IMG/VR virus record: IMGVR_UViG_3300032053_000011
Coordinates: 1-64,000 of that record
Strand: one strand, 5' to 3'
DNA length: 64,000 bases
Source of the DNA: a virus
Both the position numbers and the translations under genes were made by a program. Within the stretch, counting starts at the first letter, position 1. The number at the start of each line of letters is the position of its first letter. The notes under the pieces are model-generated. The model saw nothing but the letters and a program-made list of their open reading frames with translations, was not told the DNA's origin and ran no database searches. Shown piece after piece: positions 1 to 64,000 of the stretch.

Positions 1-41
1 CATCTTCTATCCAGCGATCCCGGCGGCCACGACGTTCTGAA

Positions 42-70
42 TGGACGGCGCGCTAGCGCCATGCTAGCCA
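42..70 (+). promoter_or_regulatory. GCTAGC-box sigma70-like promoter (leaderless)
   Basis: TGGACG-17bp-TAGCCA with two GCTAGC boxes; ATG at 77 lies 6 nt downstream. Confidence 0.5.
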
Positions 71-76
71 TCGGTC

Positions 77-391
77 ATGAGCGCTTTTCCGCAAGCCTGT
101 CTGTTCTTCGGTGTCCTGATCTCACCCTTCCCTGCGAATTGGGAGGCATTCGAGGCCAAGGCCAAAGAGGCAGGTCTCGAGATTGTCTTCATCGGTAGCG
201 AACCGAGCGACGATGACCCCATCGGCCTCTCTATCTCCTTGGTGAAAACGAATCCGTGTGGCGAGACGCTCAGGCTCGAGCATCTTCCCAAAGAACCCGA
301 ACTCGGCCTCGTCGCAGGGCTCGAGATCTTCCTCGCCAGCATCGGTCTCGGAAGCCTCCCGATCGGTTGGCATCTCTCGGCCAAGCTGTGA
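77..391 (+). CDS. hypothetical protein
   Basis: ORF directly after promoter motif; coupled to next ORF. Confidence 0.5.
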   Translation: MSAFPQACLFFGVLISPFPANWEAFEAKAKEAGLEIVFIGSEPSDDDPIGLSISLVKTNPCGETLRLEHLPKEPELGLVAGLEIFLASIGLGSLPIGWHLSAKL

Positions 392-396
392 CGGCG

Positions 397-723
397 ATGT
401 CGCCCGACGCGCCAGTATACTACGCGCACAAGCGCATATACGGAGAGCGTACGATCTACGACCACGCGTCACCCGATCGAGGATGGTTGGATCTTTTCGG
501 CATCGATGATCCCGTCGTCGCGCTGCGTGTTCGCGAACGGCATGATGGGGACCCGGTGTCCGACTACTGGGGCTGGCTCGATGCCGAGAAGCCACATCGG
601 TACATTCTGGTCTGGCCGTCGCGCATTCAGTTCAACTGCTGCTTCACATATGGACCGGCCGTCGAAGAGCAGCGCGGGCGCGGACGGTCCGTGAATCTGA
701 TCGTCGAGGAGATCGGCGCATGA
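397..723 (+). CDS. hypothetical phage protein
   Basis: Protein-like composition; ATGA overlap with next ORF; start could be GTG at 388. Confidence 0.6.
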   Translation: MSPDAPVYYAHKRIYGERTIYDHASPDRGWLDLFGIDDPVVALRVRERHDGDPVSDYWGWLDAEKPHRYILVWPSRIQFNCCFTYGPAVEEQRGRGRSVNLIVEEIGA

Positions 724-977
724 AGCACGAGATCTGGACCGATGGCATCACGGTGTGGATCAATTCCGGCATCGATGGCAGCAGCATTGCGCGGTTCGGG
801 AAGAACGGCATCGACATCCACACGAGCTTCTCCGCGCAGAGAGATGGCGCCGCCGAGTGCCTGCACTGCACCCACGAGCCAGTGACGGCGGAGGACTGGG
901 AGACGTTCAAGAGAGAGGTGAAATGCCATCACGACGTGCTCGTCACCGACGAGTACAAGCCGAAGAGGTTCCGTTAG
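720..977 (+). CDS. hypothetical protein
   Basis: ATGA coupling, GGAG SD upstream, CxxC motif. Confidence 0.6.
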   Translation: MKHEIWTDGITVWINSGIDGSSIARFGKNGIDIHTSFSAQRDGAAECLHCTHEPVTAEDWETFKREVKCHHDVLVTDEYKPKRFR

Positions 978-1000
978 CCTTGGCGGCACCGCACCGCGCA

Positions 1001-1495
1001 CTATCGTCTCCGCTTCGCGTACTCCCTGTCCATTAGCCGTCGCTTCAATGGCGACAGCCGATCACGAATCAGCACGCCATCGAGATGGTCGTTCTCGTGC
1101 TGTACCGCAACTGCTTCCATGCCGGTGAAGCTCTCTGTGACGCGCGCACCCGTCACGATGTCGATCCGGCTCACACTCACGACCGCGGAGCGGCCCAGAT
1201 GTTCGGTCACGCCGGGCATCGACAGGCAGCCCTCGGAGAAGTCGCTTCGCTCCGCGCTGGTGTACTCGATCGTGGGATTCACGAATCCAACAGGACCGGC
1301 GGCCAGCTCCACGACGAACACGCGGATCAGACGTCCGACCTGCGGCGCTGCGAGGCCAAGCCCATGGGCGACGTACATCGTTTCAGCAAGGTCGTCGATG
1401 AACCGGCGCAGCGCGGCATAGTCCGCCGGAGTCACGGGCGCCGCGATGCGCGTGAGCCGCGGGTCTGGGTACTTCAGAATCTCGAACACAGCCAT
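1001..1495 (-). CDS. def: peptide deformylase
   Basis: All three PDF motifs: GLGLAAPQVG, EGCLS, QHENDHLDG. Confidence 0.95.
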   Translation of the reverse strand: MAVFEILKYPDPRLTRIAAPVTPADYAALRRFIDDLAETMYVAHGLGLAAPQVGRLIRVFVVELAAGPVGFVNPTIEYTSAERSDFSEGCLSMPGVTEHLGRSAVVSVSRIDIVTGARVTESFTGMEAVAVQHENDHLDGVLIRDRLSPLKRRLMDREYAKRRR

Positions 1496-1521
1496 TCGCG
1501 CACTCCATCAGGTATCGCGAG

Positions 1522-2385
1522 TCAGGGCGGGATGAGCGGCAGAACTGCGGCGATCTCGAGCCACCGGCGATGTCGTTTGTATAGCCAAGTTCCGGTTGCT
1601 CCGATGAACAATCCGATTCCGACGACTGCCCATGGGTTCTGCGGCATCGTATCTCCCTCCAGCGAGCATATCAGGACCGCGCAGCGATTGAAGCGAGCGT
1701 TGTACATCGCAGCTTCCATGGCTTCCTGCGCGCTCGGCGGACCGAAGTCGCGCAAGATCGACATGATCTCGTCTCGATCCACACCTGCATCCTCGGCCAG
1801 ATGGAACACATCCCAGGCGAGCCTCCGCGCTGCCTCGTCGCCGCCGCGGGCGAAGGTCATGGGTTGTTGCGGGGTGACGCTACGACGAAGGCCGATCGCC
1901 GGATCACGGAAGTAGCTGATCAGATGGATCGCCTCGAGGAACGCCTGATTCTTGTACTTCCAGAGGTCGGTCTTGTAGCGCTGCTCGAGCTCCTTGGCTT
2001 GGTCGGCGTCGAACGGACCATCCCAAAGTCGGCGAAGAAGCAACGTATCAGCGGTGAGCCGAGCCGTATCCGTAGCGAGCCTATCATCGTCGAGTTGGTA
2101 GACCGGCTCGTTCAGCGTGGAGCCGATCTGCATGTGATGTCGGCGATGCTGATGGATTGCCGTCATCCGTTCGATCACGCGCATGACGGCTTCTCCGGCG
2201 CGGTACGGCATCAGCGACGTCGTGAGCCCGGCGCCGCCGATTTCGAAGTTGATGTGCTTCCAGAGCCGCGCTGGAGTCTCGCCCTCCAGGGCCACCGCCA
2301 ATTGCAATGGCAGCTCACCTGCACGAATCGCGGCGGCGATCGCTCCGAAGAAGTGGATCGCGTACTCTTCGTCTTGCTGATTCAT
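1522..2385 (-). CDS. PL/GPPT-motif family paralogue with C-terminal TM extension
   Basis: GELPLQLAV...FGPPSAQEAMEAA, then hydrophobic tail PWAVVGIGLFIGATGTWLY; start at ATGA overlap. Confidence 0.7.
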   Translation of the reverse strand: MNQQDEEYAIHFFGAIAAAIRAGELPLQLAVALEGETPARLWKHINFEIGGAGLTTSLMPYRAGEAVMRVIERMTAIHQHRRHHMQIGSTLNEPVYQLDDDRLATDTARLTADTLLLRRLWDGPFDADQAKELEQRYKTDLWKYKNQAFLEAIHLISYFRDPAIGLRRSVTPQQPMTFARGGDEAARRLAWDVFHLAEDAGVDRDEIMSILRDFGPPSAQEAMEAAMYNARFNRCAVLICSLEGDTMPQNPWAVVGIGLFIGATGTWLYKRHRRWLEIAAVLPLIPP

Positions 2386-3014
2386 CCGCGCCGCCAGACT
2401 TCTGCGGCAGCCACGATCTGCTCGAGCGTTGGCGGTCCAAGCGCCGCAATGATCTCGTCGATCCATGGCTCTTGGCCCGGTGGATGTGGTGCATTGCGCG
2501 CGAGCACGATGAACTCTCGCAGCGCGTGCCAGGACGTCAGGCAGTCGATATGGCGCTGATTGTGCGACCGGGATCCCCGCCGCGTTGCGTCGGTCCACGC
2601 GGTGAGGCTTTCGAGCCCCCGTCGCAAGGTCAACCACACATTGGCGGGACCCCTTGCCACGGTCGCGCGAAGACGGTCCCTCAACAGCGGGTTCGATCCT
2701 GGTGAGCGTGCCTCCTGGGCCACTGCTTCTGCGCTCTCGGCCAGCCAAGGCGTGTCCGGGTAGATGGCGGGGAGCATCTCGACCATCCGTGCTACCAGCT
2801 CACGCCCGAGCCCCGCCACCATGAGCAAGTATGCCGGATTGTCGATACTCTCTCGGTCAGTGAGGCTCGCCATCCAGCCCGACCACATCTTCGCGAGATG
2901 GGCCGAAGTGAGCTGGACTGCGAGATGTAGCGGGATAGTTCCCCCTTCGATCGTGTTCCACAAATCGATCCAGAAGTCGTCCAGTCGGTCGTCGTCTTCG
3001 GTCCGCACTCTCAA
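2382..3014 (-). CDS. PL/GPPT-motif family paralogue
   Basis: GTIPLHLAV...LGPPTLEQIVAAAE. Confidence 0.8.
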   Translation of the reverse strand: MRVRTEDDDRLDDFWIDLWNTIEGGTIPLHLAVQLTSAHLAKMWSGWMASLTDRESIDNPAYLLMVAGLGRELVARMVEMLPAIYPDTPWLAESAEAVAQEARSPGSNPLLRDRLRATVARGPANVWLTLRRGLESLTAWTDATRRGSRSHNQRHIDCLTSWHALREFIVLARNAPHPPGQEPWIDEIIAALGPPTLEQIVAAAEVWRRG

Positions 3015-3400
3015 GATGGCTTCGGCCGCTTGCGCACCGCCTCTCGGATCGTCTCCACCAGCTCTGGCTGGAGGGTGAGATGAATGGGACCATCCGGTCC
3101 ATCGACCCAGGCCCAGTGGTGCACATCGGTGGGCTTCGTCTGCGCGATCGGTGTGACCGGATCAAACGGCGCTCCGACGGCGGTGATGAGCTGCCCCAGG
3201 GCAGCCCAGTCTTGCTCGGTCGAATGAGTGCGATCGAGGAGTTGCGCCGAGAACGCCCACTGCACGATCTCGCCGTCGTGGATCATGCAACTGACGCCGA
3301 TCCGCCACGCGCCAACCGACAGCCACTTGACCTGCCCGAGGGCGAGTCGCGCTTCGCTCTTGAGCGCGCGTACGTTGCGCAGTTCGCGTTCTGCCAGCAT
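3011..3400 (-). CDS. hypothetical protein
   Basis: First ORF of coupled run; TGnTACCGT -10-like element 7 nt upstream of ATG. Confidence 0.6.
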   Translation of the reverse strand: MLAERELRNVRALKSEARLALGQVKWLSVGAWRIGVSCMIHDGEIVQWAFSAQLLDRTHSTEQDWAALGQLITAVGAPFDPVTPIAQTKPTDVHHWAWVDGPDGPIHLTLQPELVETIREAVRKRPKPS

Positions 3401-3440
3401 GGCCAGGACGGTATCACACGGTCGCCCCGGGAGCGACAGA

Positions 3441-3469
3441 TTGACACGTGGCTAGCATCTCGCTAGCTT
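3441..3469 (+). promoter_or_regulatory. GCTAGC-box sigma70-like promoter (leaderless)
   Basis: TTGACA-17bp-TAGCTT with two GCTAGC boxes; ATG at 3476 6 nt downstream. Confidence 0.75.
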
Positions 3470-3475
3470 TATCTC

Positions 3476-4243
3476 ATGGCGCAAGCAGCATGCACCTATC
3501 GCCACGGGCCCTTCGACCCTGCCTTTCCGGCTTCTCACGAGCTCGGTGGCTCGATGCTCGCCAGTGAGGTCGACGGGTACGAGGGCTACAGCAGCGATGG
3601 CTTCGTGTATCGCGATGGTCGTCGGCATCACCGCTGGGCGGTACGGCCGTATCCGCCCGACGGGCAAGATGGCATTGGGATCACGAGAATGTGGCCTTGT
3701 CGACGAGACGATCTCCCTAGGCTCCAGCAGCTCGTGCTGCGGTGTGAGTCGGCGATGGCCACATCGTGGGATACGATCCTGAAGCAGCTTGCCGCCTTCG
3801 TGGCCTCTGGGATCACGGAGGTCGCCCACCGCGATCCAGACGATCCGCTCAGCCGAGGCTCGACACTCTATACCGTGTGTCGCCAGCGCGATCGGTCCAA
3901 GCATCACGACTCTGAAGAGCTGCTGTACAGTCAGTACCATACCGCGCCGATTACCGATCTCGTGTCGGCGATCGAGGCGTCGGCTCACCTCGAACTCGGT
4001 GCGCTCTTCCATCGCATGGTGCAGCATCATCGGTCGCAATGTTTTCGATTGGGCAAGGCGAAGGCGGTTCTTGATCTTGCTCTCCGGCATCGGATCGGGG
4101 CCCCGATGAGCGAGCAGGTCTACATGCTCACGGTCTGTGGCGTTCCACACATCTATGCAACCAGGGATCGACACGGCGACGGGCACTACGCGCTCCGCGT
4201 GGTCGCCAATGCGCTGCCGATCACGCGCATCGAGATCGAATAG
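3476..4243 (+). CDS. hypothetical protein
   Basis: 255-aa ORF starting directly after promoter. Confidence 0.6.
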   Translation: MAQAACTYRHGPFDPAFPASHELGGSMLASEVDGYEGYSSDGFVYRDGRRHHRWAVRPYPPDGQDGIGITRMWPCRRDDLPRLQQLVLRCESAMATSWDTILKQLAAFVASGITEVAHRDPDDPLSRGSTLYTVCRQRDRSKHHDSEELLYSQYHTAPITDLVSAIEASAHLELGALFHRMVQHHRSQCFRLGKAKAVLDLALRHRIGAPMSEQVYMLTVCGVPHIYATRDRHGDGHYALRVVANALPITRIEIE

Positions 4244-4447
4244 CGGCGACGCCCTTGCGCTGACGCGCATCAAGGCGTAGGGTGGCGTCGTGAGCGTTCG
4301 CGTAATACAGAGATCCGTCAGGTTCGTACGCTGCTTCCAGTCGTGGTGCATTCAACGCACAACGACCGCGAAGTCATTCACGACCTCACGCTCCTAGTAC
4401 TCGCCGTCCTCGACCACGCACCTGCGCCGTCTCGGACGGCAGCATCT

Positions 4448-4533
4448 GGAAGCATGGGCGAGATGGATTATGCCGGTGGACCCGAAACCCACCATGCCGC
4501 AAGGCATCCTCGGTTCGAATCCGAGTGCTTCCT
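4448..4533 (+). tRNA. tRNA-Ser(CGA), long variable arm, C33
   Basis: GGAAGCA/TGCTTCC acceptor, loop CCCGAAA, variable arm ATGCCGCAAGGCAT, T arm CTCGG-TTCGAAT-CCGAG. Confidence 0.8.
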
Positions 4534-4623
4534 CCGAAAGAGCATGACCAATGTGTCCGTTGCGTCGCCATCTGCCGAAGCGTTGCCCCGCGGGCCCCGC
4601 GGGGAAACCGCGGGAGCATCTAC

Positions 4624-4698
4624 GCGGGCTTGGCGCAGCGGGAGCGCAGTCGGCTCTTACCCGAACGGGCGAAGGTTCGAATCCTTCAGCCCGCACCA
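4624..4698 (+). tRNA. tRNA-Lys(CTT)
   Basis: GCGGGCT/AGCCCGC acceptor, loop CTCTTAC, TTCGAAT T loop, encoded CCA. Confidence 0.85.
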
Positions 4699-4774
4699 TG
4701 GAACGCGTCACTTCGAGCGTGGACGTCGTAGTTCGGCCCGCTCACCCGTGTGGTGAGCAGCAGGGTCGTCGTAT

Positions 4775-4845
4775 GCGGGCATGGCCGAATGGTGAGGCAC
4801 CGGTTCTACACACCGAGAATGGGCGTTCGATTCGCTCTGCCCGTA
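4775..4845 (+). tRNA. tRNA-Val(TAC), C33
   Basis: GCGGGCA/TGCCCGT acceptor, loop TCTACAC, T loop TTCGATT. Confidence 0.8.
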
Positions 4846-4884
4846 CCGAGAAGAGGAGGAGACGCGATTCGTTCGCAGCTCCTT

Positions 4885-4956
4885 CTCGACGTAGCCTAGT
4901 GGACAGGCAGCGAACTCCTACTTCGCGTCACCTCGGTTCGAATCCGGGCGTCGAGG
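4885..4956 (+). tRNA. tRNA-Arg(CCT)
   Basis: CTCGACG/CGTCGAG acceptor, GCGAA-CTCCTAC-TTCGC anticodon arm. Confidence 0.85.
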
Positions 4957-4983
4957 CCCAGAAGATACAACGCTCGCGCGCAT

Positions 4984-5058
4984 GCGTGAGTAACTCAGCG
5001 GAAGAGTACCCGGCCTATAACCGGGAGGTCCCGGGATCGTACCCCGGCTCACGCACCA
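4984..5058 (+). tRNA. tRNA-Ile(TAT), C33
   Basis: GCGTGAG/CTCACGC acceptor, CCCGG-CCTATAA-CCGGG, atypical T loop ATCGTAC, CCA end. Confidence 0.8.
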
Positions 5059-5134
5059 TGAAGACGACAACCACAAGCACGACCACCGCCGAGCGAACGA
5101 GCACACCACGCCGTTCGCTCCGCGACTCGCATGC

Positions 5135-5208
5135 GCCGGTGTCGCCCAATGGTGGGCCCCTCTTCTGTAAAGAGGACTGTGCAGGTTCGACTCCTGTCAC
5201 CGGCTCCA
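5135..5208 (+). tRNA. tRNA-Thr(TGT), C33
   Basis: GCCGGTG/CACCGGC acceptor, CCTCT-TCTGTAA-AGAGG, TTCGACT, CCA end. Confidence 0.85.
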
Positions 5209-5262
5209 TGAACTGCCAGCTCATTACCGGCGCTCGCGCATCGACGCGAGCGACTGATGCAT

Positions 5263-5334
5263 GCACGGATGGCTCAATGGCAGCGCGCCCGGCCGATTAC
5301 CGGGAGGTTCCGAGTTCGAATCTCGGTCCGTGCA
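5263..5334 (+). tRNA. tRNA-Ile(GAT), C33 and U37 (atypical)
   Basis: GCACGGA/TCCGTGC acceptor, CCCGG-CCGATTA-CCGGG, TTCGAAT. Confidence 0.75.
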
Positions 5335-5352
5335 CTCTGGTGGTACTGGAGC

Positions 5353-6027
5353 TGGCCGCTAGCACGATTTGGCTTTTCGTGGTTAGGATAGTTGGGATAC
5401 GCGCCGATGCCGATCTGCAATAAGTGCTCGGTGCCGTTCGCTTTCCATATAGTGATTGATGGTTGCAGGCGGAACTTAAAGAACCGGAAGTATTGTTTGG
5501 AGTGCTCCCCTTTCGGAAGGCACAACACGCGCACCCTGCACAATGATCCTGTCCTCCCAGGAACGTGTCGGTTGTGTGGAGCCGCGCTGGTAACGACGCG
5601 GAGACGTCGGTGCGAGGCGTGCGACACACTGATCCGTCGTTACCGTACCAAGCTGGCGGCGATCGTGTATCTCGGAGGGTGCTGCAAACGCTGTGGTTGG
5701 AAAGGTCACCCGGCAGCCTTTCAATTTCATCATCCGGGCGCGAAGGGCTTCACGATTGGCGGCGTCGCAAACAAGAGTTGGGATGTGATTAAGCGCGAGC
5801 TGAACAGGTGCGAATTGTTATGTGCTAACTGCCATCAGATCGAGCACAGTTCGCGTCGATTTGATCCGCGCGTCATCGCAGAGGCTAAGCGATACAGAGG
5901 TCGCTTGTTAGATGTGACCAAGCTCGTAGAACTTCTGGACACGTTGATAGCGCATCACCACTGATTGACTGATTGAACACTCCAAACTCCAAACCCGTTC
6001 GGTCCGGTTCGATCCCCGAGCGGCCTG
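5353..6027 (+). pseudogene. tRNA-Trp(CCA) split by HNH gene
   Basis: 5' piece TGGCCGCTAGCACGATTTGG (5353-5372); 3' piece CTCCAAA-CCCGT...TTCGATC...GCGGCCTG (5987-6027); acceptor halves complementary. Confidence 0.6.
5407..5964 (+). CDS. HNH endonuclease with N-terminal Zn-finger repeats
   Basis: CxxC pairs; GGCCKRCG...FQFHH...CELLCANCHQIEH; visibly lower GC than flanks. Confidence 0.85.
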   Translation: MPICNKCSVPFAFHIVIDGCRRNLKNRKYCLECSPFGRHNTRTLHNDPVLPGTCRLCGAALVTTRRRRCEACDTLIRRYRTKLAAIVYLGGCCKRCGWKGHPAAFQFHHPGAKGFTIGGVANKSWDVIKRELNRCELLCANCHQIEHSSRRFDPRVIAEAKRYRGRLLDVTKLVELLDTLIAHHH

Positions 6028-6072
6028 CCTTGCACAGATTACCGAAGCAGCAACGCCAACAGGCGTAGCTAT

Positions 6073-6145
6073 TCGGGGATCGTACAACTGGTAGTACACC
6101 AGCCTCTGAAGTTGGCCGATGCGAGTTCGAATCTCGCTCCCCGAT
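6073..6145 (+). tRNA. tRNA-Gln(CTG)
   Basis: TCGGGGA/TCCCCGA acceptor, CCAGC-CTCTGAA-GTTGG, TTCGAAT. Confidence 0.85.
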
Positions 6146-6148
6146 CCG

Positions 6149-6517
6149 ATGAATCCCATGCCGCTGCTGATGCGCGCGGCGCGCTTGGCAGAGTCGCTGC
6201 CCGGCGCGGCGCAAGAGTTCGCCCTCGGCGCTGTCGGTCTGCGTGCGGACGGCGCACTGGTCCACAGTACCAACAAGGCGATCCGCATCGGCCGCACGCC
6301 GTCCGGCGGCGCGCCCGAGCGGCTCTGGGCCACGCATGCCGAGCTGCGCCTATGCCGGAAGCTCGACGCCGGTGCGACGGTGTTCGTCGCCCGGATCGCG
6401 CGCGACGGGACCTGGGCGCTCGCCCGGCCGTGCCCGCAGTGCCTGAATCGGCTGCATCATCAGCGCGTGCGCCGCGTGTTCTTCACGACCGGACCGGCGG
6501 AATACGGTATTCTCTGA
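6149..6517 (+). CDS. cytidine/dCMP deaminase-superfamily Zn-dependent deaminase
   Basis: HAE...PCPQC catalytic motifs. Confidence 0.85.
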   Translation: MNPMPLLMRAARLAESLPGAAQEFALGAVGLRADGALVHSTNKAIRIGRTPSGGAPERLWATHAELRLCRKLDAGATVFVARIARDGTWALARPCPQCLNRLHHQRVRRVFFTTGPAEYGIL

Positions 6518-6539
6518 ACACGTGCGATACTCACCAGTG

Positions 6540-6788
6540 ATGCGCCTGTCCACGCCTCCTCAAGCGGTCACCGAGATCGCTCTGGAGGCCGAGCGTCTCG
6601 GCGCCAACGTGCTCTACCGGAGCTGCGGGTGGGGCGAGGCGCACATCGACATCTTCGATGCGCCACTTGGCCTCGGAACGCGGCTGCATCGGGCTGGGTT
6701 CGAGCTGAGTGCCTTTCGCGAGCGGTACTGGCGCTGGTGCATCGCGACGATGCCCGCGGACCCGATTACGGATCGACCACCGTCCTAG
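6540..6788 (+). CDS. hypothetical protein
   Basis: ORF downstream of deaminase, converging on next gene. Confidence 0.5.
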   Translation: MRLSTPPQAVTEIALEAERLGANVLYRSCGWGEAHIDIFDAPLGLGTRLHRAGFELSAFRERYWRWCIATMPADPITDRPPS

Positions 6789-7093
6789 CGCCTCTCGAGC
6801 TCGTACTCGAAGTACAAGTTCACGGCCTCTGGGTCAGAATCCACGCGAATGTAAATTCCAGGGACGTCGGCGAACGCCGCGTACATCGCCTCGATGGTGC
6901 GCTTCCTCTTCCTCGCCACGAAGATATCGAGGATAGGTGTCTCGACGCCGCCGTACGCATCATCGCGCAGCCAGACCTCGACCATTACCTGGGGGTGCTT
7001 CCGCAGCAGATCGTTCAGGACCAGGAAGAGCGCCAGCGGGATCTGCCAGCCTTCCGCGATGAGCGACTCCAGCTTCTCGACGTTCGTCATCAT
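6785..7093 (-). CDS. hypothetical protein, tandem paralogue A (VEKLESLIAEGWQIPLAL N-terminus)
   Basis: Near-identical N-terminus to 7090..7383; ATGA coupling. Confidence 0.7.
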   Translation of the reverse strand: MMTNVEKLESLIAEGWQIPLALFLVLNDLLRKHPQVMVEVWLRDDAYGGVETPILDIFVARKRKRTIEAMYAAFADVPGIYIRVDSDPEAVNLYFEYELERR

Positions 7094-7383
7094 CGCGCAT
7101 CGAACACGAAGTAGATTATCTCGGACTCTTCGACGTCGTCGATATATGGATTCATCCCGGACAATGCCTTTGCAACGGCGATAACTGACCGCTTTGCCGT
7201 CTTCGGGACGGAGATTTGCAATTCGTCTTCTTCGCCGCCTTCGTCGATGTTGACCCATATCTCGGGGTGCTTCGGCAGCAGATCGCTCAGGACCAGGAAG
7301 AGCGCCAGCGGGATGTGCCAGCCTTCTGCGATGAGGGACTCCAGCTTCTCGACGCTGGTCATGATATCGGCTGGCCGGGTCAC
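7090..7383 (-). CDS. hypothetical protein, tandem paralogue B
   Basis: VEKLESLIAEGWHIPLALFLVL; DNA repeat with previous gene. Confidence 0.7.
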   Translation of the reverse strand: MTRPADIMTSVEKLESLIAEGWHIPLALFLVLSDLLPKHPEIWVNIDEGGEEDELQISVPKTAKRSVIAVAKALSGMNPYIDDVEESEIIYFVFDAR

Positions 7384-8003
7384 CGGCGCACCGGCGGGCC
7401 CCAGGCCTCTGCCGCGGCCACGATCTGTTGCAGCGTCGGAGGTCCCATCGCCTTCACGATCTCTTCGGTGGCGAACTCCGGGGGCAACTCACGCGATCCA
7501 TCCATTGCTCGCTTCAAGCGCATCCATAGATTCTCGACGACGAAGTTGCGATCGCCGATCGGCGTTCCTGGCATTCTGGATATCGGGTCGAGTACCCAGG
7601 TCACTTCCTTGAATGTCGACCACCCAGCGATGCGAGGGATGTGCGGCGTATAGTTCAGATGATGACGGAGCGCTGGCAGATCGACTGAGCCTGGGTAGAC
7701 GCGTTCCTGTTCCAGCTTGGCGATCACCTCGGCGCACTCGCTGGCATGCACCGGCGGGCATCCGGCGGCGACGCGGTAGGCCAGCCGGAATATCAGCTCC
7801 TCATGCAGCCGGAGATCGATCAACCACTCCACGCGATGCGGAATACTGAACAGGTCCCACGCCTGCGCCAGCCGCTCGTCCGTCCACTGCACCGCATCGG
7901 ACAGTGGCACCGTGCCATCGTGGACCACGGCATCACGGACATCCTTCCAGATGCGGCGCGCTTCGGGGGGCTTCATCGCTACAGCGATCCTACTGTCAGG
8001 CAT
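7380..8003 (-). CDS. PL/GPPT-motif family paralogue
   Basis: GTVPLSDAV...MGPPTLQQIVAAAE. Confidence 0.8.
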   Translation of the reverse strand: MPDSRIAVAMKPPEARRIWKDVRDAVVHDGTVPLSDAVQWTDERLAQAWDLFSIPHRVEWLIDLRLHEELIFRLAYRVAAGCPPVHASECAEVIAKLEQERVYPGSVDLPALRHHLNYTPHIPRIAGWSTFKEVTWVLDPISRMPGTPIGDRNFVVENLWMRLKRAMDGSRELPPEFATEEIVKAMGPPTLQQIVAAAEAWGPPVRR

Positions 8004-8027
8004 CCGATCCGTCGAGGAACGTGACGG

Positions 8028-8582
8028 TCAGCCTTGCGCGCTGGCCAAGGCCTGCGCCGCGCCGACGATCTGTTCGATCGTCGGCGGACCGAACGAGAGA
8101 AGGAGTTCGCGCGACGTAGTGTTCAGTTCGTTGGCGGCAACTCGCTCGAGGATGATCGGAAGATGATGCGCCGGGTACGCCTCCGGCGCCTGAATCCACC
8201 AAGTCAACTCCAGGATCATCTCGCGAAGCGCTGCGCTCCGTAGCTTCTCGAGCTGCTCGCGCACTGGTTTCAGATCGACGGTCCCGGGCGGCTCGCCGAC
8301 CGCGCGCTCAACCGCCGCGATCAGATGCCTCGCGGCAGTCGCATCGTCAGGGTCGCGCAGCGCAACATTCCATACGACGCGATCCACCAGATCCAGCGCG
8401 AAGACCGTTTGCAGTGAGAGTTTCGTGAGTACTCCGCGAAGGAGATTGTTGTTGAGTTGCTTCCAGGATGAGGCGAGGCGTTCCGGCGTCCATGCGACAG
8501 CACAGTGCAGCGGCACCTCCCCATTCATGCGCACCGCCAAGACGACTTCGTTCCAGAGTGCCTCGGCGTCTTGAGTCTTCAT
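8028..8582 (-). CDS. PL/GPPT-motif family paralogue
   Basis: GEVPLHCAV...FGPPTIEQIVGAA. Confidence 0.8.
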   Translation of the reverse strand: MKTQDAEALWNEVVLAVRMNGEVPLHCAVAWTPERLASSWKQLNNNLLRGVLTKLSLQTVFALDLVDRVVWNVALRDPDDATAARHLIAAVERAVGEPPGTVDLKPVREQLEKLRSAALREMILELTWWIQAPEAYPAHHLPIILERVAANELNTTSRELLLSFGPPTIEQIVGAAQALASAQG

Positions 8583-8589
8583 CGGTTCC

Positions 8590-9195
8590 TTACCACTGCT
8601 GTGTCGAGCCAGCCCAGACTTCTGCTGCCGCCAGGATCTGCTCGAGCGTGGGCGGGCCGAAAGACCGCACCATCTTCCAGAGTGTCACGTCGTCGCCACT
8701 CAACAACCGAGCGCTGTCTAGCGCACGAGTGAGCGACGCTGCAACGAGGTTTAGATTGCTTCGAAGACCGATCGGGTAGCGCAGTCGATAGTGCGGATCC
8801 AAGATCCAGGCGACCTCGCGCAACGGCTCTGCTGTCGGGATCATCATGGCTGACATGGTCCTCAGCCGAACCATCCAGTCGCTGTCCCGATTGATCGTTG
8901 GCTCCAAGTACTCCTGATCCATCATGGCGATGACATCAGCGAGGGCCGGATCCGACTCGCCGACCCAATGCACAAGCTGCATCGCCAACGGCTCGTGCCG
9001 CAGCAATACAACGAGCAGTCGGATCATCCGATTGCGCGACTCGTGAGTGCTGAAGTGCCCGCGGTTCGGCGTCAGCGCCCATGCCTCGGCGAGCGTGTCG
9101 TCCGTACAGTTGATGGCGAGGTGCAGCGGGATCTCTCCCGCGACAACGGCCTTCTCGATGTCTTGCCAGAGCTTCACCATTTCCGGCGCTCTCAT
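8590..9195 (-). CDS. PL/GPPT-motif family paralogue
   Basis: GEIPLHLAI...FGPPTLEQILAAAE. Confidence 0.8.
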   Translation of the reverse strand: MRAPEMVKLWQDIEKAVVAGEIPLHLAINCTDDTLAEAWALTPNRGHFSTHESRNRMIRLLVVLLRHEPLAMQLVHWVGESDPALADVIAMMDQEYLEPTINRDSDWMVRLRTMSAMMIPTAEPLREVAWILDPHYRLRYPIGLRSNLNLVAASLTRALDSARLLSGDDVTLWKMVRSFGPPTLEQILAAAEVWAGSTQQW

Positions 9196-9680
9196 CGCCG
9201 TCCGCCGATCGGAAGAATGGTCGCTGCGTAAGCGACTGTCTCATCGAGCGTCGGCGGCCCTGCGGCGAAGATCATCTCCGCAGTGTGTTGGCGATCCAGT
9301 CCCGCGTCTTCGATGCTGCCGAGCATCTCCGAGGTTCCATGGAAAATTCGGCCGAGCGCAAACCAGCCGTGATACTGCGTATGTTTCTGGGGATCATCGA
9401 ACCATGCCTGCCCGATCTGGCAGAACCGCGACCAGTCATGTTGCGTCGCTCGCGCCTCTTCGATGATCGCGTCGGAGAATCCCGCGTTGCGTGCTACCTC
9501 CAGGACCAGTGGTTCGAGCGCCCCAGGTCGTGCGCGCAGCCAACGGACGCGTTCGACGGTGGTGGCGTCATGCCACGTCCTTCGCAATACGCCCCGTGCG
9601 GTGAGTTCAACCGCGAGCGTCAGAGGCACCTCTCCCGTGACTTCGATCGCATCGAGAATCTGTCGCATCCGGCTTTTCAT
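9192..9680 (-). CDS. PL/GPPT-motif family paralogue
   Basis: GEVPLTLAV...AGPPTLDETVAYAA. Confidence 0.8.
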   Translation of the reverse strand: MKSRMRQILDAIEVTGEVPLTLAVELTARGVLRRTWHDATTVERVRWLRARPGALEPLVLEVARNAGFSDAIIEEARATQHDWSRFCQIGQAWFDDPQKHTQYHGWFALGRIFHGTSEMLGSIEDAGLDRQHTAEMIFAAGPPTLDETVAYAATILPIGGRR

Positions 9681-10249
9681 GGCGTGGCCCGGGCGGCAGC
9701 TTGCACCAGTTCATCGAGCGTTGGGGGGCCCGCTGCGCGAATCAATGCATGCCAGTTCTCGCGCCTCTCGGCATCGAGGTCGACGTTGAGGACGACGGAC
9801 AGCGCCGTCCGGCGCCATGATCCGCTGAGCCGCAGAGGAACTCCCGCCAATACGCGAGAGAGGTACCCGAGTCCAAGCCAGCCACGGTAGCCAACCGATT
9901 CACGGCTATGACGCTGGTTCTGAATCCCAACGAGCCTCTCTTCGGATCTCGCGCGCTGCGTGCCAACCGCAGAGAACTCTCCCCAGTTACCCAGTGCCAG
10001 TTGCATGGCCTCATCGGCCTCATCGCGCCTGAGTCCAAAGGCCGCAGTCCAATCATCGATCAGCTCGGACCACACCGGTGCATGTGGCCGTGTGATGGCG
10101 AGGAGCACTGTCCGGTCGAGATCCGACGCGCGCTTGCCCTGCCATGCCGCGTGAAACGCGCCGGGTTCCGCCAGCGCGACAGCCATGTGCAACGGGATCG
10201 TCCCTGACACTGCCGCGTCCGTGATCTCGGAGAGACTGAGGACGGTCAT
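9677..10249 (-). CDS. PL/GPPT-motif family paralogue
   Basis: GTIPLHMAV...AGPPTLDELVQAAA; start at ATGA overlap. Confidence 0.8.
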   Translation of the reverse strand: MTVLSLSEITDAAVSGTIPLHMAVALAEPGAFHAAWQGKRASDLDRTVLLAITRPHAPVWSELIDDWTAAFGLRRDEADEAMQLALGNWGEFSAVGTQRARSEERLVGIQNQRHSRESVGYRGWLGLGYLSRVLAGVPLRLSGSWRRTALSVVLNVDLDAERRENWHALIRAAGPPTLDELVQAAARATP

Positions 10250-10728
10250 CTTGGCCTCGCGACCGCCGCAAGGATCTCCTCGAGCGTCGGCGGGCCGCCA
10301 GCTTTCAGGATTTTGCGAAGCACCGTCGACCGCACCCCGGCCTCGCGGAATCGTTCGATGGCGACATCGGAACTCCATGGCTTGAGGAGGAAAGCGAGCG
10401 CACGAATTCCAACTTCGGCGCGTTGGAATGCACCGGTTGATAGGCCACGAGACAGCATGCGACCCATGTAGTCGATCATGGACCTGTCGGCGTCGAACCA
10501 TGCCGAGAGAGTTTCGAACTCGTCAGTCTGCAACTCCGACGCACGAATGATGGCGTCGACGAGCGGTCGAAGAGCCGCTGGTCGCGTCCAGATCAGCAGC
10601 CAATAGCGATCGGCGTCGTTCGCTTCCGCCCACGCGTGATGGAGTTGCCCCTCGATCTCGACCGCCAGGGCCAAGGGCAACTCTCGGCGTCCGATCGCGC
10701 GGGAGACCGCTGTGATCGCAAGGCTCAT
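10246..10728 (-). CDS. PL/GPPT-motif family paralogue
   Basis: RELPLALAV...GGPPTLEEILAAV. Confidence 0.8.
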   Translation of the reverse strand: MSLAITAVSRAIGRRELPLALAVEIEGQLHHAWAEANDADRYWLLIWTRPAALRPLVDAIIRASELQTDEFETLSAWFDADRSMIDYMGRMLSRGLSTGAFQRAEVGIRALAFLLKPWSSDVAIERFREAGVRSTVLRKILKAGGPPTLEEILAAVARPR

Positions 10729-11219
10729 CGCTCGCCGTTCTCGGCACGCATATGGGCGGCTGCTGCGACGATCTCGGCGATCGTTGGAATGCCCTGTGGC
10801 TGTAGCATCGAATCACGAACAAACTCGTGTGGCACTCCGGCCTGATACATGTCGTAGAGATCCCCGGTGGTCAGCGTCCTGTCTTGTACGCGCGCCGTGC
10901 GGATGAGTTGCCATGCCCACGACGAGGGCATCGATACTCGCAGCATCTCTACGCCAGCTCCACGCGGGAGAGGGTCTCCACGCAAGACGTGCTCGGCGAG
11001 CGTGGGGTTGATCCCCGAGTACAGAGCTGCGAGGCGCGCGCCATCTCGCAGCCTGAAAGCTTGCGGGCGCACGCGGGCTAGCACATCGAACACTCGGTCG
11101 ACGTTCGCCCGGCGCCATGCGCGCGCCAGCCGTCCCGGTGCATCGAGCTCGATCGCGAGCGCCAGTGGGATCTCGCCCTGGTCGATGGCGTCGATGATCT
11201 GCTCGACAAGATTTCTCAT
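10725..11219 (-). CDS. PL/GPPT-motif family paralogue
   Basis: GEIPLALAIELDAP...GIPTIAEIVAAA. Confidence 0.8.
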   Translation of the reverse strand: MRNLVEQIIDAIDQGEIPLALAIELDAPGRLARAWRRANVDRVFDVLARVRPQAFRLRDGARLAALYSGINPTLAEHVLRGDPLPRGAGVEMLRVSMPSSWAWQLIRTARVQDRTLTTGDLYDMYQAGVPHEFVRDSMLQPQGIPTIAEIVAAAAHMRAENGER

Positions 11220-11719
11220 CGGCTGTGAAGCCTCTGCATCCCTGCCGTATGTTCCGCGGCGGCGATGATCTCTGCGATGGTTGGCGGGCCTTCGGGACGG
11301 AGCATCGAATCGAGAATGAAGTCGTCGGGGACGTTCGAACGCCCCAGGTTGTAGAGCGTGCGCGCACTCGGCATGGTGTTCACCATGGCCTCCTTGATGA
11401 CCTCCCACGCCCAGAACCGCGGCGATGATGGCCGAAGCTGCGCCACGCTCTCGGGGATCGGTTGGTGATCGCGCAGGACCGCTTCGATGGTCCGAGAATC
11501 GATTCCCGCGAAATAGGCAGCGCTACGCGCCCAGCGCTGGATCTTCATGCGGTGGCGACGCGTACGCAGGAGCATCTCGAAGAGAACGTGCGGCTCCTTC
11601 ATCTGGTCCCACGCACGCGCCAGACCATGCGGCGCATCGAGCTCGATGGCGAGTGCGAGCGGAATCTCGCCCCTGTCGATCGCATCGATGGCTCGCACCA
11701 GCAGGGATACGCGGCTCAT
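11216..11719 (-). CDS. PL/GPPT-motif family paralogue
   Basis: GEIPLALAIELDAP...EGPPTIAEIIAAAE; closest relative of previous gene. Confidence 0.8.
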   Translation of the reverse strand: MSRVSLLVRAIDAIDRGEIPLALAIELDAPHGLARAWDQMKEPHVLFEMLLRTRRHRMKIQRWARSAAYFAGIDSRTIEAVLRDHQPIPESVAQLRPSSPRFWAWEVIKEAMVNTMPSARTLYNLGRSNVPDDFILDSMLRPEGPPTIAEIIAAAEHTAGMQRLHSR

Positions 11720-12231
11720 CGATAACCTTCGGCCGCCCGCACCGCGTCCGCCAGGGTCGGCGCGCCAGCGGCGCGAAGGATCGAGAGAAGGCGTTGACCA
11801 TTGATCACGCCCTCCCTCAACAACCCCTCTCGCTCCATCCAGGCCAGTGGCAGCTCGTCCCAACTGAGAAGTTTGTTGATGACGCCGCTACCCTGTTGTT
11901 CAAGCGTGTCGCGGATGCGCGTATTGACGTATGACCGCCATCGGTGACTGCCCTCGACTATATCGTTGACGGTCTCCAGATAGATCAACGGCACGCCAGT
12001 CCCGGTGGCGATCTCGCGCGCCAACGGCAGCATGGCCTCCTTTGGATGTGTTCGCACAAGCATCTCGTGCAGGACGCGAGGATCCTCGCATCGATCCCAC
12101 TCCTCATGCATGCGCTCATCCGTCATATGCACGGCCAGATGCAGCGGGATCTCATGCGCATCGATCGCGTCCATGATGTTCGACAGGAACATGCACCGCG
12201 ACATGACCATGCTGAACATGCCATCGGTCAC
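11716..12231 (-). CDS. PL/GPPT-motif family paralogue
   Basis: HEIPLHLAV...AGAPTLADAVRAAE; GTGA overlap start (uncertain). Confidence 0.75.
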   Translation of the reverse strand: MTDGMFSMVMSRCMFLSNIMDAIDAHEIPLHLAVHMTDERMHEEWDRCEDPRVLHEMLVRTHPKEAMLPLAREIATGTGVPLIYLETVNDIVEGSHRWRSYVNTRIRDTLEQQGSGVINKLLSWDELPLAWMEREGLLREGVINGQRLLSILRAAGAPTLADAVRAAEGYR

Positions 12232-12821
12232 TGCGGCCAGCTCTCTGCCGCCGCGACGATCTCGAGCATCGACCGCGGCGCCAAGGCCTCGCCCTGATCT
12301 TTCTGTGAGCTCACTGGCGAGCCACAGTGTTCCAGTACGCGCGCGGCTGTCCTGGTCAGCGTCAGAAGCGCGCGCTGCCGGTCGAGCGAAAGGTCTCCGC
12401 CCGATGGCGATGTCGCGCGATTCCAGATTAGGACATGCACGACATTCCACATCGCGCTGATCGCCATCCGATCGCAACCGTCGCTTCGTCGGCTCTGTCG
12501 AGTGAGGTCCTCGGTCAGATCAGGCAGATTGATCGAGAGTGGGGTCATGACCTCGAGTTGGACCTCTTGCGCCACACGGCCGAGAAATTCTGCGGTGACC
12601 GGCTCGAGTCCCGGCAGATCCGCCAGTAGATGCGCAACCCTGACCGCGAGAGCGGCGTCGCGGCCCAGCGCCACGAGCATGAGCATCTGGATCGCTGGTC
12701 CCGACTCGCGCCAGCCCTCGAGCAGCCGAGCCTCATCAAGCTCCACGGCCATGTGCAACGGAATGTTGCCCGGCCCGAGCATGATCCGATCGACGAGGTC
12801 GGTGTACCAGGGTGTCGCCAT
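12228..12821 (-). CDS. PL/GPPT-motif family paralogue (divergent C-motif)
   Basis: GNIPLHMAV...APRSMLEIVAAAESW. Confidence 0.75.
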   Translation of the reverse strand: MATPWYTDLVDRIMLGPGNIPLHMAVELDEARLLEGWRESGPAIQMLMLVALGRDAALAVRVAHLLADLPGLEPVTAEFLGRVAQEVQLEVMTPLSINLPDLTEDLTRQSRRSDGCDRMAISAMWNVVHVLIWNRATSPSGGDLSLDRQRALLTLTRTAARVLEHCGSPVSSQKDQGEALAPRSMLEIVAAAESWPQ

Positions 12822-12823
12822 GA

Positions 12824-13447
12824 TCAGTCGTGCAGCATTCGTGGCGCGGGCGGCGCCGAGGCCATGAAGGTCTCGAGCGCGGTCCGCAACCATTGCGCAA
12901 CCTCCCGCTCCGCAGCTTCGGGCGACATCCGCTCGCCCAGGCAGCCTTCCAACAGCGCCTCGCAGATCGTCTCCAACTGGTTGACTGTCTCTCGTGCGAG
13001 ATGCTCATCGTCATCGGTCTGTTGCTCGACGCCGGTGATGAGCCAGTACACGCCGCTCGCGAACGTCCAGGTTGCGTATGTACGCGGCGCGGAACCAGAC
13101 AACTGCGCCTCGAGGTCGCCCACGAGTTCCTGCATCTGATCGGCAGCCTTCGTCACCATGCGCCGCGGAACTTTGCCGCCCGTCGCCAGCTTGAGCGGGA
13201 TACCGATGGCGGTTCCAACCCGCTCAGCGAGATCGTCGCCGACACAACTCATCTCTCTGAGAAAGAGCATCGCCATCGCCCCGCGCAACATCGTCGGGTC
13301 CATCTTGCGGATGTACTGGAGGAACTCGAACATCGCGTACGGATCCCGGGAATGACTCCAGGCCCACTGCGCATATGTCAGGTCCGGCTGTTCGCCGTGG
13401 GCAGCGCGCACGAGCAATTCGCGCATCGGATCTGAGATGGAAGCCAT
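12824..13447 (-). CDS. helical hypothetical protein, probable distant family member
   Basis: GEQPDLTYA..AW..S.DPYAM resembles family N-region; TACGGT -10-like element 6 nt upstream of ATG. Confidence 0.6.
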   Translation of the reverse strand: MASISDPMRELLVRAAHGEQPDLTYAQWAWSHSRDPYAMFEFLQYIRKMDPTMLRGAMAMLFLREMSCVGDDLAERVGTAIGIPLKLATGGKVPRRMVTKAADQMQELVGDLEAQLSGSAPRTYATWTFASGVYWLITGVEQQTDDDEHLARETVNQLETICEALLEGCLGERMSPEAAEREVAQWLRTALETFMASAPPAPRMLHD

Positions 13448-13484
13448 GTGGTTACCGTATCATCGGTGTCGTGGGCTCGCGACT

Positions 13485-14171
13485 TTACGGTGGCTCTTGG
13501 GTCAGCCGGACTGCGGCGCCGATGATCTCCGCTGGCGTTGGCGGACCGATCGAGGCGAGAAACGTCTGAAAGTTCTGCTCGATCTCCGCTACGAAGGCCT
13601 CTGCTGCGAAGTCCTGTCCAGGGCGGAGACGACTCTGGATGCCGACGCGCAACGCTCGCATCAGCATCGTGACGCCATGATCGGTGTCGTAGCCGTCCTG
13701 GATGCCCCCCACTGCGTCACCGAGTGCAAAGATGATCCAACTCGAGTTCCATGGCTCGCGATTCAACTCACGAAGATCCGAGACGAAGCTCTCGATGGAG
13801 CGCGGTTCCATCTCGCCTGCCAGCACGGCTTTCGTCGTCTTCAACCCTGTGCGCAGGCGTTCCCACACGCGAGCATCGAGGTCGTCTTTCAGAGTGCCGA
13901 CGTTCTTGGCCATCAACGTCAGCACGGCCTCCGCGAAATGGCGCGGGCGTGTATGGAAGATGATCGCGTTGCGAATACTCGCGGTACCGATGAGATTCCA
14001 TTGGAATGCGATCGTCGTCGCACAGAGCGTCTTCACTGTCTTGTTGCTGGCTCGCCCCCATGCATGCTCCAGCGCGTCGGGCGTCATCTGTACCGCGAGG
14101 TGGAGAGGGATGGGTTCCAAGCCATCAAAGCAGGAAGCGATGGCTTCCAGAATGGTCGGCGGCGCCGTCAT
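13485..14171 (-). CDS. PL/GPPT-motif family paralogue
   Basis: EPIPLHLAV...IGPPTPAEIIGAA. Confidence 0.8.
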   Translation of the reverse strand: MTAPPTILEAIASCFDGLEPIPLHLAVQMTPDALEHAWGRASNKTVKTLCATTIAFQWNLIGTASIRNAIIFHTRPRHFAEAVLTLMAKNVGTLKDDLDARVWERLRTGLKTTKAVLAGEMEPRSIESFVSDLRELNREPWNSSWIIFALGDAVGGIQDGYDTDHGVTMLMRALRVGIQSRLRPGQDFAAEAFVAEIEQNFQTFLASIGPPTPAEIIGAAVRLTQEPP

Positions 14172-14770
14172 GGTTGCATTCGCTGGATGACGCCGAGAAT
14201 CTCTTCGAGGGTCGGCGGGCCGAATGGCCGGATCATCTGTTCGACGCGCGTTTTGAGGTTCTGCCGGGTCATGGCTGAACGCCAGATCGCCGCCATCGCG
14301 CTCCATCCGGCGCTGTTGATATCGTCGTCAACAAGGACAGATAGCACGCTGTCGATGGCCTCTTCCACTGCGTGGATAGCCGCGGGTCGTCCATCCCTTC
14401 CGAGCCCTTCCTCACGACGTTTGGCGTAGAAGTTCTGGTGCAGCGCTATGAGACGCTCCATTCGGCTCAGCACTTCCTTGCTGTCGACGGATCCACGGTG
14501 GTTCCAGACTTCAAGCGCCAACGGCATGGAGTCACGCGCCATTGCCGCAAGATCATCGCTCAGAAGATCGATCATCTCGAAGGCGATCTCGAGTGCGGGC
14601 CGCACCAACGTTGCACCTCTGGTGTACGCCAGAAGCTCGAGCATCGTCTCGTCATCATAGCGTGCGGCATCCCACGCTTGTCCCAGCGCGTCGGGCGTTG
14701 CTTCCACCGCAAGATGCAGGGGAAGCGCCCCGTTCTTGAGGGCCTGCAAGAGTTCGTTGAGCAACGGCAC
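14168..14770 (-). CDS. PL/GPPT-motif family paralogue
   Basis: GALPLHLAV...FGPPTLEEILG. Confidence 0.8.
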   Translation of the reverse strand: MPLLNELLQALKNGALPLHLAVEATPDALGQAWDAARYDDETMLELLAYTRGATLVRPALEIAFEMIDLLSDDLAAMARDSMPLALEVWNHRGSVDSKEVLSRMERLIALHQNFYAKRREEGLGRDGRPAAIHAVEEAIDSVLSVLVDDDINSAGWSAMAAIWRSAMTRQNLKTRVEQMIRPFGPPTLEEILGVIQRMQP

Positions 14771-14818
14771 AGGCCCATCCTACGGCCGCACCACTCGGCG
14801 GCGCCACTTCGGGGCAGA

Positions 14819-15388
14819 TCAGTCATCCTTCTCGACCGCGGCGGCGAGCATCACGCGCACTTTGTCGAGCTCGGCCCGGGTGTGCGGCGTGCCGCCAGCG
14901 TTGATGCTGAGATAGAGCTCGAGCAGCTCTTTCTTCGATGCCAGCGTGCAGACGCGCCATCGGAGAGTGCACTTGTGCATCCGCATGTTGCCCTTGAACT
15001 CGGATGCGAGGTACCCGACGCCGCCAGGGTCGCGTGACGCGAAGATTGGCAACTCGCTACGCATGAACGTCCGCACCGCTTGCAAGCGCTGCTTCCCATC
15101 CACGATGGTGTACGAGCCGGGCGGCGCGATGGCGCAGCGATCCCACAGCGTGTGGTTGAAGGTGAGGTTCTTCCCAACTTCGCCGCCACGCAGGATGTAC
15201 TCGACGTAACGGATCTGCTGTTCGCGTGTCCAGACGTGCGCGCGCTGGAACTCTGGTTCCAGATCGAGGCCATCCGCGATCGCCGTTTCGATCTGCGTCT
15301 CCAAGTAGTTCCAGCCAACGTCGATCTCGTAGCTCGCTCGCGGGAACTGCGGGACATCATTCCAGTCCAGACTCGGCTTCGCGCTCAT
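14819..15388 (-). CDS. DUF262 (ParB/GmrS-like) domain protein
   Basis: PEFQRAHVW...IVDGKQRL...INAGGTPH motifs. Confidence 0.8.
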   Translation of the reverse strand: MSAKPSLDWNDVPQFPRASYEIDVGWNYLETQIETAIADGLDLEPEFQRAHVWTREQQIRYVEYILRGGEVGKNLTFNHTLWDRCAIAPPGSYTIVDGKQRLQAVRTFMRSELPIFASRDPGGVGYLASEFKGNMRMHKCTLRWRVCTLASKKELLELYLSINAGGTPHTRAELDKVRVMLAAAVEKDD

Positions 15389-15394
15389 GCCATG

Positions 15395-15423
15395 ACGCTA
15401 GCGCGTGGCTAGCACCGTGTCAA
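15395..15423 (-). promoter_or_regulatory. GCTAGC-box sigma70-like promoter (leaderless)
   Basis: TTGACA-17bp-TAGCGT, 6 nt to ATG at 15388; two GCTAGC boxes. Confidence 0.75.
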
Positions 15424-15625
15424 CGCTTCCGCGCGTCGCATTCTGCGGCGACTCGCGCGCGCATTGCCGCGGTCGGCTTGTTCTTCCCGCCGTTGTTCTT
15501 GCGGCCGTCGCGCTTCAACGCCTTGGCAGATGGCGGATCACCGGCGCCAGCACACCAACGGCACTGGCGCATGCGTCCCCGGGTAGCGCCACGGACGAAC
15601 AAGCAGCAGCCGCACGTTTCAGTCT

Positions 15626-16105
15626 TCACTCGGGCTCGGGCGGTGAGAGTAGCGCGCGGATACCGAACGACGCATAGAACGCATGTGCTGCGTCGGTGGC
15701 CGCATAGGTCCGCAACGTCTTCGGATCGATGCCGTTGCTCTGCGCGAAGGCGAGCAGCGCGCGAATGAGCGTGGTTCCGATCCCTGCGCGCCGGAGCAGT
15801 GGGTCTACGAAGATACCGACATCGACACGATTCGCGCGTGGTGCAAGGTACGCCCAACCGAGAACGGCTTCGCTTTCTCGGGAAGCGACGAAGACTGTGG
15901 TCGCCCGGTCGTACATGAGAACGGCGAGCATCTCGGACTCGTCCTGGCCGAGGGTGAGCTTCTCGAGCCGCGCGAGCAGCGCCGGGTCGTGGCGGACCTC
16001 GGCGACGGGCATGATCCGCACGAATGCCGTGCGCCGTGCTGGCTTGCGGGTTCGAGCACGACGCACTTTCTTTCGACCCATCGTGCGGACGACAGTGCGC
16101 GCCAC
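15626..16105 (-). CDS. GNAT-family acetyltransferase
   Basis: FVDPLLRRAGIGTTL motif A and AHAFYASFG; start uncertain. Confidence 0.75.
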   Translation of the reverse strand: MARTVVRTMGRKKVRRARTRKPARRTAFVRIMPVAEVRHDPALLARLEKLTLGQDESEMLAVLMYDRATTVFVASRESEAVLGWAYLAPRANRVDVGIFVDPLLRRAGIGTTLIRALLAFAQSNGIDPKTLRTYAATDAAHAFYASFGIRALLSPPEPE

Positions 16106-16134
16106 GCCTTTGCGCTGTCAAGACATCGAGGCAC

Positions 16135-16480
16135 TCAGTCGCTCTCCCCGATGCCGTCTCGCATGCCGATGGCTTCCCATTCACATCGCTCGGAACATGC
16201 CATCCGGCAGGAGCCAAGCCACGGCAGCCTGATCGTCCATGCCTCGTTCTTTTGATGGGGTATTCCCCAGCGACTGCGTCGTCCGCACACCGCGCAGAGC
16301 GTGATGTCGCGGCGCCGGTCGAACGTCAGACGCCCTCCCGCGTCCTCGATCAGCGCGAGAAGCTCCGACACATCATCGCTGAAGCTTGTCTGACTCGAAC
16401 CTTCGAGCACATCTGGCGTCCAGAGACTCGCTTCCTCGCGTTCGGCTTCGTTCGCTTCCGGCGTCAGACCTCGTGTCCAT
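16135..16480 (-). CDS. hypothetical Cys-rich protein
   Basis: CAVCG and CRMACSERC; MPTW start downstream of tRNA (approximate). Confidence 0.45.
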
Positions 16481-16505
16481 GTCGGCATTTCGGTATCCTG
16501 TCTCC

Positions 16506-16580
16506 TGGCGCTCCGTGCAGGACTCGAACCCGCGTAATCCCAGGTTAGAGCTGGGCGCTTTTCCACTCAGCCAACGGAGC
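16506..16580 (-). tRNA. amber suppressor tRNA (anticodon CUA)
   Basis: GCTCCGT/ACGGAGC acceptor, G73, CCA; CCCAG-CTCTAAC-CTGGG anticodon arm; GCGGG-TTCGAGT-CCTGC T arm. Confidence 0.85.
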
Positions 16581-16618
16581 AATCGAGCGGTGCACGCATG
16601 TGCGCGCACCGCATCCGG

Positions 16619-16990
16619 TCATGCCGCTCGGACGGCGTTCGCCTCCTTGAGTGCCCGCGGCAGGGACCGGCACAAGCGCCGCGACGCATTCGATGGCTCG
16701 AGGGCAAGTGCGGTGCAGGACCGGTCATAGCCGGGCGCGAGATCGCCGATGTCCGGCTCGTGGAAGATCGAGTGAGCGATCCCCGCATCGCGCGCTGCGA
16801 CGCACAGCGCTGACAGTGCGTCGCCGTCGGGCACCGAGAGCACGGCCAGCGTATTCGATTCCGTGAACCATGCCCGCTCGAGCGCGGAGTACTCCTCTGC
16901 GAACTGACGCGCGGCGTGCATGGCCTGCGTGATCTGGAGACCGGGGTCGAGACACCCGGCGACCACGACGTAGAGCTTGGCGGGCTTCAC
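16619..16990 (-). CDS. peptidyl-tRNA hydrolase 2-like (PTH2 fold) protein
   Basis: KLYVVV..L..G.Q..QA.HA, N-T-L-A-V-L, F.EPD, TALAL.P pattern of phage PTH2-like proteins. Confidence 0.75.
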   Translation of the reverse strand: MKPAKLYVVVAGCLDPGLQITQAMHAARQFAEEYSALERAWFTESNTLAVLSVPDGDALSALCVAARDAGIAHSIFHEPDIGDLAPGYDRSCTALALEPSNASRRLCRSLPRALKEANAVRAA

Positions 16991-17562
16991 GGCCCACCCC
17001 GCATGACCGCGATCTCGGCCTCGCGCGCGGCGATCGCGATGTCGGTTAGCTCATGGCGCCGGTCTGCCAGATCATCCTGCGCCCGCTTGAGCGCATCCGC
17101 TGCCGTGCGCGCTCGCTCGAGAGTGGCCTTGTGCTCGGCAGCCGCCTTGGCTCTCTCGGTGTTGGCGGCCGTTCTGGATGCGAACGCCGCCGCGAAGGCT
17201 GTGCGTTCCTCTTCAGTGAGCGTCGAACTCCAGGTGATCTCGTTGACGTCCTTGGCCTCGCCGTGTTCGTGATCTGCGACCTGTTCCGCCATCTCCTCGA
17301 TCGTCGCCGCTTCGAGGTTCTCCGAGCCCTCGCGTCCGTGGCAGTGACAGCCATTCCACCAACTCACGGTGAGTCGGTACGTAGGACTCCCCCAGTTCGT
17401 GCTCGCGTCTCGAAAGAGCATCCGTGCTTCGCGGATCAGGAGATCGCGGGCGGCGTCATTGAACTCCGCTTCCTCCGCATTGATGATGCGCAGCTCTGCG
17501 AACAGCGCTGCGATCCGCACTGTCGCCGGAGCATCGTCGGCGCTCATGGCCTCGCCGCTCAT
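16987..17562 (-). CDS. hypothetical protein with C-terminal coiled coil
   Basis: Coupled ORF (ATGA/GTGA overlaps). Confidence 0.55.
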   Translation of the reverse strand: MSGEAMSADDAPATVRIAALFAELRIINAEEAEFNDAARDLLIREARMLFRDASTNWGSPTYRLTVSWWNGCHCHGREGSENLEAATIEEMAEQVADHEHGEAKDVNEITWSSTLTEEERTAFAAAFASRTAANTERAKAAAEHKATLERARTAADALKRAQDDLADRRHELTDIAIAAREAEIAVMRGGP

Positions 17563-18005
17563 GCTGCACCTCGCGCACGTTGCGCCGCACGTGCGAGACG
17601 CATCGCGCGCCCCCGTTCGTAGCCTGCTGCCGATGCGGCCTCGCGGCGCGCCTTGCGGTCGATCTGCTCGGGCACTGCGAGCCACGCCTCGACGGCAGCA
17701 CTGTCCGGCAGCTTTGCCTCCCGCGCGACTGCGATCGCGAGCCCCTTGCTCCCGCCATGGATCTGACCGCTGTGGACCGCAGTCGGTTCCACGACGCGGT
17801 AGGGGATGTCGCGCAAGAACGCATATGCGAGCAGCATCCACCGGGCTTCGTTGCCGATGCTGCGCTTGTCGTTCCAGAGATCGTAGCGCGCGCGTGCGAA
17901 CGCCTTCTGGATCTGTGCCCTGATCGCCCGACCTTGCGCGGCCAACTCGGCGATCCGAGCCCGCAACCCAACCAACTGTGACTTCTTCATTTTCGCAAAC
18001 CTCAT
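17559..18005 (-). CDS. hypothetical phage protein
   Basis: EARWMLLAYAFLRDIPY..VE pattern recalled from phage proteins near PTH2 genes. Confidence 0.6.
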   Translation of the reverse strand: MRFAKMKKSQLVGLRARIAELAAQGRAIRAQIQKAFARARYDLWNDKRSIGNEARWMLLAYAFLRDIPYRVVEPTAVHSGQIHGGSKGLAIAVAREAKLPDSAAVEAWLAVPEQIDRKARREAASAAGYERGRAMRLARAAQRARGAA

Positions 18006-18336
18006 CGTTCGTGCCTTCGGTCATCGAATTCTCTTCGAGACGGCACGATGGGAGGTCCGCGACAGTGACAAACCTACATGAAGTGTTCGAGCATGGTCCG
18101 ATCATCCTATCCACCGGGTCGGTGATTGTCGAGGGCGCGGGTGCGAATCGCTCGGTCTCGTGCCTCGGCGCGCGCGAGAGACTCCGCGCTGCGCGTGAAT
18201 CCATTCTCCGTCATCCACAAACACGAGATGCCCTTGAACCGCGGGCCGCGACCCATGGTATTGCGAATGTAGGGGCAGTCGAGTATCGGCGTGAAGCATC
18301 CGCAAGGGAGCACTGGTCCGATCGGTTCGTCCGAGC

Positions 18337-18687
18337 TCATTCGCGTCCTTCTGTTCGAATTCTCGGTCGACTGCGTTCCAGCAAATATTCCTGGAACATC
18401 TCGAGGTCGTGGAGCCGTTGAGACTGCTCTACCGAGGATCGGTAGAGCCTGTCGACGCGACGGTTGACGGTTTCCGTGCGGGACCAACCCCGCGAGTCAA
18501 TGTCGATCTGTTGCAGCTCGAGACGATCGACTCGGCGTTCAAGGCGCTCCACGTCTGCACGCAGACGCATCTCTTCGGCGGAGACGATGGGCGGAACGTA
18601 CTGCGGGCGCGTCGGCAGCATCGCCGCCGCCGCGACGGTACAGAGCGCGATGAAGACGAGGATGCCGTTCTTGCTCATGTCATTCAT
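18337..18687 (-). CDS. membrane-anchored coiled-coil protein
   Basis: N-terminal hydrophobic segment GILVFIALCTVAAAAML followed by heptads. Confidence 0.55.
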   Translation of the reverse strand: MNDMSKNGILVFIALCTVAAAAMLPTRPQYVPPIVSAEEMRLRADVERLERRVDRLELQQIDIDSRGWSRTETVNRRVDRLYRSSVEQSQRLHDLEMFQEYLLERSRPRIRTEGRE

Positions 18688-19682
18688 GGTGATACCGGTG
18701 GCTTCCGCATCGCCGCGAGCGCTCTGTGCACGAGAGCGAGATCGGCGCGATGGTGGTGGCAGATACGATGCCCGCAGTCGACATTCTCGCACGCCGTGTA
18801 GCCGCTCGTGCGCATACCCTCGGATGCCTCGAGCGCGTCGAGTAGCTGCGCACGCGTCAGCTCTCCTTCGCGGCGCACCTCGACAACGTGGCCGAAGCCG
18901 CGATCGAGCTGATCCGCGCTATAACTGTTCTCGTGCCCGTCGAAGAACGTGAACACGAATTGGCGCTTGTCGTCCCACCAGCCGGTCATCGGCGCCACCG
19001 GCCCGGGTCGCGCGCTGATGGACGTTGGATACCGCAGACGCCGCATCGTTCGCTGTCCGGCATCTGGAGGCGTGCGAACGGACAGACGCATTCCCACGCG
19101 CCACTATCTGGATAGGCGAGCCTACCAAGTGGTGGGAATTGGATCTCGACCCCGAGTTCTCGTGCGCGCCGAACAGTCTGCGGCCCAACGATTCCATCCG
19201 CCATGGTCACCCGCATCCGCACCTGTAAGTCATGAATCACTTCGCGATTCATGCCACCAGCCTCGTAGTATCCCTTCATGTCCAGCGCTGCCTGTTTTTC
19301 GGCAACGAATGGACGGAGTTGGCGCTCGATTACCCGTTCAAGATGCTCGATGAAGATGTTCGGCGTGAGTGTGACGCATCCGTCCTTCACACTTGGCTTG
19401 ACCGGCACGCGTTCGTTGTCCTCCTCGGGCATCAGTTCGGCGCCGATGATGCGGAATCGGTCGTTCACAGTAGAACTCCCATCGGCACCGTGATTGCCTT
19501 GCCACAGTGCGGACACGCCATCGGCACGTCGATCCACTGCCCGCCGCCTTTATGCGGCTGAGCAAACACGGACAGACCAATCTCCTCACCTTCAGCGTTC
19601 AGTTCGATGAAGTGGGTGCCAAGGGGTGGTGCCGTGGGTCTCTCGGCAATGAGACCTTTCAATAGAACCCGTGGGCGCGTGT

Positions 19683-21020
19683 TCATCGGGACTTCGCGAT
19701 CTGGCACACCGTGCGGTGCAGCACATCCACGCCCTTCATGAAGTCCGTCATGTCCATCGCCTCGTTCGGATTGTGCGACCCGTTCTGGTTGCGGATGAAG
19801 AGCATTCCGGTCGGGATGCCCGCCATGGCGAACATGGCGGCATCGTGCCCGGCCCCACTGGGCATCGCCATCCTTGGAACATCGACGTGCTCACAGGCCT
19901 CGTGAAGGAAGCGTTGGATCGACTTGTCCATATTGGCTGGCTCGCTGCGGATCGGCGCGCTGATCTCGAAGGTGCAGCCCAGGCAGCTCGTAACCTCATC
20001 GGTCATCCGGCGAAGGTCACGGCCCATGGCCGTCAGAGTCCCCTTGTTCAGACTTCGCCACTCGAGCGAGAACATCGTCTTCGCGGCGATCGCCGAGACC
20101 GACTCTGTGGCTTGATCGGTATGCAGGATGCCGGTCGTCGTCACGAGGTCATCGTATCCCAGAAGTGTCCCATTCATCGACCAGTCTCTCCAACGGTAGA
20201 GCAGTTGCACGGTTGCTTCCACGGCATCGTGGCGCGCATGCATTGGTGTCGTTCCAGAATGGCCTGCTTCTCCATGGCAGGTGATCGTATGTCGGACGTT
20301 CCCGCGGATGCCGGTGACAACCCCGAGGGGGATGTCCGCATCCACGAGAACCGGCCCCTGTTCGATGTGCAGCTCGAGGTAGGCACGGATCGAGTCGGGG
20401 GATCGTAGCGGCTTCGAGAGAGCTTTCCGGCACGATGCCCGTCTCGCGAGCGCCGCGTCGGAATAGGGCGTGCCATTCGAACTCAGAATGTCGCGCCCGA
20501 GTCGCGCACCATCGGGACCTGGGGCAGTATCAGCCCCGAAGATCTCTCGAAGAGTCATGCCGGTCGCCCGCGAGACGCGAGAGAACGTATCATCCGTCCA
20601 GCCCTCGAGCAGAGCCTTGCTCCCGAGGTAGCATTCTCCGAACCACGCACTCTCTTCGCCACGCAAGGCCACGACCTGAAGCGGCAGTTTCATCCCAGCC
20701 ATCTGCAACCGCCGCATCACCAGCAGCCCGGCGACCACGCCTGCGGCGCCATCGAAATTGCCGCCACATGGGACGGAGTCCAGGTGGCTGCCGATCACGA
20801 TGGACCGATTCGTTGGCGAACCGAGCCAGAGATTGCGAGCGTCATCGACGTATCCATCGATGCCGAACTCACGAGCGTCCAGAAAGATCAGCCCGTGGGC
20901 CAAGTTCTCGCCGAGACCATAGGTCTGTCGCGTAACGCCGGGCGCCCCATCAGGATCACGACCCGTTTCACGGAGTCTCTCGAAGAGCGTGATCGCGTAC
21001 TTGAGTTCGACGTCATCCAT
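19683..21020 (-). CDS. M20-family Zn-dependent N-carbamoyl-amino-acid/allantoate amidohydrolase
   Basis: GSHLDSV..GGNFDG..GV, GEES, ELHIEQGP, HSGTTPM, SGAGHDA, SHNPNE motifs. Confidence 0.9.
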   Translation of the reverse strand: MDDVELKYAITLFERLRETGRDPDGAPGVTRQTYGLGENLAHGLIFLDAREFGIDGYVDDARNLWLGSPTNRSIVIGSHLDSVPCGGNFDGAAGVVAGLLVMRRLQMAGMKLPLQVVALRGEESAWFGECYLGSKALLEGWTDDTFSRVSRATGMTLREIFGADTAPGPDGARLGRDILSSNGTPYSDAALARRASCRKALSKPLRSPDSIRAYLELHIEQGPVLVDADIPLGVVTGIRGNVRHTITCHGEAGHSGTTPMHARHDAVEATVQLLYRWRDWSMNGTLLGYDDLVTTTGILHTDQATESVSAIAAKTMFSLEWRSLNKGTLTAMGRDLRRMTDEVTSCLGCTFEISAPIRSEPANMDKSIQRFLHEACEHVDVPRMAMPSGAGHDAAMFAMAGIPTGMLFIRNQNGSHNPNEAMDMTDFMKGVDVLHRTVCQIAKSR

Positions 21021-21568
21021 TACTTCAACGCCGTGGATGTCCGCGGAATCGTATGCGCACAGCCCACGATCGGGTCGAACAGATGAGCGCCGTCGGGCGC
21101 GAGCGCGCGACCGCACTGGCAGATGCCGATGGTCGTCGGATTCCACGGTACGTTGCACAGAAACACCGGCATCTGCTGATTGGCGTCGCCGCTGACAGCC
21201 AGCCTCGCTTCCTCCTGAGTGCGCGCTGCGACTCTGTAGACGTGGCCACCGGACTTGACCGTGAACAACGTCTTGGGCTGGTCCGTCGGTTCCGCATCGG
21301 CCAACGGCGGGATCTCGCCATTGATCTCGGGATCGCAGAAGCCCGGGTTGTCGTACCCGTGCATCATCTTCTCCATGGCGTCCTTGATCGAGATCGCATC
21401 CCACGGCCGCCTCCAGCGGATGATCAGCCGGGCGCAGTCGCGCAGCGCGTCGTTGTAGCCCGACTCGTATTGCGACTCGAGTACGTGTTTCACGTCGGCA
21501 GCGATGCGCAGCGACGCCTGCTCGACGACCCTTGCGACATCGCGAGCCAGATCCTCTTCGTACGTCAT
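21020..21568 (-). CDS. hypothetical protein
   Basis: TAATG/ATGA coupling; C-terminal CQCG. Confidence 0.55.
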   Translation of the reverse strand: MTYEEDLARDVARVVEQASLRIAADVKHVLESQYESGYNDALRDCARLIIRWRRPWDAISIKDAMEKMMHGYDNPGFCDPEINGEIPPLADAEPTDQPKTLFTVKSGGHVYRVAARTQEEARLAVSGDANQQMPVFLCNVPWNPTTIGICQCGRALAPDGAHLFDPIVGCAHTIPRTSTALK

Positions 21569-22611
21569 CGTTTCTCCTGAGATGGGCGCCACATGCGTTC
21601 GGGCTTCGTCATGCCTTCGGGCCACGCCTCGGCCCGCTCGGCGTTCGCAAAGTCGAGACCGCGCCGTATGCCCTCGTGCGTCGCTTGGCACATCTCGTTG
21701 CAGAACGCGTCAGTCTCGGTGATGATCTTCGCTGCATCGGACTCGCCGCCATCGAGCCTGACGAAATCGTGGCAGCCGCCGCAATTCTGCCACCATCCCC
21801 GCTCCAGCTTGTCGCGAATGTTTGGCCGTCCAGGAACGCCAGCGAACTCGTCGAACTTGGGCGAACGCGTGACTTCAAGGTTGATGAAGTCGACGCCATC
21901 CAGGTAACCATTCTTGCGAGCGTCGCGCGCGGTGCGCCCGAAGACCAACTCACATGCCTCATGGTAGCCAGTGCGGTCACGAAGGGTGAACGCCAGCAGC
22001 ACGGTTTTTCTATACCGAGCCTTCGCGGGCTTCCCACCTCGCCGCGCAATCGCCGCTGGCTTCGCAGGCGCAAATGCCACCGGTCCAAGCTCTTGCAATG
22101 GGAACCTGCGAACGCGTTTGCGCACGCCGTTGCCAAGATCAATCTCGACCCAGTCCTGCTGCGTCGTATCCAGCGTCGGTGATTTGATGTTCTTGGGAGC
22201 GTCGGACGTGATCCGCGCAACGACCCGCTCAAACGAATCACCACCGAGATTGACTGGGGAGAGGATTCTCACCGGGTCGCCATCGGTCTTGCCGAGCCGC
22301 TCGAGCTCGCCGCGCAACCGCTGAATCTCGAGGTTCGCAGCGACCAGTGCCGACGATTCGTCGACGACGTCGAGGTCTCTGCCGGGACCGCGCTCGTCGT
22401 CCCCGAGAGTTTCATCGAGATCGTTGAGTGCTATGAGAATGCCGGGCCGGTAGCGATTCCACTCCTCGAGCGACTCGAGAAGCGAAAGTGAACCGCCATC
22501 GACCGGCTTGAAGTCTTGCATCCAGCAAGCGCGCCGCTTCGCAAGCCATCGGCGCAGCGATCCGATGGTGATCGCCAGTTTGTCAGTCGCCGTCGTTTCC
22601 TCAGTCGTCAC
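21565..22611 (-). CDS. hypothetical phage protein
   Basis: 348-aa coupled ORF with GWWQNCGGC and FCNEMC motifs. Confidence 0.6.
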   Translation of the reverse strand: MTTEETTATDKLAITIGSLRRWLAKRRACWMQDFKPVDGGSLSLLESLEEWNRYRPGILIALNDLDETLGDDERGPGRDLDVVDESSALVAANLEIQRLRGELERLGKTDGDPVRILSPVNLGGDSFERVVARITSDAPKNIKSPTLDTTQQDWVEIDLGNGVRKRVRRFPLQELGPVAFAPAKPAAIARRGGKPAKARYRKTVLLAFTLRDRTGYHEACELVFGRTARDARKNGYLDGVDFINLEVTRSPKFDEFAGVPGRPNIRDKLERGWWQNCGGCHDFVRLDGGESDAAKIITETDAFCNEMCQATHEGIRRGLDFANAERAEAWPEGMTKPERMWRPSQEKR

Positions 22612-23465
22612 GTGGTCGGTCCTTTCAGAATCGCCATCAACTCGAGACGGGTGGCGATCTCAGACTCCCCCCGCTCGCGCTGATATCGCTCGGCCTCTAC
22701 CTTATCCTCCGAGCGGATGGCCTCCTCGGATGCTCTCGCCATCGCTTCCATGTCGTCGGCTGCCAGCGTCCCGATCGGGCTGTAGAAGAACAGCACGTCG
22801 CTGAATCCCGTTGGTAGATAGACCGCGCCGCTCTCCGGCATCTCGAACTCAGTAAGATGTGCGCCCTTCGCGTGGTGCCCGAAGTTCGCGATGGCCACGC
22901 TTAACGCTTGTCCATCCGCGGCAGGCGTCGCACGGCTCGCAACCGCAGGCTTTCCCTCGTCGTGTGCACACCTGAGCCAATGGTCGCTGGCTTCGAACAT
23001 CGCGCGCCGGGCTTGATAGAACGCTTCGCGGTCCGGCGCCACAATGACCACGCCGTCCTTGCAGTGCTTGCAGCCGTAGTGCTTCGGGTCCGGGACATAA
23101 TCGAATGCGATCTCATCCTTGTAGTCGTCCGCGGCCTCGAATGCGGCGCACGCGGTGACGCCCGGCGGGTATACTCCGAGATCGTCGAAGTACGATGTGC
23201 TCTCCCACGTGAGGTAGCTCCAGAACTCACGACGTGCGGTCTCGACGCGGATCGCGTTGTCCATCGCGAGCATTGCCGCGGATGGCGCGAGAACCTCGAT
23301 GTCGAAGTACCCACGGACTTCTGCGAACCGCTGCTTTTCCAGCACGGCCTTGAAGGCAGTCAGAATCGCCGCATGGGTACGCGCAAGGATCAGATGGTGA
23401 CCGTCGTTCTCCGTATGCCATCGGCACATGCGCCAACGACCGCCGAATGGGAAGATGACCTTCAC
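22608..23465 (-). CDS. hypothetical protein
   Basis: GTGA-coupled ORF. Confidence 0.55.
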   Translation of the reverse strand: MKVIFPFGGRWRMCRWHTENDGHHLILARTHAAILTAFKAVLEKQRFAEVRGYFDIEVLAPSAAMLAMDNAIRVETARREFWSYLTWESTSYFDDLGVYPPGVTACAAFEAADDYKDEIAFDYVPDPKHYGCKHCKDGVVIVAPDREAFYQARRAMFEASDHWLRCAHDEGKPAVASRATPAADGQALSVAIANFGHHAKGAHLTEFEMPESGAVYLPTGFSDVLFFYSPIGTLAADDMEAMARASEEAIRSEDKVEAERYQRERGESEIATRLELMAILKGPTT

Positions 23466-24088
23466 GTGAGTGCCTTCCAGTCCGCCGGAAATGCGCATGC
23501 GATTGCGAGCACGCCATCGGTGGAAACGTACAATGTCCCGACCGGCACACTTCCAGCCGCCGGTCTTTGCGCGAGCGGTCCGCTCATGATTTGGCTGGAT
23601 GGCGAACGCGACGGACCCGGTGGCCCCCATGCCTTGGCCGCGGCAACAATTTGCTCCAACGTCGGTGGCCCCAGCGACTGCACGATCACGTCGACGTCTA
23701 CCGAGTCGGTTGTGACGACGTCCATCGTTCGGAAGATGATGGACCACATGTTCTCTACGGCACGTATCCGATCCTCGATCGGAGCATGTGCATCGAGCCG
23801 GGCCATCAGAGCTACGCACTCTCGGGCATGCAGTTCTGGGCAGAGCCGCAGCGCCAACTCTTCGTGCAGCCGGAGATCGAGCAGCACATCGATCCGCTGC
23901 TTCATGGTGAGCAGATCCCACATCTGTGCCAGCCGGTCATCCGTCCATTCCACCGCATGATGCAGCGGAACATCCCCCTGATGCAGAACATCCGTGCGGA
24001 TCGCATCCCAAAGTTCATGCGCGAGACGCCTTGCCTCGTTGATCTCTGCCACCAGTGGCATATCACTCGTCAACGGCGCGTCGCTCAT
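23462..24088 (-). CDS. PL/GPPT-motif family paralogue (dispersed copy)
   Basis: GDVPLHHAVEWTDDRLAQ.W...LGPPTLEQIVAAA; clearly similar to 7380..8003. Confidence 0.8.
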   Translation of the reverse strand: MSDAPLTSDMPLVAEINEARRLAHELWDAIRTDVLHQGDVPLHHAVEWTDDRLAQMWDLLTMKQRIDVLLDLRLHEELALRLCPELHARECVALMARLDAHAPIEDRIRAVENMWSIIFRTMDVVTTDSVDVDVIVQSLGPPTLEQIVAAAKAWGPPGPSRSPSSQIMSGPLAQRPAAGSVPVGTLYVSTDGVLAIACAFPADWKALT

Positions 24089-24103
24089 GCTGCCTCGTTC
24101 AGA

Positions 24104-24133
24104 GTGATAGCGCATCGCTAGCACTCGTGTCAA
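24104..24133 (-). promoter_or_regulatory. GCTAGC-box promoter
   Basis: TTGACA-18bp-TATCAC with GCTAGC and GCTATC boxes; GAGG SD before ATG 24088. Confidence 0.55.
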
Positions 24134-24499
24134 CTCACTCGCTGTCGTCGAAGTCGAAGTGATCTCGTACCTGGATCCAGGTCGCCTCGATGATCTTGCC
24201 GTCCTGGTACGGACCGATCTCCGAAAACAGAGCGCCCAGTAGTTCATGAGACCGCTCGAGATGCTTCAACTCATCGGCGATGCCGCGAAGTGTGATGGGT
24301 TCGCGAAATGGACTGACCTTCGCAGTGCGAGTCGGCTGCGTTAGACGGGTGCGCGGGAGGCTGCATTCGGCACACTGCGGGGCGCCCGAGGAGGACGTCT
24401 GACAAGTGATCCCATGCGGGCAATGGTGGAGAGCTTGAAGCCCTCGGGCGTTTCGTCCGCACCTGTGGCAGTGGACCTTCCCTCCGGTCTTCTGCTCCG

Positions 24500-24823
24500 T
24501 CATCGGCGAGCCCGGCGCGCCGCTACGTTCTGCGCGCGAAGCGAGCTGACGACGATCATCGCAGCCTGCTCGGCGGTGGTGTTGAGCCGGTCGTTGAAGC
24601 GCTGTGCGCACGCTTCGGCGAGAGCGAATGTCGAAAAGGCGTAATCGGCAACGGGATGGTATCCGGCCTCGCCTTCGACGACGACACCGATGCCGAACGG
24701 CTTGCCTTTGACTGGCATGCCGCCCATCGAACCGCTGTCCGTCGCGGCATACGCCGTCTTCTTCTCGGTGGTCGCGATCGTCTCGGTCGGGATCTTCGTA
24801 ACGGTCACTTTCGTCTTGGCCAT
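24500..24823 (-). CDS. hypothetical protein
   Basis: AAGGAGGA SD upstream of ATG. Confidence 0.6.
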   Translation of the reverse strand: MAKTKVTVTKIPTETIATTEKKTAYAATDSGSMGGMPVKGKPFGIGVVVEGEAGYHPVADYAFSTFALAEACAQRFNDRLNTTAEQAAMIVVSSLRAQNVAARRARR

Positions 24824-24824
24824 C

Positions 24825-25103
24825 TCATCCTCCTTCGTTGTCTGTACTTCCAACAGCCTCTACGAGAAAGGCATCGATTGCCGACCTTAGCGCTCGCATA
24901 TCCTCGATGTTGAGCGCCGCCGTCGCGATCACGAAGTCCTTGCCCTCTTTCCCATGGTCGAGCGAGATCGGCGCGCGGATCTGAAGATTCCAGACCGAGC
25001 CCATCTGCTCGCAGTAGAGTCGGATCGAGCGTTCTCGAATCGCAATCTTGGACTTGCTGATCCTGATGAACGCGATCAGACGATCGAAGTCGTGGTGGCT
25101 CAT
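24825..25103 (-). CDS. hypothetical protein
   Basis: ATGA-coupled ORF. Confidence 0.5.
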   Translation of the reverse strand: MSHHDFDRLIAFIRISKSKIAIRERSIRLYCEQMGSVWNLQIRAPISLDHGKEGKDFVIATAALNIEDMRALRSAIDAFLVEAVGSTDNEGG

Positions 25104-25386
25104 GGAGCCCCGGGAAGGTTCGCGAGCTTCCGTGCGATCTCGTACGAGAGACCCTTTGCTCGGGCCTGCGAAGGGAGCTCGGACATGACAAAGGTAGCTC
25201 GATCGCGCCGCATGCGAATCTCCCACGATCCCGGGATTATTTCGTTGATGCAGATCACGAATCCACAGACCGTTCGCATGTGGACGGTCGACAGCTTCTG
25301 CTTCTTGCCTCCTGCGCCGTGCAGCACTCCCGATGTCTTCCATCGTGCATCTGTATTCCAGACACCCATAGTTCTGCTCCTCGCTT

Positions 25387-26721
25387 CTACGTGTCGATGT
25401 GCGTTACGAGGCGTACGGGCCGCCGGTACAACTCCTGGAGCGTCCGCACGAGTTGCCGACCTTCGTGCGTCAGATCCTCGAGCGTGCACTGCCACGGGGA
25501 GTACGGAGACTCATCGCAGTCTTTCTTCGGGTCGGGTTCACCGCGCCACCAGCAGCCATCGCTCGTTCCGAGCGGTACGCAGGCGAGCACGGGCTCCATG
25601 CGCTCGAGCGAGATGCCATGATGGTTCGGCTCGATCAGCTCCGCGCGGCTCCACGGGTTGTGACGCCATGGTTTCCTCGGAGTCGCTGGCGATACGAAAG
25701 CATCAACGACTGCGAGTACGACCATTCCACCCTGCCCATCGTCGTGAAGATGGGTCGGCCAGTTCACCAGCCCGCGAACCTCGAATGCCATGTCGCTTCG
25801 AGGTCCACGTCCCGGCTGTCGCAATACGCGCGCCGCGCGGCCGATCGCGAGAAGGTACTCGAGCAATTTCTCTCGGCCCCATGCGTGAATCAGCACCGCC
25901 AGATCGTCGCCGTCGCGCTCATACGTCGGCTCGTCACGTTCTGAGAGCTCATGGATCTCGATCAGGTTCATCGGCAAAGGCGACTTCGCAGAGATTGAGA
26001 TCACCCTCTTGCGTGGCCCTACAGTGAACTCCACCGGACCGATGAAGAACGAGTACCAGGGCACGAGATTCAACGGGTCTGGACCGTACCCGCTCGGCAG
26101 CTCCGTCGGCACGAACTCGATTTCCAGCGCGGACTTCACCGCCGCGAATGTCTCGCCGAACAGGGCCTCGTGTCGCGTCCGAATCGGATGCGTCGGAATC
26201 GGCAGGTTCGCCGTGTCCTCTGGATTGACCTGCTCCCAGCCAGTAGGCTGACGGATGAAGGCCTTCATGCCCGCAGGCATCTGCGGCGGCAATGGCGAGC
26301 GCTCGAATCCTTTCGGATGCTGCCACGCAGCCGAAGAGCGAAAGCTGGCGAGTCGGTCGGTCCACTCGGACCGGACGTCATCTGGAATCGCCATGCCTCG
26401 AGCATCGGGCGGCAAGCCCATGGCCTTGTTGGTCTCGAGACGGTGGATGGCCGAGAGTTCGGCACGCGCCGCCTCGAGTCGCTCCGCTTCCAGAGCCCAT
26501 GCTGGAACGACTGCCAGCTCGATCCAGATCAGCTCCGCAGCCAATTCGCTGATGACGAACAGATTCGCATGGCCTTGTGCGAAGAACACCGCATGGGTCA
26601 GACACCCCGTGCACTTGTAATGGCCGACACTGCTGTCGTCCGTGTTGTAGCGTTGATCGCCGAGATCCCATGTGGTGCAGCCACACCATGGGCACTTCGC
26701 CATCGTCTTCGCAGGGATCAT
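25387..26721 (-). CDS. hypothetical multidomain protein with N-terminal Zn ribbon
   Basis: CPWCG...CTGC; AGGAG SD; 444 aa. Confidence 0.65.
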   Translation of the reverse strand: MIPAKTMAKCPWCGCTTWDLGDQRYNTDDSSVGHYKCTGCLTHAVFFAQGHANLFVISELAAELIWIELAVVPAWALEAERLEAARAELSAIHRLETNKAMGLPPDARGMAIPDDVRSEWTDRLASFRSSAAWQHPKGFERSPLPPQMPAGMKAFIRQPTGWEQVNPEDTANLPIPTHPIRTRHEALFGETFAAVKSALEIEFVPTELPSGYGPDPLNLVPWYSFFIGPVEFTVGPRKRVISISAKSPLPMNLIEIHELSERDEPTYERDGDDLAVLIHAWGREKLLEYLLAIGRAARVLRQPGRGPRSDMAFEVRGLVNWPTHLHDDGQGGMVVLAVVDAFVSPATPRKPWRHNPWSRAELIEPNHHGISLERMEPVLACVPLGTSDGCWWRGEPDPKKDCDESPYSPWQCTLEDLTHEGRQLVRTLQELYRRPVRLVTHIDT

Positions 26722-26948
26722 AGTCTCCTACCGGTTCCGTTTGTCGATCGTGACATCGATAGCCTTGTGCAGTTCGTCCTTCAACCCTCGGGCGATCCGC
26801 GCATGCGCGACAACGTCCTCGTGCTTGGCGACGTTCGGGGTCACCTTGATGACACCCTTCACCATGCCGATTGCATTGAGGACATGCTTGATCTCGTCGA
26901 CTCGCATGTCTTCCGCGAGCACGACGACGAAACTGCTGATGCGATCGG

Positions 26949-27473
26949 TCATGGTCGGCGGGCTTTCTTGGCGCCCGGTGCGACGCCAACGGGAGTCACG
27001 GATACAACGGTAGCTTTCAGTGCGAACTCGACACGGCAATCTTGTTCGCAGTGCGGGCAGAGCGCCTTCACGCTCTTCGCGGCAGCCGTGGGTGGCGTCC
27101 AGGACCAGGACTGGTCGATCGGCGTCTTGCACGTCGGGCAGTGAATGCCCGTCAGCCGTACGCCACAAACGTCCAGTGTGATCGTGCCGATCACAACAAC
27201 AGCCGCGGGAAGCTCGGGGAGCGCCACGATCCGACCGCGCTCGATCAGCGCGTCGTCCAGACGGGTGCCGCCGCCAACCGTGCGCGAGAGCGTCAGGGCG
27301 TCCTGCTTCGAGGCGAAGCGATGACGTACCCAGGCCGATGCTATCTCAGAAGAATAGAATCCGGCTCGCGGCTGACCTTCGATCGAAACGAATCGCCGGT
27401 GCGCCCCCCAGAGATAGGCCTTCCACCGGCCATCCTTCATAGGCAGCACCTGTAGTCCGATGAACGACTTCAT
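26949..27473 (-). CDS. hypothetical protein with Zn ribbon
   Basis: CPTC...CPHC; ATGA coupling. Confidence 0.55.
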   Translation of the reverse strand: MKSFIGLQVLPMKDGRWKAYLWGAHRRFVSIEGQPRAGFYSSEIASAWVRHRFASKQDALTLSRTVGGGTRLDDALIERGRIVALPELPAAVVVIGTITLDVCGVRLTGIHCPTCKTPIDQSWSWTPPTAAAKSVKALCPHCEQDCRVEFALKATVVSVTPVGVAPGAKKARRP

Positions 27474-27760
27474 CGTGCCCCCCGGATCGCGAGCAGACGT
27501 TCGCGAAGATACTCACGCGTCGGTCCGTACACCCAGACACGATGCACCCCGGACTCCATGCCCCGAAAGCTTTTCGAGTACGACGTCCTCATCTCTTGGC
27601 TGCACCGGATTTCGGTACCAGGAAGCAGTTCGACCGCCCGGCGACAGACCGCTTCGGTTACGCCGAGACTGACGGCGAGCTCCTTGATCGTGTGGTCGCG
27701 ACCATCGTCGAGAAACGCGTCGACGACGACATCGCGAACCCAGAGTGGTGACAGAGCCAT
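27470..27760 (-). CDS. winged-HTH-like DNA-binding protein
   Basis: TIKELAVSLGVTEAVCRRAV helix-turn-helix pattern. Confidence 0.55.
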   Translation of the reverse strand: MALSPLWVRDVVVDAFLDDGRDHTIKELAVSLGVTEAVCRRAVELLPGTEIRCSQEMRTSYSKSFRGMESGVHRVWVYGPTREYLRERLLAIRGAR

Positions 27761-27767
27761 AGGACCG

Positions 27768-27796
27768 ACGCTAGCGCAGTGCTAGCGCGTCGTCAA
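27768..27796 (-). promoter_or_regulatory. GCTAGC-box sigma70-like promoter (leaderless)
   Basis: TTGACG-17bp-TAGCGT, 7 nt to ATG 27760; two GCTAGC boxes. Confidence 0.7.
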
Positions 27797-28367
27797 CGTC
27801 AATTGTGGCGGTGCTTGTGAGCGGCCGATGGAGGGCTTAGAGTCAGGTCGAAATGGCCGACGTACTACCTCCGCCTGTTCCGGTTCCAACGCCGACTCAC
27901 ATCGTTTTCAACGACTCTGCACACGTGGTTGGCCGTTTCCACGATGCCATCGAGGCCCATGCCTGCATGCGGCATACGCCCGGCGCGGTCGGCACCATGC
28001 GGCTGCCGCGCGGTGTCGTCACTGGATTCATGGCCCCCTTCAACATCTCGGTGAGACGGGCCGAGGCGCGAGCAGAGACGCTCGCGATCGCGACGCTACG
28101 TCGGCTTGTCGGCGCGTGAATCGATCTTCTGGACGCTGAGTTTCGCGACGTAGCTCGCGCCATCGTGCTTCCCGTTCACGTAGTCCCGCAGGACGACGTC
28201 CGAGGCAAGCTGGGCCCGATAGGCCGTCATTGCCTCGGCCTCGGTGTTCCCACGCCACGTATACGTCGCATGGACCGGCAGCACTGCTTCGCCCTTGTAC
28301 ACATCGACGGTGATCACGCACGCCATGGCGCGGACGTTACCATCTCGCCGAAGCGCACGCGAGCAGT

Positions 28368-28769
28368 CTATGTGACCGTCGTTGGTAGGTCGCCGGACAA
28401 TTCGATCATCGCGCCGGGCACGATCCCAGTGCGACGCGCCGTGCCGCCAGCGAGCTCGAGCACGAAGCGCACCGGACTGAGCGATGTGTAGTTCTGATCG
28501 CTCCTCGGCGCGGCCGAGTGTACGACGCGCAGCACGCGTCCGGTCGCATCAACGAAGATGATGTCCAGCGGGATCAGAGTGTCGCGCATCCAGAACGAGA
28601 CGTACTGGTCACGCGGGAACAGAAAGACCATTCCCTGGTGAGGCTCGAGATAGGTGCGATTCTGGAACCCGCGCTCGCGTGCTTCCGGCGTCGCAGCGAT
28701 CTCAACCCGATAGGCGATGTTCGGGCGATTCGGTGGCTTGACCAGCGCGTAGATCGGCAGCTCTTTCAT
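28368..28769 (-). CDS. DUF192 family protein
   Basis: EIA.TP..R..G, GMVFLFP, FWMRDTLIPLDIIF, VLEL.GG. Confidence 0.9.
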   Translation of the reverse strand: MKELPIYALVKPPNRPNIAYRVEIAATPEARERGFQNRTYLEPHQGMVFLFPRDQYVSFWMRDTLIPLDIIFVDATGRVLRVVHSAAPRSDQNYTSLSPVRFVLELAGGTARRTGIVPGAMIELSGDLPTTVT

Positions 28770-29535
28770 CGCTCACGCCGAATCGGGATCACTGGAGCCA
28801 CTGCGCCCTCGGCTGCGGTTGGCTCCGAAGGATCCATCAGCTCGCCAAACTCACGTAGATCAACGCTGCGCGTGTGCGCTGGCAGGAGCATGCTCGTGCC
28901 CATCACAAGTACCCCTGTCTCGGCCGGATCCAATTCGAAGGTCGCTACGAAGGGGATGTCGTGCTGTTCGCAGATGTCGTAGATCTGGGAGAGCAACGGT
29001 ATCAGCGCTTCGTCGAAGACCGTCTCACGGTTGGGCATTGGGGAGGAGTATCTCGCGCCGCTGCGATATCGTCTATGTTGATCAGCTCGACCGCGAACTT
29101 GCCGTCGGGCATCTTCACCGCTCGCCCGAGGCCGCTCTCGATCGGCGCGCGCATAGCCCACGCGACCTCATCTCGAGGTGGCTTGCGCCACTTCGCCTTC
29201 GCCATTCGAACGAGGATCCATCCGTTGTCGACGAGGAGCGCCTCGCCGAGCGCACTACACCCGAAACAACAGAAGTAGCGGTTCTGCTGTTGCGGGTTGT
29301 TTCGCCACCAGAGCCAGAGCACGGACAGCGTGGGCTTCCGACAGTTCACGCAGGCGGCAGCACTTTGCGCCCTGATCGGTGAGTACGCCTTGACCAGTTC
29401 CGCCGGGACGACGTCCTGATCCACCACCCACGCCGTCGGTCCATCGCTCACCACAGATCGCTCCTTCTGGACTTGCTGGAATTGCCACCACGCCGCCAGC
29501 GGCTCCGTAGCTCTGCTCGCGGCCGTCGGATACAT

Positions 29536-30414
29536 TCAGCTTCCGGCCGTCTCGATGAACTCGCCTGCGGCGTTCATCGGAACAGCCGTGAACTGAGCTC
29601 GCACGTAGGCTGCCGACAACCGCTCGGGATTCGGATCGGCTCCGAGCACACGAACCTCGAAGAGGCCATCTGCACCGTTGGGGTTGGCCCACCAGCGCAT
29701 CTCGTAGACCACGGCATCGCTGCCATCGCTGCGCCGCACTCGAGTCCATGGTCCCGGCAGCCCAGTCGGGTCACGCGGGACGAACGCGGCCCGCCCCATC
29801 TCGATCGCTGTCAGCGCGGGAGTCGTATCCACCACCGGCGGACTGATCGGTCTGGCGATCGCTGGAACAACGATGGGAACTGCGGCAGATGCCGTACCAC
29901 TCGTGTCCTTGATCGTCACGCCGCCAGCCTGGAAGGCCGTGCCGGTCAGCGCAGCGCTGCCTTCTGGAACGGCTGCACCAGGAACCGCTGGAGGAGCCTG
30001 CTCGTGTCCGATCTCCGCGGGCGTTACTGCCAGCGTTGCCGTTGGCTCTGTCAGCGTGGCAAGAGCCTTCCGCGCCTCCTCGACCACTCCGAGGTCGGTA
30101 TTCGCTCGTTCGAGCAGAATCTCCGACAGCATCATCACCATCGCCCGGAGAGCTTCGAACCGACTGGACGCTGTGGTCTTCGCGCCGAACAGGACATTGT
30201 CCGCGTTCGCGGTGTTCACAGCAGGCGCGGTGCCCACGTTCAGTGTCACGGCATGCTGATTGCCAATGATCTCCTCATCGAGGAGCACGCGACCATGGAC
30301 CTGCATCGACAGGCTCGTGCCGTCCTTGGTCTTGCGCCCTGCTGCGATTCGACGCGCAAGCGCCATCACTGTACCCACCAAATATTCCTCGACCACAGTG
30401 TGCCTCTCTTTCAA
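29536..30414 (-). CDS. hypothetical protein with Ala/Pro/Thr-rich linker
   Basis: 292-aa ORF in coupled run. Confidence 0.55.
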   Translation of the reverse strand: MKERHTVVEEYLVGTVMALARRIAAGRKTKDGTSLSMQVHGRVLLDEEIIGNQHAVTLNVGTAPAVNTANADNVLFGAKTTASSRFEALRAMVMMLSEILLERANTDLGVVEEARKALATLTEPTATLAVTPAEIGHEQAPPAVPGAAVPEGSAALTGTAFQAGGVTIKDTSGTASAAVPIVVPAIARPISPPVVDTTPALTAIEMGRAAFVPRDPTGLPGPWTRVRRSDGSDAVVYEMRWWANPNGADGLFEVRVLGADPNPERLSAAYVRAQFTAVPMNAAGEFIETAGS

Positions 30415-30773
30415 TCAACCAGCGTTCGCGCGTTCCGCTCGAGCCGCAGCTTGTGGCAGTCCTCGCACTCGCAGGCGAGTACCCAGCCTTCACGCAGAAT
30501 GCGTCCAGGCTTTCCACAACGCTCACAGGTCTGCGACGAAAGCGACTCGGCCGCGCCGATCCGAGCGCGGATCTCAGGCGTTTCGACGCCATCAATGTAG
30601 AATCTCAGCGACCCAAGCTTCTCTTTCACCTGGGCGCAGTTGCGGTCCCAGCCGAGCGCGATCAGGTCGACGATCAGTGCCTCAATCAGCGGCAGCCAGC
30701 CGTTGCCGCACCCCGCGCCACACCGCGGCGGCCTGATGTCGTACTTCGCAAGGAGCGCTTCCACCTCGCTCAT
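30411..30773 (-). CDS. conserved phage hypothetical protein
   Basis: GWLPLI...QVKEKLGSLRFY...TCERCGKPG pattern recalled from phage proteins. Confidence 0.75.
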   Translation of the reverse strand: MSEVEALLAKYDIRPPRCGAGCGNGWLPLIEALIVDLIALGWDRNCAQVKEKLGSLRFYIDGVETPEIRARIGAAESLSSQTCERCGKPGRILREGWVLACECEDCHKLRLERNARTLVD

Positions 30774-31155
30774 CAGTTCAATCCCATTGCCCTGGTACGC
30801 GCAGCCTTCACGCAGCTCTCGCAGATACCCGGCACGTCACTGGCCGCCAGCAGCACCACGTAGGATTCCCCGCCGTCGCAGATGGCACACATCACCGCGC
30901 CCGTCTCGAGCAAACCCATCATCACCGCCGAGACGTTACGTCCCAACGGAGGATCACTCAGGTGCTGGATGAGCCGTCCGGTCATCTGCGCTGCCCAGGC
31001 CATGACTGCGCCGCATTGCGGGAACTGGCGTGGCAACTGCGCGCGCACCCATTGCCCGGCCGCTTCTGAGGGTCCGACCGCGGTGGTTGTGGCGATCTCG
31101 CCCAGCGTGAGTGGGCATGACGTCCAGTCGTCAGGGAAGCGCGGCGCCGAGTTGC

Positions 31156-31380
31156 TCATGATCCGCCACCCGGTAGCATCGAACGCTCCAGGTTGCCAGC
31201 GAGCTCGCGAAGCATCTTGATGGTATCGGCTCGTTTTCCCGTCGACACGTAGACCATGTTCCCAACGTCGCCGAAATTGAAGAGGACCAGCGAGAATCCG
31301 ACTTCGGCTGGAAGCGCATCTCGGATCACATTCGCGATCTCGCGGCAGGTGTTCTCGAGTTCTTCGCGTTCTTCGCTCAC
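31156..31380 (-). CDS. hypothetical protein
   Basis: GTG start 7 nt after promoter -10; GFSLVLFNFG..YVS. Confidence 0.6.
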   Translation of the reverse strand: MSEEREELENTCREIANVIRDALPAEVGFSLVLFNFGDVGNMVYVSTGKRADTIKMLRELAGNLERSMLPGGGS

Positions 31381-31387
31381 GGCCGCA

Positions 31388-31416
31388 ACGCTAGCCTAGT
31401 GCTAGCATACTGTCCA
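31388..31416 (-). promoter_or_regulatory. GCTAGC-box sigma70-like promoter (leaderless)
   Basis: TGGACA-17bp-TAGCGT; two GCTAGC boxes. Confidence 0.65.
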
Positions 31417-31766
31417 CCAGAATCATCACAGCGCGTGAAGTGTTTGGTGCGCTTCGACCAAGACCCGAAATTCGGCGGACGTGCGGTTCATCGCAGGGCC
31501 TTTCGTCCGGCATCCGTGATCGCGAAATGAACGTGCTTCGAGTTCTGCGGCATGTGCTCCTCCACAAGAGACTCCCGAAGCAGCCGATCTCTGACACCTG
31601 GGTTGATCAGATATCGGGGCACTGGCGCACCCTCGATCCTGCGCAACACGCGCAACGCATGTTCGGAAAGCGGGTGCGTCTTCTCGCCGTTGAGGGGCTT
31701 CCCTATTCGGTTCATCGCTCGACCACCCTTCCTAGTTTCTTCCCCATGGCTTCCAACAGCAGCCGC

Positions 31767-32552
31767 TCAAGCAACTGGCGCGTGAATGATCTCGGCCAGG
31801 GCTTTCGTGCGTGCCGGGTCGAGTTCGCCAAAGCTCTTCTCGATCCCGGACGCAACGAGGAACGCGTCGACGTAGGGGAGGTAGCGGCGTGCATTCTCCG
31901 GGGTCACGCCGGAGGCGAGCGCGAGCGCATGGTCGCCGATCACGCGGTGCATCGCATGCAGCTTCTCGGGATCGGCAGCCATGCCGGTGCCGCGGCCCGA
32001 GGTCGTGATCACGTCCATGCATTGCATCGCGATGCGCGCGAGATATCCCAGGTGCGAGGCAGGGATCTCTGGCTGGCTCTTGAACGCCGTGCCGCCGAAG
32101 TAGATGCCATCCCACATCGTGTCGTTGATCGCCTGCTCCATGAGTTCGGCCGCGCTCCTGGCGAGCGGTTCGTGAATCGCATCCAGGCCATATGCGTCGA
32201 CGCGCGCGTCGTCGGACCAGATCCCATCCACGTCGTTGCCGAACTTCCGCACGACCGCAGAGGGATCCATGCCGAGGGCATTGATCCCGATCCACAGGAA
32301 TTCGCATGCTCGTTCTCGGTCGCCAACGCCATAGGTGCCTGACTGCGACCGGATCCTGTCGATCAATTCGGGGAACTCCTCGATCTCCATTCCCTGGTTG
32401 ATCAGGAATACGCCATCGGCACCCGCGTCCATCGCGATCTTCACGTTCGCGATGGCGCCCGAGATGCCGTGCGGAAGATGGATCACCGGCAGCAGGACGC
32501 GCGGCCTGCCAAAGTAGCCCTGGATGCGGTTCGTGGTGGGTTGCTCATTCAC
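31767..32552 (-). CDS. BtpA/SgcQ-family TIM-barrel protein
   Basis: PVIHL, GADGVFLIN, TSG.GTG, ASGVTPEN, FLVASGI. Confidence 0.8.
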   Translation of the reverse strand: MNEQPTTNRIQGYFGRPRVLLPVIHLPHGISGAIANVKIAMDAGADGVFLINQGMEIEEFPELIDRIRSQSGTYGVGDRERACEFLWIGINALGMDPSAVVRKFGNDVDGIWSDDARVDAYGLDAIHEPLARSAAELMEQAINDTMWDGIYFGGTAFKSQPEIPASHLGYLARIAMQCMDVITTSGRGTGMAADPEKLHAMHRVIGDHALALASGVTPENARRYLPYVDAFLVASGIEKSFGELDPARTKALAEIIHAPVA

Positions 32553-34215
32553 GGCGGCCTCATCAGATCATTGCGTTCGCAGTCGCGGATACGATGCACC
32601 AGGGAATCAATTCGAGACTCGAGCCCCGTGAGCAGTCTCTCGGTAGCTTGCTGATCGACGACAGCGTGCCTCTCCATACGAGTAACGCGTGTCTGGAGTT
32701 CACGGTACCTCTCGTAAAGGTCGGACAGTCGGTACTCGAGCAGCGCGATCGTCCCGCCAAACGTCAGCACGGCAGCAAGCGCAATGGGCGCGATCCAGCG
32801 CCTCACGGCAGGACCATCAGATCGTGGTCCATGGCGGGCATCCCGCACCGCGAACACGAGGCCGACTCGCCGTTCTCGCCGATCAGCACTGTGGGGCCGT
32901 CCCATACGTGCTCGCACGTGCCGGGGCAGTTGCAACGGCAGCCGCCCGGGCAGATGAACACGGTGATGGCTGGTGCGTCGTCGTTCACGTACAGAACAAT
33001 CTTTTGCCGTCCGGTCCCGTGACCCACATCTCCGGCGTGAAGAAGTACGGCGTTCCGTCTTCCAGGAAGCCGAACTCCTCATGGACGGGGCAGGCATAGG
33101 CCTCGCGGAACTCGAGCCCGCCGACCAGGATCGGATAGGGCCCGAAGATGGCCTCGGGAGAATCCGGCTGCACGTCGGTCATGTCCTTCATCCATTCGAC
33201 GCACCGAGAAAGCGTCGCGCACTTCGGGCAAGGCTTGTCGGAAGGTCGGTACCAGCGTCGTCGAATCGCCCGGAGTGCCTTGTGCGTCAGCTCGATGGAT
33301 GCGGACGCATCCTTTTCAGGATCGCCATCGAATCTGGCGAAGCCTTCCTTCACGAGATCCCGGAAGTCTGGGCGGGGGCAGAATGAAGACCTGTTGAGAG
33401 CGGCCAATGGTTGGCGTCCCGCCGCGATATCGGCATCGATGGTCTCGCCGATCTCTTTGATGCCCACGCTGCCCCATTGATCGCCCTTCAATTGGCAGGC
33501 TCGTACGATCAAGGCCGCTGCCATTTCGCGCTCCGACCGGCCCAGCGTGCCTACGAGGCACGGAACCAGCAAGACGACGTCCGATGGCCGCATATCCGGC
33601 GCCGACTTCATCCTTCCAGAACTCATTGGCCCGGTCTCCATCCGAGGTCCACTTCGAGCAGGATGGCAGTCCAGCGCTCGCGAATCTCCTCCTGGAGGTC
33701 TTCCTCGAGATTCTCGATCACATCGCACCCACTGCGGCTGGAAAGGTCCGCCAGCAGTCGTCGTACCGCCTCTCGCGCCTGCGCCTCGGTCATAGCGCAG
33801 CTTTACTGGAGCCGATATGTGGCGTCAAGCGTGCGCTTGCGATTGGCTTGCATTGCGCTTGCATCGCACCTACATGGTGGGGCGCCTGACGGACGCACCG
33901 ATCGAAACTTGCGATCGGTCACGCGCGTGGCTATATTCGACACGTGGTGCCACCATGTCATTCGCAGCCGAAGTACAGGAGCGTTCGCTCGACCTAGAAC
34001 TGGAGTTCGCCTTCCACCGCGCGTCGGGCGACGCGACGTGTGCCGCGTGCAAACGCGCATACCGTCGACACCCTCTCGACAACAGCAAGCTCGGTCACAA
34101 CGGACAGCCGTTCCTGCGCGTGCTCTGCGACGGTCGGAGAGTGCAGATCTGAGCGGCGATTCGCCACAGCGACGCGCTTCTTGGTGCCGCGGCTGACCCC
34201 GCGTAGACTCGGCCC

Positions 34216-35073
34216 ATGGCGTATCCCGACCAGAGCACGTTCAACGACGCAGCCCCGCTTTCTGCGTGGTGGCGGGAATCGATCCCAGGCCACACCTGGA
34301 TCCATGCTGGAAGTGGGCGCGGCCTGATCATGGCCATCCAGGGGGCCCTGGTCGATCACATGCCGACCGGGCAACTGTTCGGGTTCCCGGATCCGCATCT
34401 CTTCGACCAAGGCAACGTCTGGGGCGGATTTTCGCCTGTTCGGCCCGTCCTCATCAGCAAGCCGGGTGGCTCCGAAGGCATTGTCACGTCGATTCCGTAC
34501 ATCGGTGGGATCGTCCGGCACCTCTTCCACCCGTTCCAGATCGATGGTGCGTTCGGGCCCGACACGATGGCGCTGCTTTGGAACTTTGCGAGCGGCATGG
34601 GTCCCCGGCACCTGGATGAACGCGGGATCTTGCTGCCCGCGGACTACGAGGCGGAGGGCCTGTGGAGGACGGCGCAATTGCCCGGGGCTGCTGGCGCGCG
34701 CGCCATGCCCTTCTTCCCTGACCTCGCCACGAGCATCGCTCAGGACCTCGTCGCAGGCCGCGTGGGACCGGACACGATGCGCTATGCCCTGTTCCTGGCC
34801 TACGGACCCTACAGTCGTCATCCCACGCCGAACCTCGTTCACCCGGGCCAGATCGACATCCCGCCGGATGCCATCATGCCTGCATGGGAACGCGCAGCAC
34901 CCTACGAGACGCGACCTGGGTACGTCGCTCGGTGGGAGCTGGGCAATGAACCGATCCCCGCCGGGCCTCCCACCAATGCTGGGACGACGCCAGCACCGAA
35001 CACTGCGCGCTTCGTGATCGGCACGGCGGCCCTGGCAGCGGCGGTATTCTGGCTGGTGCGGCGCGCGCTGTGA
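34216..35073 (+). CDS. C-terminally membrane-anchored protein with peptidoglycan-binding-like motifs
   Basis: IDGAFGPDT and GRVGPDT; terminal FVIGTAALAAAVFWLVRR; TAGACT 6 nt upstream of ATG. Confidence 0.6.
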   Translation: MAYPDQSTFNDAAPLSAWWRESIPGHTWIHAGSGRGLIMAIQGALVDHMPTGQLFGFPDPHLFDQGNVWGGFSPVRPVLISKPGGSEGIVTSIPYIGGIVRHLFHPFQIDGAFGPDTMALLWNFASGMGPRHLDERGILLPADYEAEGLWRTAQLPGAAGARAMPFFPDLATSIAQDLVAGRVGPDTMRYALFLAYGPYSRHPTPNLVHPGQIDIPPDAIMPAWERAAPYETRPGYVARWELGNEPIPAGPPTNAGTTPAPNTARFVIGTAALAAAVFWLVRRAL

Positions 35074-35495
35074 GTTGGAGCGCGATCGCAAGCGCCGTGC
35101 GAGTAGGGCATCTGCCGCTGGATCTGGCCATCTGGGCAGAGGGTCCCGACGCCGCGCGCGCGTGGGCTGACCTCCTATTTGCCGCGCGCCTTGATGTATT
35201 GGTCCTTCTGCCGGGAACTCCAGCCAAGTTCTACGAGCAGGTCTGCGCCGCCATCCGTCTGGCCTCGAATCCTGACCCGGCTGTTCGGCGCGGCTACAGG
35301 GCTAGCGACTTTGACTTCCTCCTGAACGAAGACGGAACACATCTCTCGCTCCAATTCCTACACGAAATGTTGCACGCCCGATTTATCAGGGGCTCATGCA
35401 GGGGCTCATGGGCATTGGTGAATGCGGCAGTTCCTCACGTCTATCCGGCGCCTACGATCGGTGAGCTTGTCGAAGCCGCTGAATGGCGACAATGA
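35070..35495 (+). CDS. PL/GPPT-motif family paralogue
   Basis: GHLPLDLAIW...PAPTIGELVEAAEW. Confidence 0.75.
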   Translation: MSWSAIASAVRVGHLPLDLAIWAEGPDAARAWADLLFAARLDVLVLLPGTPAKFYEQVCAAIRLASNPDPAVRRGYRASDFDFLLNEDGTHLSLQFLHEMLHARFIRGSCRGSWALVNAAVPHVYPAPTIGELVEAAEWRQ

Positions 35496-36118
35496 GTCTG
35501 AGCGATGCCGACGGCGCGCGGTTGTGGAACGAGATCGCCCAAGCCATAGAGGCTGGCGCTTTGCCGTTGCATCTCGCGATCTGGGCGGACTCCGCCGAGG
35601 CAGTCCGCGCGTGGGATCGACTTCCGAGCGGCTACCGCGCGGACGTGATCGTCCTGCTGCCCAATGCCTTCGAAGTCGTTCGCGCCCACCTCCGGGCCCT
35701 GTTGCCGAGCATGCGCTGTCGCGGCCATCAAAAGCGGACGCTCGATGACCTGCTCGACGAAGCCGATACCATCCTCGAGACGCCGAGGATCTCATCCGAG
35801 CAAGTCGCACGCATGCTCCAGCTCGAAGGCCGGGCCATCAGTCTAATGGCCGCCGCGCGAGACGCCCAGATCGTTCGCGAGAACCGCCGAGGCTATCGCG
35901 AGACCGCTGAGAGCGTCACCATCCTCAGCGATCTGGAGATCCTGCGCACAGTCTGGATCGCACTCGAGGACTACGCGATCGCATCAGAAAGTCCATCGAA
36001 GTATCAAACGGCGAGGAACTTGCGCACCGTCCTCGCGACGCTGGTGGTGCATCTGGCCATCGACCCAGCTCCTTCGACGGCTGATCTAGTAGCGGCTGCC
36101 GACTTCTGGCGCCGGTGA
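35483..36118 (+). CDS. PL/GPPT-motif family paralogue
   Basis: GALPLHLAIW...PAPSTADLVAAADFW. Confidence 0.75.
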   Translation: MATMSLSDADGARLWNEIAQAIEAGALPLHLAIWADSAEAVRAWDRLPSGYRADVIVLLPNAFEVVRAHLRALLPSMRCRGHQKRTLDDLLDEADTILETPRISSEQVARMLQLEGRAISLMAAARDAQIVRENRRGYRETAESVTILSDLEILRTVWIALEDYAIASESPSKYQTARNLRTVLATLVVHLAIDPAPSTADLVAAADFWRR

Positions 36119-36493
36119 TTCCATCAGCACTGCCGCCACCGTGAATCTGATCAGCGCATTCAGGCCGTCGTGACCGCCAACCCGCTCGGCATCGGTCCAC
36201 CAGGACTCCCGATGGGCCTGTTCGGCGCAGACGTCGAGCACCACCGTCGCAGTGCGTGCCAGCGCTGTATCGACGAGGTGATGAAGCGTGTCCATGGTCA
36301 GTCCGAGCATCTGCGCGATCTTCCGAGCGAGGAAAGCATCGAGCGGCGCCGTTCCCCGTTCAATGCGTGAGATCAGGCTCTGGCTGGCGCCCACGTTGCT
36401 CGCAAGTTCCAACTGAGACAACGCGCTCGTCGCGCGGCGTTGCGCCAGGATTGCGCCCAGGACACGCACTCGAACGTCCTCGAGATCAGTCAC
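36086..36493 (-). CDS. XRE-family HTH transcriptional regulator
   Basis: LSQLELASNVGASQSLISRIERG; GTGA-coupled start. Confidence 0.8.
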   Translation of the reverse strand: MTDLEDVRVRVLGAILAQRRATSALSQLELASNVGASQSLISRIERGTAPLDAFLARKIAQMLGLTMDTLHHLVDTALARTATVVLDVCAEQAHRESWWTDAERVGGHDGLNALIRFTVAAVLMESPAPEVGSRY

Positions 36494-38619
36494 GGCAGCG
36501 GCGCCCAGAGCCGCTGGTACGTTGCGCGATCCACCTCGGTCCGCCACCGATGACCATTCCAACAGACGATCGCCGGATGCATCGGCAAGGCGTTGATCTC
36601 TTGATCCCCGTTGTACAGATCCAACCAGCGCTGCTCGCCAACCTGCGGCATGCCCGGATCCAGCGCGAAGTATTCGCAGCTCATGTGACGCGCCCAAGCG
36701 ATTGCGGTGCCAATGCTCCTCGGCGGTGGCAGTGCCGGGATCTCGTCCTCTTCGGGCTCTTCCTCCCGCATTCGAATTGAAGCGGCGATGGCTCGGATCT
36801 TCCGGTATCCGTCGGCGCAACGCGCCACATTCCGAGTCATCGCGTCCGCGAACGATTGTTCGTGCGAAGAGAGCCGGTCGACCAGATGCGTGGCTTCGTG
36901 GATCGCCGCCGCGTACAGCCAGCGCAGATCCTCGTCGCGACTCGGCGCGAGCATCTCCCGCCGGGTCTTCGGATCACGGAACGGATTGAGCACCAGCCAG
37001 TCCGCTTGGCCTTCACGGACCGCCGCGGCGCCGTTCTCTTCGGAGAAGAGCCATCCGACGCCGTACTGCACCCTGGATCCGAGTTGGATCAGTACGTATC
37101 GGCACATCTCCGTCCAGGTCTTCAGGAGCTTCAGGACACGCGGCTTCATCGTCGCGGGCTCGAACCGGCGCGGCACTTTGAATCCGGCGATCTCCTGCAC
37201 GACGATCATATCCGGCTGCCACACGAGCTGCGCCATGGCAGCCTCGAGATGATCCTGGCCAAGGAACCTCCCTGACATCAGATGGGCTGCGGACTCGGGG
37301 GAGGCTTCGAATGTCCGCTCATCGCTCTCGCCACGCTGGCCGCGAGCGCGCTGAATACTGTCGAGCGTTTCCGCGATACGCGCCAAGCCATCCGGCGCGA
37401 TCACCATCGTCGCTGGCCCGGCAACGTGCGCTGGTCCCGTGGCGAGCAGGATTTCGGCCTCATCCCTGCCGGAGACCGCCGGGCCGGTGCCCTTGTAGAC
37501 CTTGCGGAAGACGTTCTGTTTCGTCTGGAGGGCAGACCGGGTCTCGACTGCCAGCTCGTTCTCGAACTTCCACATCGCGCTCAGAAGCTCGGCATCACGG
37601 AAGGCGTCGCGGTTCGAGGTGAGCAGTTCGATCGATGGGCGCAGCATCTCGCCGATCACGTTGCCTTTGATCACGCTGGGAATGTCTCGCGAGAACATGT
37701 ACAGGCCGCCGGTGCGAACGATCAGCAGCGGCCAGTCCGTTTCCACGTCGGAGAAAAACAGCTCGAGCTTGTCCGCGAGGGTCCGCAGGCGCTTCTTGGC
37801 CTTGAGCGCGGCCGATACCGGCTGGCCTTGCACCCAGAACCGTACGGCTGGGAGATAGCTTCGGCTCAGGAGGGTCGTGGCCGACACCCCATCGATTGCA
37901 TCCTGGGCGGCCATCAGCACTTCGACCCGGGTCCCTTCGCGATAGAATGGCGCTGGTTCGAAGTCCCACGAGTTGGCGACGCCTGCGGCAACCATGTCCC
38001 GGGAGTGAACGCGCCAGGAGAGCCAGGGCAGCAAAAGCAGTTCCTTCGCCTTGCCGAACCCGCCCATCGCGCCACGCGCGCCGACCTTGCTCGTCCCGTA
38101 GAACACCATGAACTTGTGTTCGAAGGCCTCGCGGTCCATCCCCGAGCCGTTGTCTTCGCAGATGATGCGAACGGTGCCATCAGGCTGCGGCTCGGTGGAC
38201 AGGCGGATCTCTGTTGCTCCTGCGTCGACGGAGTTCTGCACTGCCTCGCGCCACCACTTCGTGGGCCAGTCCGTGTACTCCTGCTTCACCCGCTTGAACG
38301 CCTCGGGATCGATCGCCATCATCTTCGGATTCGCGCGGGTCTTCGCGCGGACCGCGATCGCTTTCTGTCCATCTGGCAGGCTGCGCTCGCCGACCAGCGC
38401 GGCGTCACTGCGCAGCATCGCGGCGCGCAACAGATGGTAGGCGTACGTCCAGCTCTCGGCGATATAGATCCCGGGCTCACTCAGCGCGGATGCGACGGCG
38501 GCCGGGTCCTCCACGATCTGCACAAGCTCCGGCTCCAGCTCGCTCAGGGCGAGGTTCGGGCGCAGGCCGCGCGGGTCTTTCTCGCGACCCCTGATGCGGA
38601 CGTCTTGGAGTTTCGACAT
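36490..38619 (-). CDS. GHKL (HATPase_c/Hsp90/MORC-like) ATPase with C-terminal HExxH motif
   Basis: REAVQNSVDA, EDNGSGM, GGFG.AK, GTRV boxes; AIHEATH near C-terminus. Confidence 0.8.
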   Translation of the reverse strand: MSKLQDVRIRGREKDPRGLRPNLALSELEPELVQIVEDPAAVASALSEPGIYIAESWTYAYHLLRAAMLRSDAALVGERSLPDGQKAIAVRAKTRANPKMMAIDPEAFKRVKQEYTDWPTKWWREAVQNSVDAGATEIRLSTEPQPDGTVRIICEDNGSGMDREAFEHKFMVFYGTSKVGARGAMGGFGKAKELLLLPWLSWRVHSRDMVAAGVANSWDFEPAPFYREGTRVEVLMAAQDAIDGVSATTLLSRSYLPAVRFWVQGQPVSAALKAKKRLRTLADKLELFFSDVETDWPLLIVRTGGLYMFSRDIPSVIKGNVIGEMLRPSIELLTSNRDAFRDAELLSAMWKFENELAVETRSALQTKQNVFRKVYKGTGPAVSGRDEAEILLATGPAHVAGPATMVIAPDGLARIAETLDSIQRARGQRGESDERTFEASPESAAHLMSGRFLGQDHLEAAMAQLVWQPDMIVVQEIAGFKVPRRFEPATMKPRVLKLLKTWTEMCRYVLIQLGSRVQYGVGWLFSEENGAAAVREGQADWLVLNPFRDPKTRREMLAPSRDEDLRWLYAAAIHEATHLVDRLSSHEQSFADAMTRNVARCADGYRKIRAIAASIRMREEEPEEDEIPALPPPRSIGTAIAWARHMSCEYFALDPGMPQVGEQRWLDLYNGDQEINALPMHPAIVCWNGHRWRTEVDRATYQRLWAPLP

Positions 38620-38663
38620 GGTCGGAAGTTCTACCACGATCGGCCCTGTGGCATCATGGGCCG

Positions 38664-39758
38664 ATGAACCTCACGTTGCTGAACAAATCCAACCAGCCGC
38701 ACCACATCTATTGGATGATCCTGGGGACCGACCCGCTCACCAACGCCTGCTCGTACGTGCGCGCGAACGGCGCCATCGAGAAGTGCGAGATCGGTGACGA
38801 CTGCAAGCTCTATCAGCACGTGCTTGGCAAGAAGGCGACGTTGCCGTTCCCGCCGTTGATCTCGGCGCGCATCATCTTCACGATCGGCGCGCCCTTGCAG
38901 ATCAAGATCGTGAAGGACGGCAACGGCAATCCGGCCGTCCAGGACGCGGTCTTCTTCCTGCCGAGCGATCCGAACTACCTGCGCGTGTACGACAAGGTCG
39001 AGTACTCGCTGCCGACGTCGCCGCTCAATCAGATCTGGGCGAACAACACCAACGTGGACTTCTTCGGGATCCCGACCGAAGTGGCGATCGCTGACAAGAA
39101 CGGCCACACGCAGAGCACATCCCCGCTGTCCGGCACGCGGGACGCGCTCTTCGCAGCCTTCGCGGCCACGCCCGGCTTCGAATGCTTGGCGGTCACCCAC
39201 GGGACATCGAACGTCCGCGTGATCGCGCCGGGGTACTCGCCCGACTTCGACGCCAACTACTTCGACTCGTACGTGGCGTTGTGCTGGAAGAAGTACGCGA
39301 GCGAGTCGCTCGACCTCGCGCTGACGGGAGCACCGGCTGGATTCACGACCGCCATCGGCATGGTGGATGGCTCGGATGTCTTCCAGTTCGTCGACAACAA
39401 GGGCAACGCGTACGCGATCAACATGCCGAGCTCCTCGGACGTGTTCCTGTGCAACGGCGCGTTCAACATCAATGGATCACTGCCGCCGCTCGAGCAGCAG
39501 GTCGACGGCATCATCAAGCGGCAGATCGGCGCCGCGCTGAATCGCTCGGTGCTGACGGATGATGTTGGTGCGTTCTGCACGCTCGGCGGATTCTATCAAC
39601 AGCCGATCACGAACAAGTACTCAGCTCTGCTGCACGAGAGTTTCAAGGGCGGTCTCTGTTACGGGTTCCCCTACGACGACGTCTGCAACAAGTTCAGCTC
39701 CACGCTGAGCCTGACGCACTTCGCCTCGATGATCGTCACCGTCGGTGCGATGGCCTAG
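38664..39758 (+). CDS. glycoside hydrolase family 64 (beta-1,3-glucanase)
   Basis: YDKVEY, NTNVDFFGIP, TNKYSALLH, YGFPYDDV motifs. Confidence 0.85.
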   Translation: MNLTLLNKSNQPHHIYWMILGTDPLTNACSYVRANGAIEKCEIGDDCKLYQHVLGKKATLPFPPLISARIIFTIGAPLQIKIVKDGNGNPAVQDAVFFLPSDPNYLRVYDKVEYSLPTSPLNQIWANNTNVDFFGIPTEVAIADKNGHTQSTSPLSGTRDALFAAFAATPGFECLAVTHGTSNVRVIAPGYSPDFDANYFDSYVALCWKKYASESLDLALTGAPAGFTTAIGMVDGSDVFQFVDNKGNAYAINMPSSSDVFLCNGAFNINGSLPPLEQQVDGIIKRQIGAALNRSVLTDDVGAFCTLGGFYQQPITNKYSALLHESFKGGLCYGFPYDDVCNKFSSTLSLTHFASMIVTVGAMA

Positions 39759-40257
39759 TCCAGTCCTTCTTTCGGACCTCATCGCGGTAGTTCTCGCCCA
39801 CGTACACCCAGAGCGATCGTTCGCCGAGTGCCATCGCGGCGGCGGCGCGATGATTGCCATCCACAAGCTGTGCCTCGTACTGGCCGATATCGGCTCGAGT
39901 CCATGGGCGCGTCATGCCCAACTGGTACGAAAGCTCGCCGCGTTTGGCCCAGTCTTGTGTCATGTGGACATCTGCTGCGGTGATGCGGTGAATCCGCGCG
40001 GCCGGGATCTCGAAGCAATAGCCCTTCGCCATCGCTTCCATCACGCCAGCGGCGTGACCGAAGTTCCAGATGTTGTCCTGCATGAAGAGGACGCGGTCGG
40101 TCTCGACCTCGACGATGTATCCATTGCCGACCCACCCAACTCTCCTGCCTTGGAAATGCAGCTCGTCGCACTCCTCGGGTGAAACATTCCTCGGGTCGGG
40201 CGGCGTATCGCGCACCATCTGGACGATGTCGCCGGTGCTTTCGAAGAAACTGTCCAT
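39736..40257 (-). CDS. ParB-like domain protein
   Basis: LVDGNHRAAAA motif. Confidence 0.55.
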   Translation of the reverse strand: MDSFFESTGDIVQMVRDTPPDPRNVSPEECDELHFQGRRVGWVGNGYIVEVETDRVLFMQDNIWNFGHAAGVMEAMAKGYCFEIPAARIHRITAADVHMTQDWAKRGELSYQLGMTRPWTRADIGQYEAQLVDGNHRAAAAMALGERSLWVYVGENYRDEVRKKDWTRPSHRR

Positions 40258-40272
40258 GGCTGGCCTATCCGC

Positions 40273-40881
40273 CTATCCGCGGTTCGCATTGACGACGTCA
40301 GCTAGAATATCCCGGTGCGCGAGTTGTGCGCGTACGATGTCCGCAAGCGCTGGCAAGCTCAAGGTCTCATGCGTACGTCCTGCCGCCGCGATGCTGGTAT
40401 CGATCGCTTCGTCGAGTTCCTCGCCGACCGTGGTGGAAACCACGAGAGCTGCCTCAGAGGCCGTACGAGTCGCATGTCGCGAAATGAGATCCTCGAAAGA
40501 CCCGTCGGCCGCAACGGAAGCGTCTTCAGCAGCGACGCGCACGTCCCAGATGCCAACAGAAGTGTCGCCAGCCGCATAGCGGCTGGCGATATCGATCGCT
40601 ATCCAGGCTTTCTCGTGTGCATGTGCATTCGCTGCATAAGGCAGGGCAGCTTTAGCGATGGCGAGAGCGGCGCGCGCATACTCGGCATGCGGCGTAGCTC
40701 GCGAGGCGATTCTCAACAGATCATTTGGATTGCGGCTTGTGGCCCATGCTCTCGCGAATTCCTCGGCGTGCGCGACGGCCCAATGCAGTGGGATAGGCTC
40801 CATATCGCATAGGTATTTGAGTACTTCTTCCAGGCGCAGTCGGAGCTGCAATCCTACAGAGAACTCGCGCGGGTGGCTCAC
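40273..40881 (-). CDS. family-related protein with Imm5-like Ala-rich helical core
   Basis: EPIPLHWAV; AIDIASRYAAG; C-terminus IVRAQLAHRDILADVVNANR. Confidence 0.7.
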   Translation of the reverse strand: MSHPREFSVGLQLRLRLEEVLKYLCDMEPIPLHWAVAHAEEFARAWATSRNPNDLLRIASRATPHAEYARAALAIAKAALPYAANAHAHEKAWIAIDIASRYAAGDTSVGIWDVRVAAEDASVAADGSFEDLISRHATRTASEAALVVSTTVGEELDEAIDTSIAAAGRTHETLSLPALADIVRAQLAHRDILADVVNANRG

Positions 40882-41501
40882 AGCGCCGACCGGTTCGCAT
40901 TCACGACATCGGCCAGAATGTCGCGGTGCGCGAGTTGCGCGCGTACGATGTTCGCCATGCCATCCCAGATCGCGACGCGGTCCGCCCGAGTGCGAGCTGT
41001 CGTGGAACTGAGCCAAACGGCCTCGACAGCGGCCTCCGCAGAACTCACGGCGGAATCCGCAGCATCGTATGAATCCACCGCCAGCGCGAGGAAGGCAGCA
41101 TCCCCCGCCGCCCTGGCAACTTCACGTGAGATGCCTCCGCGGTCGGTCACGGCATCCGCCGTGTCGTTGCATGCCTCCCGTACGTCATCGGCTGATGCTT
41201 CCCCACGTGCCCATGCTTCAGCGATGTCGATCGCTTTCTCGGGTCGATCGTCGTAGGCGCTGGGCAGAGCCTTCTTCGCGATGGCGGATGCCGCGAGCAC
41301 CAGTGCTGGCCGGGGCACTGCGAATGCTGCGATCTTCAAGAGCAGACTCGCATGGCCACTGCGAGCCCAGGCATGTGAGAATTCTGTCGCGTGCTCGACA
41401 GCCCAGGACAGCGGAATTGGATCGCCAGTGCTGAGATGGCTGATGGTAGCCTCGAGAATCAGTTCGTCTTGCTCGTCTCGCTCGAGCTTCTGTCGGCTCA
41501 T
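40878..41501 (-). CDS. family-related protein with Imm5-like Ala-rich helical core
   Basis: DPIPLSWAV; DDRPEKAIDIAEAWARGEAS; same C-terminus as neighbour. Confidence 0.7.
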   Translation of the reverse strand: MSRQKLERDEQDELILEATISHLSTGDPIPLSWAVEHATEFSHAWARSGHASLLLKIAAFAVPRPALVLAASAIAKKALPSAYDDRPEKAIDIAEAWARGEASADDVREACNDTADAVTDRGGISREVARAAGDAAFLALAVDSYDAADSAVSSAEAAVEAVWLSSTTARTRADRVAIWDGMANIVRAQLAHRDILADVVNANRSAL

Positions 41502-41933
41502 CGCGGCGGCGGCGGCGCTGGTGGGAACGCGCGCGCCAGGGCAGCCCCCATCGCCAGCCCGACACCGCCGAATGCCAACGCGATCAACGTGCGTCGCATC
41601 GCGATGTTCCCGTTGTCGAGTGGCGTCGGCGGGGCACCCACCTGAGCGGATGCACCAACAGCCATGGGCATGGGCACGCTGATATTCATCGTGGCACCTG
41701 CCAGTGCGCGTGCGCACGTGCCATCGCACGGTGCTCAGCGCGCCGTTCGATGCCGAACCCAATGAGCAGTCCGAGGGCGGCGGCGCCAAGGGCTACTCCG
41801 AGATCGAGCCGCACGTCGCGCGCGGCCCGCACCGCCGGGTCCTCTGCGACCGCAGGCGCGGCCTCCACGAGCCCGGCAGACCGCGGCGGCGGAGCCAGCA
41901 CCGTCATGATCGGCGCGATGAGGACCGTCGTGA

Positions 41934-42905
41934 TCACCCGATCAGCCCGAGGTCTTTCCCATGGGCCGTGCCCACCGAGCCATCTTCCCAGCGCACGGTC
42001 GCCGTCATCATCGGGCCGTGTCCCTCGAGCGCGAGAATCGTCCCATGACGTCCGGCCGATGCCCCATGGCCGAGTCGTGTGACGTGACTGCCGATGAACG
42101 AGTGCGACGGATTCGACCGCGGGCCGCTCTCATCCTTCGGCCAGAGCCACCACGCGACGCCGACCACCGCGGCGGCGCCGAGAAGCCAGGGCACGATCGA
42201 GACCTTTGCCGTCGCCGTGATCGTTCCTGGTGGGGCCGCCGCGGGCGGCGCGGGCGGCGGAGTCACTGCTGGAGGCGCTGGTGGCGCCGTTTGCGTAGCG
42301 GCCGGAGGCGGAACGACCGGCGGCGCGATCGCTGGCGCCGGAGTCTCGGTCCACGCCGAGGCGCTGAACCGTCCCGGCGTGTAGCTGGTAGCGTCGTAGA
42401 CCCGAACTCCGTATTGCGGCAACGCGGCGCCAACCGGCAGAGAGACGTCTTCGAAAACGACCTGATCATCACGACCATCGCTGGCCGCGATTGCCATCGC
42501 AAGGGCCAGGGTCTCGGCACTGATCTGTGGCCGCGAAGCCTGCCCCGAGTAGCTGCGGTCTCGCTGAAGCGCGGTCCCGACACTCGCGGGGATCGGGCGC
42601 ACCGCGCGAATCCGATCGTACGCCGCTTGGAGCCGATCGACGACGTCGTCGCCCCAGGTCTGCCACAGCGGACGGTTCGGGTCAGCGTTCGGATCGAGGG
42701 CCGCCTGCGCCCAACGCAGAAAGTCAGCACTCCTCTCGGCGCTCACCACCACGCGAAACGACGGATCCGCCAGCATGACCGCCGACGGGGCCTGGGCGGG
42801 CGGAAACTTCGTCACTGCCCAGCGCTGCGCGGTCGGTCCGGTGAGGTAGATCTCGGCGGGCAGCGTGCCGTCGCCGAAGTTGGTGCGGATCGAGGAGATG
42901 TACAT
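41934..42905 (-). CDS. membrane-anchored protein with Pro/Ala-rich linker
   Basis: Pro-rich stalk followed by TM PWLLGAAAVVGVAWWLW. Confidence 0.65.
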   Translation of the reverse strand: MYISSIRTNFGDGTLPAEIYLTGPTAQRWAVTKFPPAQAPSAVMLADPSFRVVVSAERSADFLRWAQAALDPNADPNRPLWQTWGDDVVDRLQAAYDRIRAVRPIPASVGTALQRDRSYSGQASRPQISAETLALAMAIAASDGRDDQVVFEDVSLPVGAALPQYGVRVYDATSYTPGRFSASAWTETPAPAIAPPVVPPPAATQTAPPAPPAVTPPPAPPAAAPPGTITATAKVSIVPWLLGAAAVVGVAWWLWPKDESGPRSNPSHSFIGSHVTRLGHGASAGRHGTILALEGHGPMMTATVRWEDGSVGTAHGKDLGLIG

Positions 42906-43202
42906 CGTCCGGCCAGTCTATCTGAGGTCGTGGCACAGCGCCTCTTTCAGCCATGGCGGGCTCGATCTACGACAGACCCTCGCGCCGCTCACGAGCAATT
43001 CGTAGGAAGTCGACGGGATTTTCCGTCTTGTCCCAGAGCTCGCACGTCGGACTCTGATGAAGAATTCCAGGCCGATCGTTCTCGTCGCGTACGACTTTCA
43101 CATCGGCGTTGCACTCGGGGCACTTCAACTCCGCATCGACAGTCATACACATCTTGTCCATCGAACGAATCTCCGATGCTACTGGGTCAGTGAGGGCTCA
43201 CC

Positions 43203-43526
43203 TCAGATGCCGGTCTCGCTGGTGTAGCAGCGGGCATCCACCACTTCGACGGCCTCCTCGAGAGGCCGACTCTGAGGAAAGGTGCTTGCGCGTGCGGCGA
43301 AGAACCGTGCGAGCAGGTCACGCTTGGTAGACTCTGGGAGTCCGAGCCAATATCGGCAGGCGCCTCGGCGCGGCCTCCGATCAGAGAGTTGGCGCAGGAA
43401 CTCGTCACAGTCCTCGTCCAGCTCTTGGCGCGTCTGCCGGTAGCCTGACCAAACGACATTCGCCACCGCAAGGGCGGCGACGCCGCCGATGATCCAGGGC
43501 CAGCGCGTTGGCGTGTCGGCTGCCAT
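43203..43526 (-). CDS. small N-terminally anchored membrane protein
   Basis: WPWIIGGVAALAVANVVW. Confidence 0.55.
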   Translation of the reverse strand: MAADTPTRWPWIIGGVAALAVANVVWSGYRQTRQELDEDCDEFLRQLSDRRPRRGACRYWLGLPESTKRDLLARFFAARASTFPQSRPLEEAVEVVDARCYTSETGI

Positions 43527-43664
43527 CAGATCGTCCCTTGTACTCGTCCGTTGTACGACATCCCGGCGAGGGTACCATCGGGCATTCCGTCGCGCGAGCC
43601 GCGAGCGGTGGCCATCCGGTGGACTGCGGCAGTGGCTCTGCGTTCGAGCGATATGGCGTGTCGC

Positions 43665-44306
43665 TCATGGGCTGGCCTCGTTGCGACATTGCTCGAGTTG
43701 GTGATGCATGCGGTTGCTGGCGCCATTCACGCGCCCGGCATAGCGGAAGAACTCTCGCAGGAGACGACGCTGCCTGCGAAGCGGCACGCTCCCATGCCAG
43801 TAGCTCCCTACCCAATTCGCATAGACGCGTGCGGAATGCCGTGCGGCCTGGGTCTGGGTGTACCGACGTAGCAATAGACTCGACCCGCGTCGAATGTTCT
43901 CACCCGGGTCGAACATGACCGCGCGCGCGGCGGTCTGCGTTTCGGTGCATGCTGCGGGATCATCGTGGCGTATGAACCGGACATGGTGCACGCGACGCCG
44001 ATGATGCCGTCTCCAGGTCCACCATTCCGTGCGTTGCGGACGTCCCCAGCAGCGTAACTGGGGCGCGAGGAGCTGCATTACACCGAATACCCCGTTGTCG
44101 CGATCTCGCTGGCTGCCGGTGGGATTGAAACGGCTCTCGACGTACCCAACTCCGAGGAGCAGGTCAAGCGAGAGGTGAGGCTGCACCGCAGCCATGAATG
44201 CGACAGCTTCGGCGTGCGCGATCTCATCGCGATTCGCCATCGGTACATTGTGGTCACCGCGCAGCAGCGAACAGGCGACGATGGCCGCGGTGATCCACGT
44301 CGGCAT
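43665..44306 (-). CDS. lytic transglycosylase (SLT-like)
   Basis: VESRFNP, FGVMQL, FDPGENIRRG motifs; hydrophobic N-terminus. Confidence 0.75.
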   Translation of the reverse strand: MPTWITAAIVACSLLRGDHNVPMANRDEIAHAEAVAFMAAVQPHLSLDLLLGVGYVESRFNPTGSQRDRDNGVFGVMQLLAPQLRCWGRPQRTEWWTWRRHHRRRVHHVRFIRHDDPAACTETQTAARAVMFDPGENIRRGSSLLLRRYTQTQAARHSARVYANWVGSYWHGSVPLRRQRRLLREFFRYAGRVNGASNRMHHQLEQCRNEASP

Positions 44307-45074
44307 CAGTCGCCGTCGCGCAGAGCGGTGATGGCATCTCCGAACTCCGCGATGATCGTCGCGCTCTCCGAGGGAGAGACGATCTCCGTGACTGACGAAA
44401 CGACCGATGCATCCTCGTTCTGTTCGGCGCCTGCGAAATCGCGTAGATCCCAGTCGTTCTTGACCGGGTCGACTCGCGACCAGATTTCGATCCGCGTGCG
44501 GTAGAGCGTGCGTTCCTTGTTTCCCATGGTCTACTCCTTTGTCTTCGTCTTCGGCATCCTCAAGGCGGTCCAGAGCATCGCGCCGACCGCACCGATGCCA
44601 ATGAGCATCGCCATGGGGATTCCGGCGATGAGGGCCCCCGGGTTGGGCCGGGTCTGCAACCGCTTCACGACCGTTGCGAGACTGCGTTCGATCGCGGCGA
44701 GCGCCTTTGTGAAGTGCAGAGCGCTCTCCGCCGGATCCGTCGCAAAGCGCGCGTGAATGACTGCGTTGTGACTTTCTGCCAGTGACGCCGCGAGCAGGTC
44801 CTCGTATGCCCGACTGCCGGGTCGAGCACGCCGCCGATCATCGCCAGCACGCCGGGGTATGTCTTGCAGACGGTGCGCGCGCATTGCTCCGAACAGACTC
44901 GAATCCTTGATCCGAGGAGTCGCTCGTCATCGTCAGTCGGCGGACGGAGCCAGCCCTTCGGCAAGTCACGTTCGGCATCGACCGGCGGCATCCGTTCGCG
45001 CTTCTCGCACACGTCGCACACGAGCTCGATCATCCGAGTCCCCCGAAAATGATGTCACGTGGCGCCATCGCCGA

Positions 45075-45103
45075 TGTCTAGCACGGTGATAGCACTACTG
45101 CAA
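45075..45103 (-). promoter_or_regulatory. GCTAG-box promoter variant
   Basis: TTGCAG-17bp-TAGACA with GCTATC/GCTAGA boxes; ATG 45068 6 nt downstream. Confidence 0.45.
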
Positions 45104-45403
45104 GCTGCAAGCAGCGGTGACCGGTGACCCGTGACCCGCCAGTCGTGCTATGAAGGTTCCGATGAACGAGCACGCAGCGCGCGAGATACGAAGACAGGCC
45201 GACGTTCAGTTCCTCATCGGGCTCGAACAGCTCGCCAGCGATGCATCGAAACCGCGGGAGCTGCGGGACCGCGCGACCGCGCTTGCGATGAAGTTTCGGA
45301 TGTACTGGATCAACATGGGCAGGTCGGGCGACCGGATGACCACCGAAGAGCGGCGGTTCTTCCACACGGCGTAACGCCACTTGTTCCATCGTGACTCTGT
45401 GGC

Positions 45404-45886
45404 TCAGCCGAAGTGCAGGCGCGGGCGCCGCTTATTTTCGGCCCATTCAAGCCAAGCGCCCCACGAAATGACCGTGAACGTACCGTTGGCAACATCGTAG
45501 AGCACGGTTGGATCGTACGTCTCACCGGTGTTCACATAGAGCGCTGCCGGTCGGCTGCTGGAATTGTCGAGGCTGACAACGCCATGGAATCCCATCAGAG
45601 CGTTCACCTCCTCGAGATATCTCTCCGCTACATCATCGTCCATGACTGGCTGCTCTGGCGGCATGGCCACCAGCAGGACCAATCGCGGCAACATCGCAGG
45701 GTCGGTGAACCGTGCCGATCTGGATCGCACAAGCCGGAGTGCGCCGTCGAGCATCGAGAAATCGATGCGCGGACCTGCATCGGACTCGATGGCGCTCATC
45801 AATGCCACCACGGTCGCCAGATCGAACTTGTCAGCGTGGGCTCTCACGAACTCGTCGAGTCGACGCCGCTCTCTTGCTCGATTCAT
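45404..45886 (-). CDS. hypothetical phage protein
   Basis: GFHGV...YVNTGETYDPT.LY...SWGAW; ATGA coupling. Confidence 0.6.
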   Translation of the reverse strand: MNRARERRRLDEFVRAHADKFDLATVVALMSAIESDAGPRIDFSMLDGALRLVRSRSARFTDPAMLPRLVLLVAMPPEQPVMDDDVAERYLEEVNALMGFHGVVSLDNSSSRPAALYVNTGETYDPTVLYDVANGTFTVISWGAWLEWAENKRRPRLHFG

Positions 45887-46476
45887 CGACGCCCCTCGAT
45901 CACTGTGAGCATTTCAGAGAGGCTCGGCTCTGGGCGGATGGCGCTGCGCATCGCATCGCAAACCTCCGGCATGACGTCGCTCTCGTTTCGGCGAGTGAGC
46001 ACCGCGATTGCTCGCGCGACTCTGATGGCCATCCCGGCGCAGACATCCTGCGAATCGCTCATCGCATGCCGAGGACCGAGCATGTTCATGGTCGCACTCT
46101 CGACCGCGTCCATGTACTGCTGAATGGCACCGCGCTCGACGACAAGCACATTCTCCTCCGACTCACTCAGGCGCGTCGCGCGACGAAGGAGGTCGGCTAC
46201 CCGCATGCGCCATTGCGACTCTCGCTGATGGATCCAGGCGCCCCGGGCCAAGACTGCCTGCGCGATCGCACTGAACTGCTCGAGGGAAACCGGACGTCCC
46301 AAGCCAGCGTGGACAACAGCGAGGATGGCATACGGATCGGTGGACGCTCGCCAAGCTGCGGTCACCGGGTCGATCCGGCCGCCGTCCGAATATTCGACTG
46401 CCCAGGCAAGCGGCGGGGCAGTGCCTTCCCGGAAGAAGTCCAGAATGTCGTCGAGACTGCGGGATGGACGGTTCAC
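45883..46476 (-). CDS. PL/PPT family, 'PPLAW..DPV' subfamily
   Basis: GTAPPLAWAV..GGRIDPVTAAW...PEPSLSEML. Confidence 0.75.
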   Translation of the reverse strand: MNRPSRSLDDILDFFREGTAPPLAWAVEYSDGGRIDPVTAAWRASTDPYAILAVVHAGLGRPVSLEQFSAIAQAVLARGAWIHQRESQWRMRVADLLRRATRLSESEENVLVVERGAIQQYMDAVESATMNMLGPRHAMSDSQDVCAGMAIRVARAIAVLTRRNESDVMPEVCDAMRSAIRPEPSLSEMLTVIEGRR

Positions 46477-46991
46477 GCTGGACCGCGCTCGATCCGCGCA
46501 AGAAGCTCTGACATCATGAGCGGAGGTATCTGAGCACGGATTTCATCGGCGACTCTCTGACGTGATTGCAGAGACTTACCATCGCCATCGAACAACCACC
46601 CGATCGTTTCTGTCATCAGTTGGACCAGCCAGTATACGCGTATCTCGCCGCGAGTAACGTCAGGAAGTTGATCAAGAGCGGCTCGATAGCGACCAATGGC
46701 TTTGGTCAGGGTGGCTCCTTTCCGGCCCTCCCGGATAGCTCTCATGAGAGTCGCATGGCCGAGTTCGATGAGTGCCAGCATCACTCCATGCAGTGCAGAT
46801 GGGCGGAGGTGTTCCAAGAGATCAGCCATGTGCGCTGGCTCGACAGAGTCGATCCAGGCCGCGCTTACGGGATCGATCTGTCCGCCTCTGGACCGCGTGA
46901 CTACCCATGCCAGCGGCGGAGCCGTTCCGTCCTGCGCAAAGGTCAAGACCTCCCGGATTGGGTCCTGACTCGTCGATACAGCTTTGCTCAT
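46473..46991 (-). CDS. PL/PPT family, 'PPLAW..DPV' subfamily
   Basis: GTAPPLAWVV..GGQIDPVSAAW...IPPLMMSELLARIERG. Confidence 0.75.
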   Translation of the reverse strand: MSKAVSTSQDPIREVLTFAQDGTAPPLAWVVTRSRGGQIDPVSAAWIDSVEPAHMADLLEHLRPSALHGVMLALIELGHATLMRAIREGRKGATLTKAIGRYRAALDQLPDVTRGEIRVYWLVQLMTETIGWLFDGDGKSLQSRQRVADEIRAQIPPLMMSELLARIERGPA

Positions 46992-47542
46992 GCCGAACCA
47001 CGCTCGATCCGCGCGATCAGCTCCGGGAACGTCGGCGGCACGACCTGAGAGCGGATGGCGTTGGCAACAGCGTGGTGCGCCGCCGGGGCATGGGCGATTC
47101 CTTCAGTCGCCATTCCGATGGCGTTCGCCACTTCACTGACTGACCAGTGAATAGCGTCGCGCCTGCCTTCTGGCTTGAAGACTGGGTCCACCATCACTTG
47201 TGCGCGCTCGATGGCAGATAGATATTCCTTCGAGGCTCTCGCCAATGATTTTGGCAGTCGTATCGGATCACCCAAACGAAGCACATCGGTCACCTCTTTT
47301 ATGTGCTTTATCCACACGAAACTACCGAGCTCGAGAACTGCCTGCATCGCACGACGTAATTCGACTTCGTCCTGACGAAGAACATCAAGAAGTCTTGTCA
47401 TGACGAAAACGTGTGCTGACGCATTCCAGACCGCTGTAACCGGATCTTGGCCGTCTGCCGAATGTTCGATTGCCCATCGCAACGGCGGAGCGACGCCTTC
47501 GTTCAGCCACTCGTATAGCTCGCCGATAGGGTCGGGTGTCAT
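46988..47542 (-). CDS. PL/PPT family, 'PPLAW..DPV' subfamily
   Basis: GVAPPLRWAI..GQDPVTAVW...VPPTFPELIARIERG. Confidence 0.75.
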   Translation of the reverse strand: MTPDPIGELYEWLNEGVAPPLRWAIEHSADGQDPVTAVWNASAHVFVMTRLLDVLRQDEVELRRAMQAVLELGSFVWIKHIKEVTDVLRLGDPIRLPKSLARASKEYLSAIERAQVMVDPVFKPEGRRDAIHWSVSEVANAIGMATEGIAHAPAAHHAVANAIRSQVVPPTFPELIARIERGSA

Positions 47543-48195
47543 CGATGCGGCCGTTCGATCCACGCCAGGAATTCAGCATATGTCGGTGCTGGGACATGCG
47601 CGCGAATGACATCGGAGACGATGCGATGCGCTTCGAGATCCTCGGCATGTCCAGCAGGACCTGCCAAGCCGATCGCCTGAGCAACGTGATCAACTGCCCA
47701 CATCGCTGCACCAATAGGATGCTTCTCGCCGCCGATCAATGGCTCGCGAATCGACAGTGCCGCACCGGCACGTAACGAGTCGCTATACAGACGAATGGCC
47801 GCTTCCAGCGCTGATTCTCGATCTCGAAGTTTCGGAGACTCCCCGATGAGCATGGCTCGAATGACTTGGTCTGGAAAGGTGCCCTCGTCATTCCAAACGA
47901 ATCTGCCAACTTCGAATACTGATGCGACGAGATGGATGAGATCGGCACGACCGTCCGGCGTGTCGTTCTGTTCTCGTAACCAGTAAAAGACAAGGTTGAT
48001 CATCATTCCAGGCTTGAGCGATGCCGCCCAAATCGCATTCACAGGATCAACCTGTCCACCTCGTGACCATTCAATTGCCCATGCCAATGGCGGGATAGTA
48101 TGCGTAGTCCAGAAAACATAGAGCTGATCGATCGGATCTTTTCGCAGGGACAGCCGTTCATCGGTCTTGCCCTGGCTCAGACGCTTCTTGCTCAC
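47539..48195 (-). CDS. PL/PPT family, 'PPLAW..DPV' subfamily
   Basis: TIPPLAWAI..GGQVDPVNAIW...PAPTYAEFLAWIER. Confidence 0.75.
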   Translation of the reverse strand: MSKKRLSQGKTDERLSLRKDPIDQLYVFWTTHTIPPLAWAIEWSRGGQVDPVNAIWAASLKPGMMINLVFYWLREQNDTPDGRADLIHLVASVFEVGRFVWNDEGTFPDQVIRAMLIGESPKLRDRESALEAAIRLYSDSLRAGAALSIREPLIGGEKHPIGAAMWAVDHVAQAIGLAGPAGHAEDLEAHRIVSDVIRAHVPAPTYAEFLAWIERPHR

Positions 48196-48926
48196 GTGCG
48201 CCCCATCGCCCACAGGCCGATGCGTCCGGTCCCGAGGGCAAGTGCATGCCCGCCGCTGATCCTGCCCCGAGTACTCGCGATGGCGGGGCCGGTCGAATGC
48301 GACGTCGACCCGCGTACCGTGATCCACTCCGCGACGGCGCGATTCTCGGGATGTCCGATGCGGCTGCCGCCCCGACTCACCAGCGACGTCGAGCCACCAC
48401 CGTCGAGATAGACCGCGAACTTCGCGCGCCGCTGCCGTAGGGCCTCTGCGAACTCGTGCATGGTGCCATGGCCCACCGCCACGAACAGCCGCCCATCATC
48501 GAGAATGCCGAGTGCGGCGCGCCAGACGCTGCTCGTGTTCACCGCGGTACTGGCATCGTTGCGGCCATTCCAGACCAGCGTCGGGTATCCCTGCACCGCG
48601 ATGCTGGCTGTCTCCGGGAAATGATTCCCGAGCATGGCGACTGCGGGTTGTCCTGGAACGACCGAGATGGTGGCGCCACGGGTGGGGTACCGTCCGGTGA
48701 TGGCGATGTCGCGCGCGCGGTCCAGCAGGAAGTAGTCTGGCGATCCGCATGGCTCTGGTGAGCACGCCGAATACATCGGTCCGTCGATGGCGATCTGGAT
48801 GTCGCCGCCGATCTGTAGCGCTTCGGCCGCACGAATCCGTCGAGCGTCGGTGCTCGAGATGGGGACCGAGGCCGTACCGAGCTGTGACGGTGCGAATGGA
48901 ATGAGGGTGACTTCGGTAGCGGCCAT
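48192..48926 (-). CDS. phosphodiester glycosidase (NAGPA/DUF2233) family protein
   Basis: GYPTLV.NG, RAALGI, AVYLDGGGSTSL, R.V motifs. Confidence 0.8.
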   Translation of the reverse strand: MAATEVTLIPFAPSQLGTASVPISSTDARRIRAAEALQIGGDIQIAIDGPMYSACSPEPCGSPDYFLLDRARDIAITGRYPTRGATISVVPGQPAVAMLGNHFPETASIAVQGYPTLVWNGRNDASTAVNTSSVWRAALGILDDGRLFVAVGHGTMHEFAEALRQRRAKFAVYLDGGGSTSLVSRGGSRIGHPENRAVAEWITVRGSTSHSTGPAIASTRGRISGGHALALGTGRIGLWAMGRT

Positions 48927-49037
48927 CGTGAATCGATCTTACACGCCTCGTCCCGTTCACACACGTGGCGCGCAATGTCGTATGGTTGGCGCGGGAGCAA
49001 ACTTGCAGTTGAACCCGCAGTAGCCGATTCTTCGAGG

Positions 49038-49346
49038 ATGGACGCAGCCTCGGCGGAACTCCTAAAGAACGGAATTCTTGGAGCTCTTCTCTTGATCGCT
49101 CTGTTCGCGATCTATACGATGGACAAGAGGCGTGACGAAACTGCCCGCCGCAACGAGGACGCTGCGGCGGTAGTGGCGAAACGGCATGAGGAGCAGCTCA
49201 AAGCCATCCATGATCAGCGCGTCGCCGATCATCAGGCGATGGCCGCTGCGCTTTTGCGGCTGACGACGGAATGTGTTGCAATGTTGACGACGGTCAGCAA
49301 TGGGCTCGAAGCTACCAAAGAGGCGATGGATCGGTGGAGCAAGTAA
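49038..49346 (+). CDS. holin-like membrane protein (BhlA/UviB-like architecture)
   Basis: N-terminal TM LLKNGILGALLLIALFAI plus coiled coil; GAGG SD. Confidence 0.5.
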   Translation: MDAASAELLKNGILGALLLIALFAIYTMDKRRDETARRNEDAAAVVAKRHEEQLKAIHDQRVADHQAMAAALLRLTTECVAMLTTVSNGLEATKEAMDRWSK

Positions 49347-49649
49347 CAACCAGCGTTTCAAGAAAGGGTATCCAATGAACTCCGAGGCCAAGGCCGATCC
49401 GAGTGTTCTCGAGGCATGCGAAACGATGGAATCGAAGCTCAGTCCGGTGCTGGCGCGAGTACGTCGCTCAGCCGCGGAGCTGATCGACAACGCCGAGACG
49501 ATGGCGCGCACTGGCCGCAGCTCGAGCGACAAGTTGCACGCCGTTCGACCATCGCCTGCGGGAACTCCAGCAGTGGCCCCGGCTCCAGGCGGACTGGCGG
49601 CCGATGAAGTCGATGAACTCACCGCTCGCTTCGCGGCTCTGCGTCAGCC

Positions 49650-50045
49650 CTAGTCGTCGGGCAGGTCGGCCAGCAGCTCGAGATAGATCGGTGTGCGCTC
49701 GCCCACGTAGGCACCGGCGACGTTGAAGTCGAAGTACTCGACGGCTTCCTCGTAATCCATTCCGTCGCGCTGCATGAGAATCTCGATGCACTTGGCCCGG
49801 TCGTAGACGATCACCGGCTCCATCGCGCATCGCGATGCCACGCCGACGATTGCTCCCTCGAAGCCATCGGCCATCAGCATCTCTGGGTCGATCTCGGCCA
49901 GTCTCTCGCGCAGGCGCTCGTGGGCCAAGAGCTGCTCTGGAGTTTCCTCGCGGGGGACGCGTGGTGTCTCGACGTCGCCATCGTCGATGATCTCGCCGTC
50001 GCTGGCGCTCACGGAATTCCTGGGTTCCTCGCTCTTGTCGATCAT
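49650..50045 (-). CDS. conserved phage hypothetical protein
   Basis: ADGFEGAIVG...YD..KCIEIL...EEAVEYFDFNV.GAY.GE.TP pattern recalled from phage proteins. Confidence 0.75.
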   Translation of the reverse strand: MIDKSEEPRNSVSASDGEIIDDGDVETPRVPREETPEQLLAHERLRERLAEIDPEMLMADGFEGAIVGVASRCAMEPVIVYDRAKCIEILMQRDGMDYEEAVEYFDFNVAGAYVGERTPIYLELLADLPDD

Positions 50046-50055
50046 CGTCGGCCTC

Positions 50056-50919
50056 CTACACGGGGTACTTCGCCGGATGCACCGGGCCCTCATCGGAGAC
50101 CAGGACGCTCAGGCGCGGATCTGCGAGTACGGCTAGCAGGTCGGCGGGCTGCCCGTCCACCAGCATGTTTCGCGAGATCAGCCTTACGCCGTGCGAGTAA
50201 TCGACGTATTGGTCGCTGTGACTGCTGGCGTTCAGGTCCTGGATCGGATGCGCGGCATTGCTGTACCACGCGCCATAGATCGCGACGTGATGAGGATGGT
50301 TCGTCAACGCCGGAGTGATGACGATGTCCTTCTTGTGGCCCGCGAGAAGACCGGTGCGCCCTTGTCGCGCGCGCTCGATCGCCTGATGGTGTTTCACGTA
50401 CGTCGCGGTCGCTGCGCGGCTATCGGTCTCACCGATGAATCCGATCTTCTGTGCCGCCGCGAAGATCGCGTTGACGATCTTGCGGGTGGGGAGCACTGAG
50501 TTGCGTGCATCGGCAACCGCCTGAGCCGTCTGTGGATACATCGGCGTGCGCAGCCAGTCCGCATCGGTGCCGATTCCGAAGTAGTCCGGCGCCACGTAGA
50601 TCGTGGCCGTGTGACCCGGCGCGCTGAGCTGCACTGGAACAAGCTGCGAGAGAAACGCGGGGACCTCGTCGGCTCTCGCGGCGCGCAGGATCGCTTGCTC
50701 GCGCGCGGTGTCAGACAGCGGTGCGATGACGGCGGCGAATCCGGTTCCCATGGGTACGCTCTCCGTGAAGGTGGTCTCGCGCGAGTTCGACGGGCTCGGT
50801 ATGGGGGTCGGCAAGCGGCTCGGTGTGCTCGGCGTCGTTGCTGCACGCGCCTTGGGCGCCAGGACGAACATCAGCACGCCGCCGATCGCGGCGCCCGCGA
50901 TCAGCCAGTTGCGATTCAC
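50056..50919 (-). CDS. N-terminally anchored putative cell-envelope enzyme
   Basis: TM plus Pro/Thr linker; AGHKKD, VAIYG, H..YVDYSHG.R conserved-looking motifs. Confidence 0.6.
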   Translation of the reverse strand: MNRNWLIAGAAIGGVLMFVLAPKARAATTPSTPSRLPTPIPSPSNSRETTFTESVPMGTGFAAVIAPLSDTAREQAILRAARADEVPAFLSQLVPVQLSAPGHTATIYVAPDYFGIGTDADWLRTPMYPQTAQAVADARNSVLPTRKIVNAIFAAAQKIGFIGETDSRAATATYVKHHQAIERARQGRTGLLAGHKKDIVITPALTNHPHHVAIYGAWYSNAAHPIQDLNASSHSDQYVDYSHGVRLISRNMLVDGQPADLLAVLADPRLSVLVSDEGPVHPAKYPV

Positions 50920-51611
50920 ACCGCGGCTCGGACTTCGACGGGCGCGAGCCCGGGTCGAATGTCAGCGGTGATGCGGACGAGCGCTTCCGACTCTTGCATC
51001 CATCCGGCGATATGCATCGCTTCCGCGAGCGCGAGACAGCAGGCGATCGTGCTCTGGAGCACCGAATTCAGATGATGCGGACGGACGCTCGAGGTGTAAT
51101 CGAGCGCCATCAAGCTGAGACGCTCGGCCTTGCAGGCGTGGGCCCGCGAGACTGCGAGCGAGGCATCGCACTCTTTGCGGGTCCCGGTTGGATTCTCGCG
51201 TACGCCCTTGCCGGTGAACGCCCTATCCGCCTCGCCTACGAGACGGGTCATCCGCACACGAAGCTGGCGCAGCACGTCGCTATGAGGCGCGCCATCGAAG
51301 GCGCTGGCGATCACCTGGAGTGCCGCAGCGCGGCGAATCAGGCTCTCACAGAGGTGGTGAAGGCGGCCTACGAGGATCTCGTTCCACGGGTCGATGAATC
51401 CCACCGCGGCTTCGATCGACTTGCAGGCCTCTCGTACGATGCCGATGTGCTGGAGGTTGAGAGCGCGAGAGACCTCCCCCGGCAGGGGAACAACCTCGGG
51501 CGTTATCAACAGGCCCTCGGCGCGCTTTCTCTTGGATTTTGGCTCCACCGGCGAGGATCCTACGGCTTTCCCACACCACGAGCCAGCACCTTGTGTGTTT
51601 TCTGTGGGCAA
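50916..51611 (-). CDS. hypothetical helical protein
   Basis: GTGA coupling; start uncertain. Confidence 0.45.
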   Translation of the reverse strand: MPTENTQGAGSWCGKAVGSSPVEPKSKRKRAEGLLITPEVVPLPGEVSRALNLQHIGIVREACKSIEAAVGFIDPWNEILVGRLHHLCESLIRRAAALQVIASAFDGAPHSDVLRQLRVRMTRLVGEADRAFTGKGVRENPTGTRKECDASLAVSRAHACKAERLSLMALDYTSSVRPHHLNSVLQSTIACCLALAEAMHIAGWMQESEALVRITADIRPGLAPVEVRAAV

Positions 51612-51830
51612 GCTGTGGACAGCCGTTGCTCGTCCCGTGGAAACCGTGCAAACTCAGGGTCGGATTCGCAAATGGGCGCTGCATCACGCTCCCTGTGAAT
51701 CAAGCCAACGACGCCGCTCACTCCTGCGTCGTGAAGCGGGATGTCCCAACGCCGCGAAGAGTCCGTCCCCCCGGACGACGCGGCGCAGGGCTCCTTGGTC
51801 ATCAACTTGGCGAGACCACACTGGTTTGTC

Positions 51831-53471
51831 TTATTCGGTACCGTCTGGGTCGCTGGGGTCTGGCTTGTCTGGCGCCGGTGCCGGAGGCGGCACGACCCGC
51901 AGACGTCTGCCCTGCTCGCTGCGCTCGAAGTTCTCTCTGATCACGCGGTCGAGGTCTCCCATCTCGGGATCGTGCTCTGATTCGGACTCGGCCACGACAG
52001 GTGGCGCGCTCTTCTGAGCGTCAATCTTCCCCTGGAAGAACCTGCGCTCCGCCTCTGTTCGACGCGCGTGTTCTTCGCGCTTCTTGAGGTTGCGCGCGAT
52101 TGGATCGTCCTCGACCTCGGCATCGACAGACTCGACGGCTTCTGCGGGATCGCCCTCTTCGTCGCCCTCTTCGGCGTCGTCTTCCTCGGCATCATCCTCG
52201 GTGCCCTCGCCATCCTCGTCTTCACTCTCTTCCTCGCCCTCTTCGCCCTCTTCGCCCTCGTCCTGACTATCGGGCAGGACCTCGGGCTCTGGCGCTACGG
52301 GCTCGGATTCTGGCTCGGACACAACGACCGGAGTCTGTGGCGCAACGATGACGGGCGCGGCCACGGGCTGCTCCGCAGGCGGCTCTGCGGCCCGCTCTTC
52401 CGGCGGATCCGGCACGATCATCAGCATCGGTGGTGCTGGTGGCTTGCGGACGATGGTCGGCGTGAACGGGCGCGCCGGGATGCGTGGGGGCGGCGGAATG
52501 TCGTCTGTGCTTGGCGCAGGCGTGCGAGGCATCGGCGGCGGCGGCCGTGACGAGGGCGACTGGCTCTTCCCCTTCTTCCCCTTGGACTTCTTGGCGGCGC
52601 GACGATCATCTTCATCGCGCTCGCGGTCCTTCCTGGCGGTGGCCTTGGACTCGGCGGTAATGATTTCACCGGTGTCGACCAGTCCAGCGGCGGTCATCGC
52701 GAGGATGTAGCGATCGCCTTCCTTCCCGAAGCGATTCTTGTCGGCCATGATCTCGCGGAGTTCAGCGGACCGTGCCACGCGCTTGTAGCGGATGACCGCA
52801 TCGACCCAGAATTCCAGCTTCTTCGGGCCAGCGACGCTGCCGTCGTCGTTGGTCTGGCCGACCAGGAAGACCGTGATGTTGGCCTGCTTCGCAAGCCGCA
52901 CGAGATCTCGCGTCAGACGGCGAATCTGCGCAGTGCCGCCGCGCTGCCCCTTCTCGGACGGCGAGGCAAAGGCCTGGGCCGAGTCGACCACCATCGCCTG
53001 CGGGCGGTGCACATCCGCAGCCCACAGCAGCTCTTCGATCCATTCGCTCTGGAGGAAGCTCACGCGGCTCGAGTCGCCATATCCGAGCCGCGCCACCAGC
53101 CGCGAGAATTGCGACTCAGCCTCTTCGCCGGACACGTAGAGCACGCGCGGGAGAGTCATGCTCAGTCCGACGCACGCTTGCAGCAGCAGCGTCGACTTGC
53201 CGACGCCGCGGTCGCCAACCACCAGCACTACGGACCCAGGGACGGCGCCGCCGCCGAGGACAAGGTCCATGCTGGTCATCGCCGTGGAGACCCGCGGTGG
53301 ATGTTCGCGGGTCATCATGTTCAGCGGACGAATACGCGCCCGAAGCGCCGCATGACCGGCCATCCGCGCACGCAGTTTCCCCTCGCGGTGACAGCCTGGA
53401 CAGTTCAGCCGCCAGTAGCGAGCCGCGATGCCGCAAACCCTGCACTCATACTGGAACTCAGCGTCATTCAC
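51831..53471 (-). CDS. radA: RadA/Sms-like RecA-family ATPase with Pro-rich and acidic tail
   Basis: C4 Zn finger, GDRGVGKST, YVSGEE, VDS.Q, GPK.LE..VD, KNRFG; no Lon-like domain visible. Confidence 0.8.
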   Translation of the reverse strand: MNDAEFQYECRVCGIAARYWRLNCPGCHREGKLRARMAGHAALRARIRPLNMMTREHPPRVSTAMTSMDLVLGGGAVPGSVVLVVGDRGVGKSTLLLQACVGLSMTLPRVLYVSGEEAESQFSRLVARLGYGDSSRVSFLQSEWIEELLWAADVHRPQAMVVDSAQAFASPSEKGQRGGTAQIRRLTRDLVRLAKQANITVFLVGQTNDDGSVAGPKKLEFWVDAVIRYKRVARSAELREIMADKNRFGKEGDRYILAMTAAGLVDTGEIITAESKATARKDRERDEDDRRAAKKSKGKKGKSQSPSSRPPPPMPRTPAPSTDDIPPPPRIPARPFTPTIVRKPPAPPMLMIVPDPPEERAAEPPAEQPVAAPVIVAPQTPVVVSEPESEPVAPEPEVLPDSQDEGEEGEEGEEESEDEDGEGTEDDAEEDDAEEGDEEGDPAEAVESVDAEVEDDPIARNLKKREEHARRTEAERRFFQGKIDAQKSAPPVVAESESEHDPEMGDLDRVIRENFERSEQGRRLRVVPPPAPAPDKPDPSDPDGTE

Positions 53472-53962
53472 GATGGCCCGCGCGTCTTTCCGCGTTTCTT
53501 CTGGCGTTCGAGCGCGAGCTTCACGACGACGCTGATCAGATCGTGGGTTCTGGTCCAGCGATCAATCAGCGCAATGGTGAGCGAGAGCGCTACGAGCGCG
53601 AGCGCAGCCACACCGATCCAGGCACACAGCACGAGAGCGATCCAGCCAGCCAGCGTGAGTGCGCTACCCATGAACTCCAAGTGCCTCGGGCGGCAGTCTA
53701 CCGCTTCGAGGAGATACTCCATACCACCTTGAGCCGTCGGCGGCCTGATGGGGCGATTGTCCGGGCGGCGGCGTGTAGTGGCCGCGCGGCAAGACGCAGC
53801 GACAGTTCTCGTTGGTGCCAGCCCAGCACCGCGCAGGCGGCACTGCCATGACCATCGCACGTTTCTTCTTGCTGACCTTGGCCGCCCGGGTCCCGCGTCG
53901 AGCGATACCTGCGCGGATCCGCTCGCCATGCGATTCCGCGGTGCCATCTCCAATGCCCAGTT

Positions 53963-54436
53963 TCACAGTATTTGCTCCGTTGGTGGCTGCACGTTGACCG
54001 CGATCCATGTCTTCGAGGGCTTGCCACGCACCGTAAGTCGCGTGTGGCCGGTCGACACGAGTTCCCCGGACTTTTCGAGCGCGAGGCGCCCATGCCGGAT
54101 GCGGTCCAACGAGGTCGTGTATCCCTGCGTCGCGCAGGCGAGAAGGATCTCCTCGTCGTTCCGGTCAACACCATCGGCCATCGCGACCCTCACCGCCGCG
54201 GCCACCTTGCGCGCCGCCTTGGCAGCCTCCTCCGCAGCAGCGGCGCTGGTCTCGGGGTCGGTGGAGCGAGTCATCCGAAAGCTCGTCATGCTCAGGCCGA
54301 TGATCCTGCTGCGTGCAGCTTCAAGCTCGGTACGCGTACTCTCGAGCGTGGCCTCGAGATCCGCGATCTTCGCTTGAAGCAGCGGGCACTCTGGACACTT
54401 CCCATAGCGGAACAACGGCAGTGAGTCATCCGACAT
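53963..54436 (-). CDS. putative winged-helix DNA-binding protein
   Basis: RSTDPETS..AA...R.R..L...G.L...G.TR....G....W phage pattern. Confidence 0.55.
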   Translation of the reverse strand: MSDDSLPLFRYGKCPECPLLQAKIADLEATLESTRTELEAARSRIIGLSMTSFRMTRSTDPETSAAAAEEAAKAARKVAAAVRVAMADGVDRNDEEILLACATQGYTTSLDRIRHGRLALEKSGELVSTGHTRLTVRGKPSKTWIAVNVQPPTEQIL

Positions 54437-54447
54437 GCGAGCACCTC

Positions 54448-55401
54448 TCAGCGCGATGGCGCAATGGGTCGAAACATACCGGCGTGATTGTATTGCACGT
54501 GCCAGTGCGCGCCCCGTTGGTAGCGGTCATATTCTGACAATACGCTCGGCGCGATGGACCAATGCCCTGTCTCGCGGGCATCAAACTGCACCATGTACTC
54601 GAGCGTATCCCAGGTGCACTCGTCGAACCCACGATCGTGGAGCGCCTCGTCGTCGGTGATGCAGGTCTGGCCGCCGACGGCGATCAGGTCCGGCGGTCGA
54701 ATCGGCATGTGGTCGTTCCCGACGAGCGTGCGCTCCTGGGTCTGCGGCCAGCTCGGGTACTCGTATTCACAGTGGCTGTCGTAGTCGGTGCAAGAATCCC
54801 AGCACGTGTCGTACACGGTGCGGGAACAGGTCGAGCAGGACGTACGTGACGATCGATTACGGCCCGAGCCGGATGTGGTGGTGCGGCAACGACAGTCGTA
54901 GTTTTCCTGGTGCCGATTGCATTGATGCGGATTGCACAGATGATGGCCGCGGACCTGGGTGGTGCAGCTCACATCGAATGCATGGGCATGCATCCGGTCA
55001 TGCCAGTCACTCCCGTGATTGATTCGTCGGGCACGCATGCCGACATGAAAGGTCCAGCGCGTTTCGCTGACGACTGCGTTCGCATCCCGCGTCGCGAACA
55101 CGTAGTACGCGCCTGCGACGAGTCCGCTCAGCATCAGACCAAAGACAAGGCTCATGCCGCCGATGCGACCGGCGCGAGCCCAGGGGAGCGCATCGAGATA
55201 GCGTCCCACCTGCTCGATTCGTGCGAGGTAGGCCGGGCGCTCTCCCGGAACATCGATCTCGGTGGCGCGATAGCCATCGCCGACGCGAATGGTCTTCGCG
55301 CGGCGAGCGCTGTGAAAGCGCTCGAGCCGCGCGACGAGTCGCTCCCACCAACGATCCCCTTCTGGAACGGGATCAGGCCATGAGCTTGCTGCGCCCATCA
55401 A
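54448..55401 (-). CDS. membrane-anchored Cys-rich protein
   Basis: TM LVFGLMLSGLVAGAYYVF followed by many Cys. Confidence 0.6.
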   Translation of the reverse strand: MMGAASSWPDPVPEGDRWWERLVARLERFHSARRAKTIRVGDGYRATEIDVPGERPAYLARIEQVGRYLDALPWARAGRIGGMSLVFGLMLSGLVAGAYYVFATRDANAVVSETRWTFHVGMRARRINHGSDWHDRMHAHAFDVSCTTQVRGHHLCNPHQCNRHQENYDCRCRTTTSGSGRNRSSRTSCSTCSRTVYDTCWDSCTDYDSHCEYEYPSWPQTQERTLVGNDHMPIRPPDLIAVGGQTCITDDEALHDRGFDECTWDTLEYMVQFDARETGHWSIAPSVLSEYDRYQRGAHWHVQYNHAGMFRPIAPSR

Positions 55402-56219
55402 TCGTCCAACGCGTCAATGGCGCCGAGGAGAGTGCTCTCGGTCACGGGATCGATGTGCATCTGGATGACCTCTTTCGCGTCGCCGCAGTTCATGATCCGC
55501 TGCCCGAGTTCAATGCGCTCTTCGCGCCACTGCCGCGCAGCGCGGAGCAGGGCCTGGACTCGCGCGCGGTATTCCCTGGGCTTCATGGCCTCGCCGACTC
55601 CGGCATGATGCGGCCATTCTCGTCGATGAGTCGAATGACGTGACCATCGCCGTTGTGCGTGACGAACCACTCGCTGGAGATCGCCATGTACTTGCCGCAG
55701 ACCTCGATCGAAAAGGCGATGCCAGCGGAGCACAGCGCAAGGATCTGCGGGCGCGCGTCCAGAATCGCGAGCAGGTCGCCGTCGGCGTGGTTCATCCCGA
55801 ACTCGTCCGGCTGCGCCGAACCGCAGGAGCACTCCAATCGCCAGTTGCAGCTCATCGTGATGGCGTTCCCGGGAGCTGGAAGCCCTTCTCGAGAAGGCCC
55901 ATCGGCAGCATCCCAATATCCATCGGACGAGCCCTCCACGCCGCCTCCATCATCTCGTTAGAGATCCGGCCTTCGAGCATGTCATTGCCGAAGACCACCC
56001 ATGCAGCGATGAAAGTCTCGCTGTCTCGCGTGAGCTTCGCTGCGTTGATCTTGAACTCTCGACACTGCGTGCGAAGGATCACCGCGCAGACCTCGAATCC
56101 GAGCACCGCCTCCTGGTAGGTCGTGATGAAGATGTCGTTCGCATCGAATCCGATGCGACGCAGCGCCTCCCAATAGGCCCAGCAGGCGAGAACGTCGGGC
56201 GCATATCGATCCGTCGCGC

Positions 56220-56663
56220 TCATCCCACCCTCAGTTCGGTCTCGACGAACCCCGGACAACCGCAGGCGTTGTCCGCGCCGTAGAAGACGATGCACTTGTT
56301 CTCGTCGGTCGCCGCGCGCTCGATCCCGTTGGCGGAGTCGATCAGCTTGCTGCAATGCAGGTCGCGGGCGTGCTGGCATAGACCGCATGCGTCGCCGCGC
56401 TCCTTCCGACGCACGTCGCCCAGCAGTTCACAGCTCTGGACCCGGACATTGAACGTCCAGATCTCGGTGAGGAAGGTTGTGCTGAGATCGCGCTCGAACT
56501 CGGCGACGATCGACTCGCCGACCTCTTCGTCGTGAGTAGCCAGCAGATTACGCAGAAACGTCGCGCCATGGACCAGCGCGTGCGACTCGCTGGTGAATGC
56601 CAACGGAGCAACCTTCACCGATTTGCTGTCGTTCTCGACCATGAGCAAGAAGACGCGGCTCAT
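56220..56663 (-). CDS. hypothetical protein, tandem paralogue
   Basis: VAEFERDL...VQSCEL shared with next gene. Confidence 0.6.
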   Translation of the reverse strand: MSRVFLLMVENDSKSVKVAPLAFTSESHALVHGATFLRNLLATHDEEVGESIVAEFERDLSTTFLTEIWTFNVRVQSCELLGDVRRKERGDACGLCQHARDLHCSKLIDSANGIERAATDENKCIVFYGADNACGCPGFVETELRVG

Positions 56664-56959
56664 GGAGTGTCCCGCTCGCCTCGTAGCTCGCAGGTCTGCA
56701 CGGACAGGATGTATTGGCCATCCTTGTGTGAGAACTCGATCATGAGTTCTCGCTCGAACTCCGCGACTACGCTGTCCACCAACTCAGCGCTGGCGCCGGA
56801 ATAGAGTTCGCGTAGCCGAGCGACGCCGAGGTTCACCGCATCCGATTCTTTCAAGAAGACCACCGGGATGTCTCCCCCACCGTCATCGCGTTCGGCCGCG
56901 AACAGATACACGGAACTGATCTTGACGAGCGTGTGTGGCATCGATGGGTTCAGGTTCAT
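56660..56959 (-). CDS. hypothetical protein, tandem paralogue
   Basis: VAEFEREL...VQTCEL; GCTATC-box promoter variant upstream (56968-56997). Confidence 0.6.
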   Translation of the reverse strand: MNLNPSMPHTLVKISSVYLFAAERDDGGGDIPVVFLKESDAVNLGVARLRELYSGASAELVDSVVAEFERELMIEFSHKDGQYILSVQTCELRGERDTP

Positions 56960-57000
56960 CGAACGAATGGATAGCACATCGATAGCGACCCGGGCAACCG

Positions 57001-57780
57001 CTACTTTGGGGCCCGATCGACGACTTCGATGATCCCTACGGCGACGGTGCGAATGTGGGCGAGGCGCTCGCGTAGGACCGAGCTGTCATTCTCACGGACC
57101 CAGCGCACGGCCTCACCGATCTTCTCGGCATCCCAGGACTGGATGGCCACACCAGATGCCGCTTCGAACTTCGCGATCGTCTCTCTCAGGTGGGCCGCTT
57201 CGCGTTTCGCGTTTTCAGCGACACCGCGTTCGTATCGCAGCGAGCTTGCATGCCTCATCTCGAGCTCCTCCTTGTTCGTCTCGACACGCTTGGCAGCCAG
57301 AGCGGCGATCTCTTCACCGCTGATCCTGGTGGAGATGTCGACCACATTGCGGAAGATCGAGGCGAGGAACGCACGGGAGATCGGCTCTGGCGTCAACGGC
57401 GGCGCGTCGACCTTCACAGCGAAGCCCTTGCCCTTCGGCACGAGCAGCCCCCAGGTCGGCGGCAGCTCGCCGGGCTGCACGATCGCCGGATCGCTCACAG
57501 CCAGCCACCATCGGTTGCAGAAGCGAAGGATCTCCGCGGCCTTCTCGGGGTCCTTCAACTCCCGCAAGAAGTCCGAGCGCTCGACCTTGATCTCGATCCC
57601 GTGCAGCTCGAGACCGCGGGACGGATACAGGGACATCGCCATGCCATCGGCCGTACGCGTCGTCCGGCCATATCCGGTCTGATTTCGCACGTGCGACAGG
57701 AAGGCCCAGGCCGGTGGCTGATACCGCTCGCGCAGCGCGGCCAGCATCCGAGGCTCCCCCCAACTGTTACGTTCAGCCAT
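57001..57780 (-). CDS. PD-(D/E)XK (MmcB-like) phage protein
   Basis: RTAD...PSRG...GIEIKV.RSDFLREL..PEK, ELP.TWGL. Confidence 0.75.
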   Translation of the reverse strand: MAERNSWGEPRMLAALRERYQPPAWAFLSHVRNQTGYGRTTRTADGMAMSLYPSRGLELHGIEIKVERSDFLRELKDPEKAAEILRFCNRWWLAVSDPAIVQPGELPPTWGLLVPKGKGFAVKVDAPPLTPEPISRAFLASIFRNVVDISTRISGEEIAALAAKRVETNKEELEMRHASSLRYERGVAENAKREAAHLRETIAKFEAASGVAIQSWDAEKIGEAVRWVRENDSSVLRERLAHIRTVAVGIIEVVDRAPK

Positions 57781-57792
57781 CGGCGTGCTCGA

Positions 57793-58164
57793 CTACAGGA
57801 CCGCGAAGACCCCGCGACCATCCAAGCGCACCAGGGCGGCACGGTGAACAGGCTCGCCGGTGCTCGCGACGACGAAGGTCTCGAAGAGACGTGGATCGTA
57901 CCGGAGTTGCACTGCATGACTGAAGGTCGCAGCAAACATCCGCACGCCGGTGATCCAGGCGTGGACGTTCTTGGGCCCACCGGCGGCGACCGCGCGACGC
58001 CCGGCGGGCTGCACGGTCATGGTGCAGTCGCGCAGGATCACGATGGGCTGATGATCGAGCACACGGCCGCCATGTTCCCGGATCGAGTAGACCGTCTTGC
58101 CGTCCTGCGACCAATGCAGGTTCTTGTAGACGTCGACTCGTTCCGTCACGAGTTGCAGATCCAT
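57793..58164 (-). CDS. conserved phage hypothetical protein
   Basis: VYKNLH...YSIR..GRV..KNVHA..YDP pattern. Confidence 0.7.
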   Translation of the reverse strand: MDLQLVTERVDVYKNLHWSQDGKTVYSIREHGGRVLDHQPIVILRDCTMTVQPAGRRAVAAGGPKNVHAWITGVRMFAATFSHAVQLRYDPRLFETFVVASTGEPVHRAALVRLDGRGVFAVL

Positions 58165-58732
58165 GGTTGACGATCCTATCAGGGTTCATGGTCGTGATCA
58201 TCCGTCCTCTGCGATGCTGCAAGCATCGCGTCTCGGCGCGGCAGTCTTGCGAGATGCTCCACAATCGCGAGGCCGCTCTTCGGGTGCGCGTAGACCTCCG
58301 CCTCGACATAGATCGCGAGCAGGGCATCGGTCACCCCATCAGTTCCGCCTGTCTCTCGCGTGAGCTGATGGAGCACGCGGAGGAGGACTCGCTGGAGCGC
58401 ATCGATCTGCGCCGGGCGGAGCTTCTCAACTGAATTGCCCTCGTAGAAGTATTCGAACTCGTAGTTGATCAGCGTGCGAGGCCCGGTTGGGACACACCCG
58501 ATCAGGAGCAGTGCTGCGGTCCGTCTTGGATTCATCATGCTGCCGAAGAGCATGGCCCGCTTGTCACCGAACCAACTGCACCGAATCCAGTCAGTGCCGA
58601 AGAGTTCGTCCGGGAAGTCGATGGGCGAGAGATCGCTGAACGCGCCCATCAGCGCGACGGCCTGTTGCAGCGTGCCGCCGCCCATGGCGACCCTTGTCAT
58701 CAGTTCCTGTTGGAACTCTGCGCGGTAGTCCG

Positions 58733-59179
58733 TCATCGGTGGCGTCCCAGATGCGCGCGGCCCTCTGCCGTGATCCGATAGGCTGATCCCCTCTTCGGGT
58801 CGACCCGTATGATCAGTCCCCTTCCTCTGAAGCGATAGAGCGCAAGGTGGATCGCACTCGTCGTGATGCGTTTGTTCGCCTGCGCGAACTCGCTGATCAT
58901 CGCCGCTGCCGTAATCTGTCCAGCCACCTGCACAACTGCGAGCAGTGCGAGTCCAAGCGTGAGATCGCCCTTCTCGAGGCTCGCGAAAATCTCCGAAACG
59001 GTCTCTTGCGCGGGGAGATGGCCGCACGCACGAAGAGCCATGCGGATGTCGTCTTCCTCGCGCTGAAGAGCCTCGAGCGACTGTTCGATCTCAGCGAGGC
59101 GTGCGAGGAACGCGGCGGCAAGCTCGTCGCTTTCGCGCTTCGCCTCTTTCAACCGCACGATGAGATCGTCCGTCTCCAT
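58733..59179 (-). CDS. coiled-coil plus winged-HTH protein
   Basis: AIHLALYRF..RGLI...YRITAEGR. Confidence 0.55.
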   Translation of the reverse strand: METDDLIVRLKEAKRESDELAAAFLARLAEIEQSLEALQREEDDIRMALRACGHLPAQETVSEIFASLEKGDLTLGLALLAVVQVAGQITAAAMISEFAQANKRITTSAIHLALYRFRGRGLIIRVDPKRGSAYRITAEGRAHLGRHR

Positions 59180-59953
59180 CAGTCCATCTCCACGACGCGG
59201 TCGCCGCATGCCCGACACGTCTTGATCATCGCGTGGTAGCCAGCGTACTCGTTCACGTCCTGATGGAATCCCAGCCAACACCGCAACCGTGACCACCATC
59301 GTCGTGGAGCCGGTGCCGTTGACGTCATTGACTCTCGGTACGGATGGCTCACGAATCCTCGAAGACCTTCTGGAACGCCTTGCGCTCGAGACCTGGACGC
59401 GCCTTGAGCCACGCCTCGTCCATTGCGATGATATTCGCGTAGATCCCGTCGTCGCACGTGCTCATCCAGTTCGCCATATCTCGGCATCCCGGAATATACG
59501 ACGTGTAGACCTCATCACGATCGACGGTCTGCGCCTCTCGCAGCAGCTTCCGTGCGGAGACCACATACGCCCGCATGCGAATGAACCCGGCGATCTGTCG
59601 CTCGAGTTGGTGATGGTTGCCACACAGCGTCGCGTCGACCGACGAGCGCTTGTTCGGGCAGCGCTTTGATCTCCATATCCACGGGCAGCGATCTTTCATC
59701 GACAGCTTCACTTGCCGACCGCACCACCGGCCCGTCTTGGATCATCGGTGAGTTTTCCGGTCTCTCGGTGCCGCGTCATGACCTCGCGTACGTCACCATG
59801 CCGTGGGCACACGTCGTTGTCGCCGACATGAAACCAACACCGGCCAACCGAGACGCCGTCGCCAGTGAACTCCCGAATCGCACACGACTTCGGAAAGATG
59901 CACTCTGGATGGATAGGACTTGGTTCGACGGGTTTGCTGTTTGCCATGGCGCG

Positions 59954-59981
59954 AGTATAGCGGATGGCTAGCGCAGCGCAA
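59954..59981 (-). promoter_or_regulatory. GCTAGC-box promoter (leaderless)
   Basis: TTGCGC-16bp-TATACT, 6 nt to ATG 59947. Confidence 0.55.
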
Positions 59982-59984
59982 GCC

Positions 59985-60680
59985 CTACTTCGTCCAAGAC
60001 GGCAGACATGGTGCCAAGTGCTGCCACAGAGCCGTGGTTGCCCAGAGATCCCGCAGGCAGTACGCCGCGATCTCGGCAATGCGCCCGGCGCGGTACCACT
60101 CGCCGACCTTCGATCCATCGAGCTCACCCTTCGGACTCGGGATCCCGAGCAACTCACACGTGAAGTCGAGGTTGTATGCCTTCGCCTTGCCCCAGATGCT
60201 CAGCTCCTCGCGCAGGTCCATGTGCACATCGCGGTCGTACCACCTCGATGCACACCGATGGAGGGGCTTGATCCCATGGATATACGAGCGGCCTGTCAGG
60301 AATGGCCCATCGAACGAGAACCCGTTGAAGGTCACGATCTGACGCCCCTGGATCGTGCGCCAGAGGTAACTCAGCATCTCGGCTTCGCTGCACTGGATCC
60401 AATCGATGCCATCCTCGCGCCGGGTCGGTCCGCTGCCCTCGTAGAGCACCGCACCGCGTTTCACCACCGGGTTCAGGATTCCGATCACGATCGCCTTGCC
60501 AGTGGCAGGCTCGAGCGCACAGCGGTCCGCGGCGGTCTCGGTGAGCGCGGGGTTCTTGGCCTGCGCCGCCGCATGTAGCTTCTCGAGGTGCGCACGCTGG
60601 CGTTCGCTGAGCTTGTCCCAGAGAGACACGCACTCGGAATCCACCACCAAGGGTTCGCGCCGAGGCGCGCTGGTGCTCAT
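59985..60680 (-). CDS. PolB-like 3'-5' exonuclease (DnaQ superfamily)
   Basis: VVDSE, VTFNGFSFDGPFL, H.DL, YCLRDL exonuclease motifs. Confidence 0.8.
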   Translation of the reverse strand: MSTSAPRREPLVVDSECVSLWDKLSERQRAHLEKLHAAAQAKNPALTETAADRCALEPATGKAIVIGILNPVVKRGAVLYEGSGPTRREDGIDWIQCSEAEMLSYLWRTIQGRQIVTFNGFSFDGPFLTGRSYIHGIKPLHRCASRWYDRDVHMDLREELSIWGKAKAYNLDFTCELLGIPSPKGELDGSKVGEWYRAGRIAEIAAYCLRDLWATTALWQHLAPCLPSWTK

Positions 60681-61215
60681 GGCTTCGGTTTCCGCCAGGA
60701 CGACGGCTCACAACCGTTATGACTCCGTTTGAAGTCTGCGGCCTCACGCTCGACGTCATCGCCGTATTCGCGATCGAGCCGTTCGGCGTCCGCGAACACG
60801 TCCGCGTACCGAGGATCATTCGCGGTCTCGATCAATCCAGCGACGAAGGGAAGGGCGGACGGATCAGCGGGCGCCGGTCTGATCAGATGCTTTCGCGCGA
60901 ACGCAACGATGCTTGGCACATCAGCGATGGGCAGGGACTCCTCGATCTTCGCAGCGCCACCGCCATGCGCGCACCCATAGACGCGCTCGACCAGTCCATC
61001 GTCTGCCTCGCCGTGGATCCACGACACGGACACGAACCGCCCATCCTCGCGCCACAGAATGTGTGCGCTCGAGCAAGTCAGCGGCTCGATGTCTACCGTC
61101 GCATCCAGCACGTCGGCAATGATGCTGCTGTATCGCGCGAGGCGTCGGAGTTCATTGGACTGGCTTCTGACGATGCTCGCCGGTGTCATGTCGGTATCGT
61201 TGGGTTCGGCGGATC

Positions 61216-61602
61216 TCATGATGATGTTCCCTCGGCCGCAGCAGCGGCGGCGATGGCGCGGTCGAACGCGGCGAGCATGACCGGGTGCGCGACCGTGTCC
61301 TGCCAGTAGCAGAACGCCTTGGTCGGACACGCTGCGTCGAGCATCCGAATGGCCAGGAGATACTCTCCGCTTTCGACGCGCTCGGTCGGCAGAACCGCGA
61401 ATACGGCGCCGTAGCCACACCATGAAACCGCGGTGGGTGAATCTGGTTCGCACTTCTCGCCGTTCGCGTCGCGTGCGGACATACCTCTGCCAACGAACCA
61501 CGCCTCGGGCCTATCGATGAGCGCTCTCGCTGCGATGAGGGCTTCGCGCACGTTCATGCTGCCGGTCGCGGGGTCTGGTGTGGGCGCGTCCGGCTGGGTC
61601 AC
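61216..61602 (-). CDS. DUF6197-like phage protein
   Basis: AARALI..PEAW...WC..GA...WQD..AH..MLAAFDRAI. Confidence 0.55.
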   Translation of the reverse strand: MTQPDAPTPDPATGSMNVREALIAARALIDRPEAWFVGRGMSARDANGEKCEPDSPTAVSWCGYGAVFAVLPTERVESGEYLLAIRMLDAACPTKAFCYWQDTVAHPVMLAAFDRAIAAAAAAEGTSS

Positions 61603-61972
61603 GATGGAGTCCTCTCAGCGCTGCGGCGGTAGTGGCGCGCCTCATCGATCATTCGCAGCACCGCACTTCGCACGTTGTCGGCGATCTCTTCGGAAGATGT
61701 CGCTTCGATGGCTGGGTGCGCAGCCACCACGCCGATGGACATCGTGAGCGCAAGAATGATGTCTTCGAGCGATAGCTCCGCGGCCAGCACCACGTCGTCG
61801 ATCGTGTTGCTCAACTCGATGATCGGATCGTTCACCGCCGTGTCGTCGTCGCTCATGGCCGTCCGTCAGTATCCAGCGCCGCGTCGGAGTCGCGCCACAC
61901 CCGCGAGCAACGCCTCGGCAGCAGCATCTCGCGGAGTCGTCTTGCCGTCGCTGTGGATCGTCACAATCTGCG

Positions 61973-62788
61973 TCAAGATGGCTTCTCGTAGTGTTTGCAA
62001 CCTGGGGAATGAGGTGGATGAAGGAAGTCAGCCAGTGACGTTGTGAACCGACTCACGCCCGTTCCATCTGCGATCAGCACACGGATGTTTCCCGGGCACG
62101 GCGCAATCATGGAAGCGATTCGATCGGTGAACCCAATCTCCCAGAGCAGGTCATGGAGCTCGTCCTCGGGACAGAACTCGATATGCAGGGTGGCGCCTGA
62201 CGCGATCTCTTCAGACGTCGGCGGCTCGAACTCTGCGAGCACCATGGCGCTCACGAGGTCCGGGTAACTGCAATCAATGACCAGACCGATATGCGTATCG
62301 GCCAAGTCGGGATTCTGCGGGACGGCCTGCAAGTAGAGATCCCACAGAGTCTCTGTCGCGTCTGAGAGTAGCTCGAGTCCTTCTTCGCTCGGCTGCTCAC
62401 TGTCGGACTCGCCATCGTCTTCGTCGGGTGAGGCGTGGAGGAACTCGACCGTCGATCGTCGGAGCGTGCGCAAGCCATGGTCGTCCGCGACCACGCAGAC
62501 GAAGAAACCGGGCTCCGGCGCCGTCACCCCCGCCAGTTTGCCGGTCCCGACAGAGCTTATGACGGCCAGAGCTTGGGCCTCGCTCACCAGTCCCACGAAG
62601 CACAGCGCCTCCGCAGCGGGGTCATGGCGTGGAAGTATCCCCACCTCCGCCATGGCGGCACCGAGTGCGTCGGCCAACGGCGGCTGCGAGACATCGACGA
62701 CCAGCCCCAGGTACTGCTCTGCGGTGGCGGGCTCTCTCTCGTGCGCCTGGATGCAGAGCTGTTGGAGCGTGCGTTGCGCTGGCGTCAT
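61973..62788 (-). CDS. hypothetical protein with internal domain duplication
   Basis: Two similar halves (GLVVD/GLVID; AP.PG...VAD/IAD) joined by acidic linker. Confidence 0.6.
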   Translation of the reverse strand: MTPAQRTLQQLCIQAHEREPATAEQYLGLVVDVSQPPLADALGAAMAEVGILPRHDPAAEALCFVGLVSEAQALAVISSVGTGKLAGVTAPEPGFFVCVVADDHGLRTLRRSTVEFLHASPDEDDGESDSEQPSEEGLELLSDATETLWDLYLQAVPQNPDLADTHIGLVIDCSYPDLVSAMVLAEFEPPTSEEIASGATLHIEFCPEDELHDLLWEIGFTDRIASMIAPCPGNIRVLIADGTGVSRFTTSLADFLHPPHSPGCKHYEKPS

Positions 62789-63624
62789 TGGCCCACCAGC
62801 AAGGGCAAGTGCGTCTTCTTCAGATGCCGTTCGTGAAGACCGAGCGCGCGGCCGTCGGGCAGGCGCGGGAATTCATCGTGCGTCCGGCCGTCGAGAACAC
62901 GACCCGCGCTCTCGGGCCGGACGCCGCCCCACTGCTTCCAATGGAAGGCCACGTGGGCACTCGCGCAGTCGTCCCGCAAGTGACGCGCCCAGTCCACGCG
63001 GTCCTCTCGCGGGGTCCAGTGCCCATGGTGATCCCGCACAGACATCCCGCGCTGCGCTCGGATCTCCGCGTCCATCAGGTGGAGACCAGACTCTCCACCT
63101 CCGATGATCCAGTTCAGTCCCGTGAGATCGAACCGCATGTCCGAGAGCATCGGCTCGCACGAGACGAAGCGGATCTCGGCTTCGATCTGGCGAAGAGTCT
63201 CGAGGAGCTTGTGCGACGAGACATGACCGGCGCTCACCCCGATCCATGCGTTGCCGGGCAGCTTGCGCCGCTCGCGCGTGTAGCGCAGGACGTTCTCGGG
63301 TCGCTTCGTCAGGATCTGGTACTGGTGCTGAGGCGTCTTCTCGATCACGTCCACGATCTTGTCGCGGTAGTCATCGGGCACGTCGACATGGCCGAAGTCG
63401 CTCATCGAGTTCACGAACACGAGGCTCGGCTGCTTCAACGCGAATGGTTCGCGCAGCTTGTGCGGCCGGAACGTCATGTCGAACCCGTTCGGGAACGCTG
63501 GCGTGCCGCGCTTCTTCTCCGCGAGCGTCATCGCGTAGCAGTGCTTGCACTCGGGTCCGGCGATGGTGCATCCGCTCATCGGATTCCACGTCGCGTCGGT
63601 CCACTTGATCGCCGTCTCGTTCAT
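62785..63624 (-). CDS. phage Gp37/Gp68 (DUF5131) protein
   Basis: IKWTDATWNP.SGC...C.HCYA, FVNSMSD, QILTKRP, FVSCEP, WIIGGGESG, KQWGG. Confidence 0.92.
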   Translation of the reverse strand: MNETAIKWTDATWNPMSGCTIAGPECKHCYAMTLAEKKRGTPAFPNGFDMTFRPHKLREPFALKQPSLVFVNSMSDFGHVDVPDDYRDKIVDVIEKTPQHQYQILTKRPENVLRYTRERRKLPGNAWIGVSAGHVSSHKLLETLRQIEAEIRFVSCEPMLSDMRFDLTGLNWIIGGGESGLHLMDAEIRAQRGMSVRDHHGHWTPREDRVDWARHLRDDCASAHVAFHWKQWGGVRPESAGRVLDGRTHDEFPRLPDGRALGLHERHLKKTHLPLLVGQ

Positions 63625-63731
63625 TAGAAGCCTCGGTTCTGACGGTAGATCGGCAATGCAGTCGACTGCAACCGCACGCGTGACATTCTCTGGCCGTGGA
63701 CATCACCGACGGATCGGCTCGGCCCACAGCA

Positions 63732-63760
63732 GCGCTATCACGATGCTAGCGCACGGTCAA
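63732..63760 (-). promoter_or_regulatory. GCTAGC-box promoter
   Basis: TTGACC-17bp-TAGCGC with GCTAGC and GATAGC boxes. Confidence 0.55.
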
Positions 63761-64000
63761 GTGCTCAGTTCGGCAGGCTGGTCTTCATGCGCGTCACGAA
63801 TGGATCGGGCAGTGCCACGAACACAGGAACTGGCTGGAGCTGAGATGCGAGCAACGACAGGCGTGATGCGCGCAGCGCGCGCCAACACGAGTCGCAATGG
63901 CGTGAACCCTCGATCGACGTTGTCGACGGGTTGGCACAACGACAGCAGCGCGCGTTCATCGCGCGGCCTGCTTCTCGGACTTGTCGTCGAATACGACCGA

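Follow-up and report, generated by a model that had tools for sequence, protein, structure and literature searches.

Tandem arrays of immunity genes that stand without toxins have been named 'polyimmunity loci' (Zhang et al., 2012; PMC3482391, in the part of that paper accessible to us). Imm5 has been proposed to be a scaffold able to meet toxins of several types (accessible part of PMC3239186), and SsdAI is an all-helical immunity determinant whose residues project into the active site of its toxin (accessible part of PMC7901873). For the Pfam family Imm5_like (PF21805) immunity is a prediction, and no published experiments on it were found in the literature. SsdAI is presumably a member of Imm5, as we would expect from Iyer 2011 and de Moraes 2021. 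The phage locus described here resembles polyimmunity loci and bacterial orphan immunity strings in that diverged immunity-type paralogues follow each other in tandem on the same strand with no recognisable polymorphic toxin adjacent to them. By contrast, polyimmunity loci are bacterial chromosomal or mobile-element loci, whereas the present set is part of a large phage genome, shows translational coupling and occupies about 22% of the window, and its immunity role is putative. The window, i.e., the whole stretch of DNA analyzed, comprises 64,000 nt (positions 1-64,000 of IMGVR_UViG_3300032053_000011), and the full virus record has 137,514 bp.

A family HMM seeded with 12 obvious members was iterated over the 1,716 stop-to-stop ORFs (≥50 aa) of the whole record and converged on 26 members and one borderline member (12824-13447, E 0.0038). 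Of these, 24 lie inside the window and three elsewhere in the record, all three on the plus strand (77538-78194, about 89306-89743 and 115446-116096); the copy number in the full genome is probably at least 31. Each late-joining member was matched at E ≤ 4e-4 by a profile from which it had been left out, and reversed-ORF controls gave no match at E<0.01 (best 0.023). The codon-position GC of the family genes is that of the adjoining genes, and the family is real and coding. An earlier note on this DNA had counted about 24 members of 140-290 aa, together about 14 kb; all of its ORFs are present, and the measured values, namely 24 window members of 141-287 aa covering 14,032 bases, agree with it.

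Thirteen window members form an array on the minus strand (7380-14770). It begins with 14168-14770 (200 aa, GTG start), a seed matched by the N HMM at E 1.5e-18 and the C HMM at E 1.7e-17, followed by 13485-14171 (228 aa, ATGA overlap with the preceding gene), by the degenerate borderline member 12824-13447 (207 aa), which is assigned by its array position and the above E-value of the final profile built without it and in which the N block reads QPDLTYAQWAW and GPPT is absent, and by 12228-12821 (197 aa, seed HMM E 6.2e-7) with a degenerate C block (APRSMLEIVAAAE). The array continues through 11716-12231 (171 aa, GTGA overlap) and, each with an ATGA overlap, 11216-11719 (167 aa), its closest paralogue 10725-11219 (164 aa; core blastp E 2e-12), 10246-10728 (160 aa), 9677-10249 (190 aa), 9192-9680 (162 aa) and 8590-9195 (201 aa), the representative chosen for modelling, and ends with 8028-8582 (184 aa), to which the external relative P0014 is 68% identical, and 7380-8003 (207 aa, alternative start at 7976). 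Also on the minus strand lie 2382-3014 (210 aa, TTGA overlap with the upstream gene 3011-3400) and 1522-2385 (287 aa, ATGA overlap, seed HMM E 1.2e-8), the latter with a C-terminal extension containing a hydrophobic stretch that by eye resembles a membrane helix, as well as the solitary 23462-24088 (208 aa, seed HMM E 3e-21), which extends beyond its GPPT block. The plus strand carries one pair, the short 35070-35495 (141 aa, seed HMM E 1.5e-5) and 35492-36118 (208 aa, ATGA overlap, seed HMM E 2.4e-8). Two members of Imm5_like type, 40878-41501 (207 aa) and 40273-40881 (202 aa, GTGA overlap), and a four-gene sub-array complete the set on the minus strand; the latter consists of 47539-48195 (218 aa, PPLAW type, E 1.8e-9 with the profile built without it), 46988-47542 (184 aa, ATGA overlap), 46473-46991 (172 aa, ATGA overlap) and 45883-46476 (197 aa, GTGA overlap), the last three having E-values at inclusion of 1.5e-6, 3.9e-4 and 1e-4, respectively. 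Start and stop codons overlap by 4 nt at eight of the 12 junctions of the 13-gene array and in all six other adjacent member pairs, as expected from the proposal that most genes are ATGA/GTGA coupled. A consensus scan detected one terminator-like site within the array, in member 9192-9680, against an average of 5.0 in shuffles of the region, and its sole promoter-like match (7142-7115) lies outside the array. Tandem arrays occur on further metagenome contigs too, with four relatives having a contig size of 3,889 bp in common.

The family is held together by its ends. When relaxed to [IVLMP]PL..[AV][VI] with a W after it, the N core was found in 23 of the 24 window members and in none of the 1,689 non-member ORFs, and GPPT in 11 members and three non-member ORFs; the end motifs claimed at the outset therefore stand in this relaxed N form, whereas the literal consensus strings fit only three members each. 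The 20-aa tail is identical in 40273-40881 and 40878-41501 despite differences at 8 of the 60 underlying bases, and codon choice at conserved residues varies synonymously (four codons for P, four for G), which indicates that conservation acts on the protein. That the middle is unalignable was borne out: blastp of the cores alone reached E<1e-3 in five of 300 paralogue pairs, and leave-one-out core HMMs recovered one of 25 members at E<0.01. Identities over N block, core and C block were 37, 22 and 37% among array paralogues and 64, 49 and 61% in orthologue-like pairs from other metagenome contigs (n=16). The retention of cores at 49% in such relatives implies that the copies are old and that each is maintained. 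By these alignment measures, the middle helices have diverged past recognition between paralogues, yet are retained in the orthologue-like relatives of each; those of the array members are ordinary diverged helices. The N block of the window profile (positions 12-30) additionally matches two giant ankyrin proteins, P0038 and P0062. An ankyrin repeat identity was rejected, as no Ank Pfam model matched any of the 24 members at E≤1 and the likeness is one local helix-turn motif.

Comparison with Pfam links the family to Imm5_like. Member 40878-41501 matched PF21805 at E 7.5e-5 with 23.1 bits (23.8 bits in a six-frame search), the curated cut-off of 25 bits being reached by none of the 24 window members, and the other 23 gave no match. 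A profile of seven bacterial MAG proteins matched 40878-41501 at E 4.3e-20 (hmm 20-190) and 40273-40881 at E 3.3e-3 and no other ORF at E<0.1, so that full-length homology to bacterial Imm5_like members is seen for two of the 27 family members. Of 100 external relatives that the window profile retrieved, seven match PF21805 (best E 3.9e-9), and P0123 scores 27.3 bits, which is above the cut-off. Alignment of the array group with the 40878 group by hhalign gave a probability of 96.6% and an E-value of 5.6e-10, and between subfamilies it was confident only over the N (~50 columns) and C (~25 columns) blocks; the other 25 members are thus tied to Imm5_like by sequence only transitively, through hhalign and the iterated HMMs. 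At E≤1, neither PF14423 (Imm5) in the whole record nor PF04222 (DUF416) in the genome gave a match, and PF22011 found nothing in the genome. Taken together, the phage family is a distant branch of Imm5_like, whose members are putative immunity proteins, with 40878-41501 as the bridge; it is not the undescribed family that had been supposed, and the view that it belongs to no Pfam family applies to 23 of 24 members but fails for this one. The bacterial members of PF21805 (seven MAG loci, L001-L007) have the same length and all-helical build and share the N block with two tryptophans and the C-terminal 'IVR' helix. However, 22 of the 24 window members are missed by both the Pfam model and the bacterial profile, the bacterial proteins carry an AIE.AE.WARG motif and an alanine/tyrosine-rich tract, both of which the phage array members lack, the latter ending instead with GPPTLEEIVAAA, and 27 copies are found in a single phage record. 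Among 10 neighbouring ORFs scanned next to the seven bacterial relatives no recognisable polymorphic toxin was present, only a Dam-type methyltransferase.

Two of the 27 members were modelled with AF2: 40878-41501 (pLDDT 95.7, pTM 0.91) and 8590-9195 (pLDDT 84.9, pTM 0.81, 12 helices). The input alignment for 8590-9195 included 40878-41501 and 40273-40881 as two of its 24 rows, hence the independence of the two models is limited. Foldseek matched the model of 40878-41501 to 7jtu_B (prob 0.99, TM 0.46/0.49; next rows prob ≤0.16), and VIA to 7jtu_B (Z 10.8, 147 of 193 residues aligned), 3f7c_A (Z 10.4) and 2q9r_A (Z 10.1), the next unrelated chain having Z 6.7. Chain B of 7JTU corresponds to SsdAI, as we infer from the entry and the description in the paper. 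For the array model, 3f7c_A (Z 8.0) and 2q9r_A (Z 6.7) ranked first and second among 48,161 PDB chains and 7jtu_B fourth (Z 5.8, 136 residues aligned), values within the range that VIA calls common for helical bundles. Two subfamilies with sequence-unalignable cores thus match the same three chains, SsdAI and two DUF416 proteins, over the core and most C-terminal helices (model residues ~40-194). Judging from these models, each copy is a single compact all-helical domain of ~10-12 helices with a common fold; the previously proposed exchangeable middle domain on a two-motif scaffold is at odds with the pTM values of 0.81 and 0.91 for single compact domains, and a separate variable domain with the matching of both subfamilies to the same chains across the core. 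SsdAI resembles the phage proteins as an all-helical single-domain protein of ~190 aa and ranks at or near the top of the structural matches for both models. The structural alignments have 11-13% identity, however, a sequence search with the family profiles at E≤10 did not retrieve 7jtu_B, the phage proteins have ~40 additional residues at the N-terminus (aligned model ranges start at 40-49), and SsdAI has the T6SS deaminase toxin SsdA as its own partner, whereas a deaminase partner of the phage proteins would be putative.

DUF416 (PF04222; PDB 3F7C, 2Q9R) matches in fold as strongly as SsdAI, although its Pfam model finds nothing in the phage genome and the likeness is one of fold only, and this bears on the alternative that the phage lineage expanded a helical family of non-inhibitors, i.e., proteins with a DUF416-like function, regulators or chaperone-like factors. 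We know of no described function for DUF416. Despite the fact that this alternative, moreover, accords with the purely predicted immunity of Imm5_like and with the absence of a toxin from the 10 neighbouring ORFs at the bacterial loci, we consider it unlikely, as old tandem paralogues that are kept yet have mutually unalignable surfaces are the pattern of immunity or inhibitor repertoires (PMC3482391, accessible part) and not that expected of housekeeping proteins with a single function.

Somewhat less probable still is a role of the N- and C-terminal motifs, as had been suggested from the sequence, in docking all members to one shared partner, for instance a host enzyme or a site for loading into the virion; the middle would then be cargo or a variable surface. 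The ends of paralogues are indeed more conserved than the middles (37% vs. 22%) and are the only parts that hhalign aligns confidently, and the first ~40 residues, lying outside the SsdAI/DUF416 match, constitute an extra module. However, the models are of single domains, nothing in the analyses described here pointed to a cleavage site or to a link of these genes with the virion, and the same blocks occur in bacterial chromosomal relatives: in alignment A4, which includes five bacterial MAG proteins, all 28 rows have an invariant W45. Since both blocks are kept in the bacterial relatives, their conservation is older than the phage, and on sequence grounds they resemble inherited parts of the fold more than a handle peculiar to the phage. 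Comparison with these relatives suggests that both blocks would serve to hold the fold, the N block with a PL..AV turn between two helices, the second of which ends in W, and the C block with a GPP turn between a helix and a T-capped helix.

With regard to the flanking genes, a gene for a ParB-like GmrSD_N (DUF262) protein (14819-15388, 189 aa) precedes the 13-gene array with a gap of 48 nt, and the four-gene sub-array overlaps, by GTGA, the stop codon of a gene for a NAGPA phosphodiester glycosidase (48192-48926); neither was recognised as a polymorphic toxin, and the genes preceding the other member groups are without a recognisable enzyme domain. It is improbable that the members are self-protection cassettes that neutralise the phage's own enzymes, each group downstream of its 'toxin': for this speak the two upstream genes, the listing of Tox-ParB among polymorphic toxin domains (accessible part of PMC3482391) and the metagenome protein P0106, in which a NAGPA domain is fused to a domain of the family, but thirteen different immunity proteins are hard to justify for a single 189-aa protein, the other groups follow no recognisable enzyme gene, and a hydrophobic stretch between the two domains of P0106, membrane-helix-like by eye, would leave a membrane between them.

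The reading that we prefer, to which we give about even chances, is that the family is a lineage-specific expansion of a very diverged branch with the Imm5_like/SsdAI fold and forms a polyimmunity-like panel of putative inhibitors carried by the phage. A repertoire of proteins for interaction, anti-defence or immunity was also the core of the earlier interpretation, which holds as regards a diversified family with conserved ends and is given up as regards an unknown family with a swappable domain. Proteins of this superfamily are small, cytoplasmic and all-helical. By analogy to SsdAI, which plugs the active site of the deaminase SsdA, each paralogue might bind and block one protein, the diverged middle setting the choice of target, and the panel would be made from long, translationally coupled operons. 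In this way many toxic enzymes could be neutralised, which may be effectors of abortive-infection or defence systems of the host or, alternatively, toxins injected into the infected cell by neighbouring bacteria. A more far-reaching and tentative version, in our estimate rather doubtful, would be that large phages carry ready libraries of SsdAI/Imm5-like proteins tuned to individual effectors, with the N-terminal module of ~40 residues as a shared handle for loading, localisation or turnover, which would constitute a general and as yet unpublished form of counter-defence.

Phage-borne arrays of immunity type were not found among the listed titles and abstracts of the literature on Imm5/Imm5_like, orphan immunity and polymorphic toxins. 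If the proteins are not inhibitors, the locus is an ordinary lineage-specific gene-family expansion. If they are, a single phage holds dozens, each of which could lead to an unfamiliar bacterial toxin or defence effector, and the array offers a practical first set for fishing out targets; should the more far-reaching version with ready libraries be true, it would be a natural binder panel for finding unknown toxins. Inhibitory activity would, furthermore, extend the idea of the polyimmunity locus from bacteria to phages.

An HMM built from 12 obvious members and iterated across all 1,716 ORFs of the whole 137,514-bp IMG/VR virus record, whose bases 1-64,000 make up the window, converged on 26 members and the borderline 12824-13447, with 24 of these genes within the window and three beyond. 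Each late member was picked up, at E <= 4e-4, before it had been added to the profile, reversed ORFs used as control gave zero matches at E < 0.01, and members are also recognisable by eye in the window ORF list, which confirms the family described in the earlier note. With gene starts set from overlaps, the 24 window genes encode proteins of 141-287 aa and total 14,032 bases, i.e., 22% of the window. The literal motif strings previously offered as consensus each fit only 3 of the 24 members; a relaxed N-terminal motif with tryptophan occurs in 23 of the 24 members and in none of the 1,689 other ORFs. Conserved residues are encoded by several synonymous codons and the 20-residue tail that is identical in 40273-40881 and 40878-41501 is encoded with 8 differences in 60 bases, which therefore points to selection on the protein and not to recent DNA duplication. 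Overlaps of 4 nt were present at 8 of the 12 junctions in the 13-gene array (7380-14770, minus strand) and in all six other adjacent pairs. A consensus scan detected one terminator-like site within this array (in 9192-9680) as compared to a mean of 5.0 in shuffled controls, and the only promoter-like site, 7142-7115, lies outside it. The family is real, coding, old and maintained, and its genes have an operon layout. Beyond the window, at about 89306-89743 of the record (plus strand), the N block of the family stands behind a cysteine/histidine-rich, zinc-finger-like leader (CIGCG...HEHQC), and there the family profile matches the N part only (hmm 12-63).

The middles of these proteins are unalignable by sequence, as had been noted by eye: with the cores alone, blastp yielded E < 1e-3 in 5 of 300 paralogue pairs and leave-one-out core HMMs recovered a single one of 25 members (E < 0.01). 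Profile-profile alignment of the array group with the 40878 group reached a probability of 96.6%, confident only across ~50 N-terminal and ~25 C-terminal columns. Array paralogues share 37% identity in the N block, 22% in the core and 37% in the C block, whereas in 16 orthologue-like pairings with metagenome proteins, 28-68% identical overall, the corresponding values are 64%, 49% and 61%. Thus, the cores are kept within each lineage, and the term hypervariable does not apply to them in the sense of variation in time.

Searches of eight members against Pfam and PHROGs were blank, and NCBIfam returned chance-level rows only for all 24. Pfam on all 24 members gave a single match, that of 40878-41501 to PF21805 Imm5_like (E 7.5e-5), with a score of 23.1 bits, below the 25-bit cut-off. 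The same domain was matched by 7 of 100 external full-length relatives (best E 3.9e-9), one of them above the cut-off, and falls in the middle of these proteins. A genome scan queried with the relative above the cut-off (P0123) led to seven bacterial MAG loci, namely from Actinomycetota, Acidobacteriaceae, Planctomycetota (two loci), a 'Deltaproteobacteria' MAG, Spartobacteria and Archangium. A profile of these seven bacterial proteins alone matched 40878-41501 almost from end to end (E 4.3e-20) and, at E 3.3e-3, 40273, and no further ORF of the record. Therefore, the 40878/40273 pair belongs to Imm5_like, and the remaining members are tied to it via the shared end blocks. Four of the bacterial relatives (L001-L004) carry long alanine/tyrosine/aspartate-rich tracts mid-protein, whereas the phage array members are without such tracts. 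Among 10 neighbour ORFs of the bacterial relatives, the sole Pfam match was a Dam-type methyltransferase.

Structures were predicted with AlphaFold2 for one member of each of two subfamilies. The model of the array member 8590-9195 (pLDDT 84.9, pTM 0.81) comprises 12 helices and that of 40878-41501 (pLDDT 95.7, pTM 0.91) 10 helices. For the 40878 model, Foldseek placed 7jtu_B on top with a probability of 0.99, later rows being at <=0.16, and an exhaustive aligner returned 7jtu_B (Z 10.8), 3f7c_A (Z 10.4) and 2q9r_A (Z 10.1) ahead of the next chain at 6.7. With the 8590 model, the same chains took ranks 4, 1 and 2 of 48,161 (Z 5.8, 8.0 and 6.7, respectively); since these scores taken alone are within the stated noise of the aligner for helical proteins, what counts is the recurrence of the same three chains in both models, which are not fully independent because both subfamilies have rows in the alignment behind the 8590 model. 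The predicted structures thus indicate an SsdAI/DUF416-like fold common to the two subfamilies. From the 7JTU entry and the description in the paper, we take its chain B to be SsdAI, an all-helical immunity determinant with a protrusion reaching into the active site of SsdA, a T6SS deaminase toxin (PMC7901873). By sequence, SsdAI was not found in PDB searches with the alignment behind the 40878 model or a further family profile (A2), which gave chance-level rows only. In Foldseek searches of PDB and BFVD, the 8590 model drew no match at E <= 1e-3; a phage protein annotated 'Imm-5-like domain' ranked 15th (probability 0.30). ESM Atlas offered no usable feature match, its own model being poor (pLDDT 0.39), and a literature search on DUF416/YjaG retrieved matches concerning other DUF numbers.

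The earlier note had proposed that the two end blocks form a docking handle for one shared partner and present an exchangeable variable domain. This model is weakened by the predicted structures, which are single domains, and by the conservation of the end blocks in bacteria, although a shared partner may still exist. The N block is found in the bacterial relatives too, and W45 is invariant in 28/28 rows of the alignment behind the 40878 model. The structural matches to SsdAI and DUF416 begin at model residue 40-49, and therefore the N block is an addition relative to both. The N block (G..PLHLAV; positions 12-30 of the alignment behind the 8590 model) resembles an ankyrin-repeat core, and the family profile matches two giant ankyrin proteins (P0038 and P0062; E 7.4e-11 and 1.4e-8); an ankyrin repeat protein was rejected, the Pfam Ank models being silent on the phage proteins. 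The C block (..LRa.GPPTLEEiv.A..; e.g., 8590-8650) is similar to a C-terminal segment of a retroviral capsid (7t15_A, E 0.0097, top among chance-level rows of the PDB sequence search with A2), probably as a convergent helix-turn-capped-helix motif.

Comparison of the 24-member profile with 1.84 billion representative proteins yielded 166 proteins at E <= 1e-3, and among the 150 matches listed about 19 are the record's own. Relatives sit on short contigs, some of common size (four at 3,889 bp), and two at a contig size of 5,988 bp match neighbours within the 13-gene array, which suggests arrays on other contigs too. For the window's proteins the recorded contig size is 247,125 bp, and for the relative P0023 it is 111,128 bp. 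Four family members absent from the record (P0036, P0040, P0043 and P0151) are recorded at the same 247,125-bp size; judged by this shared contig size, the true genome may be ~247 kb and carry 31 members or more. The linear 137.5-kb record may accordingly represent roughly half of a jumbo phage genome of ~247 kb, even though CheckV estimates its completeness at 93%. Neither tblastn with two members as queries, run on 50,697 deposited phage records, nor megablast with a 20-kb part of the window returned a match, and no relative was found in IMG/VR scans with 8028-8582 and P0023 or in a metagenome scan with P0023. A homologous-protein search with the alignment behind the 8590 model gave four matches, of which three are proteins of the window itself.

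Directly upstream of the 13-gene array lies a gene for a 189-aa ParB-like protein with GmrSD_N/DUF262 as sole domain (14819-15388, minus strand; E 9.2e-11). Directly after the array, and separate from its family, two small adjacent genes (6785-7258 and 7090-7383, both minus strand) are nearly identical over an N-terminal stretch (..VEKLESLIAEGW[HQ]IPLALFLVL..), diverge beyond it and have no Pfam match. The start of the 4-gene sub-array (45883-48195, minus strand) overlaps the stop of a NAGPA phosphodiester-glycosidase gene (48192-48926, minus strand). In the 441-aa metagenome protein P0106, a hydrophobic stretch lies between a NAGPA domain and a family domain (weak DUF6931 match, E 0.012), and this stretch, recognised by eye, argues against contact between the two domains; a literature search on DUF6931 found nothing relevant. 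The idea that the window contains a frameshifted fusion of NAGPA and a family member was rejected, as no linker was present in the three frames and two genes with a GTGA overlap are seen. The window (GC content ~62%) carries a cluster of eight tRNA genes (4448-6147, plus strand) and, separate from it, a CUA-anticodon tRNA reading TAG (16506-16580, minus strand; Pyl per ARAGORN). It also encodes a peptide deformylase, a small cytidine-deaminase-like gene, an M20 peptidase, a GHKL-type ATPase, a KaiC/DnaB-like ATPase and an SLT transglycosylase.

Immunity families are already known, as are SsdAI and polyimmunity loci, and our literature search found no paper describing phage-borne Imm5-like arrays. 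In Iyer et al. (PMC3239186), DYW-clade deaminase toxins are paired with the mostly helical Imm5, which is proposed as a scaffold meeting several toxin types; Zhang et al. (PMC3482391) describe polyimmunity loci and list Imm5 alongside DYW deaminases and CdiAC. For the phage family we propose, at what we consider an even chance, that each copy would bind and block a different protein and that the set would form a phage-carried panel directed at toxic effectors.
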